The position numbers were made by a program, and so were the translations under genes. A stretch of 64,000 nucleotides of DNA. Origin: Bispira polyomma. Lineage: Eukaryota. This document shows positions 1-64,000 of this stretch, piece after piece (position 1 is the stretch's first letter; each line of letters begins with the position of its first letter). The DNA lies in contig OZ287749.1 of the NCBI GenBank assembly GCA_965649765.1, positions 38,254,001 to 38,318,000 on the forward strand, read 5' to 3'. The notes under the pieces are model-generated. The model was given only the letters and a program-made list of their open reading frames with translations, was not told the origin of the DNA and did no database searches.

Positions 1-1646
1 GCCTCAATCAGGTAGTCAACTGTGATGCTTGCATCCAATGGGGTCATGGTATGTAATCTCTTTTCAGGTCTGTCCCTTTTAGCTGCCTGACTTCGTGTTT
101 GCACTGCATTCACACTTTGGGAATTCTGTTGCGGATCACTTGAAATAACCAGTTGAATATCTTTTCCAGAAGACATCTTCCAGTCTGGATCAGGACTCCC
201 TGGTGACCTCACTCCAGTAATATTTCCCAGCACAAGTGGACAGACAGGATTGTTCATGCACATCGCTTCGACAGTCCCAACAAAATATGGAGTATCAATT
301 TCAATGGTAGCAGAGGACACTCTCTTACCTGTCCCATCCACTAATATACACAGGTGCTTCTTGCCCGTCAGCTGTTCAGGCTCCACCAAGCTTTGCTTTA
401 CCACCACACCAGTACAGCCTGTATCTCTTAAGACATCAACAACATGGGATCCTACTTTTCCTTTTACCACAGGCATGTTCTTCAGAATACCCTTCTGTTT
501 CTCATGTTGATCACATGCCCCACTCACAATAGGAATCTTCTTTCCACATGCCAACTTGATGTTGTCCTGACTGACACAAGCATGCTCACAAGTATGTACA
601 GCACAAGCAGAAGAACCTTCTACACCTTTATCTTTGACCTGAGTCTTTACCGTTTCCTTCATATCTTCAGTAATCGCAGAGGCAATGGTCTTTACCCATG
701 CTTTAGCTTTCAAATGGCAGTCTTTAGCGATATGTCCCATTTTTCCACATTTAAAGCACTTCTTGCCAAAACTACTACCTTGCCTTTTGTTGTCCACTGA
801 AACAGATTTACTAACAGGTGGTTTGGATGTCTGTAAATCAGGATGGGCCGCTAGGTACATCTCTGCCAGTTCCGCCATCTCTGATGCAGTTGTTGGGTTC
901 CTTTCCTTAAGAAAAATAGCAAGACTTTTGCTACTGGCATTAAGAAACTGTTCCCTCACTAATAAGTCTTCAATTCCGTCAAAAGACTTCTCAGTATTGC
1001 TCAGTTCCACCCAACGTTTTAAATAATTACGGAGTCTCTCCATGAACTGACCTGAGCTCTCACCAGGTGTAATTGTACCAGAACGAAACTTGACCCTGAA
1101 GCCCTCATCGTTCAGTTGGTATCTCTTGAGCAAAGCCGTCTTCAGTTTGTCATAATCATTTGCCTCCTCGTTACTGAGTCTTGAATACACTTCCAAGGCC
1201 TTACCAGTTAACAACGCACTAAGATTGATGGACCAACTTTCCTCAGGCCACTTCTGACTTGCAGCGAAACGTTCAAAACGAAGCAAGTAAGCGTCCATAT
1301 CAGACTTCCCATCTTCAAAAACAGGCAACTTTGGAGTATGCGACTTCGTATAATTCACGCTTGAAAAGGTACTTTGCTCAGCCCTGATTGAAACATCTGC
1401 AGCTCTAATCTCCAGTTCTTTCACATCTCTTTCCATCTGTAACCTCTCTCTATCACTTTGCTGTTGCAACTCGACCATATCTCTGTCATGTGCTCTTTTA
1501 AGTCGTCTCTCCTCTCTTTCTCTGTCTTGCACCTCCCTTTCTCTTGCCTGCTCTCCAGCCTGCTCCTCTCTGACAAACTCTCTCAGTTCCAACCCTTCAT
1601 AACCCAACTCCTTCCCGAGTTTAATTAAGCGCTCTAGCTGATCCAT
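1..1646 (-). CDS. Gag-Pol polyprotein, N-terminal part (Gag, protease, start of integrase region); cut by the window edge
   Basis: Matches 6318-7963. ATG at 1646-1644. Absent from the ORF track because its stop lies outside the window. Confidence 0.93.
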   Translation of the reverse strand, partial: MDQLERLIKLGKELGYEGLELREFVREEQAGEQAREREVQDREREERRLKRAHDRDMVELQQQSDRERLQMERDVKELEIRAADVSIRAEQSTFSSVNYTKSHTPKLPVFEDGKSDMDAYLLRFERFAASQKWPEESWSINLSALLTGKALEVYSRLSNEEANDYDKLKTALLKRYQLNDEGFRVKFRSGTITPGESSGQFMERLRNYLKRWVELSNTEKSFDGIEDLLVREQFLNASSKSLAIFLKERNPTTASEMAELAEMYLAAHPDLQTSKPPVSKSVSVDNKRQGSSFGKKCFKCGKMGHIAKDCHLKAKAWVKTIASAITEDMKETVKTQVKDKGVEGSSACAVHTCEHACVSQDNIKLACGKKIPIVSGACDQHEKQKGILKNMPVVKGKVGSHVVDVLRDTGCTGVVVKQSLVEPEQLTGKKHLCILVDGTGKRVSSATIEIDTPYFVGTVEAMCMNNPVCPLVLGNITGVRSPGSPDPDWKMSSGKDIQLVISSDPQQNSQSVNAVQTRSQAAKRDRPEKRLHTMTPLDASITVDYLIE

Positions 1647-1772
1647 GTCACTATGGTTACCTTACACACTACTACTACTGGGGTACAACTTCTGGACAAG
1701 GCACACAAGGCCAACCGTAACACTTTTGATCACTTACACACACTGTATGACTACAGCCACAGAACACTTGAC

Positions 1773-1868
1773 TTGGGAATCCACCCAAAATAATGAGAAT
1801 CCACTCAAATATGTGTGATGAGAATCCACTCTATCACAATCCTAATACTGAGAATCCACTCAGTTATT
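1773..1868 (-). promoter_or_regulatory. Four stem-loops with identical UGGAUU loop in the 5' leader (candidate packaging/dimerisation signal)
   Basis: Plus strand: TTGGG-AATCCA-CCCAA, TGAG-AATCCA-CTCA, TGTGATGAG-AATCCA-CTCtATCACA, AATACTGAG-AATCCA-CTCAGTtATT. Confidence 0.6.
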
Positions 1869-2068
1869 TACCTGAACACTTGTTCACAACGTAATAACCT
1901 TAAGTTGAGTATCCACGCACCCACCCAAATAGTATGAAATCCAACACAACTGTTCCCGGAAATAATACTATGTACCCCCCTAAGCTGATATACATATAAT
2001 ACATGCAACTACCTTACCCTGCCACACCTAGTATATACTTCTATGTTACATGTCACTAAATTTGGGAT

Positions 2069-2086
2069 ATCCTGGTCATGGCACCA
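2069..2086 (-). promoter_or_regulatory. Primer-binding site, probably tRNA-His (repeats every 6317 bp)
   Basis: Minus strand TGGTGCCATGACCAGGAT, 1 nt after the LTR ...AACA. The plus strand ATCCTGGTCATGGCACCA matches the insect-type tRNA-His(GUG) 3' end as I recall it (ATCCTGGTCACGGCA-CCA) at 17/18 nt. Confidence 0.85.
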
Positions 2087-2087
2087 A

Positions 2088-2947
2088 TGTTACATTTATG
2101 TTACATTTTAACACTAAAATGTTGGGTCAAAGATCGTATAGTAGTTCCCAAACCAAGTTTATTCTAAATACATGAAAACAACAACAATATACTATAACAA
2201 AAATAATATTTAAACACCCTAAATATCTGACGCCAGAACTATTAACGGTAATAATATTCCACAAGATGTAAACAAAACAAATGGTAAGTCAATTCAAAGT
2301 TCACAGTTGAACAACAGTTAATTTGCTGTAACTCTACACCAGCAAATAAGGTACGTATCCAGCCTGTATAGCAGTATGGTAATTCTCCTTGAATGTAATG
2401 TACATATAATAGTTCACCAGCATGTAGGAAATCAGAGTAGTCAAAGGTAACCAGTAGCGACCTCATTATACTAGGATCACATCAGTAAGACTTGGGTAGG
2501 TATAACCTCATGTAGCCCAGTTCACTACCAGCTATAGGGTGATGCTCACTATAGTCTACAAATAAAGGACTAAACTACTGAACATTGGGCTTGGAAATAA
2601 ACTAAAGTAGTTCTCAACTGAGTATACATTAAAGCATGATAATAACAACCTACATCTATACAATAAGAAATAAACTACACATTAAACTAAAGAATCCTAA
2701 TGCACAAATTATATAAAGTAATATTTACTCACATTATACACCCCAGTACAAAATAACCCAACTTGCTCCACCTTGTCCTTTTAACATGTGAGAAAGATTA
2801 TACAAAGACAGAAGCCTAAATACCATAACAGGCAATATTCACATATTGAAAATCACACACACACAATCTGTGTTCTAACCATAGTATTTTCGTATTTAAT
2901 TTACACTCAAATAACCTAACCATAATATTTACACTCAATACACAACA
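2088..2947 (-). repeat. LTR (~860 bp), shared between adjacent elements
   Basis: Minus strand ends ...TGTAACA, 1 nt before the PBS (2088 boundary firm). It begins TGTTGTG just after the purine tract AGGGTGGAAGTA (2947 boundary less certain), giving TGTT...AACA termini. Contains AATAAA. Confidence 0.75.
2158..2163 (-). terminator. Polyadenylation signal in LTR
   Basis: Minus-strand AATAAA 70 nt from the LTR 3' end, preceded by a U-rich stretch containing TGTA (…ttgttttcaTGTAtttagAATAAA). Confidence 0.6.
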
Positions 2948-2961
2948 TACTTCCACCCTAA
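2948..2961 (-). promoter_or_regulatory. Polypurine tract (repeats every 6317 bp)
   Basis: Minus strand TTAGGGTGGAAGTA, ~80 nt after the pol stop and directly followed by TGTT. Confidence 0.6.
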
Positions 2962-3040
2962 GACCATACTTGCTATTGTTACAAAAATAACCGCCAACAA
3001 CCTCACCCACAAACTACTGTTCAGCAATCTTAAAAATAAA

Positions 3041-6000
3041 TTACGCTCTGCTCAGATAGTCAGCAGCAACATTTTCTGAACTCCTTATAGCTCTAATCTT
3101 GAAACTAAATGATTGTAAGAACAATGCCCAACGCATAATGCGGCTATTATCCATTTTTGACCTCTTAATGTAAATGAGGGGCTGATGATCAGTCTCAACT
3201 AAGAATTCTTTCCCATACAAATATGGAGCAAATTTCTTGATTGCCCAAACTAGTGATAAGCATTCTTTCTCTATTACAGCATAGTGCTTTTGAGTATCAG
3301 ACAGCTTTTTACTAGCATATTCTACAGGAAACTTGCCATCATCACCTTCCTGCATCAATACCGCTCCTATACCATATTCAGAGGCATCACTCTGCACAAT
3401 AAATGGTTTCGCAAAATCTGGTAATCTTAGAATTGGTCTCTTTGCTAGAAGTTCTTTCAAAGCCTGAAAAGCTTTATCTTGAGGTTCCTGCCACAGTACT
3501 TTGTTAGGTTGACCTTTCTTAGTGAGATCCGATAATGGTGCAGAGATAGCACTGAAGTTGGGAATATACTTCGAGTAGTAACCAATAAAACCAAGGAAAC
3601 TTCGCACCTGCTTCTTGGTCACAGGTATAGGCACTGACAAAATATTCAAAACCTTTTCTTCGTCCGGTTTCATAGAACCATCACCAACATGATTCCCTAA
3701 AAAATTGAGGTTTTTGAAACCTATTTGACACTTTGACGGCTTTACGGTTAAGTGCGCATTTCTGAGTCGCTGGAAGAGTTTCCTCAATTCACTCAAATGC
3801 TGGTCCCACAAAGGCGTGTGACATAGAATATCATCTACAAAACTGTCACAGAAATACAGATCTTTCAATAACTTCCGCACCATCTTGTTGAAGGTTGCCG
3901 TAGCATTTACCAAGCCAAAAGGCATCTTGAGAAAGCGAAAGCTTCCCTGAGGAGTGAGAAAGCACGTCTTATCTTGACTACCTTCTTCCATTGGTATTTG
4001 CCAGTATCCCTTTGTCATGTCAAACTTACTGAAGAATACATCCCCTGACAATTTTGAATATATGTCATTAGCCGTCATCATTGGCTCTGTTGAAAATACA
4101 GTTTGTAGGTTAAGATTCCGATAATCTGCACAGAAGCGAATTTTCCCGTCCTTTTTCTTCACCAGCACAATAGGTGATGCGTAAGGTGAGTCACAACTAC
4201 CGATCACACCCAACTTCAGCATAGTCTCAACTTCTTCATCAACGACCTTCCGGAGATGATAAGGTATGGGATATGGCCTCTTCCTGACAGGCTCATCAGT
4301 ATTCAACACAATTTTGTGCTCTACTAAATCCGTAGTGCCTGGCAAATCAGAAAATATATCTTGGTACTCTTTGAGTAACTGTTGGACTTCTTGCTTTTGA
4401 TTTTCTGTTAGTGTAGGACTAATGGTCACATCTTTGTAAGATTCATTCTGAAGATACGGAAATAAATCAATTAAGTTTTCTTGCGTCTCTTCTTGTTCCT
4501 CCTCAATCAAAGATACAGCCACCATGTCCAATGGTGCACCACCAACAGGCAAGTCACTTCTCACATCACTTTCACGTCGTTCGAGGTAATGCTTCAACAT
4601 GTTAGCGTGAATAACTTTCACCTTCCCTTTCATGCTGACAGAGTAGTCATTCACACCCTTAACATCCATGACCTCATACGGACCTTTCCAAGACATCAAC
4701 AGTTTATTGGCTACAGTAGGCAGTAATACCAGAACCTTATCACCAACTTGGAATTTCCTCGGTTTGGTCTTCTTATCATACCATATCTTCGATTTTGCTT
4801 GATTCTTTCTCAACTCTTCTTGGGCCAACTTACAAGTATCTTCCAATTTATTTCTCAAATCAATAACATACTCATAGGTTGTCTTGACTTCATCTGGGGT
4901 TCCTTCCTTTGTCCACAACTCATGAAGTATCTGCATAGGTCCACGGACAGTTCTTCCATAGAGCAACTCAAATGGTGAAAATCCTAGGCTAGCTTGAGGA
5001 GTCTCTCTATAGGCAAATAAAACTGCCGGAATGTACCGGTCCCAGTCTTTAGGTTTCTCCTGACATAACCTTCTCAGCATTGACTTCAGTACAAGGTGGA
5101 ATTTCTCAACAAGCCCATTGCACATGGGGTGGTACGGTGTAGTAACCAGCCGGTTGATACTCAGCAACCGTGAGACCTCAGACATCACACTGCTCAGGAA
5201 CTGAGAACCTTGGTCACTCAAAACTTCTGATGGCACACCTACTCTTGTAAATATGTTGACCAATGCCTCGGCAACAGCTTCAGAATCTATGCGTTTCAAT
5301 GGAACAACCTCTGGATACCTGGTGGCATAGTCCATCAAAGTTAACATATAACGGTAGCCCCTATCTGAAACTGGATTAATGGGTCCAACCAAGTCAATCG
5401 CTACCCTTTTGAAGGGCGTGTCAATTATGGGCATGTTTTGCAATGGAACTTTTGGCAGTCTTCCCTTCTGTGAAGTCCTCTGGCATATGTCACACGAATT
5501 ACTGAATCTGCTGACATCATTTTGAAGGCCTGGCCAGTAAAAATTCTGCAAAATCTTGTCCGTTGTCTTTCGTATGCCCAAATGTCCTCCAAGTAAAGCT
5601 TCATGCGCAAGCTTTAGTACTTTTGTTCTAAGTATCTTTGGAACCATCAATTGCTTCACCACGGAGCTGTTGACATCAGACAAAAACCTTCGGTAAAGTA
5701 GTCGAGACTTCACTTCAAACCAGGTCACATTGTTGCCTCTAACACATGACTTCTGCCCACTCTTGGCTAACTCCCAATAACGCTCAAGGCTGCTATCAGA
5801 CATCTGGGCCTCAATCAGGTAGTCAACTGTGATGCTTGCATCCAATGGGGTCATGGTATGTAATCTCTTTTTATCTGAAACTGGATTAATGGGTCCAACC
5901 AAGTCAATCGCTACCCTTTTGAAGGGCGTGTCAATTATGGGCATGTTTTGCAATGGAACTTTTGGCAGTCTTCCCTTCTGTGAAGTCCTCTGGCATATGT

Positions 6001-7963
6001 CACACGAATTACTGAATCTGCTGACATCATTTTGAAGGCCTGGCCAGTAAAAATTCTGCAAAATCTTGTCCGTTGTCTTTCGTATGCCCAAATGTCCTCC
6101 AAGTAAAGCTTCATGCGCAAGCTTTAGTACTTTTGTTCTAAGTATCTTTGGAACCATCAATTGCTTCACCACGGAGCTGTTGACATCAGACAAAAACCTT
6201 CGGTAAAGTAGTCGAGACTTCACTTCAAACCAGGTCACATTGTTGCCTCTAACACATGACTTCTGCCCACTCTTGGCTAACTCCCAATAACGCTCAAGGC
6301 TGCTATCAGACATCTGGGCCTCAATCAGGTAGTCAACTGTGATGCTTGCATCCAATGGGGTCATGGTATGTAATCTCTTTTCAGGTCTGTCCCTTTTAGC
6401 TGCCTGACTTCGTGTTTGCACTGCATTCACACTTTGGGAATTCTGTTGCGGATCACTTGAAATAACCAGTTGAATATCTTTTCCAGAAGACATCTTCCAG
6501 TCTGGATCAGGACTCCCTGGTGACCTCACTCCAGTAATATTTCCCAGCACAAGTGGACAGACAGGATTGTTCATGCACATCGCTTCGACAGTCCCAACAA
6601 AATATGGAGTATCAATTTCAATGGTAGCAGAGGACACTCTCTTACCTGTCCCATCCACTAATATACACAGGTGCTTCTTGCCCGTCAGCTGTTCAGGCTC
6701 CACCAAGCTTTGCTTTACCACCACACCAGTACAGCCTGTATCTCTTAAGACATCAACAACATGGGATCCTACTTTTCCTTTTACCACAGGCATGTTCTTC
6801 AGAATACCCTTCTGTTTCTCATGTTGATCACATGCCCCACTCACAATAGGAATCTTCTTTCCACATGCCAACTTGATGTTGTCCTGACTGACACAAGCAT
6901 GCTCACAAGTATGTACAGCACAAGCAGAAGAACCTTCTACACCTTTATCTTTGACCTGAGTCTTTACCGTTTCCTTCATATCTTCAGTAATCGCAGAGGC
7001 AATGGTCTTTACCCATGCTTTAGCTTTCAAATGGCAGTCTTTAGCGATATGTCCCATTTTTCCACATTTAAAGCACTTCTTGCCAAAACTACTACCTTGC
7101 CTTTTGTTGTCCACTGAAACAGATTTACTAACAGGTGGTTTGGATGTCTGTAAATCAGGATGGGCCGCTAGGTACATCTCTGCCAGTTCCGCCATCTCTG
7201 ATGCAGTTGTTGGGTTCCTTTCCTTAAGAAAAATAGCAAGACTTTTGCTACTGGCATTAAGAAACTGTTCCCTCACTAATAAGTCTTCAATTCCGTCAAA
7301 AGACTTCTCAGTATTGCTCAGTTCCACCCAACGTTTTAAATAATTACGGAGTCTCTCCATGAACTGACCTGAGCTCTCACCAGGTGTAATTGTACCAGAA
7401 CGAAACTTGACCCTGAAGCCCTCATCGTTCAGTTGGTATCTCTTGAGCAAAGCCGTCTTCAGTTTGTCATAATCATTTGCCTCCTCGTTACTGAGTCTTG
7501 AATACACTTCCAAGGCCTTACCAGTTAACAACGCACTAAGATTGATGGACCAACTTTCCTCAGGCCACTTCTGACTTGCAGCGAAACGTTCAAAACGAAG
7601 CAAGTAAGCGTCCATATCAGACTTCCCATCTTCAAAAACAGGCAACTTTGGAGTATGCGACTTCGTATAATTCACGCTTGAAAAGGTACTTTGCTCAGCC
7701 CTGATTGAAACATCTGCAGCTCTAATCTCCAGTTCTTTCACATCTCTTTCCATCTGTAACCTCTCTCTATCACTTTGCTGTTGCAACTCGACCATATCTC
7801 TGTCATGTGCTCTTTTAAGTCGTCTCTCCTCTCTTTCTCTGTCTTGCACCTCCCTTTCTCTTGCCTGCTCTCCAGCCTGCTCCTCTCTGACAAACTCTCT
7901 CAGTTCCAACCCTTCATAACCCAACTCCTTCCCGAGTTTAATTAAGCGCTCTAGCTGATCCAT
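3041..7963 (-). CDS. Gag-Pol polyprotein (Gag-PR-IN-RT-RNase H), Gmr1-like Ty3/Gypsy
   Basis: 1640 aa. CCHC knuckle CFKCGKMGHIAKDC (7034-7075); protease LRDTG (DTG 6734-6742); integrase HHCC twice, D(AIDL)-D(SDQG)-35 aa-E(GLVEK), GPY motif WKGPY; Gypsy-type RT (YASPIVLVKKKDGKIRFCADYR, KFDMTKGYWQI, MPFGL, FVDD at 3830-3841); RNase H (SDAS, EKE, TDH, ADYLSR). Confidence 0.97.
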   Translation of the reverse strand: MDQLERLIKLGKELGYEGLELREFVREEQAGEQAREREVQDREREERRLKRAHDRDMVELQQQSDRERLQMERDVKELEIRAADVSIRAEQSTFSSVNYTKSHTPKLPVFEDGKSDMDAYLLRFERFAASQKWPEESWSINLSALLTGKALEVYSRLSNEEANDYDKLKTALLKRYQLNDEGFRVKFRSGTITPGESSGQFMERLRNYLKRWVELSNTEKSFDGIEDLLVREQFLNASSKSLAIFLKERNPTTASEMAELAEMYLAAHPDLQTSKPPVSKSVSVDNKRQGSSFGKKCFKCGKMGHIAKDCHLKAKAWVKTIASAITEDMKETVKTQVKDKGVEGSSACAVHTCEHACVSQDNIKLACGKKIPIVSGACDQHEKQKGILKNMPVVKGKVGSHVVDVLRDTGCTGVVVKQSLVEPEQLTGKKHLCILVDGTGKRVSSATIEIDTPYFVGTVEAMCMNNPVCPLVLGNITGVRSPGSPDPDWKMSSGKDIQLVISSDPQQNSQSVNAVQTRSQAAKRDRPEKRLHTMTPLDASITVDYLIEAQMSDSSLERYWELAKSGQKSCVRGNNVTWFEVKSRLLYRRFLSDVNSSVVKQLMVPKILRTKVLKLAHEALLGGHLGIRKTTDKILQNFYWPGLQNDVSRFSNSCDICQRTSQKGRLPKVPLQNMPIIDTPFKRVAIDLVGPINPVSDKKRLHTMTPLDASITVDYLIEAQMSDSSLERYWELAKSGQKSCVRGNNVTWFEVKSRLLYRRFLSDVNSSVVKQLMVPKILRTKVLKLAHEALLGGHLGIRKTTDKILQNFYWPGLQNDVSRFSNSCDICQRTSQKGRLPKVPLQNMPIIDTPFKRVAIDLVGPINPVSDRGYRYMLTLMDYATRYPEVVPLKRIDSEAVAEALVNIFTRVGVPSEVLSDQGSQFLSSVMSEVSRLLSINRLVTTPYHPMCNGLVEKFHLVLKSMLRRLCQEKPKDWDRYIPAVLFAYRETPQASLGFSPFELLYGRTVRGPMQILHELWTKEGTPDEVKTTYEYVIDLRNKLEDTCKLAQEELRKNQAKSKIWYDKKTKPRKFQVGDKVLVLLPTVANKLLMSWKGPYEVMDVKGVNDYSVSMKGKVKVIHANMLKHYLERRESDVRSDLPVGGAPLDMVAVSLIEEEQEETQENLIDLFPYLQNESYKDVTISPTLTENQKQEVQQLLKEYQDIFSDLPGTTDLVEHKIVLNTDEPVRKRPYPIPYHLRKVVDEEVETMLKLGVIGSCDSPYASPIVLVKKKDGKIRFCADYRNLNLQTVFSTEPMMTANDIYSKLSGDVFFSKFDMTKGYWQIPMEEGSQDKTCFLTPQGSFRFLKMPFGLVNATATFNKMVRKLLKDLYFCDSFVDDILCHTPLWDQHLSELRKLFQRLRNAHLTVKPSKCQIGFKNLNFLGNHVGDGSMKPDEEKVLNILSVPIPVTKKQVRSFLGFIGYYSKYIPNFSAISAPLSDLTKKGQPNKVLWQEPQDKAFQALKELLAKRPILRLPDFAKPFIVQSDASEYGIGAVLMQEGDDGKFPVEYASKKLSDTQKHYAVIEKECLSLVWAIKKFAPYLYGKEFLVETDHQPLIYIKRSKMDNSRIMRWALFLQSFSFKIRAIRSSENVAADYLSRA
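5362..6381. repeat. Perfect in-frame tandem duplication, 2 x 510 bp, in the integrase N-terminal region
   Basis: 5362-5871 equals 5872-6381. Also at 11679, 17996, 24313, 30630, 36947, 43264, 49581, 55898 and 62215. The peptide KRLHTM...PVSD appears twice. Confidence 0.97.
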
Positions 7964-8404
7964 GTCACTATGGTTACCTTACACACTACTACTACTGGGG
8001 TACAACTTCTGGACAAGGCACACAAGGCCAACCGTAACACTTTTGATCACTTACACACACTGTATGACTACAGCCACAGAACACTTGACTTGGGAATCCA
8101 CCCAAAATAATGAGAATCCACTCAAATATGTGTGATGAGAATCCACTCTATCACAATCCTAATACTGAGAATCCACTCAGTTATTTACCTGAACACTTGT
8201 TCACAACGTAATAACCTTAAGTTGAGTATCCACGCACCCACCCAAATAGTATGAAATCCAACACAACTGTTCCCGGAAATAATACTATGTACCCCCCTAA
8301 GCTGATATACATATAATACATGCAACTACCTTACCCTGCCACACCTAGTATATACTTCTATGTTACATGTCACTAAATTTGGGATATCCTGGTCATGGCA
8401 CCAA

Positions 8405-9264
8405 TGTTACATTTATGTTACATTTTAACACTAAAATGTTGGGTCAAAGATCGTATAGTAGTTCCCAAACCAAGTTTATTCTAAATACATGAAAACAACA
8501 ACAATATACTATAACAAAAATAATATTTAAACACCCTAAATATCTGACGCCAGAACTATTAACGGTAATAATATTCCACAAGATGTAAACAAAACAAATG
8601 GTAAGTCAATTCAAAGTTCACAGTTGAACAACAGTTAATTTGCTGTAACTCTACACCAGCAAATAAGGTACGTATCCAGCCTGTATAGCAGTATGGTAAT
8701 TCTCCTTGAATGTAATGTACATATAATAGTTCACCAGCATGTAGGAAATCAGAGTAGTCAAAGGTAACCAGTAGCGACCTCATTATACTAGGATCACATC
8801 AGTAAGACTTGGGTAGGTATAACCTCATGTAGCCCAGTTCACTACCAGCTATAGGGTGATGCTCACTATAGTCTACAAATAAAGGACTAAACTACTGAAC
8901 ATTGGGCTTGGAAATAAACTAAAGTAGTTCTCAACTGAGTATACATTAAAGCATGATAATAACAACCTACATCTATACAATAAGAAATAAACTACACATT
9001 AAACTAAAGAATCCTAATGCACAAATTATATAAAGTAATATTTACTCACATTATACACCCCAGTACAAAATAACCCAACTTGCTCCACCTTGTCCTTTTA
9101 ACATGTGAGAAAGATTATACAAAGACAGAAGCCTAAATACCATAACAGGCAATATTCACATATTGAAAATCACACACACACAATCTGTGTTCTAACCATA
9201 GTATTTTCGTATTTAATTTACACTCAAATAACCTAACCATAATATTTACACTCAATACACAACA
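8405..9264 (-). repeat. LTR copy
   Basis: Copy of 2088-2947 at +6317. Confidence 0.75.
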
Positions 9265-9357
9265 TACTTCCACCCTAAGACCATACTTGCTATTGTTACA
9301 AAAATAACCGCCAACAACCTCACCCACAAACTACTGTTCAGCAATCTTAAAAATAAA

Positions 9358-12300
9358 TTACGCTCTGCTCAGATAGTCAGCAGCAACATTTTCTGAACTC
9401 CTTATAGCTCTAATCTTGAAACTAAATGATTGTAAGAACAATGCCCAACGCATAATGCGGCTATTATCCATTTTTGACCTCTTAATGTAAATGAGGGGCT
9501 GATGATCAGTCTCAACTAAGAATTCTTTCCCATACAAATATGGAGCAAATTTCTTGATTGCCCAAACTAGTGATAAGCATTCTTTCTCTATTACAGCATA
9601 GTGCTTTTGAGTATCAGACAGCTTTTTACTAGCATATTCTACAGGAAACTTGCCATCATCACCTTCCTGCATCAATACCGCTCCTATACCATATTCAGAG
9701 GCATCACTCTGCACAATAAATGGTTTCGCAAAATCTGGTAATCTTAGAATTGGTCTCTTTGCTAGAAGTTCTTTCAAAGCCTGAAAAGCTTTATCTTGAG
9801 GTTCCTGCCACAGTACTTTGTTAGGTTGACCTTTCTTAGTGAGATCCGATAATGGTGCAGAGATAGCACTGAAGTTGGGAATATACTTCGAGTAGTAACC
9901 AATAAAACCAAGGAAACTTCGCACCTGCTTCTTGGTCACAGGTATAGGCACTGACAAAATATTCAAAACCTTTTCTTCGTCCGGTTTCATAGAACCATCA
10001 CCAACATGATTCCCTAAAAAATTGAGGTTTTTGAAACCTATTTGACACTTTGACGGCTTTACGGTTAAGTGCGCATTTCTGAGTCGCTGGAAGAGTTTCC
10101 TCAATTCACTCAAATGCTGGTCCCACAAAGGCGTGTGACATAGAATATCATCTACAAAACTGTCACAGAAATACAGATCTTTCAATAACTTCCGCACCAT
10201 CTTGTTGAAGGTTGCCGTAGCATTTACCAAGCCAAAAGGCATCTTGAGAAAGCGAAAGCTTCCCTGAGGAGTGAGAAAGCACGTCTTATCTTGACTACCT
10301 TCTTCCATTGGTATTTGCCAGTATCCCTTTGTCATGTCAAACTTACTGAAGAATACATCCCCTGACAATTTTGAATATATGTCATTAGCCGTCATCATTG
10401 GCTCTGTTGAAAATACAGTTTGTAGGTTAAGATTCCGATAATCTGCACAGAAGCGAATTTTCCCGTCCTTTTTCTTCACCAGCACAATAGGTGATGCGTA
10501 AGGTGAGTCACAACTACCGATCACACCCAACTTCAGCATAGTCTCAACTTCTTCATCAACGACCTTCCGGAGATGATAAGGTATGGGATATGGCCTCTTC
10601 CTGACAGGCTCATCAGTATTCAACACAATTTTGTGCTCTACTAAATCCGTAGTGCCTGGCAAATCAGAAAATATATCTTGGTACTCTTTGAGTAACTGTT
10701 GGACTTCTTGCTTTTGATTTTCTGTTAGTGTAGGACTAATGGTCACATCTTTGTAAGATTCATTCTGAAGATACGGAAATAAATCAATTAAGTTTTCTTG
10801 CGTCTCTTCTTGTTCCTCCTCAATCAAAGATACAGCCACCATGTCCAATGGTGCACCACCAACAGGCAAGTCACTTCTCACATCACTTTCACGTCGTTCG
10901 AGGTAATGCTTCAACATGTTAGCGTGAATAACTTTCACCTTCCCTTTCATGCTGACAGAGTAGTCATTCACACCCTTAACATCCATGACCTCATACGGAC
11001 CTTTCCAAGACATCAACAGTTTATTGGCTACAGTAGGCAGTAATACCAGAACCTTATCACCAACTTGGAATTTCCTCGGTTTGGTCTTCTTATCATACCA
11101 TATCTTCGATTTTGCTTGATTCTTTCTCAACTCTTCTTGGGCCAACTTACAAGTATCTTCCAATTTATTTCTCAAATCAATAACATACTCATAGGTTGTC
11201 TTGACTTCATCTGGGGTTCCTTCCTTTGTCCACAACTCATGAAGTATCTGCATAGGTCCACGGACAGTTCTTCCATAGAGCAACTCAAATGGTGAAAATC
11301 CTAGGCTAGCTTGAGGAGTCTCTCTATAGGCAAATAAAACTGCCGGAATGTACCGGTCCCAGTCTTTAGGTTTCTCCTGACATAACCTTCTCAGCATTGA
11401 CTTCAGTACAAGGTGGAATTTCTCAACAAGCCCATTGCACATGGGGTGGTACGGTGTAGTAACCAGCCGGTTGATACTCAGCAACCGTGAGACCTCAGAC
11501 ATCACACTGCTCAGGAACTGAGAACCTTGGTCACTCAAAACTTCTGATGGCACACCTACTCTTGTAAATATGTTGACCAATGCCTCGGCAACAGCTTCAG
11601 AATCTATGCGTTTCAATGGAACAACCTCTGGATACCTGGTGGCATAGTCCATCAAAGTTAACATATAACGGTAGCCCCTATCTGAAACTGGATTAATGGG
11701 TCCAACCAAGTCAATCGCTACCCTTTTGAAGGGCGTGTCAATTATGGGCATGTTTTGCAATGGAACTTTTGGCAGTCTTCCCTTCTGTGAAGTCCTCTGG
11801 CATATGTCACACGAATTACTGAATCTGCTGACATCATTTTGAAGGCCTGGCCAGTAAAAATTCTGCAAAATCTTGTCCGTTGTCTTTCGTATGCCCAAAT
11901 GTCCTCCAAGTAAAGCTTCATGCGCAAGCTTTAGTACTTTTGTTCTAAGTATCTTTGGAACCATCAATTGCTTCACCACGGAGCTGTTGACATCAGACAA
12001 AAACCTTCGGTAAAGTAGTCGAGACTTCACTTCAAACCAGGTCACATTGTTGCCTCTAACACATGACTTCTGCCCACTCTTGGCTAACTCCCAATAACGC
12101 TCAAGGCTGCTATCAGACATCTGGGCCTCAATCAGGTAGTCAACTGTGATGCTTGCATCCAATGGGGTCATGGTATGTAATCTCTTTTTATCTGAAACTG
12201 GATTAATGGGTCCAACCAAGTCAATCGCTACCCTTTTGAAGGGCGTGTCAATTATGGGCATGTTTTGCAATGGAACTTTTGGCAGTCTTCCCTTCTGTGA

Positions 12301-14280
12301 AGTCCTCTGGCATATGTCACACGAATTACTGAATCTGCTGACATCATTTTGAAGGCCTGGCCAGTAAAAATTCTGCAAAATCTTGTCCGTTGTCTTTCGT
12401 ATGCCCAAATGTCCTCCAAGTAAAGCTTCATGCGCAAGCTTTAGTACTTTTGTTCTAAGTATCTTTGGAACCATCAATTGCTTCACCACGGAGCTGTTGA
12501 CATCAGACAAAAACCTTCGGTAAAGTAGTCGAGACTTCACTTCAAACCAGGTCACATTGTTGCCTCTAACACATGACTTCTGCCCACTCTTGGCTAACTC
12601 CCAATAACGCTCAAGGCTGCTATCAGACATCTGGGCCTCAATCAGGTAGTCAACTGTGATGCTTGCATCCAATGGGGTCATGGTATGTAATCTCTTTTGA
12701 GGTCTGTCCCTTTTAGCTGCCTGACTTCGTGTTTGCACTGCATTCACACTTTGGGAATTCTGTTGCGGATCACTTGAAATAACCAGTTGAATATCTTTTC
12801 CAGAAGACATCTTCCAGTCTGGATCAGGACTCCCTGGTGACCTCACTCCAGTAATATTTCCCAGCACAAGTGGACAGACAGGATTGTTCATGCACATCGC
12901 TTCGACAGTCCCAACAAAATATGGAGTATCAATTTCAATGGTAGCAGAGGACACTCTCTTACCTGTCCCATCCACTAATATACACAGGTGCTTCTTGCCC
13001 GTCAGCTGTTCAGGCTCCACCAAGCTTTGCTTTACCACCACACCAGTACAGCCTGTATCTCTTAAGACATCAACAACATGGGATCCTACTTTTCCTTTTA
13101 CCACAGGCATGTTCTTCAGAATACCCTTCTGTTTCTCATGTTGATCACATGCCCCACTCACAATAGGAATCTTCTTTCCACATGCCAACTTGATGTTGTC
13201 CTGACTGACACAAGCATGCTCACAAGTATGTACAGCACAAGCAGAAGAACCTTCTACACCTTTATCTTTGACCTGAGTCTTTACCGTTTCCTTCATATCT
13301 TCAGTAATCGCAGAGGCAATGGTCTTTACCCATGCTTTAGCTTTCAAATGGCAGTCTTTAGCGATATGTCCCATTTTTCCACATTTAAAGCACTTCTTGC
13401 CAAAACTACTACCTTGCCTTTTGTTGTCCACTGAAACAGATTTACTAACAGGTGGTTTGGATGTCTGTAAATCAGGATGGGCCGCTAGGTACATCTCTGC
13501 CAGTTCCGCCATCTCTGATGCAGTTGTTGGGTTCCTTTCCTTAAGAAAAATAGCAAGACTTTTGCTACTGGCATTAAGAAACTGTTCCCTCACTAATAAG
13601 TCTTCAATTCCGTCAAAAGACTTCTCAGTATTGCTCAGTTCCACCCAACGTTTTAAATAATTACGGAGTCTCTCCATGAACTGACCTGAGCTCTCACCAG
13701 GTGTAATTGTACCAGAACGAAACTTGACCCTGAAGCCCTCATCGTTCAGTTGGTATCTCTTGAGCAAAGCCGTCTTCAGTTTGTCATAATCATTTGCCTC
13801 CTCGTTACTGAGTCTTGAATACACTTCCAAGGCCTTACCAGTTAACAACGCACTAAGATTGATGGACCAACTTTCCTCAGGCCACTTCTGACTTGCAGCG
13901 AAACGTTCAAAACGAAGCAAGTAAGCGTCCATATCAGACTTCCCATCTTCAAAAACAGGCAACTTTGGAGTATGCGACTTCGTATAATTCACGCTTGAAA
14001 AGGTACTTTGCTCAGCCCTGATTGAAACATCTGCAGCTCTAATCTCCAGTTCTTTCACATCTCTTTCCATCTGTAACCTCTCTCTATCACTTTGCTGTTG
14101 CAACTCGACCATATCTCTGTCATGTGCTCTTTTAAGTCGTCTCTCCTCTCTTTCTCTGTCTTGCACCTCCCTTTCTCTTGCCTGCTCTCCAGCCTGCTCC
14201 TCTCTGACAAACTCTCTCAGTTCCAACCCTTCATAACCCAACTCCTTCCCGAGTTTAATTAAGCGCTCTAGCTGATCCAT
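9358..14280 (-). CDS. Gag-Pol polyprotein copy (E528Q variant)
   Basis: Same 1640-aa ORF; reads RDRPQK instead of RDRPEK owing to C>G at 12699. Confidence 0.97.
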   Translation of the reverse strand: MDQLERLIKLGKELGYEGLELREFVREEQAGEQAREREVQDREREERRLKRAHDRDMVELQQQSDRERLQMERDVKELEIRAADVSIRAEQSTFSSVNYTKSHTPKLPVFEDGKSDMDAYLLRFERFAASQKWPEESWSINLSALLTGKALEVYSRLSNEEANDYDKLKTALLKRYQLNDEGFRVKFRSGTITPGESSGQFMERLRNYLKRWVELSNTEKSFDGIEDLLVREQFLNASSKSLAIFLKERNPTTASEMAELAEMYLAAHPDLQTSKPPVSKSVSVDNKRQGSSFGKKCFKCGKMGHIAKDCHLKAKAWVKTIASAITEDMKETVKTQVKDKGVEGSSACAVHTCEHACVSQDNIKLACGKKIPIVSGACDQHEKQKGILKNMPVVKGKVGSHVVDVLRDTGCTGVVVKQSLVEPEQLTGKKHLCILVDGTGKRVSSATIEIDTPYFVGTVEAMCMNNPVCPLVLGNITGVRSPGSPDPDWKMSSGKDIQLVISSDPQQNSQSVNAVQTRSQAAKRDRPQKRLHTMTPLDASITVDYLIEAQMSDSSLERYWELAKSGQKSCVRGNNVTWFEVKSRLLYRRFLSDVNSSVVKQLMVPKILRTKVLKLAHEALLGGHLGIRKTTDKILQNFYWPGLQNDVSRFSNSCDICQRTSQKGRLPKVPLQNMPIIDTPFKRVAIDLVGPINPVSDKKRLHTMTPLDASITVDYLIEAQMSDSSLERYWELAKSGQKSCVRGNNVTWFEVKSRLLYRRFLSDVNSSVVKQLMVPKILRTKVLKLAHEALLGGHLGIRKTTDKILQNFYWPGLQNDVSRFSNSCDICQRTSQKGRLPKVPLQNMPIIDTPFKRVAIDLVGPINPVSDRGYRYMLTLMDYATRYPEVVPLKRIDSEAVAEALVNIFTRVGVPSEVLSDQGSQFLSSVMSEVSRLLSINRLVTTPYHPMCNGLVEKFHLVLKSMLRRLCQEKPKDWDRYIPAVLFAYRETPQASLGFSPFELLYGRTVRGPMQILHELWTKEGTPDEVKTTYEYVIDLRNKLEDTCKLAQEELRKNQAKSKIWYDKKTKPRKFQVGDKVLVLLPTVANKLLMSWKGPYEVMDVKGVNDYSVSMKGKVKVIHANMLKHYLERRESDVRSDLPVGGAPLDMVAVSLIEEEQEETQENLIDLFPYLQNESYKDVTISPTLTENQKQEVQQLLKEYQDIFSDLPGTTDLVEHKIVLNTDEPVRKRPYPIPYHLRKVVDEEVETMLKLGVIGSCDSPYASPIVLVKKKDGKIRFCADYRNLNLQTVFSTEPMMTANDIYSKLSGDVFFSKFDMTKGYWQIPMEEGSQDKTCFLTPQGSFRFLKMPFGLVNATATFNKMVRKLLKDLYFCDSFVDDILCHTPLWDQHLSELRKLFQRLRNAHLTVKPSKCQIGFKNLNFLGNHVGDGSMKPDEEKVLNILSVPIPVTKKQVRSFLGFIGYYSKYIPNFSAISAPLSDLTKKGQPNKVLWQEPQDKAFQALKELLAKRPILRLPDFAKPFIVQSDASEYGIGAVLMQEGDDGKFPVEYASKKLSDTQKHYAVIEKECLSLVWAIKKFAPYLYGKEFLVETDHQPLIYIKRSKMDNSRIMRWALFLQSFSFKIRAIRSSENVAADYLSRA

Positions 14281-14721
14281 GTCACTATGGTTACCTTACA
14301 CACTACTACTACTGGGGTACAACTTCTGGACAAGGCACACAAGGCCAACCGTAACACTTTTGATCACTTACACACACTGTATGACTACAGCCACAGAACA
14401 CTTGACTTGGGAATCCACCCAAAATAATGAGAATCCACTCAAATATGTGTGATGAGAATCCACTCTATCACAATCCTAATACTGAGAATCCACTCAGTTA
14501 TTTACCTGAACACTTGTTCACAACGTAATAACCTTAAGTTGAGTATCCACGCACCCACCCAAATAGTATGAAATCCAACACAACTGTTCCCGGAAATAAT
14601 ACTATGTACCCCCCTAAGCTGATATACATATAATACATGCAACTACCTTACCCTGCCACACCTAGTATATACTTCTATGTTACATGTCACTAAATTTGGG
14701 ATATCCTGGTCATGGCACCAA

Positions 14722-15581
14722 TGTTACATTTATGTTACATTTTAACACTAAAATGTTGGGTCAAAGATCGTATAGTAGTTCCCAAACCAAGTTTATTCTA
14801 AATACATGAAAACAACAACAATATACTATAACAAAAATAATATTTAAACACCCTAAATATCTGACGCCAGAACTATTAACGGTAATAATATTCCACAAGA
14901 TGTAAACAAAACAAATGGTAAGTCAATTCAAAGTTCACAGTTGAACAACAGTTAATTTGCTGTAACTCTACACCAGCAAATAAGGTACGTATCCAGCCTG
15001 TATAGCAGTATGGTAATTCTCCTTGAATGTAATGTACATATAATAGTTCACCAGCATGTAGGAAATCAGAGTAGTCAAAGGTAACCAGTAGCGACCTCAT
15101 TATACTAGGATCACATCAGTAAGACTTGGGTAGGTATAACCTCATGTAGCCCAGTTCACTACCAGCTATAGGGTGATGCTCACTATAGTCTACAAATAAA
15201 GGACTAAACTACTGAACATTGGGCTTGGAAATAAACTAAAGTAGTTCTCAACTGAGTATACATTAAAGCATGATAATAACAACCTACATCTATACAATAA
15301 GAAATAAACTACACATTAAACTAAAGAATCCTAATGCACAAATTATATAAAGTAATATTTACTCACATTATACACCCCAGTACAAAATAACCCAACTTGC
15401 TCCACCTTGTCCTTTTAACATGTGAGAAAGATTATACAAAGACAGAAGCCTAAATACCATAACAGGCAATATTCACATATTGAAAATCACACACACACAA
15501 TCTGTGTTCTAACCATAGTATTTTCGTATTTAATTTACACTCAAATAACCTAACCATAATATTTACACTCAATACACAACA
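14722..15581 (-). repeat. LTR copy
   Basis: Copy of 2088-2947. Confidence 0.75.
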
Positions 15582-15674
15582 TACTTCCACCCTAAGACCA
15601 TACTTGCTATTGTTACAAAAATAACCGCCAACAACCTCACCCACAAACTACTGTTCAGCAATCTTAAAAATAAA

Positions 15675-18600
15675 TTACGCTCTGCTCAGATAGTCAGCAG
15701 CAACATTTTCTGAACTCCTTATAGCTCTAATCTTGAAACTAAATGATTGTAAGAACAATGCCCAACGCATAATGCGGCTATTATCCATTTTTGACCTCTT
15801 AATGTAAATGAGGGGCTGATGATCAGTCTCAACTAAGAATTCTTTCCCATACAAATATGGAGCAAATTTCTTGATTGCCCAAACTAGTGATAAGCATTCT
15901 TTCTCTATTACAGCATAGTGCTTTTGAGTATCAGACAGCTTTTTACTAGCATATTCTACAGGAAACTTGCCATCATCACCTTCCTGCATCAATACCGCTC
16001 CTATACCATATTCAGAGGCATCACTCTGCACAATAAATGGTTTCGCAAAATCTGGTAATCTTAGAATTGGTCTCTTTGCTAGAAGTTCTTTCAAAGCCTG
16101 AAAAGCTTTATCTTGAGGTTCCTGCCACAGTACTTTGTTAGGTTGACCTTTCTTAGTGAGATCCGATAATGGTGCAGAGATAGCACTGAAGTTGGGAATA
16201 TACTTCGAGTAGTAACCAATAAAACCAAGGAAACTTCGCACCTGCTTCTTGGTCACAGGTATAGGCACTGACAAAATATTCAAAACCTTTTCTTCGTCCG
16301 GTTTCATAGAACCATCACCAACATGATTCCCTAAAAAATTGAGGTTTTTGAAACCTATTTGACACTTTGACGGCTTTACGGTTAAGTGCGCATTTCTGAG
16401 TCGCTGGAAGAGTTTCCTCAATTCACTCAAATGCTGGTCCCACAAAGGCGTGTGACATAGAATATCATCTACAAAACTGTCACAGAAATACAGATCTTTC
16501 AATAACTTCCGCACCATCTTGTTGAAGGTTGCCGTAGCATTTACCAAGCCAAAAGGCATCTTGAGAAAGCGAAAGCTTCCCTGAGGAGTGAGAAAGCACG
16601 TCTTATCTTGACTACCTTCTTCCATTGGTATTTGCCAGTATCCCTTTGTCATGTCAAACTTACTGAAGAATACATCCCCTGACAATTTTGAATATATGTC
16701 ATTAGCCGTCATCATTGGCTCTGTTGAAAATACAGTTTGTAGGTTAAGATTCCGATAATCTGCACAGAAGCGAATTTTCCCGTCCTTTTTCTTCACCAGC
16801 ACAATAGGTGATGCGTAAGGTGAGTCACAACTACCGATCACACCCAACTTCAGCATAGTCTCAACTTCTTCATCAACGACCTTCCGGAGATGATAAGGTA
16901 TGGGATATGGCCTCTTCCTGACAGGCTCATCAGTATTCAACACAATTTTGTGCTCTACTAAATCCGTAGTGCCTGGCAAATCAGAAAATATATCTTGGTA
17001 CTCTTTGAGTAACTGTTGGACTTCTTGCTTTTGATTTTCTGTTAGTGTAGGACTAATGGTCACATCTTTGTAAGATTCATTCTGAAGATACGGAAATAAA
17101 TCAATTAAGTTTTCTTGCGTCTCTTCTTGTTCCTCCTCAATCAAAGATACAGCCACCATGTCCAATGGTGCACCACCAACAGGCAAGTCACTTCTCACAT
17201 CACTTTCACGTCGTTCGAGGTAATGCTTCAACATGTTAGCGTGAATAACTTTCACCTTCCCTTTCATGCTGACAGAGTAGTCATTCACACCCTTAACATC
17301 CATGACCTCATACGGACCTTTCCAAGACATCAACAGTTTATTGGCTACAGTAGGCAGTAATACCAGAACCTTATCACCAACTTGGAATTTCCTCGGTTTG
17401 GTCTTCTTATCATACCATATCTTCGATTTTGCTTGATTCTTTCTCAACTCTTCTTGGGCCAACTTACAAGTATCTTCCAATTTATTTCTCAAATCAATAA
17501 CATACTCATAGGTTGTCTTGACTTCATCTGGGGTTCCTTCCTTTGTCCACAACTCATGAAGTATCTGCATAGGTCCACGGACAGTTCTTCCATAGAGCAA
17601 CTCAAATGGTGAAAATCCTAGGCTAGCTTGAGGAGTCTCTCTATAGGCAAATAAAACTGCCGGAATGTACCGGTCCCAGTCTTTAGGTTTCTCCTGACAT
17701 AACCTTCTCAGCATTGACTTCAGTACAAGGTGGAATTTCTCAACAAGCCCATTGCACATGGGGTGGTACGGTGTAGTAACCAGCCGGTTGATACTCAGCA
17801 ACCGTGAGACCTCAGACATCACACTGCTCAGGAACTGAGAACCTTGGTCACTCAAAACTTCTGATGGCACACCTACTCTTGTAAATATGTTGACCAATGC
17901 CTCGGCAACAGCTTCAGAATCTATGCGTTTCAATGGAACAACCTCTGGATACCTGGTGGCATAGTCCATCAAAGTTAACATATAACGGTAGCCCCTATCT
18001 GAAACTGGATTAATGGGTCCAACCAAGTCAATCGCTACCCTTTTGAAGGGCGTGTCAATTATGGGCATGTTTTGCAATGGAACTTTTGGCAGTCTTCCCT
18101 TCTGTGAAGTCCTCTGGCATATGTCACACGAATTACTGAATCTGCTGACATCATTTTGAAGGCCTGGCCAGTAAAAATTCTGCAAAATCTTGTCCGTTGT
18201 CTTTCGTATGCCCAAATGTCCTCCAAGTAAAGCTTCATGCGCAAGCTTTAGTACTTTTGTTCTAAGTATCTTTGGAACCATCAATTGCTTCACCACGGAG
18301 CTGTTGACATCAGACAAAAACCTTCGGTAAAGTAGTCGAGACTTCACTTCAAACCAGGTCACATTGTTGCCTCTAACACATGACTTCTGCCCACTCTTGG
18401 CTAACTCCCAATAACGCTCAAGGCTGCTATCAGACATCTGGGCCTCAATCAGGTAGTCAACTGTGATGCTTGCATCCAATGGGGTCATGGTATGTAATCT
18501 CTTTTTATCTGAAACTGGATTAATGGGTCCAACCAAGTCAATCGCTACCCTTTTGAAGGGCGTGTCAATTATGGGCATGTTTTGCAATGGAACTTTTGGC

Positions 18601-20597
18601 AGTCTTCCCTTCTGTGAAGTCCTCTGGCATATGTCACACGAATTACTGAATCTGCTGACATCATTTTGAAGGCCTGGCCAGTAAAAATTCTGCAAAATCT
18701 TGTCCGTTGTCTTTCGTATGCCCAAATGTCCTCCAAGTAAAGCTTCATGCGCAAGCTTTAGTACTTTTGTTCTAAGTATCTTTGGAACCATCAATTGCTT
18801 CACCACGGAGCTGTTGACATCAGACAAAAACCTTCGGTAAAGTAGTCGAGACTTCACTTCAAACCAGGTCACATTGTTGCCTCTAACACATGACTTCTGC
18901 CCACTCTTGGCTAACTCCCAATAACGCTCAAGGCTGCTATCAGACATCTGGGCCTCAATCAGGTAGTCAACTGTGATGCTTGCATCCAATGGGGTCATGG
19001 TATGTAATCTCTTTTCAGGTCTGTCCCTTTTAGCTGCCTGACTTCGTGTTTGCACTGCATTCACACTTTGGGAATTCTGTTGCGGATCACTTGAAATAAC
19101 CAGTTGAATATCTTTTCCAGAAGACATCTTCCAGTCTGGATCAGGACTCCCTGGTGACCTCACTCCAGTAATATTTCCCAGCACAAGTGGACAGACAGGA
19201 TTGTTCATGCACATCGCTTCGACAGTCCCAACAAAATATGGAGTATCAATTTCAATGGTAGCAGAGGACACTCTCTTACCTGTCCCATCCACTAATATAC
19301 ACAGGTGCTTCTTGCCCGTCAGCTGTTCAGGCTCCACCAAGCTTTGCTTTACCACCACACCAGTACAGCCTGTATCTCTTAAGACATCAACAACATGGGA
19401 TCCTACTTTTCCTTTTACCACAGGCATGTTCTTCAGAATACCCTTCTGTTTCTCATGTTGATCACATGCCCCACTCACAATAGGAATCTTCTTTCCACAT
19501 GCCAACTTGATGTTGTCCTGACTGACACAAGCATGCTCACAAGTATGTACAGCACAAGCAGAAGAACCTTCTACACCTTTATCTTTGACCTGAGTCTTTA
19601 CCGTTTCCTTCATATCTTCAGTAATCGCAGAGGCAATGGTCTTTACCCATGCTTTAGCTTTCAAATGGCAGTCTTTAGCGATATGTCCCATTTTTCCACA
19701 TTTAAAGCACTTCTTGCCAAAACTACTACCTTGCCTTTTGTTGTCCACTGAAACAGATTTACTAACAGGTGGTTTGGATGTCTGTAAATCAGGATGGGCC
19801 GCTAGGTACATCTCTGCCAGTTCCGCCATCTCTGATGCAGTTGTTGGGTTCCTTTCCTTAAGAAAAATAGCAAGACTTTTGCTACTGGCATTAAGAAACT
19901 GTTCCCTCACTAATAAGTCTTCAATTCCGTCAAAAGACTTCTCAGTATTGCTCAGTTCCACCCAACGTTTTAAATAATTACGGAGTCTCTCCATGAACTG
20001 ACCTGAGCTCTCACCAGGTGTAATTGTACCAGAACGAAACTTGACCCTGAAGCCCTCATCGTTCAGTTGGTATCTCTTGAGCAAAGCCGTCTTCAGTTTG
20101 TCATAATCATTTGCCTCCTCGTTACTGAGTCTTGAATACACTTCCAAGGCCTTACCAGTTAACAACGCACTAAGATTGATGGACCAACTTTCCTCAGGCC
20201 ACTTCTGACTTGCAGCGAAACGTTCAAAACGAAGCAAGTAAGCGTCCATATCAGACTTCCCATCTTCAAAAACAGGCAACTTTGGAGTATGCGACTTCGT
20301 ATAATTCACGCTTGAAAAGGTACTTTGCTCAGCCCTGATTGAAACATCTGCAGCTCTAATCTCCAGTTCTTTCACATCTCTTTCCATCTGTAACCTCTCT
20401 CTATCACTTTGCTGTTGCAACTCGACCATATCTCTGTCATGTGCTCTTTTAAGTCGTCTCTCCTCTCTTTCTCTGTCTTGCACCTCCCTTTCTCTTGCCT
20501 GCTCTCCAGCCTGCTCCTCTCTGACAAACTCTCTCAGTTCCAACCCTTCATAACCCAACTCCTTCCCGAGTTTAATTAAGCGCTCTAGCTGATCCAT
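15675..20597 (-). CDS. Gag-Pol polyprotein copy
   Basis: 1640-aa ORF matching 3041-7963. Confidence 0.97.
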   Translation of the reverse strand: MDQLERLIKLGKELGYEGLELREFVREEQAGEQAREREVQDREREERRLKRAHDRDMVELQQQSDRERLQMERDVKELEIRAADVSIRAEQSTFSSVNYTKSHTPKLPVFEDGKSDMDAYLLRFERFAASQKWPEESWSINLSALLTGKALEVYSRLSNEEANDYDKLKTALLKRYQLNDEGFRVKFRSGTITPGESSGQFMERLRNYLKRWVELSNTEKSFDGIEDLLVREQFLNASSKSLAIFLKERNPTTASEMAELAEMYLAAHPDLQTSKPPVSKSVSVDNKRQGSSFGKKCFKCGKMGHIAKDCHLKAKAWVKTIASAITEDMKETVKTQVKDKGVEGSSACAVHTCEHACVSQDNIKLACGKKIPIVSGACDQHEKQKGILKNMPVVKGKVGSHVVDVLRDTGCTGVVVKQSLVEPEQLTGKKHLCILVDGTGKRVSSATIEIDTPYFVGTVEAMCMNNPVCPLVLGNITGVRSPGSPDPDWKMSSGKDIQLVISSDPQQNSQSVNAVQTRSQAAKRDRPEKRLHTMTPLDASITVDYLIEAQMSDSSLERYWELAKSGQKSCVRGNNVTWFEVKSRLLYRRFLSDVNSSVVKQLMVPKILRTKVLKLAHEALLGGHLGIRKTTDKILQNFYWPGLQNDVSRFSNSCDICQRTSQKGRLPKVPLQNMPIIDTPFKRVAIDLVGPINPVSDKKRLHTMTPLDASITVDYLIEAQMSDSSLERYWELAKSGQKSCVRGNNVTWFEVKSRLLYRRFLSDVNSSVVKQLMVPKILRTKVLKLAHEALLGGHLGIRKTTDKILQNFYWPGLQNDVSRFSNSCDICQRTSQKGRLPKVPLQNMPIIDTPFKRVAIDLVGPINPVSDRGYRYMLTLMDYATRYPEVVPLKRIDSEAVAEALVNIFTRVGVPSEVLSDQGSQFLSSVMSEVSRLLSINRLVTTPYHPMCNGLVEKFHLVLKSMLRRLCQEKPKDWDRYIPAVLFAYRETPQASLGFSPFELLYGRTVRGPMQILHELWTKEGTPDEVKTTYEYVIDLRNKLEDTCKLAQEELRKNQAKSKIWYDKKTKPRKFQVGDKVLVLLPTVANKLLMSWKGPYEVMDVKGVNDYSVSMKGKVKVIHANMLKHYLERRESDVRSDLPVGGAPLDMVAVSLIEEEQEETQENLIDLFPYLQNESYKDVTISPTLTENQKQEVQQLLKEYQDIFSDLPGTTDLVEHKIVLNTDEPVRKRPYPIPYHLRKVVDEEVETMLKLGVIGSCDSPYASPIVLVKKKDGKIRFCADYRNLNLQTVFSTEPMMTANDIYSKLSGDVFFSKFDMTKGYWQIPMEEGSQDKTCFLTPQGSFRFLKMPFGLVNATATFNKMVRKLLKDLYFCDSFVDDILCHTPLWDQHLSELRKLFQRLRNAHLTVKPSKCQIGFKNLNFLGNHVGDGSMKPDEEKVLNILSVPIPVTKKQVRSFLGFIGYYSKYIPNFSAISAPLSDLTKKGQPNKVLWQEPQDKAFQALKELLAKRPILRLPDFAKPFIVQSDASEYGIGAVLMQEGDDGKFPVEYASKKLSDTQKHYAVIEKECLSLVWAIKKFAPYLYGKEFLVETDHQPLIYIKRSKMDNSRIMRWALFLQSFSFKIRAIRSSENVAADYLSRA

Positions 20598-21038
20598 GTC
20601 ACTATGGTTACCTTACACACTACTACTACTGGGGTACAACTTCTGGACAAGGCACACAAGGCCAACCGTAACACTTTTGATCACTTACACACACTGTATG
20701 ACTACAGCCACAGAACACTTGACTTGGGAATCCACCCAAAATAATGAGAATCCACTCAAATATGTGTGATGAGAATCCACTCTATCACAATCCTAATACT
20801 GAGAATCCACTCAGTTATTTACCTGAACACTTGTTCACAACGTAATAACCTTAAGTTGAGTATCCACGCACCCACCCAAATAGTATGAAATCCAACACAA
20901 CTGTTCCCGGAAATAATACTATGTACCCCCCTAAGCTGATATACATATAATACATGCAACTACCTTACCCTGCCACACCTAGTATATACTTCTATGTTAC
21001 ATGTCACTAAATTTGGGATATCCTGGTCATGGCACCAA

Positions 21039-21898
21039 TGTTACATTTATGTTACATTTTAACACTAAAATGTTGGGTCAAAGATCGTATAGTAGTTCCC
21101 AAACCAAGTTTATTCTAAATACATGAAAACAACAACAATATACTATAACAAAAATAATATTTAAACACCCTAAATATCTGACGCCAGAACTATTAACGGT
21201 AATAATATTCCACAAGATGTAAACAAAACAAATGGTAAGTCAATTCAAAGTTCACAGTTGAACAACAGTTAATTTGCTGTAACTCTACACCAGCAAATAA
21301 GGTACGTATCCAGCCTGTATAGCAGTATGGTAATTCTCCTTGAATGTAATGTACATATAATAGTTCACCAGCATGTAGGAAATCAGAGTAGTCAAAGGTA
21401 ACCAGTAGCGACCTCATTATACTAGGATCACATCAGTAAGACTTGGGTAGGTATAACCTCATGTAGCCCAGTTCACTACCAGCTATAGGGTGATGCTCAC
21501 TATAGTCTACAAATAAAGGACTAAACTACTGAACATTGGGCTTGGAAATAAACTAAAGTAGTTCTCAACTGAGTATACATTAAAGCATGATAATAACAAC
21601 CTACATCTATACAATAAGAAATAAACTACACATTAAACTAAAGAATCCTAATGCACAAATTATATAAAGTAATATTTACTCACATTATACACCCCAGTAC
21701 AAAATAACCCAACTTGCTCCACCTTGTCCTTTTAACATGTGAGAAAGATTATACAAAGACAGAAGCCTAAATACCATAACAGGCAATATTCACATATTGA
21801 AAATCACACACACACAATCTGTGTTCTAACCATAGTATTTTCGTATTTAATTTACACTCAAATAACCTAACCATAATATTTACACTCAATACACAACA
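21039..21898 (-). repeat. LTR copy
   Basis: Copy of 2088-2947. Confidence 0.75.
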
Positions 21899-21991
21899 TA
21901 CTTCCACCCTAAGACCATACTTGCTATTGTTACAAAAATAACCGCCAACAACCTCACCCACAAACTACTGTTCAGCAATCTTAAAAATAAA

Positions 21992-24900
21992 TTACGCTCT
22001 GCTCAGATAGTCAGCAGCAACATTTTCTGAACTCCTTATAGCTCTAATCTTGAAACTAAATGATTGTAAGAACAATGCCCAACGCATAATGCGGCTATTA
22101 TCCATTTTTGACCTCTTAATGTAAATGAGGGGCTGATGATCAGTCTCAACTAAGAATTCTTTCCCATACAAATATGGAGCAAATTTCTTGATTGCCCAAA
22201 CTAGTGATAAGCATTCTTTCTCTATTACAGCATAGTGCTTTTGAGTATCAGACAGCTTTTTACTAGCATATTCTACAGGAAACTTGCCATCATCACCTTC
22301 CTGCATCAATACCGCTCCTATACCATATTCAGAGGCATCACTCTGCACAATAAATGGTTTCGCAAAATCTGGTAATCTTAGAATTGGTCTCTTTGCTAGA
22401 AGTTCTTTCAAAGCCTGAAAAGCTTTATCTTGAGGTTCCTGCCACAGTACTTTGTTAGGTTGACCTTTCTTAGTGAGATCCGATAATGGTGCAGAGATAG
22501 CACTGAAGTTGGGAATATACTTCGAGTAGTAACCAATAAAACCAAGGAAACTTCGCACCTGCTTCTTGGTCACAGGTATAGGCACTGACAAAATATTCAA
22601 AACCTTTTCTTCGTCCGGTTTCATAGAACCATCACCAACATGATTCCCTAAAAAATTGAGGTTTTTGAAACCTATTTGACACTTTGACGGCTTTACGGTT
22701 AAGTGCGCATTTCTGAGTCGCTGGAAGAGTTTCCTCAATTCACTCAAATGCTGGTCCCACAAAGGCGTGTGACATAGAATATCATCTACAAAACTGTCAC
22801 AGAAATACAGATCTTTCAATAACTTCCGCACCATCTTGTTGAAGGTTGCCGTAGCATTTACCAAGCCAAAAGGCATCTTGAGAAAGCGAAAGCTTCCCTG
22901 AGGAGTGAGAAAGCACGTCTTATCTTGACTACCTTCTTCCATTGGTATTTGCCAGTATCCCTTTGTCATGTCAAACTTACTGAAGAATACATCCCCTGAC
23001 AATTTTGAATATATGTCATTAGCCGTCATCATTGGCTCTGTTGAAAATACAGTTTGTAGGTTAAGATTCCGATAATCTGCACAGAAGCGAATTTTCCCGT
23101 CCTTTTTCTTCACCAGCACAATAGGTGATGCGTAAGGTGAGTCACAACTACCGATCACACCCAACTTCAGCATAGTCTCAACTTCTTCATCAACGACCTT
23201 CCGGAGATGATAAGGTATGGGATATGGCCTCTTCCTGACAGGCTCATCAGTATTCAACACAATTTTGTGCTCTACTAAATCCGTAGTGCCTGGCAAATCA
23301 GAAAATATATCTTGGTACTCTTTGAGTAACTGTTGGACTTCTTGCTTTTGATTTTCTGTTAGTGTAGGACTAATGGTCACATCTTTGTAAGATTCATTCT
23401 GAAGATACGGAAATAAATCAATTAAGTTTTCTTGCGTCTCTTCTTGTTCCTCCTCAATCAAAGATACAGCCACCATGTCCAATGGTGCACCACCAACAGG
23501 CAAGTCACTTCTCACATCACTTTCACGTCGTTCGAGGTAATGCTTCAACATGTTAGCGTGAATAACTTTCACCTTCCCTTTCATGCTGACAGAGTAGTCA
23601 TTCACACCCTTAACATCCATGACCTCATACGGACCTTTCCAAGACATCAACAGTTTATTGGCTACAGTAGGCAGTAATACCAGAACCTTATCACCAACTT
23701 GGAATTTCCTCGGTTTGGTCTTCTTATCATACCATATCTTCGATTTTGCTTGATTCTTTCTCAACTCTTCTTGGGCCAACTTACAAGTATCTTCCAATTT
23801 ATTTCTCAAATCAATAACATACTCATAGGTTGTCTTGACTTCATCTGGGGTTCCTTCCTTTGTCCACAACTCATGAAGTATCTGCATAGGTCCACGGACA
23901 GTTCTTCCATAGAGCAACTCAAATGGTGAAAATCCTAGGCTAGCTTGAGGAGTCTCTCTATAGGCAAATAAAACTGCCGGAATGTACCGGTCCCAGTCTT
24001 TAGGTTTCTCCTGACATAACCTTCTCAGCATTGACTTCAGTACAAGGTGGAATTTCTCAACAAGCCCATTGCACATGGGGTGGTACGGTGTAGTAACCAG
24101 CCGGTTGATACTCAGCAACCGTGAGACCTCAGACATCACACTGCTCAGGAACTGAGAACCTTGGTCACTCAAAACTTCTGATGGCACACCTACTCTTGTA
24201 AATATGTTGACCAATGCCTCGGCAACAGCTTCAGAATCTATGCGTTTCAATGGAACAACCTCTGGATACCTGGTGGCATAGTCCATCAAAGTTAACATAT
24301 AACGGTAGCCCCTATCTGAAACTGGATTAATGGGTCCAACCAAGTCAATCGCTACCCTTTTGAAGGGCGTGTCAATTATGGGCATGTTTTGCAATGGAAC
24401 TTTTGGCAGTCTTCCCTTCTGTGAAGTCCTCTGGCATATGTCACACGAATTACTGAATCTGCTGACATCATTTTGAAGGCCTGGCCAGTAAAAATTCTGC
24501 AAAATCTTGTCCGTTGTCTTTCGTATGCCCAAATGTCCTCCAAGTAAAGCTTCATGCGCAAGCTTTAGTACTTTTGTTCTAAGTATCTTTGGAACCATCA
24601 ATTGCTTCACCACGGAGCTGTTGACATCAGACAAAAACCTTCGGTAAAGTAGTCGAGACTTCACTTCAAACCAGGTCACATTGTTGCCTCTAACACATGA
24701 CTTCTGCCCACTCTTGGCTAACTCCCAATAACGCTCAAGGCTGCTATCAGACATCTGGGCCTCAATCAGGTAGTCAACTGTGATGCTTGCATCCAATGGG
24801 GTCATGGTATGTAATCTCTTTTTATCTGAAACTGGATTAATGGGTCCAACCAAGTCAATCGCTACCCTTTTGAAGGGCGTGTCAATTATGGGCATGTTTT

Positions 24901-26914
24901 GCAATGGAACTTTTGGCAGTCTTCCCTTCTGTGAAGTCCTCTGGCATATGTCACACGAATTACTGAATCTGCTGACATCATTTTGAAGGCCTGGCCAGTA
25001 AAAATTCTGCAAAATCTTGTCCGTTGTCTTTCGTATGCCCAAATGTCCTCCAAGTAAAGCTTCATGCGCAAGCTTTAGTACTTTTGTTCTAAGTATCTTT
25101 GGAACCATCAATTGCTTCACCACGGAGCTGTTGACATCAGACAAAAACCTTCGGTAAAGTAGTCGAGACTTCACTTCAAACCAGGTCACATTGTTGCCTC
25201 TAACACATGACTTCTGCCCACTCTTGGCTAACTCCCAATAACGCTCAAGGCTGCTATCAGACATCTGGGCCTCAATCAGGTAGTCAACTGTGATGCTTGC
25301 ATCCAATGGGGTCATGGTATGTAATCTCTTTTCAGGTCTGTCCCTTTTAGCTGCCTGACTTCGTGTTTGCACTGCATTCACACTTTGGGAATTCTGTTGC
25401 GGATCACTTGAAATAACCAGTTGAATATCTTTTCCAGAAGACATCTTCCAGTCTGGATCAGGACTCCCTGGTGACCTCACTCCAGTAATATTTCCCAGCA
25501 CAAGTGGACAGACAGGATTGTTCATGCACATCGCTTCGACAGTCCCAACAAAATATGGAGTATCAATTTCAATGGTAGCAGAGGACACTCTCTTACCTGT
25601 CCCATCCACTAATATACACAGGTGCTTCTTGCCCGTCAGCTGTTCAGGCTCCACCAAGCTTTGCTTTACCACCACACCAGTACAGCCTGTATCTCTTAAG
25701 ACATCAACAACATGGGATCCTACTTTTCCTTTTACCACAGGCATGTTCTTCAGAATACCCTTCTGTTTCTCATGTTGATCACATGCCCCACTCACAATAG
25801 GAATCTTCTTTCCACATGCCAACTTGATGTTGTCCTGACTGACACAAGCATGCTCACAAGTATGTACAGCACAAGCAGAAGAACCTTCTACACCTTTATC
25901 TTTGACCTGAGTCTTTACCGTTTCCTTCATATCTTCAGTAATCGCAGAGGCAATGGTCTTTACCCATGCTTTAGCTTTCAAATGGCAGTCTTTAGCGATA
26001 TGTCCCATTTTTCCACATTTAAAGCACTTCTTGCCAAAACTACTACCTTGCCTTTTGTTGTCCACTGAAACAGATTTACTAACAGGTGGTTTGGATGTCT
26101 GTAAATCAGGATGGGCCGCTAGGTACATCTCTGCCAGTTCCGCCATCTCTGATGCAGTTGTTGGGTTCCTTTCCTTAAGAAAAATAGCAAGACTTTTGCT
26201 ACTGGCATTAAGAAACTGTTCCCTCACTAATAAGTCTTCAATTCCGTCAAAAGACTTCTCAGTATTGCTCAGTTCCACCCAACGTTTTAAATAATTACGG
26301 AGTCTCTCCATGAACTGACCTGAGCTCTCACCAGGTGTAATTGTACCAGAACGAAACTTGACCCTGAAGCCCTCATCGTTCAGTTGGTATCTCTTGAGCA
26401 AAGCCGTCTTCAGTTTGTCATAATCATTTGCCTCCTCGTTACTGAGTCTTGAATACACTTCCAAGGCCTTACCAGTTAACAACGCACTAAGATTGATGGA
26501 CCAACTTTCCTCAGGCCACTTCTGACTTGCAGCGAAACGTTCAAAACGAAGCAAGTAAGCGTCCATATCAGACTTCCCATCTTCAAAAACAGGCAACTTT
26601 GGAGTATGCGACTTCGTATAATTCACGCTTGAAAAGGTACTTTGCTCAGCCCTGATTGAAACATCTGCAGCTCTAATCTCCAGTTCTTTCACATCTCTTT
26701 CCATCTGTAACCTCTCTCTATCACTTTGCTGTTGCAACTCGACCATATCTCTGTCATGTGCTCTTTTAAGTCGTCTCTCCTCTCTTTCTCTGTCTTGCAC
26801 CTCCCTTTCTCTTGCCTGCTCTCCAGCCTGCTCCTCTCTGACAAACTCTCTCAGTTCCAACCCTTCATAACCCAACTCCTTCCCGAGTTTAATTAAGCGC
26901 TCTAGCTGATCCAT
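21992..26914 (-). CDS. Gag-Pol polyprotein copy
   Basis: 1640-aa ORF matching 3041-7963. Confidence 0.97.
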   Translation of the reverse strand: MDQLERLIKLGKELGYEGLELREFVREEQAGEQAREREVQDREREERRLKRAHDRDMVELQQQSDRERLQMERDVKELEIRAADVSIRAEQSTFSSVNYTKSHTPKLPVFEDGKSDMDAYLLRFERFAASQKWPEESWSINLSALLTGKALEVYSRLSNEEANDYDKLKTALLKRYQLNDEGFRVKFRSGTITPGESSGQFMERLRNYLKRWVELSNTEKSFDGIEDLLVREQFLNASSKSLAIFLKERNPTTASEMAELAEMYLAAHPDLQTSKPPVSKSVSVDNKRQGSSFGKKCFKCGKMGHIAKDCHLKAKAWVKTIASAITEDMKETVKTQVKDKGVEGSSACAVHTCEHACVSQDNIKLACGKKIPIVSGACDQHEKQKGILKNMPVVKGKVGSHVVDVLRDTGCTGVVVKQSLVEPEQLTGKKHLCILVDGTGKRVSSATIEIDTPYFVGTVEAMCMNNPVCPLVLGNITGVRSPGSPDPDWKMSSGKDIQLVISSDPQQNSQSVNAVQTRSQAAKRDRPEKRLHTMTPLDASITVDYLIEAQMSDSSLERYWELAKSGQKSCVRGNNVTWFEVKSRLLYRRFLSDVNSSVVKQLMVPKILRTKVLKLAHEALLGGHLGIRKTTDKILQNFYWPGLQNDVSRFSNSCDICQRTSQKGRLPKVPLQNMPIIDTPFKRVAIDLVGPINPVSDKKRLHTMTPLDASITVDYLIEAQMSDSSLERYWELAKSGQKSCVRGNNVTWFEVKSRLLYRRFLSDVNSSVVKQLMVPKILRTKVLKLAHEALLGGHLGIRKTTDKILQNFYWPGLQNDVSRFSNSCDICQRTSQKGRLPKVPLQNMPIIDTPFKRVAIDLVGPINPVSDRGYRYMLTLMDYATRYPEVVPLKRIDSEAVAEALVNIFTRVGVPSEVLSDQGSQFLSSVMSEVSRLLSINRLVTTPYHPMCNGLVEKFHLVLKSMLRRLCQEKPKDWDRYIPAVLFAYRETPQASLGFSPFELLYGRTVRGPMQILHELWTKEGTPDEVKTTYEYVIDLRNKLEDTCKLAQEELRKNQAKSKIWYDKKTKPRKFQVGDKVLVLLPTVANKLLMSWKGPYEVMDVKGVNDYSVSMKGKVKVIHANMLKHYLERRESDVRSDLPVGGAPLDMVAVSLIEEEQEETQENLIDLFPYLQNESYKDVTISPTLTENQKQEVQQLLKEYQDIFSDLPGTTDLVEHKIVLNTDEPVRKRPYPIPYHLRKVVDEEVETMLKLGVIGSCDSPYASPIVLVKKKDGKIRFCADYRNLNLQTVFSTEPMMTANDIYSKLSGDVFFSKFDMTKGYWQIPMEEGSQDKTCFLTPQGSFRFLKMPFGLVNATATFNKMVRKLLKDLYFCDSFVDDILCHTPLWDQHLSELRKLFQRLRNAHLTVKPSKCQIGFKNLNFLGNHVGDGSMKPDEEKVLNILSVPIPVTKKQVRSFLGFIGYYSKYIPNFSAISAPLSDLTKKGQPNKVLWQEPQDKAFQALKELLAKRPILRLPDFAKPFIVQSDASEYGIGAVLMQEGDDGKFPVEYASKKLSDTQKHYAVIEKECLSLVWAIKKFAPYLYGKEFLVETDHQPLIYIKRSKMDNSRIMRWALFLQSFSFKIRAIRSSENVAADYLSRA

Positions 26915-27355
26915 GTCACTATGGTTACCTTACACACTACTACTACTGGGGTACAACTTCTGGACAAGGCACACAAGGCCAACCGTAACACTTTTGATCA
27001 CTTACACACACTGTATGACTACAGCCACAGAACACTTGACTTGGGAATCCACCCAAAATAATGAGAATCCACTCAAATATGTGTGATGAGAATCCACTCT
27101 ATCACAATCCTAATACTGAGAATCCACTCAGTTATTTACCTGAACACTTGTTCACAACGTAATAACCTTAAGTTGAGTATCCACGCACCCACCCAAATAG
27201 TATGAAATCCAACACAACTGTTCCCGGAAATAATACTATGTACCCCCCTAAGCTGATATACATATAATACATGCAACTACCTTACCCTGCCACACCTAGT
27301 ATATACTTCTATGTTACATGTCACTAAATTTGGGATATCCTGGTCATGGCACCAA

Positions 27356-28215
27356 TGTTACATTTATGTTACATTTTAACACTAAAATGTTGGGTCAAAG
27401 ATCGTATAGTAGTTCCCAAACCAAGTTTATTCTAAATACATGAAAACAACAACAATATACTATAACAAAAATAATATTTAAACACCCTAAATATCTGACG
27501 CCAGAACTATTAACGGTAATAATATTCCACAAGATGTAAACAAAACAAATGGTAAGTCAATTCAAAGTTCACAGTTGAACAACAGTTAATTTGCTGTAAC
27601 TCTACACCAGCAAATAAGGTACGTATCCAGCCTGTATAGCAGTATGGTAATTCTCCTTGAATGTAATGTACATATAATAGTTCACCAGCATGTAGGAAAT
27701 CAGAGTAGTCAAAGGTAACCAGTAGCGACCTCATTATACTAGGATCACATCAGTAAGACTTGGGTAGGTATAACCTCATGTAGCCCAGTTCACTACCAGC
27801 TATAGGGTGATGCTCACTATAGTCTACAAATAAAGGACTAAACTACTGAACATTGGGCTTGGAAATAAACTAAAGTAGTTCTCAACTGAGTATACATTAA
27901 AGCATGATAATAACAACCTACATCTATACAATAAGAAATAAACTACACATTAAACTAAAGAATCCTAATGCACAAATTATATAAAGTAATATTTACTCAC
28001 ATTATACACCCCAATACAAAATAACCCAACTTGCTCCACCTTGTCCTTTTAACATGTGAGAAAGATTATACAAAGACAGAAGCCTAAATACCATAACAGG
28101 CAATATTCACATATTGAAAATCACACACACACAATCTGTGTTCTAACCATAGTATTTTCGTATTTAATTTACACTCAAATAACCTAACCATAATATTTAC
28201 ACTCAATACACAACA
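27356..28215 (-). repeat. LTR copy (G>A at 28014)
   Basis: Copy of 2088-2947; reads ccccaataca instead of ccccagtaca. Confidence 0.75.
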
Positions 28216-28308
28216 TACTTCCACCCTAAGACCATACTTGCTATTGTTACAAAAATAACCGCCAACAACCTCACCCACAAACTACTGTTCAGCAATCTTA
28301 AAAATAAA

Positions 28309-31300
28309 TTACGCTCTGCTCAGATAGTCAGCAGCAACATTTTCTGAACTCCTTATAGCTCTAATCTTGAAACTAAATGATTGTAAGAACAATGCCCAAC
28401 GCATAATGCGGCTATTATCCATTTTTGACCTCTTAATGTAAATGAGGGGCTGATGATCAGTCTCAACTAAGAATTCTTTCCCATACAAATATGGAGCAAA
28501 TTTCTTGATTGCCCAAACTAGTGATAAGCATTCTTTCTCTATTACAGCATAGTGCTTTTGAGTATCAGACAGCTTTTTACTAGCATATTCTACAGGAAAC
28601 TTGCCATCATCACCTTCCTGCATCAATACCGCTCCTATACCATATTCAGAGGCATCACTCTGCACAATAAATGGTTTCGCAAAATCTGGTAATCTTAGAA
28701 TTGGTCTCTTTGCTAGAAGTTCTTTCAAAGCCTGAAAAGCTTTATCTTGAGGTTCCTGCCACAGTACTTTGTTAGGTTGACCTTTCTTAGTGAGATCCGA
28801 TAATGGTGCAGAGATAGCACTGAAGTTGGGAATATACTTCGAGTAGTAACCAATAAAACCAAGGAAACTTCGCACCTGCTTCTTGGTCACAGGTATAGGC
28901 ACTGACAAAATATTCAAAACCTTTTCTTCGTCCGGTTTCATAGAACCATCACCAACATGATTCCCTAAAAAATTGAGGTTTTTGAAACCTATTTGACACT
29001 TTGACGGCTTTACGGTTAAGTGCGCATTTCTGAGTCGCTGGAAGAGTTTCCTCAATTCACTCAAATGCTGGTCCCACAAAGGCGTGTGACATAGAATATC
29101 ATCTACAAAACTGTCACAGAAATACAGATCTTTCAATAACTTCCGCACCATCTTGTTGAAGGTTGCCGTAGCATTTACCAAGCCAAAAGGCATCTTGAGA
29201 AAGCGAAAGCTTCCCTGAGGAGTGAGAAAGCACGTCTTATCTTGACTACCTTCTTCCATTGGTATTTGCCAGTATCCCTTTGTCATGTCAAACTTACTGA
29301 AGAATACATCCCCTGACAATTTTGAATATATGTCATTAGCCGTCATCATTGGCTCTGTTGAAAATACAGTTTGTAGGTTAAGATTCCGATAATCTGCACA
29401 GAAGCGAATTTTCCCGTCCTTTTTCTTCACCAGCACAATAGGTGATGCGTAAGGTGAGTCACAACTACCGATCACACCCAACTTCAGCATAGTCTCAACT
29501 TCTTCATCAACGACCTTCCGGAGATGATAAGGTATGGGATATGGCCTCTTCCTGACAGGCTCATCAGTATTCAACACAATTTTGTGCTCTACTAAATCCG
29601 TAGTGCCTGGCAAATCAGAAAATATATCTTGGTACTCTTTGAGTAACTGTTGGACTTCTTGCTTTTGATTTTCTGTTAGTGTAGGACTAATGGTCACATC
29701 TTTGTAAGATTCATTCTGAAGATACGGAAATAAATCAATTAAGTTTTCTTGCGTCTCTTCTTGTTCCTCCTCAATCAAAGATACAGCCACCATGTCCAAT
29801 GGTGCACCACCAACAGGCAAGTCACTTCTCACATCACTTTCACGTCGTTCGAGGTAATGCTTCAACATGTTAGCGTGAATAACTTTCACCTTCCCTTTCA
29901 TGCTGACAGAGTAGTCATTCACACCCTTAACATCCATGACCTCATACGGACCTTTCCAAGACATCAACAGTTTATTGGCTACAGTAGGCAGTAATACCAG
30001 AACCTTATCACCAACTTGGAATTTCCTCGGTTTGGTCTTCTTATCATACCATATCTTCGATTTTGCTTGATTCTTTCTCAACTCTTCTTGGGCCAACTTA
30101 CAAGTATCTTCCAATTTATTTCTCAAATCAATAACATACTCATAGGTTGTCTTGACTTCATCTGGGGTTCCTTCCTTTGTCCACAACTCATGAAGTATCT
30201 GCATAGGTCCACGGACAGTTCTTCCATAGAGCAACTCAAATGGTGAAAATCCTAGGCTAGCTTGAGGAGTCTCTCTATAGGCAAATAAAACTGCCGGAAT
30301 GTACCGGTCCCAGTCTTTAGGTTTCTCCTGACATAACCTTCTCAGCATTGACTTCAGTACAAGGTGGAATTTCTCAACAAGCCCATTGCACATGGGGTGG
30401 TACGGTGTAGTAACCAGCCGGTTGATACTCAGCAACCGTGAGACCTCAGACATCACACTGCTCAGGAACTGAGAACCTTGGTCACTCAAAACTTCTGATG
30501 GCACACCTACTCTTGTAAATATGTTGACCAATGCCTCGGCAACAGCTTCAGAATCTATGCGTTTCAATGGAACAACCTCTGGATACCTGGTGGCATAGTC
30601 CATCAAAGTTAACATATAACGGTAGCCCCTATCTGAAACTGGATTAATGGGTCCAACCAAGTCAATCGCTACCCTTTTGAAGGGCGTGTCAATTATGGGC
30701 ATGTTTTGCAATGGAACTTTTGGCAGTCTTCCCTTCTGTGAAGTCCTCTGGCATATGTCACACGAATTACTGAATCTGCTGACATCATTTTGAAGGCCTG
30801 GCCAGTAAAAATTCTGCAAAATCTTGTCCGTTGTCTTTCGTATGCCCAAATGTCCTCCAAGTAAAGCTTCATGCGCAAGCTTTAGTACTTTTGTTCTAAG
30901 TATCTTTGGAACCATCAATTGCTTCACCACGGAGCTGTTGACATCAGACAAAAACCTTCGGTAAAGTAGTCGAGACTTCACTTCAAACCAGGTCACATTG
31001 TTGCCTCTAACACATGACTTCTGCCCACTCTTGGCTAACTCCCAATAACGCTCAAGGCTGCTATCAGACATCTGGGCCTCAATCAGGTAGTCAACTGTGA
31101 TGCTTGCATCCAATGGGGTCATGGTATGTAATCTCTTTTTATCTGAAACTGGATTAATGGGTCCAACCAAGTCAATCGCTACCCTTTTGAAGGGCGTGTC
31201 AATTATGGGCATGTTTTGCAATGGAACTTTTGGCAGTCTTCCCTTCTGTGAAGTCCTCTGGCATATGTCACACGAATTACTGAATCTGCTGACATCATTT

Positions 31301-33231
31301 TGAAGGCCTGGCCAGTAAAAATTCTGCAAAATCTTGTCCGTTGTCTTTCGTATGCCCAAATGTCCTCCAAGTAAAGCTTCATGCGCAAGCTTTAGTACTT
31401 TTGTTCTAAGTATCTTTGGAACCATCAATTGCTTCACCACGGAGCTGTTGACATCAGACAAAAACCTTCGGTAAAGTAGTCGAGACTTCACTTCAAACCA
31501 GGTCACATTGTTGCCTCTAACACATGACTTCTGCCCACTCTTGGCTAACTCCCAATAACGCTCAAGGCTGCTATCAGACATCTGGGCCTCAATCAGGTAG
31601 TCAACTGTGATGCTTGCATCCAATGGGGTCATGGTATGTAATCTCTTTTCAGGTCTGTCCCTTTTAGCTGCCTGACTTCGTGTTTGCACTGCATTCACAC
31701 TTTGGGAATTCTGTTGCGGATCACTTGAAATAACCAGTTGAATATCTTTTCCAGAAGACATCTTCCAGTCTGGATCAGGACTCCCTGGTGACCTCACTCC
31801 AGTAATATTTCCCAGCACAAGTGGACAGACAGGATTGTTCATGCACATCGCTTCGACAGTCCCAACAAAATATGGAGTATCAATTTCAATGGTAGCAGAG
31901 GACACTCTCTTACCTGTCCCATCCACTAATATACACAGGTGCTTCTTGCCCGTCAGCTGTTCAGGCTCCACCAAGCTTTGCTTTACCACCACACCAGTAC
32001 AGCCTGTATCTCTTAAGACATCAACAACATGGGATCCTACTTTTCCTTTTACCACAGGCATGTTCTTCAGAATACCCTTCTGTTTCTCATGTTGATCACA
32101 TGCCCCACTCACAATAGGAATCTTCTTTCCACATGCCAACTTGATGTTGTCCTGACTGACACAAGCATGCTCACAAGTATGTACAGCACAAGCAGAAGAA
32201 CCTTCTACACCTTTATCTTTGACCTGAGTCTTTACCGTTTCCTTCATATCTTCAGTAATCGCAGAGGCAATGGTCTTTACCCATGCTTTAGCTTTCAAAT
32301 GGCAGTCTTTAGCGATATGTCCCATTTTTCCACATTTAAAGCACTTCTTGCCAAAACTACTACCTTGCCTTTTGTTGTCCACTGAAACAGATTTACTAAC
32401 AGGTGGTTTGGATGTCTGTAAATCAGGATGGGCCGCTAGGTACATCTCTGCCAGTTCCGCCATCTCTGATGCAGTTGTTGGGTTCCTTTCCTTAAGAAAA
32501 ATAGCAAGACTTTTGCTACTGGCATTAAGAAACTGTTCCCTCACTAATAAGTCTTCAATTCCGTCAAAAGACTTCTCAGTATTGCTCAGTTCCACCCAAC
32601 GTTTTAAATAATTACGGAGTCTCTCCATGAACTGACCTGAGCTCTCACCAGGTGTAATTGTACCAGAACGAAACTTGACCCTGAAGCCCTCATCGTTCAG
32701 TTGGTATCTCTTGAGCAAAGCCGTCTTCAGTTTGTCATAATCATTTGCCTCCTCGTTACTGAGTCTTGAATACACTTCCAAGGCCTTACCAGTTAACAAC
32801 GCACTAAGATTGATGGACCAACTTTCCTCAGGCCACTTCTGACTTGCAGCGAAACGTTCAAAACGAAGCAAGTAAGCGTCCATATCAGACTTCCCATCTT
32901 CAAAAACAGGCAACTTTGGAGTATGCGACTTCGTATAATTCACGCTTGAAAAGGTACTTTGCTCAGCCCTGATTGAAACATCTGCAGCTCTAATCTCCAG
33001 TTCTTTCACATCTCTTTCCATCTGTAACCTCTCTCTATCACTTTGCTGTTGCAACTCGACCATATCTCTGTCATGTGCTCTTTTAAGTCGTCTCTCCTCT
33101 CTTTCTCTGTCTTGCACCTCCCTTTCTCTTGCCTGCTCTCCAGCCTGCTCCTCTCTGACAAACTCTCTCAGTTCCAACCCTTCATAACCCAACTCCTTCC
33201 CGAGTTTAATTAAGCGCTCTAGCTGATCCAT
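28309..33231 (-). CDS. Gag-Pol polyprotein copy
   Basis: 1640-aa ORF matching 3041-7963. Confidence 0.97.
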   Translation of the reverse strand: MDQLERLIKLGKELGYEGLELREFVREEQAGEQAREREVQDREREERRLKRAHDRDMVELQQQSDRERLQMERDVKELEIRAADVSIRAEQSTFSSVNYTKSHTPKLPVFEDGKSDMDAYLLRFERFAASQKWPEESWSINLSALLTGKALEVYSRLSNEEANDYDKLKTALLKRYQLNDEGFRVKFRSGTITPGESSGQFMERLRNYLKRWVELSNTEKSFDGIEDLLVREQFLNASSKSLAIFLKERNPTTASEMAELAEMYLAAHPDLQTSKPPVSKSVSVDNKRQGSSFGKKCFKCGKMGHIAKDCHLKAKAWVKTIASAITEDMKETVKTQVKDKGVEGSSACAVHTCEHACVSQDNIKLACGKKIPIVSGACDQHEKQKGILKNMPVVKGKVGSHVVDVLRDTGCTGVVVKQSLVEPEQLTGKKHLCILVDGTGKRVSSATIEIDTPYFVGTVEAMCMNNPVCPLVLGNITGVRSPGSPDPDWKMSSGKDIQLVISSDPQQNSQSVNAVQTRSQAAKRDRPEKRLHTMTPLDASITVDYLIEAQMSDSSLERYWELAKSGQKSCVRGNNVTWFEVKSRLLYRRFLSDVNSSVVKQLMVPKILRTKVLKLAHEALLGGHLGIRKTTDKILQNFYWPGLQNDVSRFSNSCDICQRTSQKGRLPKVPLQNMPIIDTPFKRVAIDLVGPINPVSDKKRLHTMTPLDASITVDYLIEAQMSDSSLERYWELAKSGQKSCVRGNNVTWFEVKSRLLYRRFLSDVNSSVVKQLMVPKILRTKVLKLAHEALLGGHLGIRKTTDKILQNFYWPGLQNDVSRFSNSCDICQRTSQKGRLPKVPLQNMPIIDTPFKRVAIDLVGPINPVSDRGYRYMLTLMDYATRYPEVVPLKRIDSEAVAEALVNIFTRVGVPSEVLSDQGSQFLSSVMSEVSRLLSINRLVTTPYHPMCNGLVEKFHLVLKSMLRRLCQEKPKDWDRYIPAVLFAYRETPQASLGFSPFELLYGRTVRGPMQILHELWTKEGTPDEVKTTYEYVIDLRNKLEDTCKLAQEELRKNQAKSKIWYDKKTKPRKFQVGDKVLVLLPTVANKLLMSWKGPYEVMDVKGVNDYSVSMKGKVKVIHANMLKHYLERRESDVRSDLPVGGAPLDMVAVSLIEEEQEETQENLIDLFPYLQNESYKDVTISPTLTENQKQEVQQLLKEYQDIFSDLPGTTDLVEHKIVLNTDEPVRKRPYPIPYHLRKVVDEEVETMLKLGVIGSCDSPYASPIVLVKKKDGKIRFCADYRNLNLQTVFSTEPMMTANDIYSKLSGDVFFSKFDMTKGYWQIPMEEGSQDKTCFLTPQGSFRFLKMPFGLVNATATFNKMVRKLLKDLYFCDSFVDDILCHTPLWDQHLSELRKLFQRLRNAHLTVKPSKCQIGFKNLNFLGNHVGDGSMKPDEEKVLNILSVPIPVTKKQVRSFLGFIGYYSKYIPNFSAISAPLSDLTKKGQPNKVLWQEPQDKAFQALKELLAKRPILRLPDFAKPFIVQSDASEYGIGAVLMQEGDDGKFPVEYASKKLSDTQKHYAVIEKECLSLVWAIKKFAPYLYGKEFLVETDHQPLIYIKRSKMDNSRIMRWALFLQSFSFKIRAIRSSENVAADYLSRA

Positions 33232-33672
33232 GTCACTATGGTTACCTTACACACTACTACTACTGGGGTACAACTTCTGGACAAGGCACACAAGGCCAAC
33301 CGTAACACTTTTGATCACTTACACACACTGTATGACTACAGCCACAGAACACTTGACTTGGGAATCCACCCAAAATAATGAGAATCCACTCAAATATGTG
33401 TGATGAGAATCCACTCTATCACAATCCTAATACTGAGAATCCACTCAGTTATTTACCTGAACACTTGTTCACAACGTAATAACCTTAAGTTGAGTATCCA
33501 CGCACCCACCCAAATAGTATGAAATCCAACACAACTGTTCCCGGAAATAATACTATGTACCCCCCTAAGCTGATATACATATAATACATGCAACTACCTT
33601 ACCCTGCCACACCTAGTATATACTTCTATGTTACATGTCACTAAATTTGGGATATCCTGGTCATGGCACCAA

Positions 33673-34532
33673 TGTTACATTTATGTTACATTTTAACACT
33701 AAAATGTTGGGTCAAAGATCGTATAGTAGTTCCCAAACCAAGTTTATTCTAAATACATGAAAACAACAACAATATACTATAACAAAAATAATATTTAAAC
33801 ACCCTAAATATCTGACGCCAGAACTATTAACGGTAATAATATTCCACAAGATGTAAACAAAACAAATGGTAAGTCAATTCAAAGTTCACAGTTGAACAAC
33901 AGTTAATTTGCTGTAACTCTACACCAGCAAATAAGGTACGTATCCAGCCTGTATAGCAGTATGGTAATTCTCCTTGAATGTAATGTACATATAATAGTTC
34001 ACCAGCATGTAGGAAATCAGAGTAGTCAAAGGTAACCAGTAGCGACCTCATTATACTAGGATCACATCAGTAAGACTTGGGTAGGTATAACCTCATGTAG
34101 CCCAGTTCACTACCAGCTATAGGGTGATGCTCACTATAGTCTACAAATAAAGGACTAAACTACTGAACATTGGGCTTGGAAATAAACTAAAGTAGTTCTC
34201 AACTGAGTATACATTAAAGCATGATAATAACAACCTACATCTATACAATAAGAAATAAACTACACATTAAACTAAAGAATCCTAATGCACAAATTATATA
34301 AAGTAATATTTACTCACATTATACACCCCAGTACAAAATAACCCAACTTGCTCCACCTTGTCCTTTTAACATGTGAGAAAGATTATACAAAGACAGAAGC
34401 CTAAATACCATAACAGGCAATATTCACATATTGAAAATCACACACACACAATCTGTGTTCTAACCATAGTATTTTCGTATTTAATTTACACTCAAATAAC
34501 CTAACCATAATATTTACACTCAATACACAACA
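33673..34532 (-). repeat. LTR copy
   Basis: Copy of 2088-2947. Confidence 0.75.
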
Positions 34533-34625
34533 TACTTCCACCCTAAGACCATACTTGCTATTGTTACAAAAATAACCGCCAACAACCTCACCCACAAACT
34601 ACTGTTCAGCAATCTTAAAAATAAA

Positions 34626-37600
34626 TTACGCTCTGCTCAGATAGTCAGCAGCAACATTTTCTGAACTCCTTATAGCTCTAATCTTGAAACTAAATGATTG
34701 TAAGAACAATGCCCAACGCATAATGCGGCTATTATCCATTTTTGACCTCTTAATGTAAATGAGGGGCTGATGATCAGTCTCAACTAAGAATTCTTTCCCA
34801 TACAAATATGGAGCAAATTTCTTGATTGCCCAAACTAGTGATAAGCATTCTTTCTCTATTACAGCATAGTGCTTTTGAGTATCAGACAGCTTTTTACTAG
34901 CATATTCTACAGGAAACTTGCCATCATCACCTTCCTGCATCAATACCGCTCCTATACCATATTCAGAGGCATCACTCTGCACAATAAATGGTTTCGCAAA
35001 ATCTGGTAATCTTAGAATTGGTCTCTTTGCTAGAAGTTCTTTCAAAGCCTGAAAAGCTTTATCTTGAGGTTCCTGCCACAGTACTTTGTTAGGTTGACCT
35101 TTCTTAGTGAGATCCGATAATGGTGCAGAGATAGCACTGAAGTTGGGAATATACTTCGAGTAGTAACCAATAAAACCAAGGAAACTTCGCACCTGCTTCT
35201 TGGTCACAGGTATAGGCACTGACAAAATATTCAAAACCTTTTCTTCGTCCGGTTTCATAGAACCATCACCAACATGATTCCCTAAAAAATTGAGGTTTTT
35301 GAAACCTATTTGACACTTTGACGGCTTTACGGTTAAGTGCGCATTTCTGAGTCGCTGGAAGAGTTTCCTCAATTCACTCAAATGCTGGTCCCACAAAGGC
35401 GTGTGACATAGAATATCATCTACAAAACTGTCACAGAAATACAGATCTTTCAATAACTTCCGCACCATCTTGTTGAAGGTTGCCGTAGCATTTACCAAGC
35501 CAAAAGGCATCTTGAGAAAGCGAAAGCTTCCCTGAGGAGTGAGAAAGCACGTCTTATCTTGACTACCTTCTTCCATTGGTATTTGCCAGTATCCCTTTGT
35601 CATGTCAAACTTACTGAAGAATACATCCCCTGACAATTTTGAATATATGTCATTAGCCGTCATCATTGGCTCTGTTGAAAATACAGTTTGTAGGTTAAGA
35701 TTCCGATAATCTGCACAGAAGCGAATTTTCCCGTCCTTTTTCTTCACCAGCACAATAGGTGATGCGTAAGGTGAGTCACAACTACCGATCACACCCAACT
35801 TCAGCATAGTCTCAACTTCTTCATCAACGACCTTCCGGAGATGATAAGGTATGGGATATGGCCTCTTCCTGACAGGCTCATCAGTATTCAACACAATTTT
35901 GTGCTCTACTAAATCCGTAGTGCCTGGCAAATCAGAAAATATATCTTGGTACTCTTTGAGTAACTGTTGGACTTCTTGCTTTTGATTTTCTGTTAGTGTA
36001 GGACTAATGGTCACATCTTTGTAAGATTCATTCTGAAGATACGGAAATAAATCAATTAAGTTTTCTTGCGTCTCTTCTTGTTCCTCCTCAATCAAAGATA
36101 CAGCCACCATGTCCAATGGTGCACCACCAACAGGCAAGTCACTTCTCACATCACTTTCACGTCGTTCGAGGTAATGCTTCAACATGTTAGCGTGAATAAC
36201 TTTCACCTTCCCTTTCATGCTGACAGAGTAGTCATTCACACCCTTAACATCCATGACCTCATACGGACCTTTCCAAGACATCAACAGTTTATTGGCTACA
36301 GTAGGCAGTAATACCAGAACCTTATCACCAACTTGGAATTTCCTCGGTTTGGTCTTCTTATCATACCATATCTTCGATTTTGCTTGATTCTTTCTCAACT
36401 CTTCTTGGGCCAACTTACAAGTATCTTCCAATTTATTTCTCAAATCAATAACATACTCATAGGTTGTCTTGACTTCATCTGGGGTTCCTTCCTTTGTCCA
36501 CAACTCATGAAGTATCTGCATAGGTCCACGGACAGTTCTTCCATAGAGCAACTCAAATGGTGAAAATCCTAGGCTAGCTTGAGGAGTCTCTCTATAGGCA
36601 AATAAAACTGCCGGAATGTACCGGTCCCAGTCTTTAGGTTTCTCCTGACATAACCTTCTCAGCATTGACTTCAGTACAAGGTGGAATTTCTCAACAAGCC
36701 CATTGCACATGGGGTGGTACGGTGTAGTAACCAGCCGGTTGATACTCAGCAACCGTGAGACCTCAGACATCACACTGCTCAGGAACTGAGAACCTTGGTC
36801 ACTCAAAACTTCTGATGGCACACCTACTCTTGTAAATATGTTGACCAATGCCTCGGCAACAGCTTCAGAATCTATGCGTTTCAATGGAACAACCTCTGGA
36901 TACCTGGTGGCATAGTCCATCAAAGTTAACATATAACGGTAGCCCCTATCTGAAACTGGATTAATGGGTCCAACCAAGTCAATCGCTACCCTTTTGAAGG
37001 GCGTGTCAATTATGGGCATGTTTTGCAATGGAACTTTTGGCAGTCTTCCCTTCTGTGAAGTCCTCTGGCATATGTCACACGAATTACTGAATCTGCTGAC
37101 ATCATTTTGAAGGCCTGGCCAGTAAAAATTCTGCAAAATCTTGTCCGTTGTCTTTCGTATGCCCAAATGTCCTCCAAGTAAAGCTTCATGCGCAAGCTTT
37201 AGTACTTTTGTTCTAAGTATCTTTGGAACCATCAATTGCTTCACCACGGAGCTGTTGACATCAGACAAAAACCTTCGGTAAAGTAGTCGAGACTTCACTT
37301 CAAACCAGGTCACATTGTTGCCTCTAACACATGACTTCTGCCCACTCTTGGCTAACTCCCAATAACGCTCAAGGCTGCTATCAGACATCTGGGCCTCAAT
37401 CAGGTAGTCAACTGTGATGCTTGCATCCAATGGGGTCATGGTATGTAATCTCTTTTTATCTGAAACTGGATTAATGGGTCCAACCAAGTCAATCGCTACC
37501 CTTTTGAAGGGCGTGTCAATTATGGGCATGTTTTGCAATGGAACTTTTGGCAGTCTTCCCTTCTGTGAAGTCCTCTGGCATATGTCACACGAATTACTGA

Positions 37601-39548
37601 ATCTGCTGACATCATTTTGAAGGCCTGGCCAGTAAAAATTCTGCAAAATCTTGTCCGTTGTCTTTCGTATGCCCAAATGTCCTCCAAGTAAAGCTTCATG
37701 CGCAAGCTTTAGTACTTTTGTTCTAAGTATCTTTGGAACCATCAATTGCTTCACCACGGAGCTGTTGACATCAGACAAAAACCTTCGGTAAAGTAGTCGA
37801 GACTTCACTTCAAACCAGGTCACATTGTTGCCTCTAACACATGACTTCTGCCCACTCTTGGCTAACTCCCAATAACGCTCAAGGCTGCTATCAGACATCT
37901 GGGCCTCAATCAGGTAGTCAACTGTGATGCTTGCATCCAATGGGGTCATGGTATGTAATCTCTTTTCAGGTCTGTCCCTTTTAGCTGCCTGACTTCGTGT
38001 TTGCACTGCATTCACACTTTGGGAATTCTGTTGCGGATCACTTGAAATAACCAGTTGAATATCTTTTCCAGAAGACATCTTCCAGTCTGGATCAGGACTC
38101 CCTGGTGACCTCACTCCAGTAATATTTCCCAGCACAAGTGGACAGACAGGATTGTTCATGCACATCGCTTCGACAGTCCCAACAAAATATGGAGTATCAA
38201 TTTCAATGGTAGCAGAGGACACTCTCTTACCTGTCCCATCCACTAATATACACAGGTGCTTCTTGCCCGTCAGCTGTTCAGGCTCCACCAAGCTTTGCTT
38301 TACCACCACACCAGTACAGCCTGTATCTCTTAAGACATCAACAACATGGGATCCTACTTTTCCTTTTACCACAGGCATGTTCTTCAGAATACCCTTCTGT
38401 TTCTCATGTTGATCACATGCCCCACTCACAATAGGAATCTTCTTTCCACATGCCAACTTGATGTTGTCCTGACTGACACAAGCATGCTCACAAGTATGTA
38501 CAGCACAAGCAGAAGAACCTTCTACACCTTTATCTTTGACCTGAGTCTTTACCGTTTCCTTCATATCTTCAGTAATCGCAGAGGCAATGGTCTTTACCCA
38601 TGCTTTAGCTTTCAAATGGCAGTCTTTAGCGATATGTCCCATTTTTCCACATTTAAAGCACTTCTTGCCAAAACTACTACCTTGCCTTTTGTTGTCCACT
38701 GAAACAGATTTACTAACAGGTGGTTTGGATGTCTGTAAATCAGGATGGGCCGCTAGGTACATCTCTGCCAGTTCCGCCATCTCTGATGCAGTTGTTGGGT
38801 TCCTTTCCTTAAGAAAAATAGCAAGACTTTTGCTACTGGCATTAAGAAACTGTTCCCTCACTAATAAGTCTTCAATTCCGTCAAAAGACTTCTCAGTATT
38901 GCTCAGTTCCACCCAACGTTTTAAATAATTACGGAGTCTCTCCATGAACTGACCTGAGCTCTCACCAGGTGTAATTGTACCAGAACGAAACTTGACCCTG
39001 AAGCCCTCATCGTTCAGTTGGTATCTCTTGAGCAAAGCCGTCTTCAGTTTGTCATAATCATTTGCCTCCTCGTTACTGAGTCTTGAATACACTTCCAAGG
39101 CCTTACCAGTTAACAACGCACTAAGATTGATGGACCAACTTTCCTCAGGCCACTTCTGACTTGCAGCGAAACGTTCAAAACGAAGCAAGTAAGCGTCCAT
39201 ATCAGACTTCCCATCTTCAAAAACAGGCAACTTTGGAGTATGCGACTTCGTATAATTCACGCTTGAAAAGGTACTTTGCTCAGCCCTGATTGAAACATCT
39301 GCAGCTCTAATCTCCAGTTCTTTCACATCTCTTTCCATCTGTAACCTCTCTCTATCACTTTGCTGTTGCAACTCGACCATATCTCTGTCATGTGCTCTTT
39401 TAAGTCGTCTCTCCTCTCTTTCTCTGTCTTGCACCTCCCTTTCTCTTGCCTGCTCTCCAGCCTGCTCCTCTCTGACAAACTCTCTCAGTTCCAACCCTTC
39501 ATAACCCAACTCCTTCCCGAGTTTAATTAAGCGCTCTAGCTGATCCAT
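34626..39548 (-). CDS. Gag-Pol polyprotein copy
   Basis: 1640-aa ORF matching 3041-7963. Confidence 0.97.
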   Translation of the reverse strand: MDQLERLIKLGKELGYEGLELREFVREEQAGEQAREREVQDREREERRLKRAHDRDMVELQQQSDRERLQMERDVKELEIRAADVSIRAEQSTFSSVNYTKSHTPKLPVFEDGKSDMDAYLLRFERFAASQKWPEESWSINLSALLTGKALEVYSRLSNEEANDYDKLKTALLKRYQLNDEGFRVKFRSGTITPGESSGQFMERLRNYLKRWVELSNTEKSFDGIEDLLVREQFLNASSKSLAIFLKERNPTTASEMAELAEMYLAAHPDLQTSKPPVSKSVSVDNKRQGSSFGKKCFKCGKMGHIAKDCHLKAKAWVKTIASAITEDMKETVKTQVKDKGVEGSSACAVHTCEHACVSQDNIKLACGKKIPIVSGACDQHEKQKGILKNMPVVKGKVGSHVVDVLRDTGCTGVVVKQSLVEPEQLTGKKHLCILVDGTGKRVSSATIEIDTPYFVGTVEAMCMNNPVCPLVLGNITGVRSPGSPDPDWKMSSGKDIQLVISSDPQQNSQSVNAVQTRSQAAKRDRPEKRLHTMTPLDASITVDYLIEAQMSDSSLERYWELAKSGQKSCVRGNNVTWFEVKSRLLYRRFLSDVNSSVVKQLMVPKILRTKVLKLAHEALLGGHLGIRKTTDKILQNFYWPGLQNDVSRFSNSCDICQRTSQKGRLPKVPLQNMPIIDTPFKRVAIDLVGPINPVSDKKRLHTMTPLDASITVDYLIEAQMSDSSLERYWELAKSGQKSCVRGNNVTWFEVKSRLLYRRFLSDVNSSVVKQLMVPKILRTKVLKLAHEALLGGHLGIRKTTDKILQNFYWPGLQNDVSRFSNSCDICQRTSQKGRLPKVPLQNMPIIDTPFKRVAIDLVGPINPVSDRGYRYMLTLMDYATRYPEVVPLKRIDSEAVAEALVNIFTRVGVPSEVLSDQGSQFLSSVMSEVSRLLSINRLVTTPYHPMCNGLVEKFHLVLKSMLRRLCQEKPKDWDRYIPAVLFAYRETPQASLGFSPFELLYGRTVRGPMQILHELWTKEGTPDEVKTTYEYVIDLRNKLEDTCKLAQEELRKNQAKSKIWYDKKTKPRKFQVGDKVLVLLPTVANKLLMSWKGPYEVMDVKGVNDYSVSMKGKVKVIHANMLKHYLERRESDVRSDLPVGGAPLDMVAVSLIEEEQEETQENLIDLFPYLQNESYKDVTISPTLTENQKQEVQQLLKEYQDIFSDLPGTTDLVEHKIVLNTDEPVRKRPYPIPYHLRKVVDEEVETMLKLGVIGSCDSPYASPIVLVKKKDGKIRFCADYRNLNLQTVFSTEPMMTANDIYSKLSGDVFFSKFDMTKGYWQIPMEEGSQDKTCFLTPQGSFRFLKMPFGLVNATATFNKMVRKLLKDLYFCDSFVDDILCHTPLWDQHLSELRKLFQRLRNAHLTVKPSKCQIGFKNLNFLGNHVGDGSMKPDEEKVLNILSVPIPVTKKQVRSFLGFIGYYSKYIPNFSAISAPLSDLTKKGQPNKVLWQEPQDKAFQALKELLAKRPILRLPDFAKPFIVQSDASEYGIGAVLMQEGDDGKFPVEYASKKLSDTQKHYAVIEKECLSLVWAIKKFAPYLYGKEFLVETDHQPLIYIKRSKMDNSRIMRWALFLQSFSFKIRAIRSSENVAADYLSRA

Positions 39549-39989
39549 GTCACTATGGTTACCTTACACACTACTACTACTGGGGTACAACTTCTGGACA
39601 AGGCACACAAGGCCAACCGTAACACTTTTGATCACTTACACACACTGTATGACTACAGCCACAGAACACTTGACTTGGGAATCCACCCAAAATAATGAGA
39701 ATCCACTCAAATATGTGTGATGAGAATCCACTCTATCACAATCCTAATACTGAGAATCCACTCAGTTATTTACCTGAACACTTGTTCACAACGTAATAAC
39801 CTTAAGTTGAGTATCCACGCACCCACCCAAATAGTATGAAATCCAACACAACTGTTCCCGGAAATAATACTATGTACCCCCCTAAGCTGATATACATATA
39901 ATACATGCAACTACCTTACCCTGCCACACCTAGTATATACTTCTATGTTACATGTCACTAAATTTGGGATATCCTGGTCATGGCACCAA

Positions 39990-40849
39990 TGTTACATTTA
40001 TGTTACATTTTAACACTAAAATGTTGGGTCAAAGATCGTATAGTAGTTCCCAAACCAAGTTTATTCTAAATACATGAAAACAACAACAATATACTATAAC
40101 AAAAATAATATTTAAACACCCTAAATATCTGACGCCAGAACTATTAACGGTAATAATATTCCACAAGATGTAAACAAAACAAATGGTAAGTCAATTCAAA
40201 GTTCACAGTTGAACAACAGTTAATTTGCTGTAACTCTACACCAGCAAATAAGGTACGTATCCAGCCTGTATAGCAGTATGGTAATTCTCCTTGAATGTAA
40301 TGTACATATAATAGTTCACCAGCATGTAGGAAATCAGAGTAGTCAAAGGTAACCAGTAGCGACCTCATTATACTAGGATCACATCAGTAAGACTTGGGTA
40401 GGTATAACCTCATGTAGCCCAGTTCACTACCAGCTATAGGGTGATGCTCACTATAGTCTACAAATAAAGGACTAAACTACTGAACATTGGGCTTGGAAAT
40501 AAACTAAAGTAGTTCTCAACTGAGTATACATTAAAGCATGATAATAACAACCTACATCTATACAATAAGAAATAAACTACACATTAAACTAAAGAATCCT
40601 AATGCACAAATTATATAAAGTAATATTTACTCACATTATACACCCCAGTACAAAATAACCCAACTTGCTCCACCTTGTCCTTTTAACATGTGAGAAAGAT
40701 TATACAAAGACAGAAGCCTAAATACCATAACAGGCAATATTCACATATTGAAAATCACACACACACAATCTGTGTTCTAACCATAGTATTTTCGTATTTA
40801 ATTTACACTCAAATAACCTAACCATAATATTTACACTCAATACACAACA
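39990..40849 (-). repeat. LTR copy
   Basis: Copy of 2088-2947. Confidence 0.75.
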
Positions 40850-40942
40850 TACTTCCACCCTAAGACCATACTTGCTATTGTTACAAAAATAACCGCCAAC
40901 AACCTCACCCACAAACTACTGTTCAGCAATCTTAAAAATAAA

Positions 40943-43900
40943 TTACGCTCTGCTCAGATAGTCAGCAGCAACATTTTCTGAACTCCTTATAGCTCTAATC
41001 TTGAAACTAAATGATTGTAAGAACAATGCCCAACGCATAATGCGGCTATTATCCATTTTTGACCTCTTAATGTAAATGAGGGGCTGATGATCAGTCTCAA
41101 CTAAGAATTCTTTCCCATACAAATATGGAGCAAATTTCTTGATTGCCCAAACTAGTGATAAGCATTCTTTCTCTATTACAGCATAGTGCTTTTGAGTATC
41201 AGACAGCTTTTTACTAGCATATTCTACAGGAAACTTGCCATCATCACCTTCCTGCATCAATACCGCTCCTATACCATATTCAGAGGCATCACTCTGCACA
41301 ATAAATGGTTTCGCAAAATCTGGTAATCTTAGAATTGGTCTCTTTGCTAGAAGTTCTTTCAAAGCCTGAAAAGCTTTATCTTGAGGTTCCTGCCACAGTA
41401 CTTTGTTAGGTTGACCTTTCTTAGTGAGATCCGATAATGGTGCAGAGATAGCACTGAAGTTGGGAATATACTTCGAGTAGTAACCAATAAAACCAAGGAA
41501 ACTTCGCACCTGCTTCTTGGTCACAGGTATAGGCACTGACAAAATATTCAAAACCTTTTCTTCGTCCGGTTTCATAGAACCATCACCAACATGATTCCCT
41601 AAAAAATTGAGGTTTTTGAAACCTATTTGACACTTTGACGGCTTTACGGTTAAGTGCGCATTTCTGAGTCGCTGGAAGAGTTTCCTCAATTCACTCAAAT
41701 GCTGGTCCCACAAAGGCGTGTGACATAGAATATCATCTACAAAACTGTCACAGAAATACAGATCTTTCAATAACTTCCGCACCATCTTGTTGAAGGTTGC
41801 CGTAGCATTTACCAAGCCAAAAGGCATCTTGAGAAAGCGAAAGCTTCCCTGAGGAGTGAGAAAGCACGTCTTATCTTGACTACCTTCTTCCATTGGTATT
41901 TGCCAGTATCCCTTTGTCATGTCAAACTTACTGAAGAATACATCCCCTGACAATTTTGAATATATGTCATTAGCCGTCATCATTGGCTCTGTTGAAAATA
42001 CAGTTTGTAGGTTAAGATTCCGATAATCTGCACAGAAGCGAATTTTCCCGTCCTTTTTCTTCACCAGCACAATAGGTGATGCGTAAGGTGAGTCACAACT
42101 ACCGATCACACCCAACTTCAGCATAGTCTCAACTTCTTCATCAACGACCTTCCGGAGATGATAAGGTATGGGATATGGCCTCTTCCTGACAGGCTCATCA
42201 GTATTCAACACAATTTTGTGCTCTACTAAATCCGTAGTGCCTGGCAAATCAGAAAATATATCTTGGTACTCTTTGAGTAACTGTTGGACTTCTTGCTTTT
42301 GATTTTCTGTTAGTGTAGGACTAATGGTCACATCTTTGTAAGATTCATTCTGAAGATACGGAAATAAATCAATTAAGTTTTCTTGCGTCTCTTCTTGTTC
42401 CTCCTCAATCAAAGATACAGCCACCATGTCCAATGGTGCACCACCAACAGGCAAGTCACTTCTCACATCACTTTCACGTCGTTCGAGGTAATGCTTCAAC
42501 ATGTTAGCGTGAATAACTTTCACCTTCCCTTTCATGCTGACAGAGTAGTCATTCACACCCTTAACATCCATGACCTCATACGGACCTTTCCAAGACATCA
42601 ACAGTTTATTGGCTACAGTAGGCAGTAATACCAGAACCTTATCACCAACTTGGAATTTCCTCGGTTTGGTCTTCTTATCATACCATATCTTCGATTTTGC
42701 TTGATTCTTTCTCAACTCTTCTTGGGCCAACTTACAAGTATCTTCCAATTTATTTCTCAAATCAATAACATACTCATAGGTTGTCTTGACTTCATCTGGG
42801 GTTCCTTCCTTTGTCCACAACTCATGAAGTATCTGCATAGGTCCACGGACAGTTCTTCCATAGAGCAACTCAAATGGTGAAAATCCTAGGCTAGCTTGAG
42901 GAGTCTCTCTATAGGCAAATAAAACTGCCGGAATGTACCGGTCCCAGTCTTTAGGTTTCTCCTGACATAACCTTCTCAGCATTGACTTCAGTACAAGGTG
43001 GAATTTCTCAACAAGCCCATTGCACATGGGGTGGTACGGTGTAGTAACCAGCCGGTTGATACTCAGCAACCGTGAGACCTCAGACATCACACTGCTCAGG
43101 AACTGAGAACCTTGGTCACTCAAAACTTCTGATGGCACACCTACTCTTGTAAATATGTTGACCAATGCCTCGGCAACAGCTTCAGAATCTATGCGTTTCA
43201 ATGGAACAACCTCTGGATACCTGGTGGCATAGTCCATCAAAGTTAACATATAACGGTAGCCCCTATCTGAAACTGGATTAATGGGTCCAACCAAGTCAAT
43301 CGCTACCCTTTTGAAGGGCGTGTCAATTATGGGCATGTTTTGCAATGGAACTTTTGGCAGTCTTCCCTTCTGTGAAGTCCTCTGGCATATGTCACACGAA
43401 TTACTGAATCTGCTGACATCATTTTGAAGGCCTGGCCAGTAAAAATTCTGCAAAATCTTGTCCGTTGTCTTTCGTATGCCCAAATGTCCTCCAAGTAAAG
43501 CTTCATGCGCAAGCTTTAGTACTTTTGTTCTAAGTATCTTTGGAACCATCAATTGCTTCACCACGGAGCTGTTGACATCAGACAAAAACCTTCGGTAAAG
43601 TAGTCGAGACTTCACTTCAAACCAGGTCACATTGTTGCCTCTAACACATGACTTCTGCCCACTCTTGGCTAACTCCCAATAACGCTCAAGGCTGCTATCA
43701 GACATCTGGGCCTCAATCAGGTAGTCAACTGTGATGCTTGCATCCAATGGGGTCATGGTATGTAATCTCTTTTTATCTGAAACTGGATTAATGGGTCCAA
43801 CCAAGTCAATCGCTACCCTTTTGAAGGGCGTGTCAATTATGGGCATGTTTTGCAATGGAACTTTTGGCAGTCTTCCCTTCTGTGAAGTCCTCTGGCATAT

Positions 43901-45865
43901 GTCACACGAATTACTGAATCTGCTGACATCATTTTGAAGGCCTGGCCAGTAAAAATTCTGCAAAATCTTGTCCGTTGTCTTTCGTATGCCCAAATGTCCT
44001 CCAAGTAAAGCTTCATGCGCAAGCTTTAGTACTTTTGTTCTAAGTATCTTTGGAACCATCAATTGCTTCACCACGGAGCTGTTGACATCAGACAAAAACC
44101 TTCGGTAAAGTAGTCGAGACTTCACTTCAAACCAGGTCACATTGTTGCCTCTAACACATGACTTCTGCCCACTCTTGGCTAACTCCCAATAACGCTCAAG
44201 GCTGCTATCAGACATCTGGGCCTCAATCAGGTAGTCAACTGTGATGCTTGCATCCAATGGGGTCATGGTATGTAATCTCTTTTCAGGTCTGTCCCTTTTA
44301 GCTGCCTGACTTCGTGTTTGCACTGCATTCACACTTTGGGAATTCTGTTGCGGATCACTTGAAATAACCAGTTGAATATCTTTTCCAGAAGACATCTTCC
44401 AGTCTGGATCAGGACTCCCTGGTGACCTCACTCCAGTAATATTTCCCAGCACAAGTGGACAGACAGGATTGTTCATGCACATCGCTTCGACAGTCCCAAC
44501 AAAATATGGAGTATCAATTTCAATGGTAGCAGAGGACACTCTCTTACCTGTCCCATCCACTAATATACACAGGTGCTTCTTGCCCGTCAGCTGTTCAGGC
44601 TCCACCAAGCTTTGCTTTACCACCACACCAGTACAGCCTGTATCTCTTAAGACATCAACAACATGGGATCCTACTTTTCCTTTTACCACAGGCATGTTCT
44701 TCAGAATACCCTTCTGTTTCTCATGTTGATCACATGCCCCACTCACAATAGGAATCTTCTTTCCACATGCCAACTTGATGTTGTCCTGACTGACACAAGC
44801 ATGCTCACAAGTATGTACAGCACAAGCAGAAGAACCTTCTACACCTTTATCTTTGACCTGAGTCTTTACCGTTTCCTTCATATCTTCAGTAATCGCAGAG
44901 GCAATGGTCTTTACCCATGCTTTAGCTTTCAAATGGCAGTCTTTAGCGATATGTCCCATTTTTCCACATTTAAAGCACTTCTTGCCAAAACTACTACCTT
45001 GCCTTTTGTTGTCCACTGAAACAGATTTACTAACAGGTGGTTTGGATGTCTGTAAATCAGGATGGGCCGCTAGGTACATCTCTGCCAGTTCCGCCATCTC
45101 TGATGCAGTTGTTGGGTTCCTTTCCTTAAGAAAAATAGCAAGACTTTTGCTACTGGCATTAAGAAACTGTTCCCTCACTAATAAGTCTTCAATTCCGTCA
45201 AAAGACTTCTCAGTATTGCTCAGTTCCACCCAACGTTTTAAATAATTACGGAGTCTCTCCATGAACTGACCTGAGCTCTCACCAGGTGTAATTGTACCAG
45301 AACGAAACTTGACCCTGAAGCCCTCATCGTTCAGTTGGTATCTCTTGAGCAAAGCCGTCTTCAGTTTGTCATAATCATTTGCCTCCTCGTTACTGAGTCT
45401 TGAATACACTTCCAAGGCCTTACCAGTTAACAACGCACTAAGATTGATGGACCAACTTTCCTCAGGCCACTTCTGACTTGCAGCGAAACGTTCAAAACGA
45501 AGCAAGTAAGCGTCCATATCAGACTTCCCATCTTCAAAAACAGGCAACTTTGGAGTATGCGACTTCGTATAATTCACGCTTGAAAAGGTACTTTGCTCAG
45601 CCCTGATTGAAACATCTGCAGCTCTAATCTCCAGTTCTTTCACATCTCTTTCCATCTGTAACCTCTCTCTATCACTTTGCTGTTGCAACTCGACCATATC
45701 TCTGTCATGTGCTCTTTTAAGTCGTCTCTCCTCTCTTTCTCTGTCTTGCACCTCCCTTTCTCTTGCCTGCTCTCCAGCCTGCTCCTCTCTGACAAACTCT
45801 CTCAGTTCCAACCCTTCATAACCCAACTCCTTCCCGAGTTTAATTAAGCGCTCTAGCTGATCCAT
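40943..45865 (-). CDS. Gag-Pol polyprotein copy
   Basis: 1640-aa ORF matching 3041-7963. Confidence 0.97.
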   Translation of the reverse strand: MDQLERLIKLGKELGYEGLELREFVREEQAGEQAREREVQDREREERRLKRAHDRDMVELQQQSDRERLQMERDVKELEIRAADVSIRAEQSTFSSVNYTKSHTPKLPVFEDGKSDMDAYLLRFERFAASQKWPEESWSINLSALLTGKALEVYSRLSNEEANDYDKLKTALLKRYQLNDEGFRVKFRSGTITPGESSGQFMERLRNYLKRWVELSNTEKSFDGIEDLLVREQFLNASSKSLAIFLKERNPTTASEMAELAEMYLAAHPDLQTSKPPVSKSVSVDNKRQGSSFGKKCFKCGKMGHIAKDCHLKAKAWVKTIASAITEDMKETVKTQVKDKGVEGSSACAVHTCEHACVSQDNIKLACGKKIPIVSGACDQHEKQKGILKNMPVVKGKVGSHVVDVLRDTGCTGVVVKQSLVEPEQLTGKKHLCILVDGTGKRVSSATIEIDTPYFVGTVEAMCMNNPVCPLVLGNITGVRSPGSPDPDWKMSSGKDIQLVISSDPQQNSQSVNAVQTRSQAAKRDRPEKRLHTMTPLDASITVDYLIEAQMSDSSLERYWELAKSGQKSCVRGNNVTWFEVKSRLLYRRFLSDVNSSVVKQLMVPKILRTKVLKLAHEALLGGHLGIRKTTDKILQNFYWPGLQNDVSRFSNSCDICQRTSQKGRLPKVPLQNMPIIDTPFKRVAIDLVGPINPVSDKKRLHTMTPLDASITVDYLIEAQMSDSSLERYWELAKSGQKSCVRGNNVTWFEVKSRLLYRRFLSDVNSSVVKQLMVPKILRTKVLKLAHEALLGGHLGIRKTTDKILQNFYWPGLQNDVSRFSNSCDICQRTSQKGRLPKVPLQNMPIIDTPFKRVAIDLVGPINPVSDRGYRYMLTLMDYATRYPEVVPLKRIDSEAVAEALVNIFTRVGVPSEVLSDQGSQFLSSVMSEVSRLLSINRLVTTPYHPMCNGLVEKFHLVLKSMLRRLCQEKPKDWDRYIPAVLFAYRETPQASLGFSPFELLYGRTVRGPMQILHELWTKEGTPDEVKTTYEYVIDLRNKLEDTCKLAQEELRKNQAKSKIWYDKKTKPRKFQVGDKVLVLLPTVANKLLMSWKGPYEVMDVKGVNDYSVSMKGKVKVIHANMLKHYLERRESDVRSDLPVGGAPLDMVAVSLIEEEQEETQENLIDLFPYLQNESYKDVTISPTLTENQKQEVQQLLKEYQDIFSDLPGTTDLVEHKIVLNTDEPVRKRPYPIPYHLRKVVDEEVETMLKLGVIGSCDSPYASPIVLVKKKDGKIRFCADYRNLNLQTVFSTEPMMTANDIYSKLSGDVFFSKFDMTKGYWQIPMEEGSQDKTCFLTPQGSFRFLKMPFGLVNATATFNKMVRKLLKDLYFCDSFVDDILCHTPLWDQHLSELRKLFQRLRNAHLTVKPSKCQIGFKNLNFLGNHVGDGSMKPDEEKVLNILSVPIPVTKKQVRSFLGFIGYYSKYIPNFSAISAPLSDLTKKGQPNKVLWQEPQDKAFQALKELLAKRPILRLPDFAKPFIVQSDASEYGIGAVLMQEGDDGKFPVEYASKKLSDTQKHYAVIEKECLSLVWAIKKFAPYLYGKEFLVETDHQPLIYIKRSKMDNSRIMRWALFLQSFSFKIRAIRSSENVAADYLSRA

Positions 45866-46306
45866 GTCACTATGGTTACCTTACACACTACTACTACTGG
45901 GGTACAACTTCTGGACAAGGCACACAAGGCCAACCGTAACACTTTTGATCACTTACACACACTGTATGACTACAGCCACAGAACACTTGACTTGGGAATC
46001 CACCCAAAATAATGAGAATCCACTCAAATATGTGTGATGAGAATCCACTCTATCACAATCCTAATACTGAGAATCCACTCAGTTATTTACCTGAACACTT
46101 GTTCACAACGTAATAACCTTAAGTTGAGTATCCACGCACCCACCCAAATAGTATGAAATCCAACACAACTGTTCCCGGAAATAATACTATGTACCCCCCT
46201 AAGCTGATATACATATAATACATGCAACTACCTTACCCTGCCACACCTAGTATATACTTCTATGTTACATGTCACTAAATTTGGGATATCCTGGTCATGG
46301 CACCAA

Positions 46307-47166
46307 TGTTACATTTATGTTACATTTTAACACTAAAATGTTGGGTCAAAGATCGTATAGTAGTTCCCAAACCAAGTTTATTCTAAATACATGAAAACAA
46401 CAACAATATACTATAACAAAAATAATATTTAAACACCCTAAATATCTGACGCCAGAACTATTAACGGTAATAATATTCCACAAGATGTAAACAAAACAAA
46501 TGGTAAGTCAATTCAAAGTTCACAGTTGAACAACAGTTAATTTGCTGTAACTCTACACCAGCAAATAAGGTACGTATCCAGCCTGTATAGCAGTATGGTA
46601 ATTCTCCTTGAATGTAATGTACATATAATAGTTCACCAGCATGTAGGAAATCAGAGTAGTCAAAGGTAACCAGTAGCGACCTCATTATACTAGGATCACA
46701 TCAGTAAGACTTGGGTAGGTATAACCTCATGTAGCCCAGTTCACTACCAGCTATAGGGTGATGCTCACTATAGTCTACAAATAAAGGACTAAACTACTGA
46801 ACATTGGGCTTGGAAATAAACTAAAGTAGTTCTCAACTGAGTATACATTAAAGCATGATAATAACAACCTACATCTATACAATAAGAAATAAACTACACA
46901 TTAAACTAAAGAATCCTAATGCACAAATTATATAAAGTAATATTTACTCACATTATACACCCCAGTACAAAATAACCCAACTTGCTCCACCTTGTCCTTT
47001 TAACATGTGAGAAAGATTATACAAAGACAGAAGCCTAAATACCATAACAGGCAATATTCACATATTGAAAATCACACACACACAATCTGTGTTCTAACCA
47101 TAGTATTTTCGTATTTAATTTACACTCAAATAACCTAACCATAATATTTACACTCAATACACAACA
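46307..47166 (-). repeat. LTR copy
   Basis: Copy of 2088-2947. Confidence 0.75.
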
Positions 47167-47259
47167 TACTTCCACCCTAAGACCATACTTGCTATTGTTA
47201 CAAAAATAACCGCCAACAACCTCACCCACAAACTACTGTTCAGCAATCTTAAAAATAAA

Positions 47260-50200
47260 TTACGCTCTGCTCAGATAGTCAGCAGCAACATTTTCTGAAC
47301 TCCTTATAGCTCTAATCTTGAAACTAAATGATTGTAAGAACAATGCCCAACGCATAATGCGGCTATTATCCATTTTTGACCTCTTAATGTAAATGAGGGG
47401 CTGATGATCAGTCTCAACTAAGAATTCTTTCCCATACAAATATGGAGCAAATTTCTTGATTGCCCAAACTAGTGATAAGCATTCTTTCTCTATTACAGCA
47501 TAGTGCTTTTGAGTATCAGACAGCTTTTTACTAGCATATTCTACAGGAAACTTGCCATCATCACCTTCCTGCATCAATACCGCTCCTATACCATATTCAG
47601 AGGCATCACTCTGCACAATAAATGGTTTCGCAAAATCTGGTAATCTTAGAATTGGTCTCTTTGCTAGAAGTTCTTTCAAAGCCTGAAAAGCTTTATCTTG
47701 AGGTTCCTGCCACAGTACTTTGTTAGGTTGACCTTTCTTAGTGAGATCCGATAATGGTGCAGAGATAGCACTGAAGTTGGGAATATACTTCGAGTAGTAA
47801 CCAATAAAACCAAGGAAACTTCGCACCTGCTTCTTGGTCACAGGTATAGGCACTGACAAAATATTCAAAACCTTTTCTTCGTCCGGTTTCATAGAACCAT
47901 CACCAACATGATTCCCTAAAAAATTGAGGTTTTTGAAACCTATTTGACACTTTGACGGCTTTACGGTTAAGTGCGCATTTCTGAGTCGCTGGAAGAGTTT
48001 CCTCAATTCACTCAAATGCTGGTCCCACAAAGGCGTGTGACATAGAATATCATCTACAAAACTGTCACAGAAATACAGATCTTTCAATAACTTCCGCACC
48101 ATCTTGTTGAAGGTTGCCGTAGCATTTACCAAGCCAAAAGGCATCTTGAGAAAGCGAAAGCTTCCCTGAGGAGTGAGAAAGCACGTCTTATCTTGACTAC
48201 CTTCTTCCATTGGTATTTGCCAGTATCCCTTTGTCATGTCAAACTTACTGAAGAATACATCCCCTGACAATTTTGAATATATGTCATTAGCCGTCATCAT
48301 TGGCTCTGTTGAAAATACAGTTTGTAGGTTAAGATTCCGATAATCTGCACAGAAGCGAATTTTCCCGTCCTTTTTCTTCACCAGCACAATAGGTGATGCG
48401 TAAGGTGAGTCACAACTACCGATCACACCCAACTTCAGCATAGTCTCAACTTCTTCATCAACGACCTTCCGGAGATGATAAGGTATGGGATATGGCCTCT
48501 TCCTGACAGGCTCATCAGTATTCAACACAATTTTGTGCTCTACTAAATCCGTAGTGCCTGGCAAATCAGAAAATATATCTTGGTACTCTTTGAGTAACTG
48601 TTGGACTTCTTGCTTTTGATTTTCTGTTAGTGTAGGACTAATGGTCACATCTTTGTAAGATTCATTCTGAAGATACGGAAATAAATCAATTAAGTTTTCT
48701 TGCGTCTCTTCTTGTTCCTCCTCAATCAAAGATACAGCCACCATGTCCAATGGTGCACCACCAACAGGCAAGTCACTTCTCACATCACTTTCACGTCGTT
48801 CGAGGTAATGCTTCAACATGTTAGCGTGAATAACTTTCACCTTCCCTTTCATGCTGACAGAGTAGTCATTCACACCCTTAACATCCATGACCTCATACGG
48901 ACCTTTCCAAGACATCAACAGTTTATTGGCTACAGTAGGCAGTAATACCAGAACCTTATCACCAACTTGGAATTTCCTCGGTTTGGTCTTCTTATCATAC
49001 CATATCTTCGATTTTGCTTGATTCTTTCTCAACTCTTCTTGGGCCAACTTACAAGTATCTTCCAATTTATTTCTCAAATCAATAACATACTCATAGGTTG
49101 TCTTGACTTCATCTGGGGTTCCTTCCTTTGTCCACAACTCATGAAGTATCTGCATAGGTCCACGGACAGTTCTTCCATAGAGCAACTCAAATGGTGAAAA
49201 TCCTAGGCTAGCTTGAGGAGTCTCTCTATAGGCAAATAAAACTGCCGGAATGTACCGGTCCCAGTCTTTAGGTTTCTCCTGACATAACCTTCTCAGCATT
49301 GACTTCAGTACAAGGTGGAATTTCTCAACAAGCCCATTGCACATGGGGTGGTACGGTGTAGTAACCAGCCGGTTGATACTCAGCAACCGTGAGACCTCAG
49401 ACATCACACTGCTCAGGAACTGAGAACCTTGGTCACTCAAAACTTCTGATGGCACACCTACTCTTGTAAATATGTTGACCAATGCCTCGGCAACAGCTTC
49501 AGAATCTATGCGTTTCAATGGAACAACCTCTGGATACCTGGTGGCATAGTCCATCAAAGTTAACATATAACGGTAGCCCCTATCTGAAACTGGATTAATG
49601 GGTCCAACCAAGTCAATCGCTACCCTTTTGAAGGGCGTGTCAATTATGGGCATGTTTTGCAATGGAACTTTTGGCAGTCTTCCCTTCTGTGAAGTCCTCT
49701 GGCATATGTCACACGAATTACTGAATCTGCTGACATCATTTTGAAGGCCTGGCCAGTAAAAATTCTGCAAAATCTTGTCCGTTGTCTTTCGTATGCCCAA
49801 ATGTCCTCCAAGTAAAGCTTCATGCGCAAGCTTTAGTACTTTTGTTCTAAGTATCTTTGGAACCATCAATTGCTTCACCACGGAGCTGTTGACATCAGAC
49901 AAAAACCTTCGGTAAAGTAGTCGAGACTTCACTTCAAACCAGGTCACATTGTTGCCTCTAACACATGACTTCTGCCCACTCTTGGCTAACTCCCAATAAC
50001 GCTCAAGGCTGCTATCAGACATCTGGGCCTCAATCAGGTAGTCAACTGTGATGCTTGCATCCAATGGGGTCATGGTATGTAATCTCTTTTTATCTGAAAC
50101 TGGATTAATGGGTCCAACCAAGTCAATCGCTACCCTTTTGAAGGGCGTGTCAATTATGGGCATGTTTTGCAATGGAACTTTTGGCAGTCTTCCCTTCTGT

Positions 50201-52182
50201 GAAGTCCTCTGGCATATGTCACACGAATTACTGAATCTGCTGACATCATTTTGAAGGCCTGGCCAGTAAAAATTCTGCAAAATCTTGTCCGTTGTCTTTC
50301 GTATGCCCAAATGTCCTCCAAGTAAAGCTTCATGCGCAAGCTTTAGTACTTTTGTTCTAAGTATCTTTGGAACCATCAATTGCTTCACCACGGAGCTGTT
50401 GACATCAGACAAAAACCTTCGGTAAAGTAGTCGAGACTTCACTTCAAACCAGGTCACATTGTTGCCTCTAACACATGACTTCTGCCCACTCTTGGCTAAC
50501 TCCCAATAACGCTCAAGGCTGCTATCAGACATCTGGGCCTCAATCAGGTAGTCAACTGTGATGCTTGCATCCAATGGGGTCATGGTATGTAATCTCTTTT
50601 CAGGTCTGTCCCTTTTAGCTGCCTGACTTCGTGTTTGCACTGCATTCACACTTTGGGAATTCTGTTGCGGATCACTTGAAATAACCAGTTGAATATCTTT
50701 TCCAGAAGACATCTTCCAGTCTGGATCAGGACTCCCTGGTGACCTCACTCCAGTAATATTTCCCAGCACAAGTGGACAGACAGGATTGTTCATGCACATC
50801 GCTTCGACAGTCCCAACAAAATATGGAGTATCAATTTCAATGGTAGCAGAGGACACTCTCTTACCTGTCCCATCCACTAATATACACAGGTGCTTCTTGC
50901 CCGTCAGCTGTTCAGGCTCCACCAAGCTTTGCTTTACCACCACACCAGTACAGCCTGTATCTCTTAAGACATCAACAACATGGGATCCTACTTTTCCTTT
51001 TACCACAGGCATGTTCTTCAGAATACCCTTCTGTTTCTCATGTTGATCACATGCCCCACTCACAATAGGAATCTTCTTTCCACATGCCAACTTGATGTTG
51101 TCCTGACTGACACAAGCATGCTCACAAGTATGTACAGCACAAGCAGAAGAACCTTCTACACCTTTATCTTTGACCTGAGTCTTTACCGTTTCCTTCATAT
51201 CTTCAGTAATCGCAGAGGCAATGGTCTTTACCCATGCTTTAGCTTTCAAATGGCAGTCTTTAGCGATATGTCCCATTTTTCCACATTTAAAGCACTTCTT
51301 GCCAAAACTACTACCTTGCCTTTTGTTGTCCACTGAAACAGATTTACTAACAGGTGGTTTGGATGTCTGTAAATCAGGATGGGCCGCTAGGTACATCTCT
51401 GCCAGTTCCGCCATCTCTGATGCAGTTGTTGGGTTCCTTTCCTTAAGAAAAATAGCAAGACTTTTGCTACTGGCATTAAGAAACTGTTCCCTCACTAATA
51501 AGTCTTCAATTCCGTCAAAAGACTTCTCAGTATTGCTCAGTTCCACCCAACGTTTTAAATAATTACGGAGTCTCTCCATGAACTGACCTGAGCTCTCACC
51601 AGGTGTAATTGTACCAGAACGAAACTTGACCCTGAAGCCCTCATCGTTCAGTTGGTATCTCTTGAGCAAAGCCGTCTTCAGTTTGTCATAATCATTTGCC
51701 TCCTCGTTACTGAGTCTTGAATACACTTCCAAGGCCTTACCAGTTAACAACGCACTAAGATTGATGGACCAACTTTCCTCAGGCCACTTCTGACTTGCAG
51801 CGAAACGTTCAAAACGAAGCAAGTAAGCGTCCATATCAGACTTCCCATCTTCAAAAACAGGCAACTTTGGAGTATGCGACTTCGTATAATTCACGCTTGA
51901 AAAGGTACTTTGCTCAGCCCTGATTGAAACATCTGCAGCTCTAATCTCCAGTTCTTTCACATCTCTTTCCATCTGTAACCTCTCTCTATCACTTTGCTGT
52001 TGCAACTCGACCATATCTCTGTCATGTGCTCTTTTAAGTCGTCTCTCCTCTCTTTCTCTGTCTTGCACCTCCCTTTCTCTTGCCTGCTCTCCAGCCTGCT
52101 CCTCTCTGACAAACTCTCTCAGTTCCAACCCTTCATAACCCAACTCCTTCCCGAGTTTAATTAAGCGCTCTAGCTGATCCAT
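47260..52182 (-). CDS. Gag-Pol polyprotein copy
   Basis: 1640-aa ORF matching 3041-7963. Confidence 0.97.
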   Translation of the reverse strand: MDQLERLIKLGKELGYEGLELREFVREEQAGEQAREREVQDREREERRLKRAHDRDMVELQQQSDRERLQMERDVKELEIRAADVSIRAEQSTFSSVNYTKSHTPKLPVFEDGKSDMDAYLLRFERFAASQKWPEESWSINLSALLTGKALEVYSRLSNEEANDYDKLKTALLKRYQLNDEGFRVKFRSGTITPGESSGQFMERLRNYLKRWVELSNTEKSFDGIEDLLVREQFLNASSKSLAIFLKERNPTTASEMAELAEMYLAAHPDLQTSKPPVSKSVSVDNKRQGSSFGKKCFKCGKMGHIAKDCHLKAKAWVKTIASAITEDMKETVKTQVKDKGVEGSSACAVHTCEHACVSQDNIKLACGKKIPIVSGACDQHEKQKGILKNMPVVKGKVGSHVVDVLRDTGCTGVVVKQSLVEPEQLTGKKHLCILVDGTGKRVSSATIEIDTPYFVGTVEAMCMNNPVCPLVLGNITGVRSPGSPDPDWKMSSGKDIQLVISSDPQQNSQSVNAVQTRSQAAKRDRPEKRLHTMTPLDASITVDYLIEAQMSDSSLERYWELAKSGQKSCVRGNNVTWFEVKSRLLYRRFLSDVNSSVVKQLMVPKILRTKVLKLAHEALLGGHLGIRKTTDKILQNFYWPGLQNDVSRFSNSCDICQRTSQKGRLPKVPLQNMPIIDTPFKRVAIDLVGPINPVSDKKRLHTMTPLDASITVDYLIEAQMSDSSLERYWELAKSGQKSCVRGNNVTWFEVKSRLLYRRFLSDVNSSVVKQLMVPKILRTKVLKLAHEALLGGHLGIRKTTDKILQNFYWPGLQNDVSRFSNSCDICQRTSQKGRLPKVPLQNMPIIDTPFKRVAIDLVGPINPVSDRGYRYMLTLMDYATRYPEVVPLKRIDSEAVAEALVNIFTRVGVPSEVLSDQGSQFLSSVMSEVSRLLSINRLVTTPYHPMCNGLVEKFHLVLKSMLRRLCQEKPKDWDRYIPAVLFAYRETPQASLGFSPFELLYGRTVRGPMQILHELWTKEGTPDEVKTTYEYVIDLRNKLEDTCKLAQEELRKNQAKSKIWYDKKTKPRKFQVGDKVLVLLPTVANKLLMSWKGPYEVMDVKGVNDYSVSMKGKVKVIHANMLKHYLERRESDVRSDLPVGGAPLDMVAVSLIEEEQEETQENLIDLFPYLQNESYKDVTISPTLTENQKQEVQQLLKEYQDIFSDLPGTTDLVEHKIVLNTDEPVRKRPYPIPYHLRKVVDEEVETMLKLGVIGSCDSPYASPIVLVKKKDGKIRFCADYRNLNLQTVFSTEPMMTANDIYSKLSGDVFFSKFDMTKGYWQIPMEEGSQDKTCFLTPQGSFRFLKMPFGLVNATATFNKMVRKLLKDLYFCDSFVDDILCHTPLWDQHLSELRKLFQRLRNAHLTVKPSKCQIGFKNLNFLGNHVGDGSMKPDEEKVLNILSVPIPVTKKQVRSFLGFIGYYSKYIPNFSAISAPLSDLTKKGQPNKVLWQEPQDKAFQALKELLAKRPILRLPDFAKPFIVQSDASEYGIGAVLMQEGDDGKFPVEYASKKLSDTQKHYAVIEKECLSLVWAIKKFAPYLYGKEFLVETDHQPLIYIKRSKMDNSRIMRWALFLQSFSFKIRAIRSSENVAADYLSRA

Positions 52183-52623
52183 GTCACTATGGTTACCTTA
52201 CACACTACTACTACTGGGGTACAACTTCTGGACAAGGCACACAAGGCCAACCGTAACACTTTTGATCACTTACACACACTGTATGACTACAGCCACAGAA
52301 CACTTGACTTGGGAATCCACCCAAAATAATGAGAATCCACTCAAATATGTGTGATGAGAATCCACTCTATCACAATCCTAATACTGAGAATCCACTCAGT
52401 TATTTACCTGAACACTTGTTCACAACGTAATAACCTTAAGTTGAGTATCCACGCACCCACCCAAATAGTATGAAATCCAACACAACTGTTCCCGGAAATA
52501 ATACTATGTACCCCCCTAAGCTGATATACATATAATACATGCAACTACCTTACCCTGCCACACCTAGTATATACTTCTATGTTACATGTCACTAAATTTG
52601 GGATATCCTGGTCATGGCACCAA

Positions 52624-53483
52624 TGTTACATTTATGTTACATTTTAACACTAAAATGTTGGGTCAAAGATCGTATAGTAGTTCCCAAACCAAGTTTATTC
52701 TAAATACATGAAAACAACAACAATATACTATAACAAAAATAATATTTAAACACCCTAAATATCTGACGCCAGAACTATTAACGGTAATAATATTCCACAA
52801 GATGTAAACAAAACAAATGGTAAGTCAATTCAAAGTTCACAGTTGAACAACAGTTAATTTGCTGTAACTCTACACCAGCAAATAAGGTACGTATCCAGCC
52901 TGTATAGCAGTATGGTAATTCTCCTTGAATGTAATGTACATATAATAGTTCACCAGCATGTAGGAAATCAGAGTAGTCAAAGGTAACCAGTAGCGACCTC
53001 ATTATACTAGGATCACATCAGTAAGACTTGGGTAGGTATAACCTCATGTAGCCCAGTTCACTACCAGCTATAGGGTGATGCTCACTATAGTCTACAAATA
53101 AAGGACTAAACTACTGAACATTGGGCTTGGAAATAAACTAAAGTAGTTCTCAACTGAGTATACATTAAAGCATGATAATAACAACCTACATCTATACAAT
53201 AAGAAATAAACTACACATTAAACTAAAGAATCCTAATGCACAAATTATATAAAGTAATATTTACTCACATTATACACCCCAGTACAAAATAACCCAACTT
53301 GCTCCACCTTGTCCTTTTAACATGTGAGAAAGATTATACAAAGACAGAAGCCTAAATACCATAACAGGCAATATTCACATATTGAAAATCACACACACAC
53401 AATCTGTGTTCTAACCATAGTATTTTCGTATTTAATTTACACTCAAATAACCTAACCATAATATTTACACTCAATACACAACA
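52624..53483 (-). repeat. LTR copy
   Basis: Copy of 2088-2947. Confidence 0.75.
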
Positions 53484-53576
53484 TACTTCCACCCTAAGAC
53501 CATACTTGCTATTGTTACAAAAATAACCGCCAACAACCTCACCCACAAACTACTGTTCAGCAATCTTAAAAATAAA

Positions 53577-56500
53577 TTACGCTCTGCTCAGATAGTCAGC
53601 AGCAACATTTTCTGAACTCCTTATAGCTCTAATCTTGAAACTAAATGATTGTAAGAACAATGCCCAACGCATAATGCGGCTATTATCCATTTTTGACCTC
53701 TTAATGTAAATGAGGGGCTGATGATCAGTCTCAACTAAGAATTCTTTCCCATACAAATATGGAGCAAATTTCTTGATTGCCCAAACTAGTGATAAGCATT
53801 CTTTCTCTATTACAGCATAGTGCTTTTGAGTATCAGACAGCTTTTTACTAGCATATTCTACAGGAAACTTGCCATCATCACCTTCCTGCATCAATACCGC
53901 TCCTATACCATATTCAGAGGCATCACTCTGCACAATAAATGGTTTCGCAAAATCTGGTAATCTTAGAATTGGTCTCTTTGCTAGAAGTTCTTTCAAAGCC
54001 TGAAAAGCTTTATCTTGAGGTTCCTGCCACAGTACTTTGTTAGGTTGACCTTTCTTAGTGAGATCCGATAATGGTGCAGAGATAGCACTGAAGTTGGGAA
54101 TATACTTCGAGTAGTAACCAATAAAACCAAGGAAACTTCGCACCTGCTTCTTGGTCACAGGTATAGGCACTGACAAAATATTCAAAACCTTTTCTTCGTC
54201 CGGTTTCATAGAACCATCACCAACATGATTCCCTAAAAAATTGAGGTTTTTGAAACCTATTTGACACTTTGACGGCTTTACGGTTAAGTGCGCATTTCTG
54301 AGTCGCTGGAAGAGTTTCCTCAATTCACTCAAATGCTGGTCCCACAAAGGCGTGTGACATAGAATATCATCTACAAAACTGTCACAGAAATACAGATCTT
54401 TCAATAACTTCCGCACCATCTTGTTGAAGGTTGCCGTAGCATTTACCAAGCCAAAAGGCATCTTGAGAAAGCGAAAGCTTCCCTGAGGAGTGAGAAAGCA
54501 CGTCTTATCTTGACTACCTTCTTCCATTGGTATTTGCCAGTATCCCTTTGTCATGTCAAACTTACTGAAGAATACATCCCCTGACAATTTTGAATATATG
54601 TCATTAGCCGTCATCATTGGCTCTGTTGAAAATACAGTTTGTAGGTTAAGATTCCGATAATCTGCACAGAAGCGAATTTTCCCGTCCTTTTTCTTCACCA
54701 GCACAATAGGTGATGCGTAAGGTGAGTCACAACTACCGATCACACCCAACTTCAGCATAGTCTCAACTTCTTCATCAACGACCTTCCGGAGATGATAAGG
54801 TATGGGATATGGCCTCTTCCTGACAGGCTCATCAGTATTCAACACAATTTTGTGCTCTACTAAATCCGTAGTGCCTGGCAAATCAGAAAATATATCTTGG
54901 TACTCTTTGAGTAACTGTTGGACTTCTTGCTTTTGATTTTCTGTTAGTGTAGGACTAATGGTCACATCTTTGTAAGATTCATTCTGAAGATACGGAAATA
55001 AATCAATTAAGTTTTCTTGCGTCTCTTCTTGTTCCTCCTCAATCAAAGATACAGCCACCATGTCCAATGGTGCACCACCAACAGGCAAGTCACTTCTCAC
55101 ATCACTTTCACGTCGTTCGAGGTAATGCTTCAACATGTTAGCGTGAATAACTTTCACCTTCCCTTTCATGCTGACAGAGTAGTCATTCACACCCTTAACA
55201 TCCATGACCTCATACGGACCTTTCCAAGACATCAACAGTTTATTGGCTACAGTAGGCAGTAATACCAGAACCTTATCACCAACTTGGAATTTCCTCGGTT
55301 TGGTCTTCTTATCATACCATATCTTCGATTTTGCTTGATTCTTGCTCAACTCTTCTTGGGCCAACTTACAAGTATCTTCCAATTTATTTCTCAAATCAAT
55401 AACATACTCATAGGTTGTCTTGACTTCATCTGGGGTTCCTTCCTTTGTCCACAACTCATGAAGTATCTGCATAGGTCCACGGACAGTTCTTCCATAGAGC
55501 AACTCAAATGGTGAAAATCCTAGGCTAGCTTGAGGAGTCTCTCTATAGGCAAATAAAACTGCCGGAATGTACCGGTCCCAGTCTTTAGGTTTCTCCTGAC
55601 ATAACCTTCTCAGCATTGACTTCAGTACAAGGTGGAATTTCTCAACAAGCCCATTGCACATGGGGTGGTACGGTGTAGTAACCAGCCGGTTGATACTCAG
55701 CAACCGTGAGACCTCAGACATCACACTGCTCAGGAACTGAGAACCTTGGTCACTCAAAACTTCTGATGGCACACCTACTCTTGTAAATATGTTGACCAAT
55801 GCCTCGGCAACAGCTTCAGAATCTATGCGTTTCAATGGAACAACCTCTGGATACCTGGTGGCATAGTCCATCAAAGTTAACATATAACGGTAGCCCCTAT
55901 CTGAAACTGGATTAATGGGTCCAACCAAGTCAATCGCTACCCTTTTGAAGGGCGTGTCAATTATGGGCATGTTTTGCAATGGAACTTTTGGCAGTCTTCC
56001 CTTCTGTGAAGTCCTCTGGCATATGTCACACGAATTACTGAATCTGCTGACATCATTTTGAAGGCCTGGCCAGTAAAAATTCTGCAAAATCTTGTCCGTT
56101 GTCTTTCGTATGCCCAAATGTCCTCCAAGTAAAGCTTCATGCGCAAGCTTTAGTACTTTTGTTCTAAGTATCTTTGGAACCATCAATTGCTTCACCACGG
56201 AGCTGTTGACATCAGACAAAAACCTTCGGTAAAGTAGTCGAGACTTCACTTCAAACCAGGTCACATTGTTGCCTCTAACACATGACTTCTGCCCACTCTT
56301 GGCTAACTCCCAATAACGCTCAAGGCTGCTATCAGACATCTGGGCCTCAATCAGGTAGTCAACTGTGATGCTTGCATCCAATGGGGTCATGGTATGTAAT
56401 CTCTTTTTATCTGAAACTGGATTAATGGGTCCAACCAAGTCAATCGCTACCCTTTTGAAGGGCGTGTCAATTATGGGCATGTTTTGCAATGGAACTTTTG

Positions 56501-58499
56501 GCAGTCTTCCCTTCTGTGAAGTCCTCTGGCATATGTCACACGAATTACTGAATCTGCTGACATCATTTTGAAGGCCTGGCCAGTAAAAATTCTGCAAAAT
56601 CTTGTCCGTTGTCTTTCGTATGCCCAAATGTCCTCCAAGTAAAGCTTCATGCGCAAGCTTTAGTACTTTTGTTCTAAGTATCTTTGGAACCATCAATTGC
56701 TTCACCACGGAGCTGTTGACATCAGACAAAAACCTTCGGTAAAGTAGTCGAGACTTCACTTCAAACCAGGTCACATTGTTGCCTCTAACACATGACTTCT
56801 GCCCACTCTTGGCTAACTCCCAATAACGCTCAAGGCTGCTATCAGACATCTGGGCCTCAATCAGGTAGTCAACTGTGATGCTTGCATCCAATGGGGTCAT
56901 GGTATGTAATCTCTTTTCAGGTCTGTCCCTTTTAGCTGCCTGACTTCGTGTTTGCACTGCATTCACACTTTGGGAATTCTGTTGCGGATCACTTGAAATA
57001 ACCAGTTGAATATCTTTTCCAGAAGACATCTTCCAGTCTGGATCAGGACTCCCTGGTGACCTCACTCCAGTAATATTTCCCAGCACAAGTGGACAGACAG
57101 GATTGTTCATGCACATCGCTTCGACAGTCCCAACAAAATATGGAGTATCAATTTCAATGGTAGCAGAGGACACTCTCTTACCTGTCCCATCCACTAATAT
57201 ACACAGGTGCTTCTTGCCCGTCAGCTGTTCAGGCTCCACCAAGCTTTGCTTTACCACCACACCAGTACAGCCTGTATCTCTTAAGACATCAACAACATGG
57301 GATCCTACTTTTCCTTTTACCACAGGCATGTTCTTCAGAATACCCTTCTGTTTCTCATGTTGATCACATGCCCCACTCACAATAGGAATCTTCTTTCCAC
57401 ATGCCAACTTGATGTTGTCCTGACTGACACAAGCATGCTCACAAGTATGTACAGCACAAGCAGAAGAACCTTCTACACCTTTATCTTTGACCTGAGTCTT
57501 TACCGTTTCCTTCATATCTTCAGTAATCGCAGAGGCAATGGTCTTTACCCATGCTTTAGCTTTCAAATGGCAGTCTTTAGCGATATGTCCCATTTTTCCA
57601 CATTTAAAGCACTTCTTGCCAAAACTACTACCTTGCCTTTTGTTGTCCACTGAAACAGATTTACTAACAGGTGGTTTGGATGTCTGTAAATCAGGATGGG
57701 CCGCTAGGTACATCTCTGCCAGTTCCGCCATCTCTGATGCAGTTGTTGGGTTCCTTTCCTTAAGAAAAATAGCAAGACTTTTGCTACTGGCATTAAGAAA
57801 CTGTTCCCTCACTAATAAGTCTTCAATTCCGTCAAAAGACTTCTCAGTATTGCTCAGTTCCACCCAACGTTTTAAATAATTACGGAGTCTCTCCATGAAC
57901 TGACCTGAGCTCTCACCAGGTGTAATTGTACCAGAACGAAACTTGACCCTGAAGCCCTCATCGTTCAGTTGGTATCTCTTGAGCAAAGCCGTCTTCAGTT
58001 TGTCATAATCATTTGCCTCCTCGTTACTGAGTCTTGAATACACTTCCAAGGCCTTACCAGTTAACAACGCACTAAGATTGATGGACCAACTTTCCTCAGG
58101 CCACTTCTGACTTGCAGCGAAACGTTCAAAACGAAGCAAGTAAGCGTCCATATCAGACTTCCCATCTTCAAAAACAGGCAACTTTGGAGTATGCGACTTC
58201 GTATAATTCACGCTTGAAAAGGTACTTTGCTCAGCCCTGATTGAAACATCTGCAGCTCTAATCTCCAGTTCTTTCACATCTCTTTCCATCTGTAACCTCT
58301 CTCTATCACTTTGCTGTTGCAACTCGACCATATCTCTGTCATGTGCTCTTTTAAGTCGTCTCTCCTCTCTTTCTCTGTCTTGCACCTCCCTTTCTCTTGC
58401 CTGCTCTCCAGCCTGCTCCTCTCTGACAAACTCTCTCAGTTCCAACCCTTCATAACCCAACTCCTTCCCGAGTTTAATTAAGCGCTCTAGCTGATCCAT
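53577..58499 (-). CDS. Gag-Pol polyprotein copy (R1052S variant)
   Basis: Same ORF; reads QEELSKN instead of QEELRKN owing to T>G at 55344. Confidence 0.97.
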   Translation of the reverse strand: MDQLERLIKLGKELGYEGLELREFVREEQAGEQAREREVQDREREERRLKRAHDRDMVELQQQSDRERLQMERDVKELEIRAADVSIRAEQSTFSSVNYTKSHTPKLPVFEDGKSDMDAYLLRFERFAASQKWPEESWSINLSALLTGKALEVYSRLSNEEANDYDKLKTALLKRYQLNDEGFRVKFRSGTITPGESSGQFMERLRNYLKRWVELSNTEKSFDGIEDLLVREQFLNASSKSLAIFLKERNPTTASEMAELAEMYLAAHPDLQTSKPPVSKSVSVDNKRQGSSFGKKCFKCGKMGHIAKDCHLKAKAWVKTIASAITEDMKETVKTQVKDKGVEGSSACAVHTCEHACVSQDNIKLACGKKIPIVSGACDQHEKQKGILKNMPVVKGKVGSHVVDVLRDTGCTGVVVKQSLVEPEQLTGKKHLCILVDGTGKRVSSATIEIDTPYFVGTVEAMCMNNPVCPLVLGNITGVRSPGSPDPDWKMSSGKDIQLVISSDPQQNSQSVNAVQTRSQAAKRDRPEKRLHTMTPLDASITVDYLIEAQMSDSSLERYWELAKSGQKSCVRGNNVTWFEVKSRLLYRRFLSDVNSSVVKQLMVPKILRTKVLKLAHEALLGGHLGIRKTTDKILQNFYWPGLQNDVSRFSNSCDICQRTSQKGRLPKVPLQNMPIIDTPFKRVAIDLVGPINPVSDKKRLHTMTPLDASITVDYLIEAQMSDSSLERYWELAKSGQKSCVRGNNVTWFEVKSRLLYRRFLSDVNSSVVKQLMVPKILRTKVLKLAHEALLGGHLGIRKTTDKILQNFYWPGLQNDVSRFSNSCDICQRTSQKGRLPKVPLQNMPIIDTPFKRVAIDLVGPINPVSDRGYRYMLTLMDYATRYPEVVPLKRIDSEAVAEALVNIFTRVGVPSEVLSDQGSQFLSSVMSEVSRLLSINRLVTTPYHPMCNGLVEKFHLVLKSMLRRLCQEKPKDWDRYIPAVLFAYRETPQASLGFSPFELLYGRTVRGPMQILHELWTKEGTPDEVKTTYEYVIDLRNKLEDTCKLAQEELSKNQAKSKIWYDKKTKPRKFQVGDKVLVLLPTVANKLLMSWKGPYEVMDVKGVNDYSVSMKGKVKVIHANMLKHYLERRESDVRSDLPVGGAPLDMVAVSLIEEEQEETQENLIDLFPYLQNESYKDVTISPTLTENQKQEVQQLLKEYQDIFSDLPGTTDLVEHKIVLNTDEPVRKRPYPIPYHLRKVVDEEVETMLKLGVIGSCDSPYASPIVLVKKKDGKIRFCADYRNLNLQTVFSTEPMMTANDIYSKLSGDVFFSKFDMTKGYWQIPMEEGSQDKTCFLTPQGSFRFLKMPFGLVNATATFNKMVRKLLKDLYFCDSFVDDILCHTPLWDQHLSELRKLFQRLRNAHLTVKPSKCQIGFKNLNFLGNHVGDGSMKPDEEKVLNILSVPIPVTKKQVRSFLGFIGYYSKYIPNFSAISAPLSDLTKKGQPNKVLWQEPQDKAFQALKELLAKRPILRLPDFAKPFIVQSDASEYGIGAVLMQEGDDGKFPVEYASKKLSDTQKHYAVIEKECLSLVWAIKKFAPYLYGKEFLVETDHQPLIYIKRSKMDNSRIMRWALFLQSFSFKIRAIRSSENVAADYLSRA

Positions 58500-58940
58500 G
58501 TCACTATGGTTACCTTACACACTACTACTACTGGGGTACAACTTCTGGACAAGGCACACAAGGCCAACCGTAACACTTTTGATCACTTACACACACTGTA
58601 TGACTACAGCCACAGAACACTTGACTTGGGAATCCACCCAAAATAATGAGAATCCACTCAAATATGTGTGATGAGAATCCACTCTATCACAATCCTAATA
58701 CTGAGAATCCACTCAGTTATTTACCTGAACACTTGTTCACAACGTAATAACCTTAAGTTGAGTATCCACGCACCCACCCAAATAGTATGAAATCCAACAC
58801 AACTGTTCCCGGAAATAATACTATGTACCCCCCTAAGCTGATATACATATAATACATGCAACTACCTTACCCTGCCACACCTAGTATATACTTCTATGTT
58901 ACATGTCACTAAATTTGGGATATCCTGGTCATGGCACCAA

Positions 58941-59800
58941 TGTTACATTTATGTTACATTTTAACACTAAAATGTTGGGTCAAAGATCGTATAGTAGTTC
59001 CCAAACCAAGTTTATTCTAAATACATGAAAACAACAACAATATACTATAACAAAAATAATATTTAAACACCCTAAATATCTGACGCCAGAACTATTAACG
59101 GTAATAATATTCCACAAGATGTAAACAAAACAAATGGTAAGTCAATTCAAAGTTCACAGTTGAACAACAGTTAATTTGCTGTAACTCTACACCAGCAAAT
59201 AAGGTACGTATCCAGCCTGTATAGCAGTATGGTAATTCTCCTTGAATGTAATGTACATATAATAGTTCACCAGCATGTAGGAAATCAGAGTAGTCAAAGG
59301 TAACCAGTAGCGACCTCATTATACTAGGATCACATCAGTAAGACTTGGGTAGGTATAACCTCATGTAGCCCAGTTCACTACCAGCTATAGGGTGATGCTC
59401 ACTATAGTCTACAAATAAAGGACTAAACTACTGAACATTGGGCTTGGAAATAAACTAAAGTAGTTCTCAACTGAGTATACATTAAAGCATGATAATAACA
59501 ACCTACATCTATACAATAAGAAATAAACTACACATTAAACTAAAGAATCCTAATGCACAAATTATATAAAGTAATATTTACTCACATTATACACCCCAGT
59601 ACAAAATAACCCAACTTGCTCCACCTTGTCCTTTTAACATGTGAGAAAGATTATACAAAGACAGAAGCCTAAATACCATAACAGGCAATATTCACATATT
59701 GAAAATCACACACACACAATCTGTGTTCTAACCATAGTATTTTCGTATTTAATTTACACTCAAATAACCTAACCATAATATTTACACTCAATACACAACA
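58941..59800 (-). repeat. LTR copy
   Basis: Copy of 2088-2947. Confidence 0.75.
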
Positions 59801-59893
59801 TACTTCCACCCTAAGACCATACTTGCTATTGTTACAAAAATAACCGCCAACAACCTCACCCACAAACTACTGTTCAGCAATCTTAAAAATAAA

Positions 59894-62800
59894 TTACGCT
59901 CTGCTCAGATAGTCAGCAGCAACATTTTCTGAACTCCTTATAGCTCTAATCTTGAAACTAAATGATTGTAAGAACAATGCCCAACGCATAATGCGGCTAT
60001 TATCCATTTTTGACCTCTTAATGTAAATGAGGGGCTGATGATCAGTCTCAACTAAGAATTCTTTCCCATACAAATATGGAGCAAATTTCTTGATTGCCCA
60101 AACTAGTGATAAGCATTCTTTCTCTATTACAGCATAGTGCTTTTGAGTATCAGACAGCTTTTTACTAGCATATTCTACAGGAAACTTGCCATCATCACCT
60201 TCCTGCATCAATACCGCTCCTATACCATATTCAGAGGCATCACTCTGCACAATAAATGGTTTCGCAAAATCTGGTAATCTTAGAATTGGTCTCTTTGCTA
60301 GAAGTTCTTTCAAAGCCTGAAAAGCTTTATCTTGAGGTTCCTGCCACAGTACTTTGTTAGGTTGACCTTTCTTAGTGAGATCCGATAATGGTGCAGAGAT
60401 AGCACTGAAGTTGGGAATATACTTCGAGTAGTAACCAATAAAACCAAGGAAACTTCGCACCTGCTTCTTGGTCACAGGTATAGGCACTGACAAAATATTC
60501 AAAACCTTTTCTTCGTCCGGTTTCATAGAACCATCACCAACATGATTCCCTAAAAAATTGAGGTTTTTGAAACCTATTTGACACTTTGACGGCTTTACGG
60601 TTAAGTGCGCATTTCTGAGTCGCTGGAAGAGTTTCCTCAATTCACTCAAATGCTGGTCCCACAAAGGCGTGTGACATAGAATATCATCTACAAAACTGTC
60701 ACAGAAATACAGATCTTTCAATAACTTCCGCACCATCTTGTTGAAGGTTGCCGTAGCATTTACCAAGCCAAAAGGCATCTTGAGAAAGCGAAAGCTTCCC
60801 TGAGGAGTGAGAAAGCACGTCTTATCTTGACTACCTTCTTCCATTGGTATTTGCCAGTATCCCTTTGTCATGTCAAACTTACTGAAGAATACATCCCCTG
60901 ACAATTTTGAATATATGTCATTAGCCGTCATCATTGGCTCTGTTGAAAATACAGTTTGTAGGTTAAGATTCCGATAATCTGCACAGAAGCGAATTTTCCC
61001 GTCCTTTTTCTTCACCAGCACAATAGGTGATGCGTAAGGTGAGTCACAACTACCGATCACACCCAACTTCAGCATAGTCTCAACTTCTTCATCAACGACC
61101 TTCCGGAGATGATAAGGTATGGGATATGGCCTCTTCCTGACAGGCTCATCAGTATTCAACACAATTTTGTGCTCTACTAAATCCGTAGTGCCTGGCAAAT
61201 CAGAAAATATATCTTGGTACTCTTTGAGTAACTGTTGGACTTCTTGCTTTTGATTTTCTGTTAGTGTAGGACTAATGGTCACATCTTTGTAAGATTCATT
61301 CTGAAGATACGGAAATAAATCAATTAAGTTTTCTTGCGTCTCTTCTTGTTCCTCCTCAATCAAAGATACAGCCACCATGTCCAATGGTGCACCACCAACA
61401 GGCAAGTCACTTCTCACATCACTTTCACGTCGTTCGAGGTAATGCTTCAACATGTTAGCGTGAATAACTTTCACCTTCCCTTTCATGCTGACAGAGTAGT
61501 CATTCACACCCTTAACATCCATGACCTCATACGGACCTTTCCAAGACATCAACAGTTTATTGGCTACAGTAGGCAGTAATACCAGAACCTTATCACCAAC
61601 TTGGAATTTCCTCGGTTTGGTCTTCTTATCATACCATATCTTCGATTTTGCTTGATTCTTTCTCAACTCTTCTTGGGCCAACTTACAAGTATCTTCCAAT
61701 TTATTTCTCAAATCAATAACATACTCATAGGTTGTCTTGACTTCATCTGGGGTTCCTTCCTTTGTCCACAACTCATGAAGTATCTGCATAGGTCCACGGA
61801 CAGTTCTTCCATAGAGCAACTCAAATGGTGAAAATCCTAGGCTAGCTTGAGGAGTCTCTCTATAGGCAAATAAAACTGCCGGAATGTACCGGTCCCAGTC
61901 TTTAGGTTTCTCCTGACATAACCTTCTCAGCATTGACTTCAGTACAAGGTGGAATTTCTCAACAAGCCCATTGCACATGGGGTGGTACGGTGTAGTAACC
62001 AGCCGGTTGATACTCAGCAACCGTGAGACCTCAGACATCACACTGCTCAGGAACTGAGAACCTTGGTCACTCAAAACTTCTGATGGCACACCTACTCTTG
62101 TAAATATGTTGACCAATGCCTCGGCAACAGCTTCAGAATCTATGCGTTTCAATGGAACAACCTCTGGATACCTGGTGGCATAGTCCATCAAAGTTAACAT
62201 ATAACGGTAGCCCCTATCTGAAACTGGATTAATGGGTCCAACCAAGTCAATCGCTACCCTTTTGAAGGGCGTGTCAATTATGGGCATGTTTTGCAATGGA
62301 ACTTTTGGCAGTCTTCCCTTCTGTGAAGTCCTCTGGCATATGTCACACGAATTACTGAATCTGCTGACATCATTTTGAAGGCCTGGCCAGTAAAAATTCT
62401 GCAAAATCTTGTCCGTTGTCTTTCGTATGCCCAAATGTCCTCCAAGTAAAGCTTCATGCGCAAGCTTTAGTACTTTTGTTCTAAGTATCTTTGGAACCAT
62501 CAATTGCTTCACCACGGAGCTGTTGACATCAGACAAAAACCTTCGGTAAAGTAGTCGAGACTTCACTTCAAACCAGGTCACATTGTTGCCTCTAACACAT
62601 GACTTCTGCCCACTCTTGGCTAACTCCCAATAACGCTCAAGGCTGCTATCAGACATCTGGGCCTCAATCAGGTAGTCAACTGTGATGCTTGCATCCAATG
62701 GGGTCATGGTATGTAATCTCTTTTTATCTGAAACTGGATTAATGGGTCCAACCAAGTCAATCGCTACCCTTTTGAAGGGCGTGTCAATTATGGGCATGTT

Positions 62801-64000
62801 TTGCAATGGAACTTTTGGCAGTCTTCCCTTCTGTGAAGTCCTCTGGCATATGTCACACGAATTACTGAATCTGCTGACATCATTTTGAAGGCCTGGCCAG
62901 TAAAAATTCTGCAAAATCTTGTCCGTTGTCTTTCGTATGCCCAAATGTCCTCCAAGTAAAGCTTCATGCGCAAGCTTTAGTACTTTTGTTCTAAGTATCT
63001 TTGGAACCATCAATTGCTTCACCACGGAGCTGTTGACATCAGACAAAAACCTTCGGTAAAGTAGTCGAGACTTCACTTCAAACCAGGTCACATTGTTGCC
63101 TCTAACACATGACTTCTGCCCACTCTTGGCTAACTCCCAATAACGCTCAAGGCTGCTATCAGACATCTGGGCCTCAATCAGGTAGTCAACTGTGATGCTT
63201 GCATCCAATGGGGTCATGGTATGTAATCTCTTTTCAGGTCTGTCCCTTTTAGCTGCCTGACTTCGTGTTTGCACTGCATTCACACTTTGGGAATTCTGTT
63301 GCGGATCACTTGAAATAACCAGTTGAATATCTTTTCCAGAAGACATCTTCCAGTCTGGATCAGGACTCCCTGGTGACCTCACTCCAGTAATATTTCCCAG
63401 CACAAGTGGACAGACAGGATTGTTCATGCACATCGCTTCGACAGTCCCAACAAAATATGGAGTATCAATTTCAATGGTAGCAGAGGACACTCTCTTACCT
63501 GTCCCATCCACTAATATACACAGGTGCTTCTTGCCCGTCAGCTGTTCAGGCTCCACCAAGCTTTGCTTTACCACCACACCAGTACAGCCTGTATCTCTTA
63601 AGACATCAACAACATGGGATCCTACTTTTCCTTTTACCACAGGCATGTTCTTCAGAATACCCTTCTGTTTCTCATGTTGATCACATGCCCCACTCACAAT
63701 AGGAATCTTCTTTCCACATGCCAACTTGATGTTGTCCTGACTGACACAAGCATGCTCACAAGTATGTACAGCACAAGCAGAAGAACCTTCTACACCTTTA
63801 TCTTTGACCTGAGTCTTTACCGTTTCCTTCATATCTTCAGTAATCGCAGAGGCAATGGTCTTTACCCATGCTTTAGCTTTCAAATGGCAGTCTTTAGCGA
63901 TATGTCCCATTTTTCCACATTTAAAGCACTTCTTGCCAAAACTACTACCTTGCCTTTTGTTGTCCACTGAAACAGATTTACTAACAGGTGGTTTGGATGT
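59894..64000 (-). CDS. Gag-Pol polyprotein copy, 5' end beyond the window edge
   Basis: The track's 1357-aa ORF starts at an internal GTG (63967). The frame stays open to 64000, and the period predicts the true ATG at 64816. Confidence 0.95.
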   Translation of the reverse strand, partial: TSKPPVSKSVSVDNKRQGSSFGKKCFKCGKMGHIAKDCHLKAKAWVKTIASAITEDMKETVKTQVKDKGVEGSSACAVHTCEHACVSQDNIKLACGKKIPIVSGACDQHEKQKGILKNMPVVKGKVGSHVVDVLRDTGCTGVVVKQSLVEPEQLTGKKHLCILVDGTGKRVSSATIEIDTPYFVGTVEAMCMNNPVCPLVLGNITGVRSPGSPDPDWKMSSGKDIQLVISSDPQQNSQSVNAVQTRSQAAKRDRPEKRLHTMTPLDASITVDYLIEAQMSDSSLERYWELAKSGQKSCVRGNNVTWFEVKSRLLYRRFLSDVNSSVVKQLMVPKILRTKVLKLAHEALLGGHLGIRKTTDKILQNFYWPGLQNDVSRFSNSCDICQRTSQKGRLPKVPLQNMPIIDTPFKRVAIDLVGPINPVSDKKRLHTMTPLDASITVDYLIEAQMSDSSLERYWELAKSGQKSCVRGNNVTWFEVKSRLLYRRFLSDVNSSVVKQLMVPKILRTKVLKLAHEALLGGHLGIRKTTDKILQNFYWPGLQNDVSRFSNSCDICQRTSQKGRLPKVPLQNMPIIDTPFKRVAIDLVGPINPVSDRGYRYMLTLMDYATRYPEVVPLKRIDSEAVAEALVNIFTRVGVPSEVLSDQGSQFLSSVMSEVSRLLSINRLVTTPYHPMCNGLVEKFHLVLKSMLRRLCQEKPKDWDRYIPAVLFAYRETPQASLGFSPFELLYGRTVRGPMQILHELWTKEGTPDEVKTTYEYVIDLRNKLEDTCKLAQEELRKNQAKSKIWYDKKTKPRKFQVGDKVLVLLPTVANKLLMSWKGPYEVMDVKGVNDYSVSMKGKVKVIHANMLKHYLERRESDVRSDLPVGGAPLDMVAVSLIEEEQEETQENLIDLFPYLQNESYKDVTISPTLTENQKQEVQQLLKEYQDIFSDLPGTTDLVEHKIVLNTDEPVRKRPYPIPYHLRKVVDEEVETMLKLGVIGSCDSPYASPIVLVKKKDGKIRFCADYRNLNLQTVFSTEPMMTANDIYSKLSGDVFFSKFDMTKGYWQIPMEEGSQDKTCFLTPQGSFRFLKMPFGLVNATATFNKMVRKLLKDLYFCDSFVDDILCHTPLWDQHLSELRKLFQRLRNAHLTVKPSKCQIGFKNLNFLGNHVGDGSMKPDEEKVLNILSVPIPVTKKQVRSFLGFIGYYSKYIPNFSAISAPLSDLTKKGQPNKVLWQEPQDKAFQALKELLAKRPILRLPDFAKPFIVQSDASEYGIGAVLMQEGDDGKFPVEYASKKLSDTQKHYAVIEKECLSLVWAIKKFAPYLYGKEFLVETDHQPLIYIKRSKMDNSRIMRWALFLQSFSFKIRAIRSSENVAADYLSRA

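What the first reader, a model, noticed from the sequence alone, without database searches (positions are those of the whole stretch)
1..64000. Macrosatellite made of intact retrotransposons: at least 10 near-identical units, each equal to a 1-LTR circle
Seen: the layout is (LTR-internal)n with a constant 6,317-bp period, one LTR per junction, no TSD or spacer, and nine complete open ORFs. Known: independent integrations give two LTRs per element plus TSDs. Shared-LTR tandems can arise by unequal LTR-LTR recombination or by recombination/rolling-circle copying of 1-LTR circles. Inference: one founder was very recently amplified at the DNA level into a coding-competent satellite. Each LTR could act as promoter for one unit and poly(A) site for the next, so the locus could be a strong Gag/RT source, a piRNA source, or nascent centromeric/heterochromatic satellite. 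An assembly or rolling-circle library artefact cannot be excluded from sequence alone.
Basis: partly seen in the sequence, partly recalled or inferred. Interest (0 to 1): 0.85.

Follow-up and report, generated by a model that had tools for sequence, protein, structure and literature searches.

The report
Tandem array of one LTR retrotransposon
The whole 64-kb window is about ten almost identical head-to-tail copies of one Gmr1-like (Ty3/gypsy) retrotransposon, with neighbouring copies sharing a single LTR; this layout is real in the sequence and very young, but it is a known kind, and every copy has a duplicated piece inside its integrase gene.

Summary
The window holds 10.13 head-to-tail units of exactly 6,317 bp, with no indels and only three singleton substitutions. 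There are ten 860-bp LTRs, one per junction, with no spacer, no TSD and no LTR-LTR junction. There are nine complete 1,640-aa ORFs on the minus strand.

The element is a Gmr1-like Ty3/gypsy retrotransposon: gag with a SCAN-like capsid, CCHC, protease, then integrase before RT/RNase H. I fixed the LTR ends against a canonical two-LTR relative with a 5-bp TSD.

It is absent from all relatives checked, so "intact" is overstated.

Shared-LTR tandems are already documented in yeasts, Drosophila, plants and bivalves. Integrase-defective Tf1 makes exactly this junction.

My best reading is a very recent chromosomal array made by homologous recombination (confidence 0.55). The window has no flanks, and a 27-kb stretch without variants leaves copy number unverified. 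An artefact from amplified 1-LTR circles therefore remains possible (0.2).

This is a new member of a known kind. Interest is 0.4.

The parts
1..64000 (-). Head-to-tail array of 10.13 units with a 6,317-bp period. The array runs off both ends of the window.
2948..9264 (-). One reference unit, read on the minus strand: LTR, 1-nt spacer, PBS, 5' leader, gag-pol ORF, 3' UTR, PPT.
   Evidence: Boundaries were set by comparison with relatives.
8405..9264 (-). LTR of 860 bp with TGTT...AACA ends, TATATAA at 9032-9026 and AATAAA at 8480-8475. The same LTR occurs at 2088-2947 + n x 6317 for n = 0..9.
   Evidence: The ends are conserved with L002 and L001 and match the LTR ends of the two-LTR relative L040.
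8386..8403 (-). Primer-binding site, TGGTGCCATGACCAGGAT, one base after the LTR end.
   Evidence: It is identical in L002 amid diverged flanks. L040 has the same site with one mismatch in the same position.
9267..9276 (-). Polypurine tract AGGGTGGAAG, two bases before the LTR start. The copy belonging to the reference unit is at 2950-2959.
   Evidence: It is conserved just after the stop codon in L001 and L002 and sits in the equivalent position in L040. Coordinates were checked.
9358..14280 (-). gag-pol ORF of 1,640 aa. This copy carries E528Q. Identical-length ORFs lie at 3041-7963 + n x 6317 for n = 0..8.
13480..13740 (-). Gag capsid C-terminal domain (SCAN-like, aa 181-267). The CCHC knuckle is at aa 295-310 (13351-13398).
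   Evidence: The SCAN-to-Gmr1 gag relation is described in PMC4592553.
12841..13098 (-). Aspartic protease region, with the invariant D408 in the motif LRDTG.
11679..12698 (-). Perfect 510-bp tandem duplication (11679-12188 equals 12189-12698), in frame. It repeats 170 aa: the integrase N-terminal region, the HHCC zinc domain and the first catalytic-core strand with its Asp. It is present in every unit.
   Evidence: There are two Integrase_H2C2 stretches here against one in each of six relatives. It appears as a 170-aa insertion relative to eight relatives.
11443..11961 (-). Complete integrase copy: HHCC domain at aa 774-831 and rve core at aa 850-946. H787, H794, C824, C827, D857, D917 and E953 are invariant.
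   Evidence: It aligns to PFV integrase residues 49-280 and to Ty3 Gag-Pol 7q5b.
9424..10479 (-). Reverse transcriptase (aa 1268-1425, with D1377 and D1378) and RNase H (aa 1491-1619), both downstream of the integrase.
8092..8178 (-). Four copies (three exact, one near) of a 12-nt motif, GAGTGGATTCTC, in the 5' leader.
   Evidence: The motif is also in the leaders of L002 and L040.
12699..12699 (.). Singleton substitution C>G (E528Q). It is the first base outside the 510-bp duplication.
28014..28014 (.). Singleton substitution G>A in the U3 part of LTR 5.
55344..55344 (.). Singleton substitution T>G (R1052S).

Best explanation
The window is a real, very young chromosomal array of at least 10 copies of one Gmr1-like Ty3/gypsy LTR retrotransposon, and consecutive copies share one 860-bp LTR. 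I infer the following history. One founder copy, already carrying the 510-bp integrase duplication, was integrated in the usual way. Homologous recombination through the LTR then produced a dimer with a shared LTR, either by unequal exchange between the 5' and 3' LTRs of sister chromatids or by recombination of a cDNA with the resident copy. Unequal exchange between the now 6.3-kb identical units expanded the dimer. Because every internal region has an LTR on both sides, each unit is a complete transcription unit: promoter in the upstream LTR, poly(A) signal in the downstream one. The array could therefore supply full-length RNA and Gag-Pol. Whether its integrase still works is unknown. What is shown: the layout, the family, the duplication, and the near-identity of the units. 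What is inferred: the chromosomal location, the order of events, the recombination route and any expression.
For: The period is exact and there are only three singleton differences. There are ten LTRs, each lying directly between a PPT and a PBS, with no TSD, no spacer and no LTR-LTR junction. This is the junction that LTR-LTR recombination or cDNA recombination produces (PMC5932611 Fig. 1A; PMC11042837). The family normally integrates classically: relative L040 has two 1,320-bp LTRs and a 5-bp TSD, and L041 has two separate two-LTR copies. The array is therefore a secondary rearrangement, not the family's mode of insertion. All units share the same derived 510-bp duplication, which points to one founder. 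The singleton substitutions exclude a purely computational repetition. They are also not the systematic or indel errors expected from long-read consensus of identical contexts (inference). Assemblers tend to collapse near-identical tandem repeats rather than inflate them (general knowledge). Tandem copies of intact LTR elements are seen in other long-read assemblies (preprint 10.64898/2026.09.17.752431).
Against: No unique flank is visible, so chromosomal location and the array ends are unverified. The stretch 28014-55344 (27.3 kb, 4.3 units) has no distinguishing base, so reads shorter than that cannot fix the copy number. One of the three substitutions sits exactly at the edge of the internal duplication (post hoc chance of about 0.003), which could be consensus noise. 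Neither ORF version is on record in the public gene collection and the best relative is only 76% identical, so no independent assembly confirms the locus.
Confidence: 0.55

Rival explanations
1. The array is an assembly or library artefact. The real molecules would be single elements or 6,317-bp 1-LTR circles. The ten-unit array would come from rolling-circle (phi29) amplification of such circles before sequencing, or from an assembler walking repeatedly round a loop in its graph.
For: The unit equals a 1-LTR circle exactly. No flank is present in the window. A 27.3-kb stretch has no variant. One substitution lies exactly at a repeat edge. The exact protein is absent from public collections.
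Against: Three private substitutions and no indels are not what raw concatemer reads look like. A collapsed loop is normally output as one unit, not ten (general knowledge). Shared-LTR tandems are common real structures.
Confidence: 0.2
2. The array grew by integrase-independent re-insertion of its own cDNA. The duplication would cripple the integrase. cDNA made from array transcripts would anneal at the PBS or LTR of resident copies through a Rad52-type single-strand-annealing pathway and add one unit at a time, each separated by a single LTR.
For: [quoted passage not shown] Ty1 integrase mutants also show increased recombinational insertion (PMC11042837). Every unit here carries an abnormal integrase. 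Three changes in about 10 units (0.3 per 6.3 kb) is within the usual range of reverse-transcriptase error (my own knowledge of typical rates, not tested).
Against: The second integrase copy is complete, with all catalytic and zinc-binding residues conserved, so the enzyme may work. Integrase could also be supplied in trans by other copies. The same junction arises from plain unequal exchange. Nothing in the sequence separates the two routes.
Confidence: 0.15
3. The array is an in vivo rolling-circle product. A 1-LTR circle would be replicated in the cell into a linear concatemer, which either persists extrachromosomally or was inserted into a chromosome in one step.
For: The unit equals a 1-LTR circle. 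The units are almost identical, with only singleton changes and no higher-order pattern. The mechanism is one of three proposed for tandem TEs (PMC5932611 Fig. 1B).
Against: No origin or replication function is apparent in the unit. The mechanism is poorly documented for LTR elements. The sequence cannot distinguish it from unequal exchange.
Confidence: 0.1

Closest known systems
Tandem Tf1/Tf2 elements of Schizosaccharomyces pombe, and Ty1/Ty5 multimers of S. cerevisiae (PMC11042837 and the work it cites: Sharon et al. 1994, Ke and Voytas 1997)
   Same: These are full-length, coding LTR retrotransposons in head-to-tail order, separated by a single LTR with no TSD between them. They form by homologous recombination and are favoured when the integrase is defective.
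   Different: The yeast cases are dimers or short multimers of Ty3/gypsy (Tf) or copia (Ty1/Ty5) elements with the usual pol order for their group. Here there are at least 10 units of a Gmr1-like element in what is probably a marine animal. The integrase is duplicated in frame rather than frameshifted, and its activity is unknown.
Shared-LTR tandems of Drosophila LTR retrotransposons (McGurk and Barbash 2018, PMC5932611)
   Same: Adjacent elements share one LTR, an arrangement attributed to ectopic LTR recombination. The authors proposed it as raw material for satellites.
   Different: Those are mostly low-copy dimers inferred from paired-end reads. They are not a 64-kb array of near-identical units.
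Arrays of non-autonomous TRIMs: Cassandra in plants (PMC7215508) and biv-TRIM in clams (PMC6934838, up to TDR58_I57)
   Same: They follow the same formula, LTRx_I(x-1), with many units.
   Different: Those units are a few hundred bases long and have no coding capacity. Here each unit is 6.3 kb with a full gag-pol ORF.
Gmr1-like clade of Ty3/gypsy elements (described in PMC8220671; the SCAN relation is in PMC4592553)
   Same: It has gypsy-type RT, RNase H and integrase domains with the integrase upstream of RT, and a gag capsid that matches the SCAN domain.
   Different: Placement in a tree with the Gmr1 reference was not done, because no reference sequence was on hand. This copy is about 170 aa longer than all relatives because of the integrase duplication.
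Tandem duplication of intact LTR elements inside centromeric satellites (preprint 10.64898/2026.09.17.752431, section 9)
   Same: Several high-identity intact LTR elements lie on one strand and are ascribed to host recombination after one integration.
   Different: Those copies keep their own two LTRs, their TSDs and intervening satellite. Here nothing lies between units except the shared LTR, and no link to a centromere can be tested.

Membership tests
LTR retrotransposon (Ty3/gypsy, Metaviridae-like) | Long terminal repeat with TG...CA ends, with a PBS just downstream of the 5' LTR and a PPT just upstream of the 3' LTR. | tested here: met
   The 860-bp LTR has TGTT...AACA ends, the PBS starts one base after it and the PPT ends two bases before it. 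The same ends are seen in the two-LTR relative L040 and are conserved in L001 and L002.
LTR retrotransposon (Ty3/gypsy, Metaviridae-like) | A gag-pol with CCHC nucleocapsid, DTG protease, gypsy-type RT and RNase H, and an HHCC plus DDE integrase. | tested here: met
   The invariant residues are D408, H787, H794, C824, C827, D857, D917, E953, D1377 and D1378. PDB matches are to PFV integrase and Ty3 Gag-Pol.
LTR retrotransposon (Ty3/gypsy, Metaviridae-like) | A target-site duplication flanking the insertion. | not testable with these tools
   No array end lies in the window. The relative L040 shows a 5-bp TSD.
Gmr1-like clade | A pol order of PR-IN-RT-RH, with the integrase upstream of RT. | tested here: met
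   The integrase is at aa 604-946 and RT/RNase H at aa 1268-1619. Six relatives have the same order.
Gmr1-like clade | A gag capsid C-terminal domain homologous to the SCAN domain. | tested here: met
   PF02023 matches aa 181-267 with E = 2e-9, above the gathering score. The relation is stated in PMC4592553.
Gmr1-like clade | Phylogenetic grouping with Gmr1 reference elements in RT or IN trees. | not tested
   No Gmr1 reference sequence was available from the tools. The named relatives are unannotated proteins of echinoderms, a hemichordate, a brachiopod, bivalves and a coral.
Shared-LTR tandem array, LTRx_I(x-1) | Exactly one LTR between consecutive internal regions, with no TSD or host DNA between units. 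| tested here: met
   There are ten LTRs for nine complete and two cut internal regions, no LTR-LTR junction, and a constant 6,317-bp period.
Shared-LTR tandem array, LTRx_I(x-1) | The array is bounded by an LTR at each end, with one TSD pair from the founder insertion. | not testable with these tools
   The array runs off both ends of the window.
Satellite or macrosatellite DNA | A long head-to-tail chromosomal array whose copy number is supported independently of the assembly. | not testable with these tools
   Only the head-to-tail order can be seen in the window. Reads, depth and cytology are not available.
1-LTR circle or eccDNA | Unit length equals the internal region plus one LTR. | tested here: met
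   The 6,317-bp unit is 860 bp of LTR plus 5,457 bp of internal region. This is true of any shared-LTR tandem, so it does not discriminate.
1-LTR circle or eccDNA | A covalently closed circular molecule. | not testable with these tools
   Topology cannot be read from a linear window.
Endogenous pararetrovirus tandem array | No integrase and no LTR, and a unit equal to a circular virus genome. | tested here: not met
   Integrase domains and an LTR with PBS and PPT are present.

The most novel reading that the evidence does not exclude
The in-frame integrase duplication disables normal integration. The locus then becomes a self-feeding array: its own transcripts are reverse-transcribed and the cDNA re-enters by annealing to resident copies, adding shared-LTR units. 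This would be a natural animal example of the integrase-independent pathway so far shown only in yeasts, caught at the moment a coding retrotransposon turns into a satellite.
Probability: 0.15. Interest if true: 0.7.

Novelty: new member of a known kind. Interest (0 to 1): 0.4.

Why it matters
If the array is real, it is an unusually clean and very early snapshot of a transposable element becoming a tandem repeat. It has ten or more coding units, about 99.995% identical, with nothing but a shared LTR between them, in a retrotransposon clade (Gmr1-like) and a host group where this has not been described. The same integrase anomaly in every unit gives a concrete, testable link to the integrase-independent tandem-forming pathway known from fission and budding yeast. 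If it is an artefact, it is a useful warning about amplified 1-LTR circles in assemblies.

Tried and rejected
- **Tandem Repeats Finder:** it found nothing because its longest period is 500. I measured the period directly instead.
- **First PPT guess:** I first took the purine run at about 9098-9078 as the PPT, which gave an LTR of about 670 bp. I rejected it because the tract at 9276-9267 and the following TGTT are conserved in L001 and L002 and match the LTR start of the two-LTR relative L040.
- **Exact-sequence look-ups:** both ORF versions returned nothing.
- **Collection scans:** scans of viral contigs by PBS pattern and by protein returned nothing. The metagenome scan gave only distant relatives (54% identity or less) on short contigs.
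- **Tandem arrangement in relatives:** I looked for it and did not find it. L040 is a single two-LTR copy. L041 holds two separate two-LTR copies. In L042 the gene table shows a single copy of the element; I ran no repeat analysis there.
- **Other features:** Rfam found nothing in one unit. Small ORFs on either strand have no Pfam match. No tRNA gene in the larger loci could be matched to the PBS, so the priming tRNA is unidentified.
- **Pararetrovirus reading:** rejected, because an integrase and an LTR are present.
- **Host:** it could not be named. The closest relatives come from unnamed ENA assemblies, and named relatives at about 49-54% identity span several marine invertebrate phyla.
Full report
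**Observation**

The window contains only A, C, G and T. Shifting it by 6,317 bases leaves 6 mismatches in 57,683 positions, while shifts of 6,315-6,319 other than 6,317 mismatch at about 74%. The six mismatches reduce to three private substitutions, each in a single unit: 12699 C>G, 28014 G>A and 55344 T>G. There are no indels. The window is therefore 10.13 head-to-tail units at about 99.995% identity. Tandem Repeats Finder was blind to this only because its longest period is 500. All long ORFs are on the minus strand: nine complete ORFs of 1,640 aa, spaced 6,317 bp apart, and a tenth cut by the window end. Seven of the nine proteins are identical. The other two differ by one residue each, E528Q and R1052S.

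**What the unit is**

Pfam places the following along the ORF:
- a SCAN-like capsid domain at aa 181-267
- a CCHC knuckle at aa 295-310
- two Integrase_H2C2 zinc domains
- an rve core at aa 850-946
- RVT_1 at aa 1268-1425
- gypsy-type RNase H at aa 1491-1619

An LRDTG protease motif with invariant D408 lies between the knuckle and the integrase. The order is therefore gag-PR-IN-RT-RH. That is gypsy-type domains in a copia-like order, the hallmark of the Gmr1-like group (PMC8220671). The gag of that group is the known relative of the SCAN domain (PMC4592553). Homologues with the same domain set are numerous. Two from an unnamed ENA assembly are 76% and 71% identical. Named ones at about 49-54% identity come from sea stars, sea urchins, crinoids, an acorn worm, a brachiopod, scallops, an oyster and a coral. 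The host is probably a marine invertebrate, but I could not name it. Against the two closest relatives, synonymous sites are saturated and pN/pS is about 0.2, so the lineage has evolved as a functional element.

**LTR boundaries**

With only one LTR per unit, its ends cannot be found by self-comparison, so I used relatives. Upstream of gag, a block covering the LTR end and an 18-nt site starting with TGG is identical in the window and in L002, although the surrounding leader has diverged. Just after the stop codon, a short purine tract followed by TGTT is conserved in the window, L001 and L002.

A 64%-identical relative on an 825-kb contig (L040) is a canonical insertion. It has:
- two 1,320-bp LTRs with 4 mismatches
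- TGTT...AACA ends
- a 5-bp target-site duplication
- the PPT directly before the 3' LTR
- the same PBS, with one mismatch, one base after the 5' LTR

Transferring these landmarks gives an 860-bp LTR at 9264-8405 (minus strand), a PBS at 8403-8386 and a PPT at 9276-9267. TATATAA lies at 9032-9026 and AATAAA at 8480-8475. Ten such LTRs lie at 2088-2947 + n x 6317. Nine are identical and the fifth carries the substitution at 28014. No LTR-LTR junction exists. Every junction is therefore PPT-LTR-PBS with no host base between units.

The ORF is about 140-170 aa longer than its roughly 1,500-aa relatives. BLASTP against the closest relative aligns residues 1 to about 717 and residues 701-1640 to overlapping parts of the subject. 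Self-comparison shows a 170-aa segment repeated exactly. At the DNA level, 11679-12188 and 12189-12698 are identical: a perfect in-frame 510-bp tandem duplication with no microhomology at its edges. It is present in every unit.

The duplication repeats the integrase N-terminal region, the HHCC domain and the first strand of the catalytic core with its Asp. It is followed by a complete integrase whose H787, H794, C824, C827, D857, D917 and E953 are invariant in the family. That complete copy aligns to PFV integrase 49-280 and to Ty3 Gag-Pol. Six relatives have a single zinc domain, and eight relatives show the segment as an insertion. The duplication is therefore derived and marks a single founder. 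Whether the enzyme still works cannot be told from sequence, so "intact" is too strong.

**How it most likely arose**

The family normally inserts classically. L040 is a single two-LTR copy, L041 holds two separate two-LTR copies, and in L042 the gene table shows a single copy, though I ran no repeat analysis on that locus. The array is therefore a secondary product.

The literature offers three routes to tandem elements (PMC5932611 Fig. 1):
- LTR-LTR ectopic recombination, which gives shared LTRs
- rolling-circle copying of a circle
- double insertion, which leaves a TSD in the junction

Double insertion is excluded here because no TSD is present in the junctions. Work on fission yeast shows that Tf1 with a frameshifted integrase inserts next to resident copies. 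[quoted passage not shown] The same paper reports that wild isolates carry such tandems and that Ty1 integrase mutants behave similarly (PMC11042837).

My best reading (confidence 0.55) is a chromosomal array. One founder carrying the duplication became a dimer by recombination through the LTR, and the dimer then expanded by unequal exchange between 6.3-kb identical units, very recently. Three private changes in 64 kb is about 5e-5 per site. The more specific idea that the abnormal integrase drives growth by re-insertion of the array's own cDNA is attractive, but I rate it at about 0.15. The second integrase copy looks complete, and plain unequal exchange gives the same junction.

**Real or artefact**

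The three substitutions exclude a purely computational wrap-around. The absence of indels shows that the window is a consensus, not a raw concatemer read. Three points weigh against taking the copy number at face value:
- No flank is visible.
- The 27.3 kb between 28014 and 55344 has no distinguishing base.
- The substitution at 12699 is the first base outside the internal duplication. The post hoc chance of this is about 0.003, so it may be consensus noise.

I give an artefact from amplified 1-LTR circles, or from the assembler, a probability of 0.2, and an in vivo rolling-circle concatemer 0.1. Only reads, depth, the library method and the contig ends can settle this.

**Comparison with what is known, and novelty**

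Shared-LTR tandems are documented in several groups:
- S. cerevisiae and S. pombe
- most Drosophila LTR families
- plant Cassandra TRIMs with 12 or more units
- clam biv-TRIMs, up to 58 repeats

Tandem copies of intact LTR elements also appear in recent long-read centromere surveys. What is unusual here is the combination: at least ten full-length coding units, near-perfect identity, a Gmr1-like element, and a shared integrase anomaly. I file it as a new member of a known kind, with interest 0.4.

**Other checks**

Rfam found nothing in one unit. Small ORFs on both strands have no Pfam match. No tRNA matching the PBS was found in the fetched loci.

I compared only natural copies. No contig looked human, and no spliced model was involved.

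Noticed in passing
window 8092-8178 (minus strand) and the same phase in every unit; L002:288-376; L040:9656-9693: The 12-nt motif GAGTGGATTCTC occurs three times exactly and once as a near copy in the 5' leader of each unit. That is 30 hits in the window against 0.37 expected. It occurs twice each in the leaders of relatives that are 64-71% identical in protein, although the rest of the leader has diverged. It could be a packaging or dimerisation signal, or a transcription-factor site.
   Followed up: partly
window 12699: One of the only three substitutions in 64 kb is the first base outside the 510-bp internal duplication. The post hoc chance is about 0.003. It may be consensus or polishing noise at a repeat edge, or a scar of a recombination event.
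   Followed up: partly
window 12699, 28014, 55344: Both coding substitutions are non-synonymous transversions (E528Q and R1052S). The third is a transition in U3. None is shared by two units, so there is no higher-order repeat pattern.
   Followed up: yes
window 2948-9264 (one unit): The unit has 41% G+C and a CpG observed/expected ratio of 0.41. This marked CpG depletion would fit a host that methylates CpG, or a long history of methylation of this lineage.
   Followed up: no
L040:8141-15770: This relative is a canonical two-LTR copy with a 5-bp TSD and 0.3% LTR divergence. Its gag-pol is called as two overlapping ORFs (919 aa and 561 aa) split between the integrase and RT, which is probably a frameshift.
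   Followed up: partly
L041:141-14947: Two separate two-LTR copies of a related element lie 3.5 kb apart in the same orientation on one contig. Unequal exchange could turn this kind of configuration into a tandem.
   Followed up: partly

Follow-up and report, generated by a model that had tools for sequence, protein, structure and literature searches.

A Gypsy retrotransposon repeated through the 64,000-nucleotide stretch of Bispira polyomma DNA analysed here (the window; contig OZ287749.1, positions 38,254,001 to 38,318,000) carries a box that, on comparison of sequences, is a real feature, a conserved second match to its primer, host tRNA-His. The box lies outside the primer-binding site (PBS); it is complementary to the tRNA D-arm, with which it likely pairs while the tRNA 3′ end is held on the PBS. 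The best reading of the comparisons, and one that we consider probable, is an extended primer-template complex in which the box aids primer choice and stabilises initiation.

Two matches to tRNA-His in a Gmr1-like element

Throughout the window a 6317-bp unit is repeated in tandem almost perfectly (6 mismatches at lag 6317), and each copy of the unit contains one 860-bp LTR and one open gag-pol frame. The LTR (TG...CA; 2088..2947, minus strand, as all features below) has ends set by dispersed and solo copies in the host genome, which was searched as 1.04 Gb in 75 contigs, and 5-bp target duplications flank 7 of the 8 copies examined. The dispersed copies show the TG...CA LTRs, PBS and target duplication of a Gypsy LTR retrotransposon. 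The PBS (2069..2086) serves a gag-pol frame whose 5′ part lies at 3..1646, with the ATG at 1646, and the neighbouring unit holds a complete single gag-pol (3041..7963) with SCAN, CCHC, protease motif, integrase, RT and RNase H. The gag has a SCAN-type capsid domain (PF02023, E 2e-9, residues 186-272), and the pol order is PR-IN-RT-RH, with integrase at residues 609-951 followed by RT (1273-1430) and RNase H (1496-1624); the protease is visible solely as a DTG motif near residue 414. A SCAN capsid domain followed by PR, IN and RT-RH is the arrangement given for Gmr1-like LTR retrotransposons in the passages available from 10.1101/2025.03.03.638093, which do not describe a primer contact. By its SCAN domain and domain order, the window element is a Gmr1-like Gypsy LTR element; the RT tree comprised the elements compared here.

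Several other properties of the array were observed. In full (G000:C2:38237137-38326434) it runs head-to-tail over 14 nearly identical internal units, with 15 LTRs common to neighbours, and the gag-pol frames across window positions 1-64000 are all open. A matching 5-bp target duplication is absent at its two outer flanks, in contrast to solo LTRs. The integrase zinc-finger region contains an exact in-frame 510-bp duplication (5362-5871 / 5872-6381); two intact elements dispersed in the genome lack it and have 1475 rather than 1645 codons. In contigs of run X1, depth was about doubled over the duplication and one contig, at a depth of 291 versus ~345 in the flanks, spanned the junction, so the duplicated form is present in the reads. 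In the leader between PBS and gag (1789-1867), a 24-bp direct repeat occurs two to three times and is a candidate signal for packaging or dimer formation.

The PBS begins 1 nt past the LTR end and is specific for tRNA-His(GUG). A pattern search of the host genome gave 33 tRNA-His gene matches (control pattern, 0), all reading GATCGTATAGTGGTT in the D-arm, where the pattern itself fixed 10 letters. ARAGORN called His-GTG at both tRNA loci checked, and the Rfam tRNA search, which supplied control tRNAs, gave no His gene among the loci checked. One isodecoder ends in the 15 gene-encoded PBS letters and with CCA matches the PBS at 18/18; the other matches at 17/18. The PBS-matching isodecoder comes from a tandem cluster (G000:C3:12299697-12345633) in which tRNA-His genes alternate with tRNA-Asn genes, variant letters being present in many of the genes.

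The box (2132..2146) is complementary to tRNA-His positions 6-20 through 14 Watson-Crick pairs and one G-U pair, its sole difference falling opposite tRNA G17. Both matches had first been drawn, in an earlier note on this DNA, from tRNAs of different taxa; the host genes bear them out. An 8-bp hairpin (2103..2122) separates box and PBS, and these three elements all lie where that note had placed them. The 7-bp inverted repeat that it described around them (2061-2067 / 2146-2152) proved to be longer, 12 of 13 positions pairing between 2055-2067 and 2146-2158, and base 2146 belongs to both box and repeat. When the 150 nt adjoining the PBS were shuffled with dinucleotides preserved, 1 of 3000 shuffles reached the box score of 14; none of 382 natural LTR windows did, and the next best D-arm score anywhere in the 6317-bp unit, on either strand, was 9. 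These are strict scores; they replaced a lenient score (G-U +0.5) because under the latter non-cognate tRNAs reached 9-13.5.

A candidate polyadenylation signal, AATAAA (2158..2163), has its end 11 nt upstream of the box and is not repeated elsewhere in the 260 nt next to the PBS. From this position, the box would probably span the R/U5 border and form part of the 5′ RNA. The extended tRNA-His complex of the earlier note gains support from the host D-arm and from the relatives described below, the pairing being inferred, whereas its comparison to the bipartite PBS of Ty1 and Ty3 did not survive. A bipartite PBS is a short or split 3′-end match completed by a second segment; here the PBS is a continuous, full 18-mer (18/18), and the contact is therefore extended rather than split.

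Conservation with the His primer and absence with other primers

A His-PBS pattern search of the host genome gave 121 matches, of which the 100 listed represent 91 distinct contexts in 13 clusters. Four clusters are Gmr1-type, namely c4 (the window family), c2, c3 and c5; they form one RT clade (support 97/94), with RT identity to the window of at most 72%. As the earlier note had expected of His-primed relatives, the D-arm box is kept at the LTR end in 4/4 of these families of the genome. Copies score 11-14 in c4 (7 contexts), 11-13 in c5 (6), 11-14 in c3 (8) and 7-10 in c2 (9), and for one copy each the score was reached by 1, 2, 2 and 84 of 3000 shuffles, respectively. The c2 box is only 10 nt long, with 5 of 9 copies scoring 7, and c3 has a fixed A-C mismatch opposite tRNA position 9 in 8/8 copies. 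The edges of the tRNA match vary among the four families (6-20, 7-19, 6-15 and 5-20), the strict core common to the boxes is 9 nt, and fixed differences in c4 and c5 preserve G-U pairs.

The surrounding LTR has changed extensively. When 850-nt LTR stretches of the four families were compared by blastn at E<=0.5, the only matches were the last 44 nt, which include the box, a single patch of 37 nt and scraps of 12-23 nt, and the c3 stretch matched none of the other three. The distance from box to PBS is 46, 34, 29 and 13 nt (the last in c3), and 7-bp hairpins occupy the equivalent place in c2 and c5, with none in c3. In c4 and c5 the box follows the end of AATAAA by 11-12 nt, and the c3 box lies ~54 nt downstream of AATAAA. 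Since the four families have a common ancestor, they count as one origin of the box and not four.

Gmr1 families with other primers served as controls, using host tRNAs taken from the genome. Among five such families, primed by tRNA-Pro (three), tRNA-Arg(ACG) and tRNA-Thr(TGT), none matched its own primer (scores of 5-7, reached by 1452-3000 of 3000 shuffles), and against tRNA-His the same families scored 6-7. A primer switch inside the His-primed Gmr1 clade was not found. Within Gmr1, the element has, as sequences go, two marks of a contact of the HIV-1/ASLV type: a beyond-chance primer match outside the PBS that is kept with the same primer and absent with others. We regard a chance resemblance as barely credible: many windows were scanned and the 10-nt match of c2 is weak alone (84/3000), but the window box is a 1/3000 match, the tRNA register is identical in four families and the controls lack it, and conservation in relatives already refutes chance. 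Separately, in several Pro-primed Gmr1 copies (among L124-L127 and L145-L152) the PBS is interrupted by an insertion of 1 nt or 3 nt that is common to many copies; priming should normally correct such a change.

Boxes in other His-primed lineages

Boxes matching other parts of tRNA-His occur in Gypsy lineages outside Gmr1. Among standard RT-RH-IN elements of the host genome, the box matches tRNA-His 24/26-36 in four related subfamilies (4 to 33 of 3000 shuffles), 18-39 in c8 (0/3000) and 12-28 in c7 (14/3000); c6 and a rearranged group, c1inv, have no box. Altogether 10 of 12 His-primed groups have one; the singles c9-c12, without an RT or IN match, were omitted from family counts. In c7 and c8, AATAAA sits between box and PBS. 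At ~120 nt from the PBS, upstream of AATAAA, three His-primed RT-RH-IN copies (L066 at G000:C2:21342843, L169 and L208) match the 3′ strand of the D-stem and the 5′ strand of the anticodon exactly over 16 nt and 10 nt. Nine other His-PBS copies (L064, L089, L090, L173, L179, L183, L184, L188 and L197) have an inverted-duplicated LTR end and no box; most are without RT and IN matches and they are likely non-autonomous.

A metagenome scan yielded at least 115 loci in at least 76 clusters, many of which are unverified as LTR elements. Most listed clusters are without a box. The anticodon 7-mer (tRNA 30-36) was present on the U5 side in 12 of the 76 listed clusters; the five control strands gave 3, 1, 3, 3 and 1 (Fisher 6e-5 before any correction for the 51 words tested). 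The D-arm 7-mer (tRNA 6-12) was present in 4 of 76 versus 0 in controls (Fisher 7e-4); three of these four are short contigs without a protein match and one has RT only, none being demonstrably Gmr1. Matches of 9 nt or 8 nt to the T-arm (49-57), PAS-like and on the U5 side, were seen in the L294 cluster, L288 and L320, T-arm matches in all occurring in 5 of 76 listed clusters versus 0-1 in controls. In L307 and L385 (metagenome) and L421 (host genome), the PBS complementarity continues well beyond 18 nt, into the T-arm, and in L307 reaches ~32 nt. Primer read-through would give such a match, a tRNA gene with encoded CCA being an alternative source. Among viral contigs there were 12 PBS-like matches, none with a D-arm box by eye.

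The letter after the match is T, not the G37 of the tRNA, in 12/12 anticodon-type clusters (background T, 7/25), a count weakened by the common ancestry of the clusters. In human tRNA-His, position 37 is m1G, a modification that makes reverse transcriptase misincorporate (PMC6675128), and we infer m1G37 in the host tRNA-His too. A stop at 36 fits either methyl-blocked pairing or origin by copying of mature tRNA.

Leu-primed elements were compared over 48 of 111 Leu-PBS sites, grouped into 18 clusters. In one RT-RH-IN family, 11 nt at a distance of 12 nt from the PBS match the D-arm of its own tRNA-Leu(CAG) (5/3000 shuffles); because 18 clusters were tried, this match is only suggestive. Elsewhere, one cluster has an 8-nt match, one Leu(TAA) copy reaches 11 by wobble-rich pairs and most have none. 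The Leu(CAG)-primed Gypsy loci with an 11-nt match to the D-arm of their own primer, L416, L433, L454-L456 (11-22 nt from the PBS) and L426, are a candidate case of natural covariation.

It is possible, though we advance it only tentatively, that long U5 boxes gripping different arms of the primer have arisen repeatedly, each time independently, in animal Gypsy elements, with edges set by tRNA modifications. The arms would be the D-arm in Gmr1, the anticodon arm in at least two other lineages, with boxes stopping just before m1G37, and the tRNA-Leu D-arm in one Leu-primed family. If true, extended primer recognition would be a widespread, sequence-readable LTR code, probably seeded by reverse-transcribed pieces of mature primer, and U5 boxes would be a second target for tRNA fragments.

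These lineages also bear on whether the box is a captured tRNA piece, or a lookalike, kept as a protein-bound DNA or RNA signal for 3′-end formation, transcription or integration. In favour of such a signal are the position of the box in c4 and c5, at the predicted border of R and U5, the strict common core of 9 nt, the non-tRNA T after all 12 anticodon-type matches and the sufficiency of a single origin for the four families. Yet the box is missing from Gmr1 sister families primed by other tRNAs, the parts of tRNA-His matched in unrelated His-primed lineages are different ones, and the distance of the box from AATAAA varies; as for capture, simple primer read-through would be expected to put tRNA sequence after the PBS, not before it. 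We consider this explanation unlikely.

The predicted U5-leader stem and a proposed initiation complex

The extended inverted repeat of the window corresponds to a predicted U5-leader stem, with its U5 arm at 2146..2158 and its leader arm, 1 nt past the PBS, at 2055..2067. Immediately flanking box and PBS, every His-primed Gmr1 family carries an inverted repeat whose sequence differs from family to family. Position-fixed U5-leader duplexes gave -14.0 (c4), -13.7, -8.8 and -17.5 kcal/mol, and cross-family pairings were as strong in 0-2 of ~325 and 0-1 of ~975 cases (for c4, 1/327 and 0/981), in a test chosen after the stems were seen. In an unrestricted stem search with a cross-family null, only c3 was separated among the four families, and the c4 U5 arm pairs with the c5 leader too (-12.7).

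A two-strand cofold never formed the box helix. It was unable to test the model, because box and PBS helices cross in that representation; a fold of three strands, in which the RNA is cut immediately ahead of the PBS, took its place. The three-strand minimum combined the closing stem, the box:D-arm helix and the PBS helix for c4, c2 and c3; for c5 the box helix formed and the stem was replaced by another leader pairing. The box duplex with the 5′ 26 nt of the tRNA was calculated at -22.9 to -25.6, versus -6.3 to -18.7 for 20 natural controls. The net modelled gain from U5:tRNA pairing was better than in 20/20 controls for c4 (-8.9) and c2 (-9.8), with 5/20 controls as good in c5 and 14/20 in c3; the energy model ignores tRNA modifications and the covalent link at the cut, and the freed tRNA 5′ half has a competing hairpin.

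The stems help to weigh two further explanations. A box in R (or U3) might pair with tRNA-His from the RNA 3′ end, so that the primer bridges the genome ends and aids minus-strand transfer or dimer formation. With AATAAA 11-12 nt upstream in c4 and c5, cleavage would fall in or after the box; the boxes of c7 and c8 lie upstream of AATAAA; and contacts at the 3′ end have precedents in Ty3 (PMC5371799) and Drosophila Gypsy (PMC1635307), as far as the passages available from these sources go. The c3 box, however, lies ~54 nt downstream of its AATAAA, and one arm of the family-specific stems is leader sequence that follows the PBS and is present only at the 5′ end, making 3′-end pairing quite unlikely in our view. 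Alternatively, the box could be a target of 5′ tRNA-His halves or tRNA-derived piRNAs, in post-transcriptional regulation independent of priming. 5′ tRNA-His fragments are abundant in animals, D-arm and anticodon boxes fall in the tRNA 5′ half and the anticodon boxes end at 36. We judge this very unlikely nonetheless, as it leaves unexplained both the stems tying box to PBS and why only His-primed families have His boxes, and a silencing site would be expected to disappear from an element.

In the extended complex that we favour, the U5-leader stem on the genomic RNA would close a loop around box, hairpin and PBS. First, 18 nt at the tRNA 3′ end would anneal, and the freed 5′ part (approximately positions 1-20) would then pair with the box, so that both tRNA ends would meet near the hairpin while the anticodon arm loops out beside the closing stem, where, by geometry, positions 20 and 58 would come together. 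tRNA-His would thereby be favoured over other tRNAs and the initiation complex stabilised. At ~45 nt into minus-strand strong-stop synthesis, reverse transcriptase would need to open the box helix, and the box may thus also act as a pause.

Extra primer contacts in HIV-1 are short, strain-dependent and have been debated for decades, and such contacts are otherwise known in a handful of retroelements. The contact proposed here spans 10-15 nt in a predicted stem-closed loop with sequence turnover between families, and sister families are natural negative controls; this combination would make a clean comparative system for primer choice and for whether tRNA modifications bound the contact. The box is also a new mark for LTR annotation and predicts exposure to 5′ tRNA fragments. 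In the literature searched, with most subscription papers outside its coverage, we found no report of a D-arm box in Gmr1 or His-primed Gypsy elements.

Retroviral RNAs form U5-IR and U5-leader stems, and FIV U5 contacts the tRNA 5′ end. In the available text of PMC13191261, ASLV has a U5:T-arm contact. As predicted for the window element, ASLV/FIV-type retroviruses have a U5 hairpin and a stem closing around the PBS with the tRNA contact within, but the tRNA arm or the length differs, and they are retroviruses, not Gmr1-like. HIV-1, in the parts available of PMC13191261 and PMC11181671, likewise has a full 18-nt PBS and a second site upstream in U5; its contacts are A-rich loop:anticodon and PAS:T-arm, and its primer switches are stable only when both sites change. 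The partner in the window element would instead be the D-arm, with a match of 10-15 nt, and the closer analogue of the HIV-1 A-rich loop would be the anticodon-type boxes of the other His lineages. With M-MuLV, the extra contacts formed by unmodified tRNA are lost when the tRNA is native (PMC13191261), which counts against pairing here. Ty3, also of the Gypsy group, has RNA that contacts the primer D arm, but in the accessible portion of PMC5371799 its PBS is split between 5′ and 3′ ends with the D-arm contact in U3, whereas the window PBS is whole, the box is ~45 nt upstream and the primer is tRNA-His. Drosophila Gypsy too has a second tRNA site (11 nt, tRNA-Lys,2), which, in what is available of PMC1635307, lies near the 3′ end and binds the anticodon/T stems alongside an 11-nt PBS. 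By analogy, the window contact would work like the HIV/ASLV type, a known mechanism of which the D-arm box in Gmr1 would be a new form.
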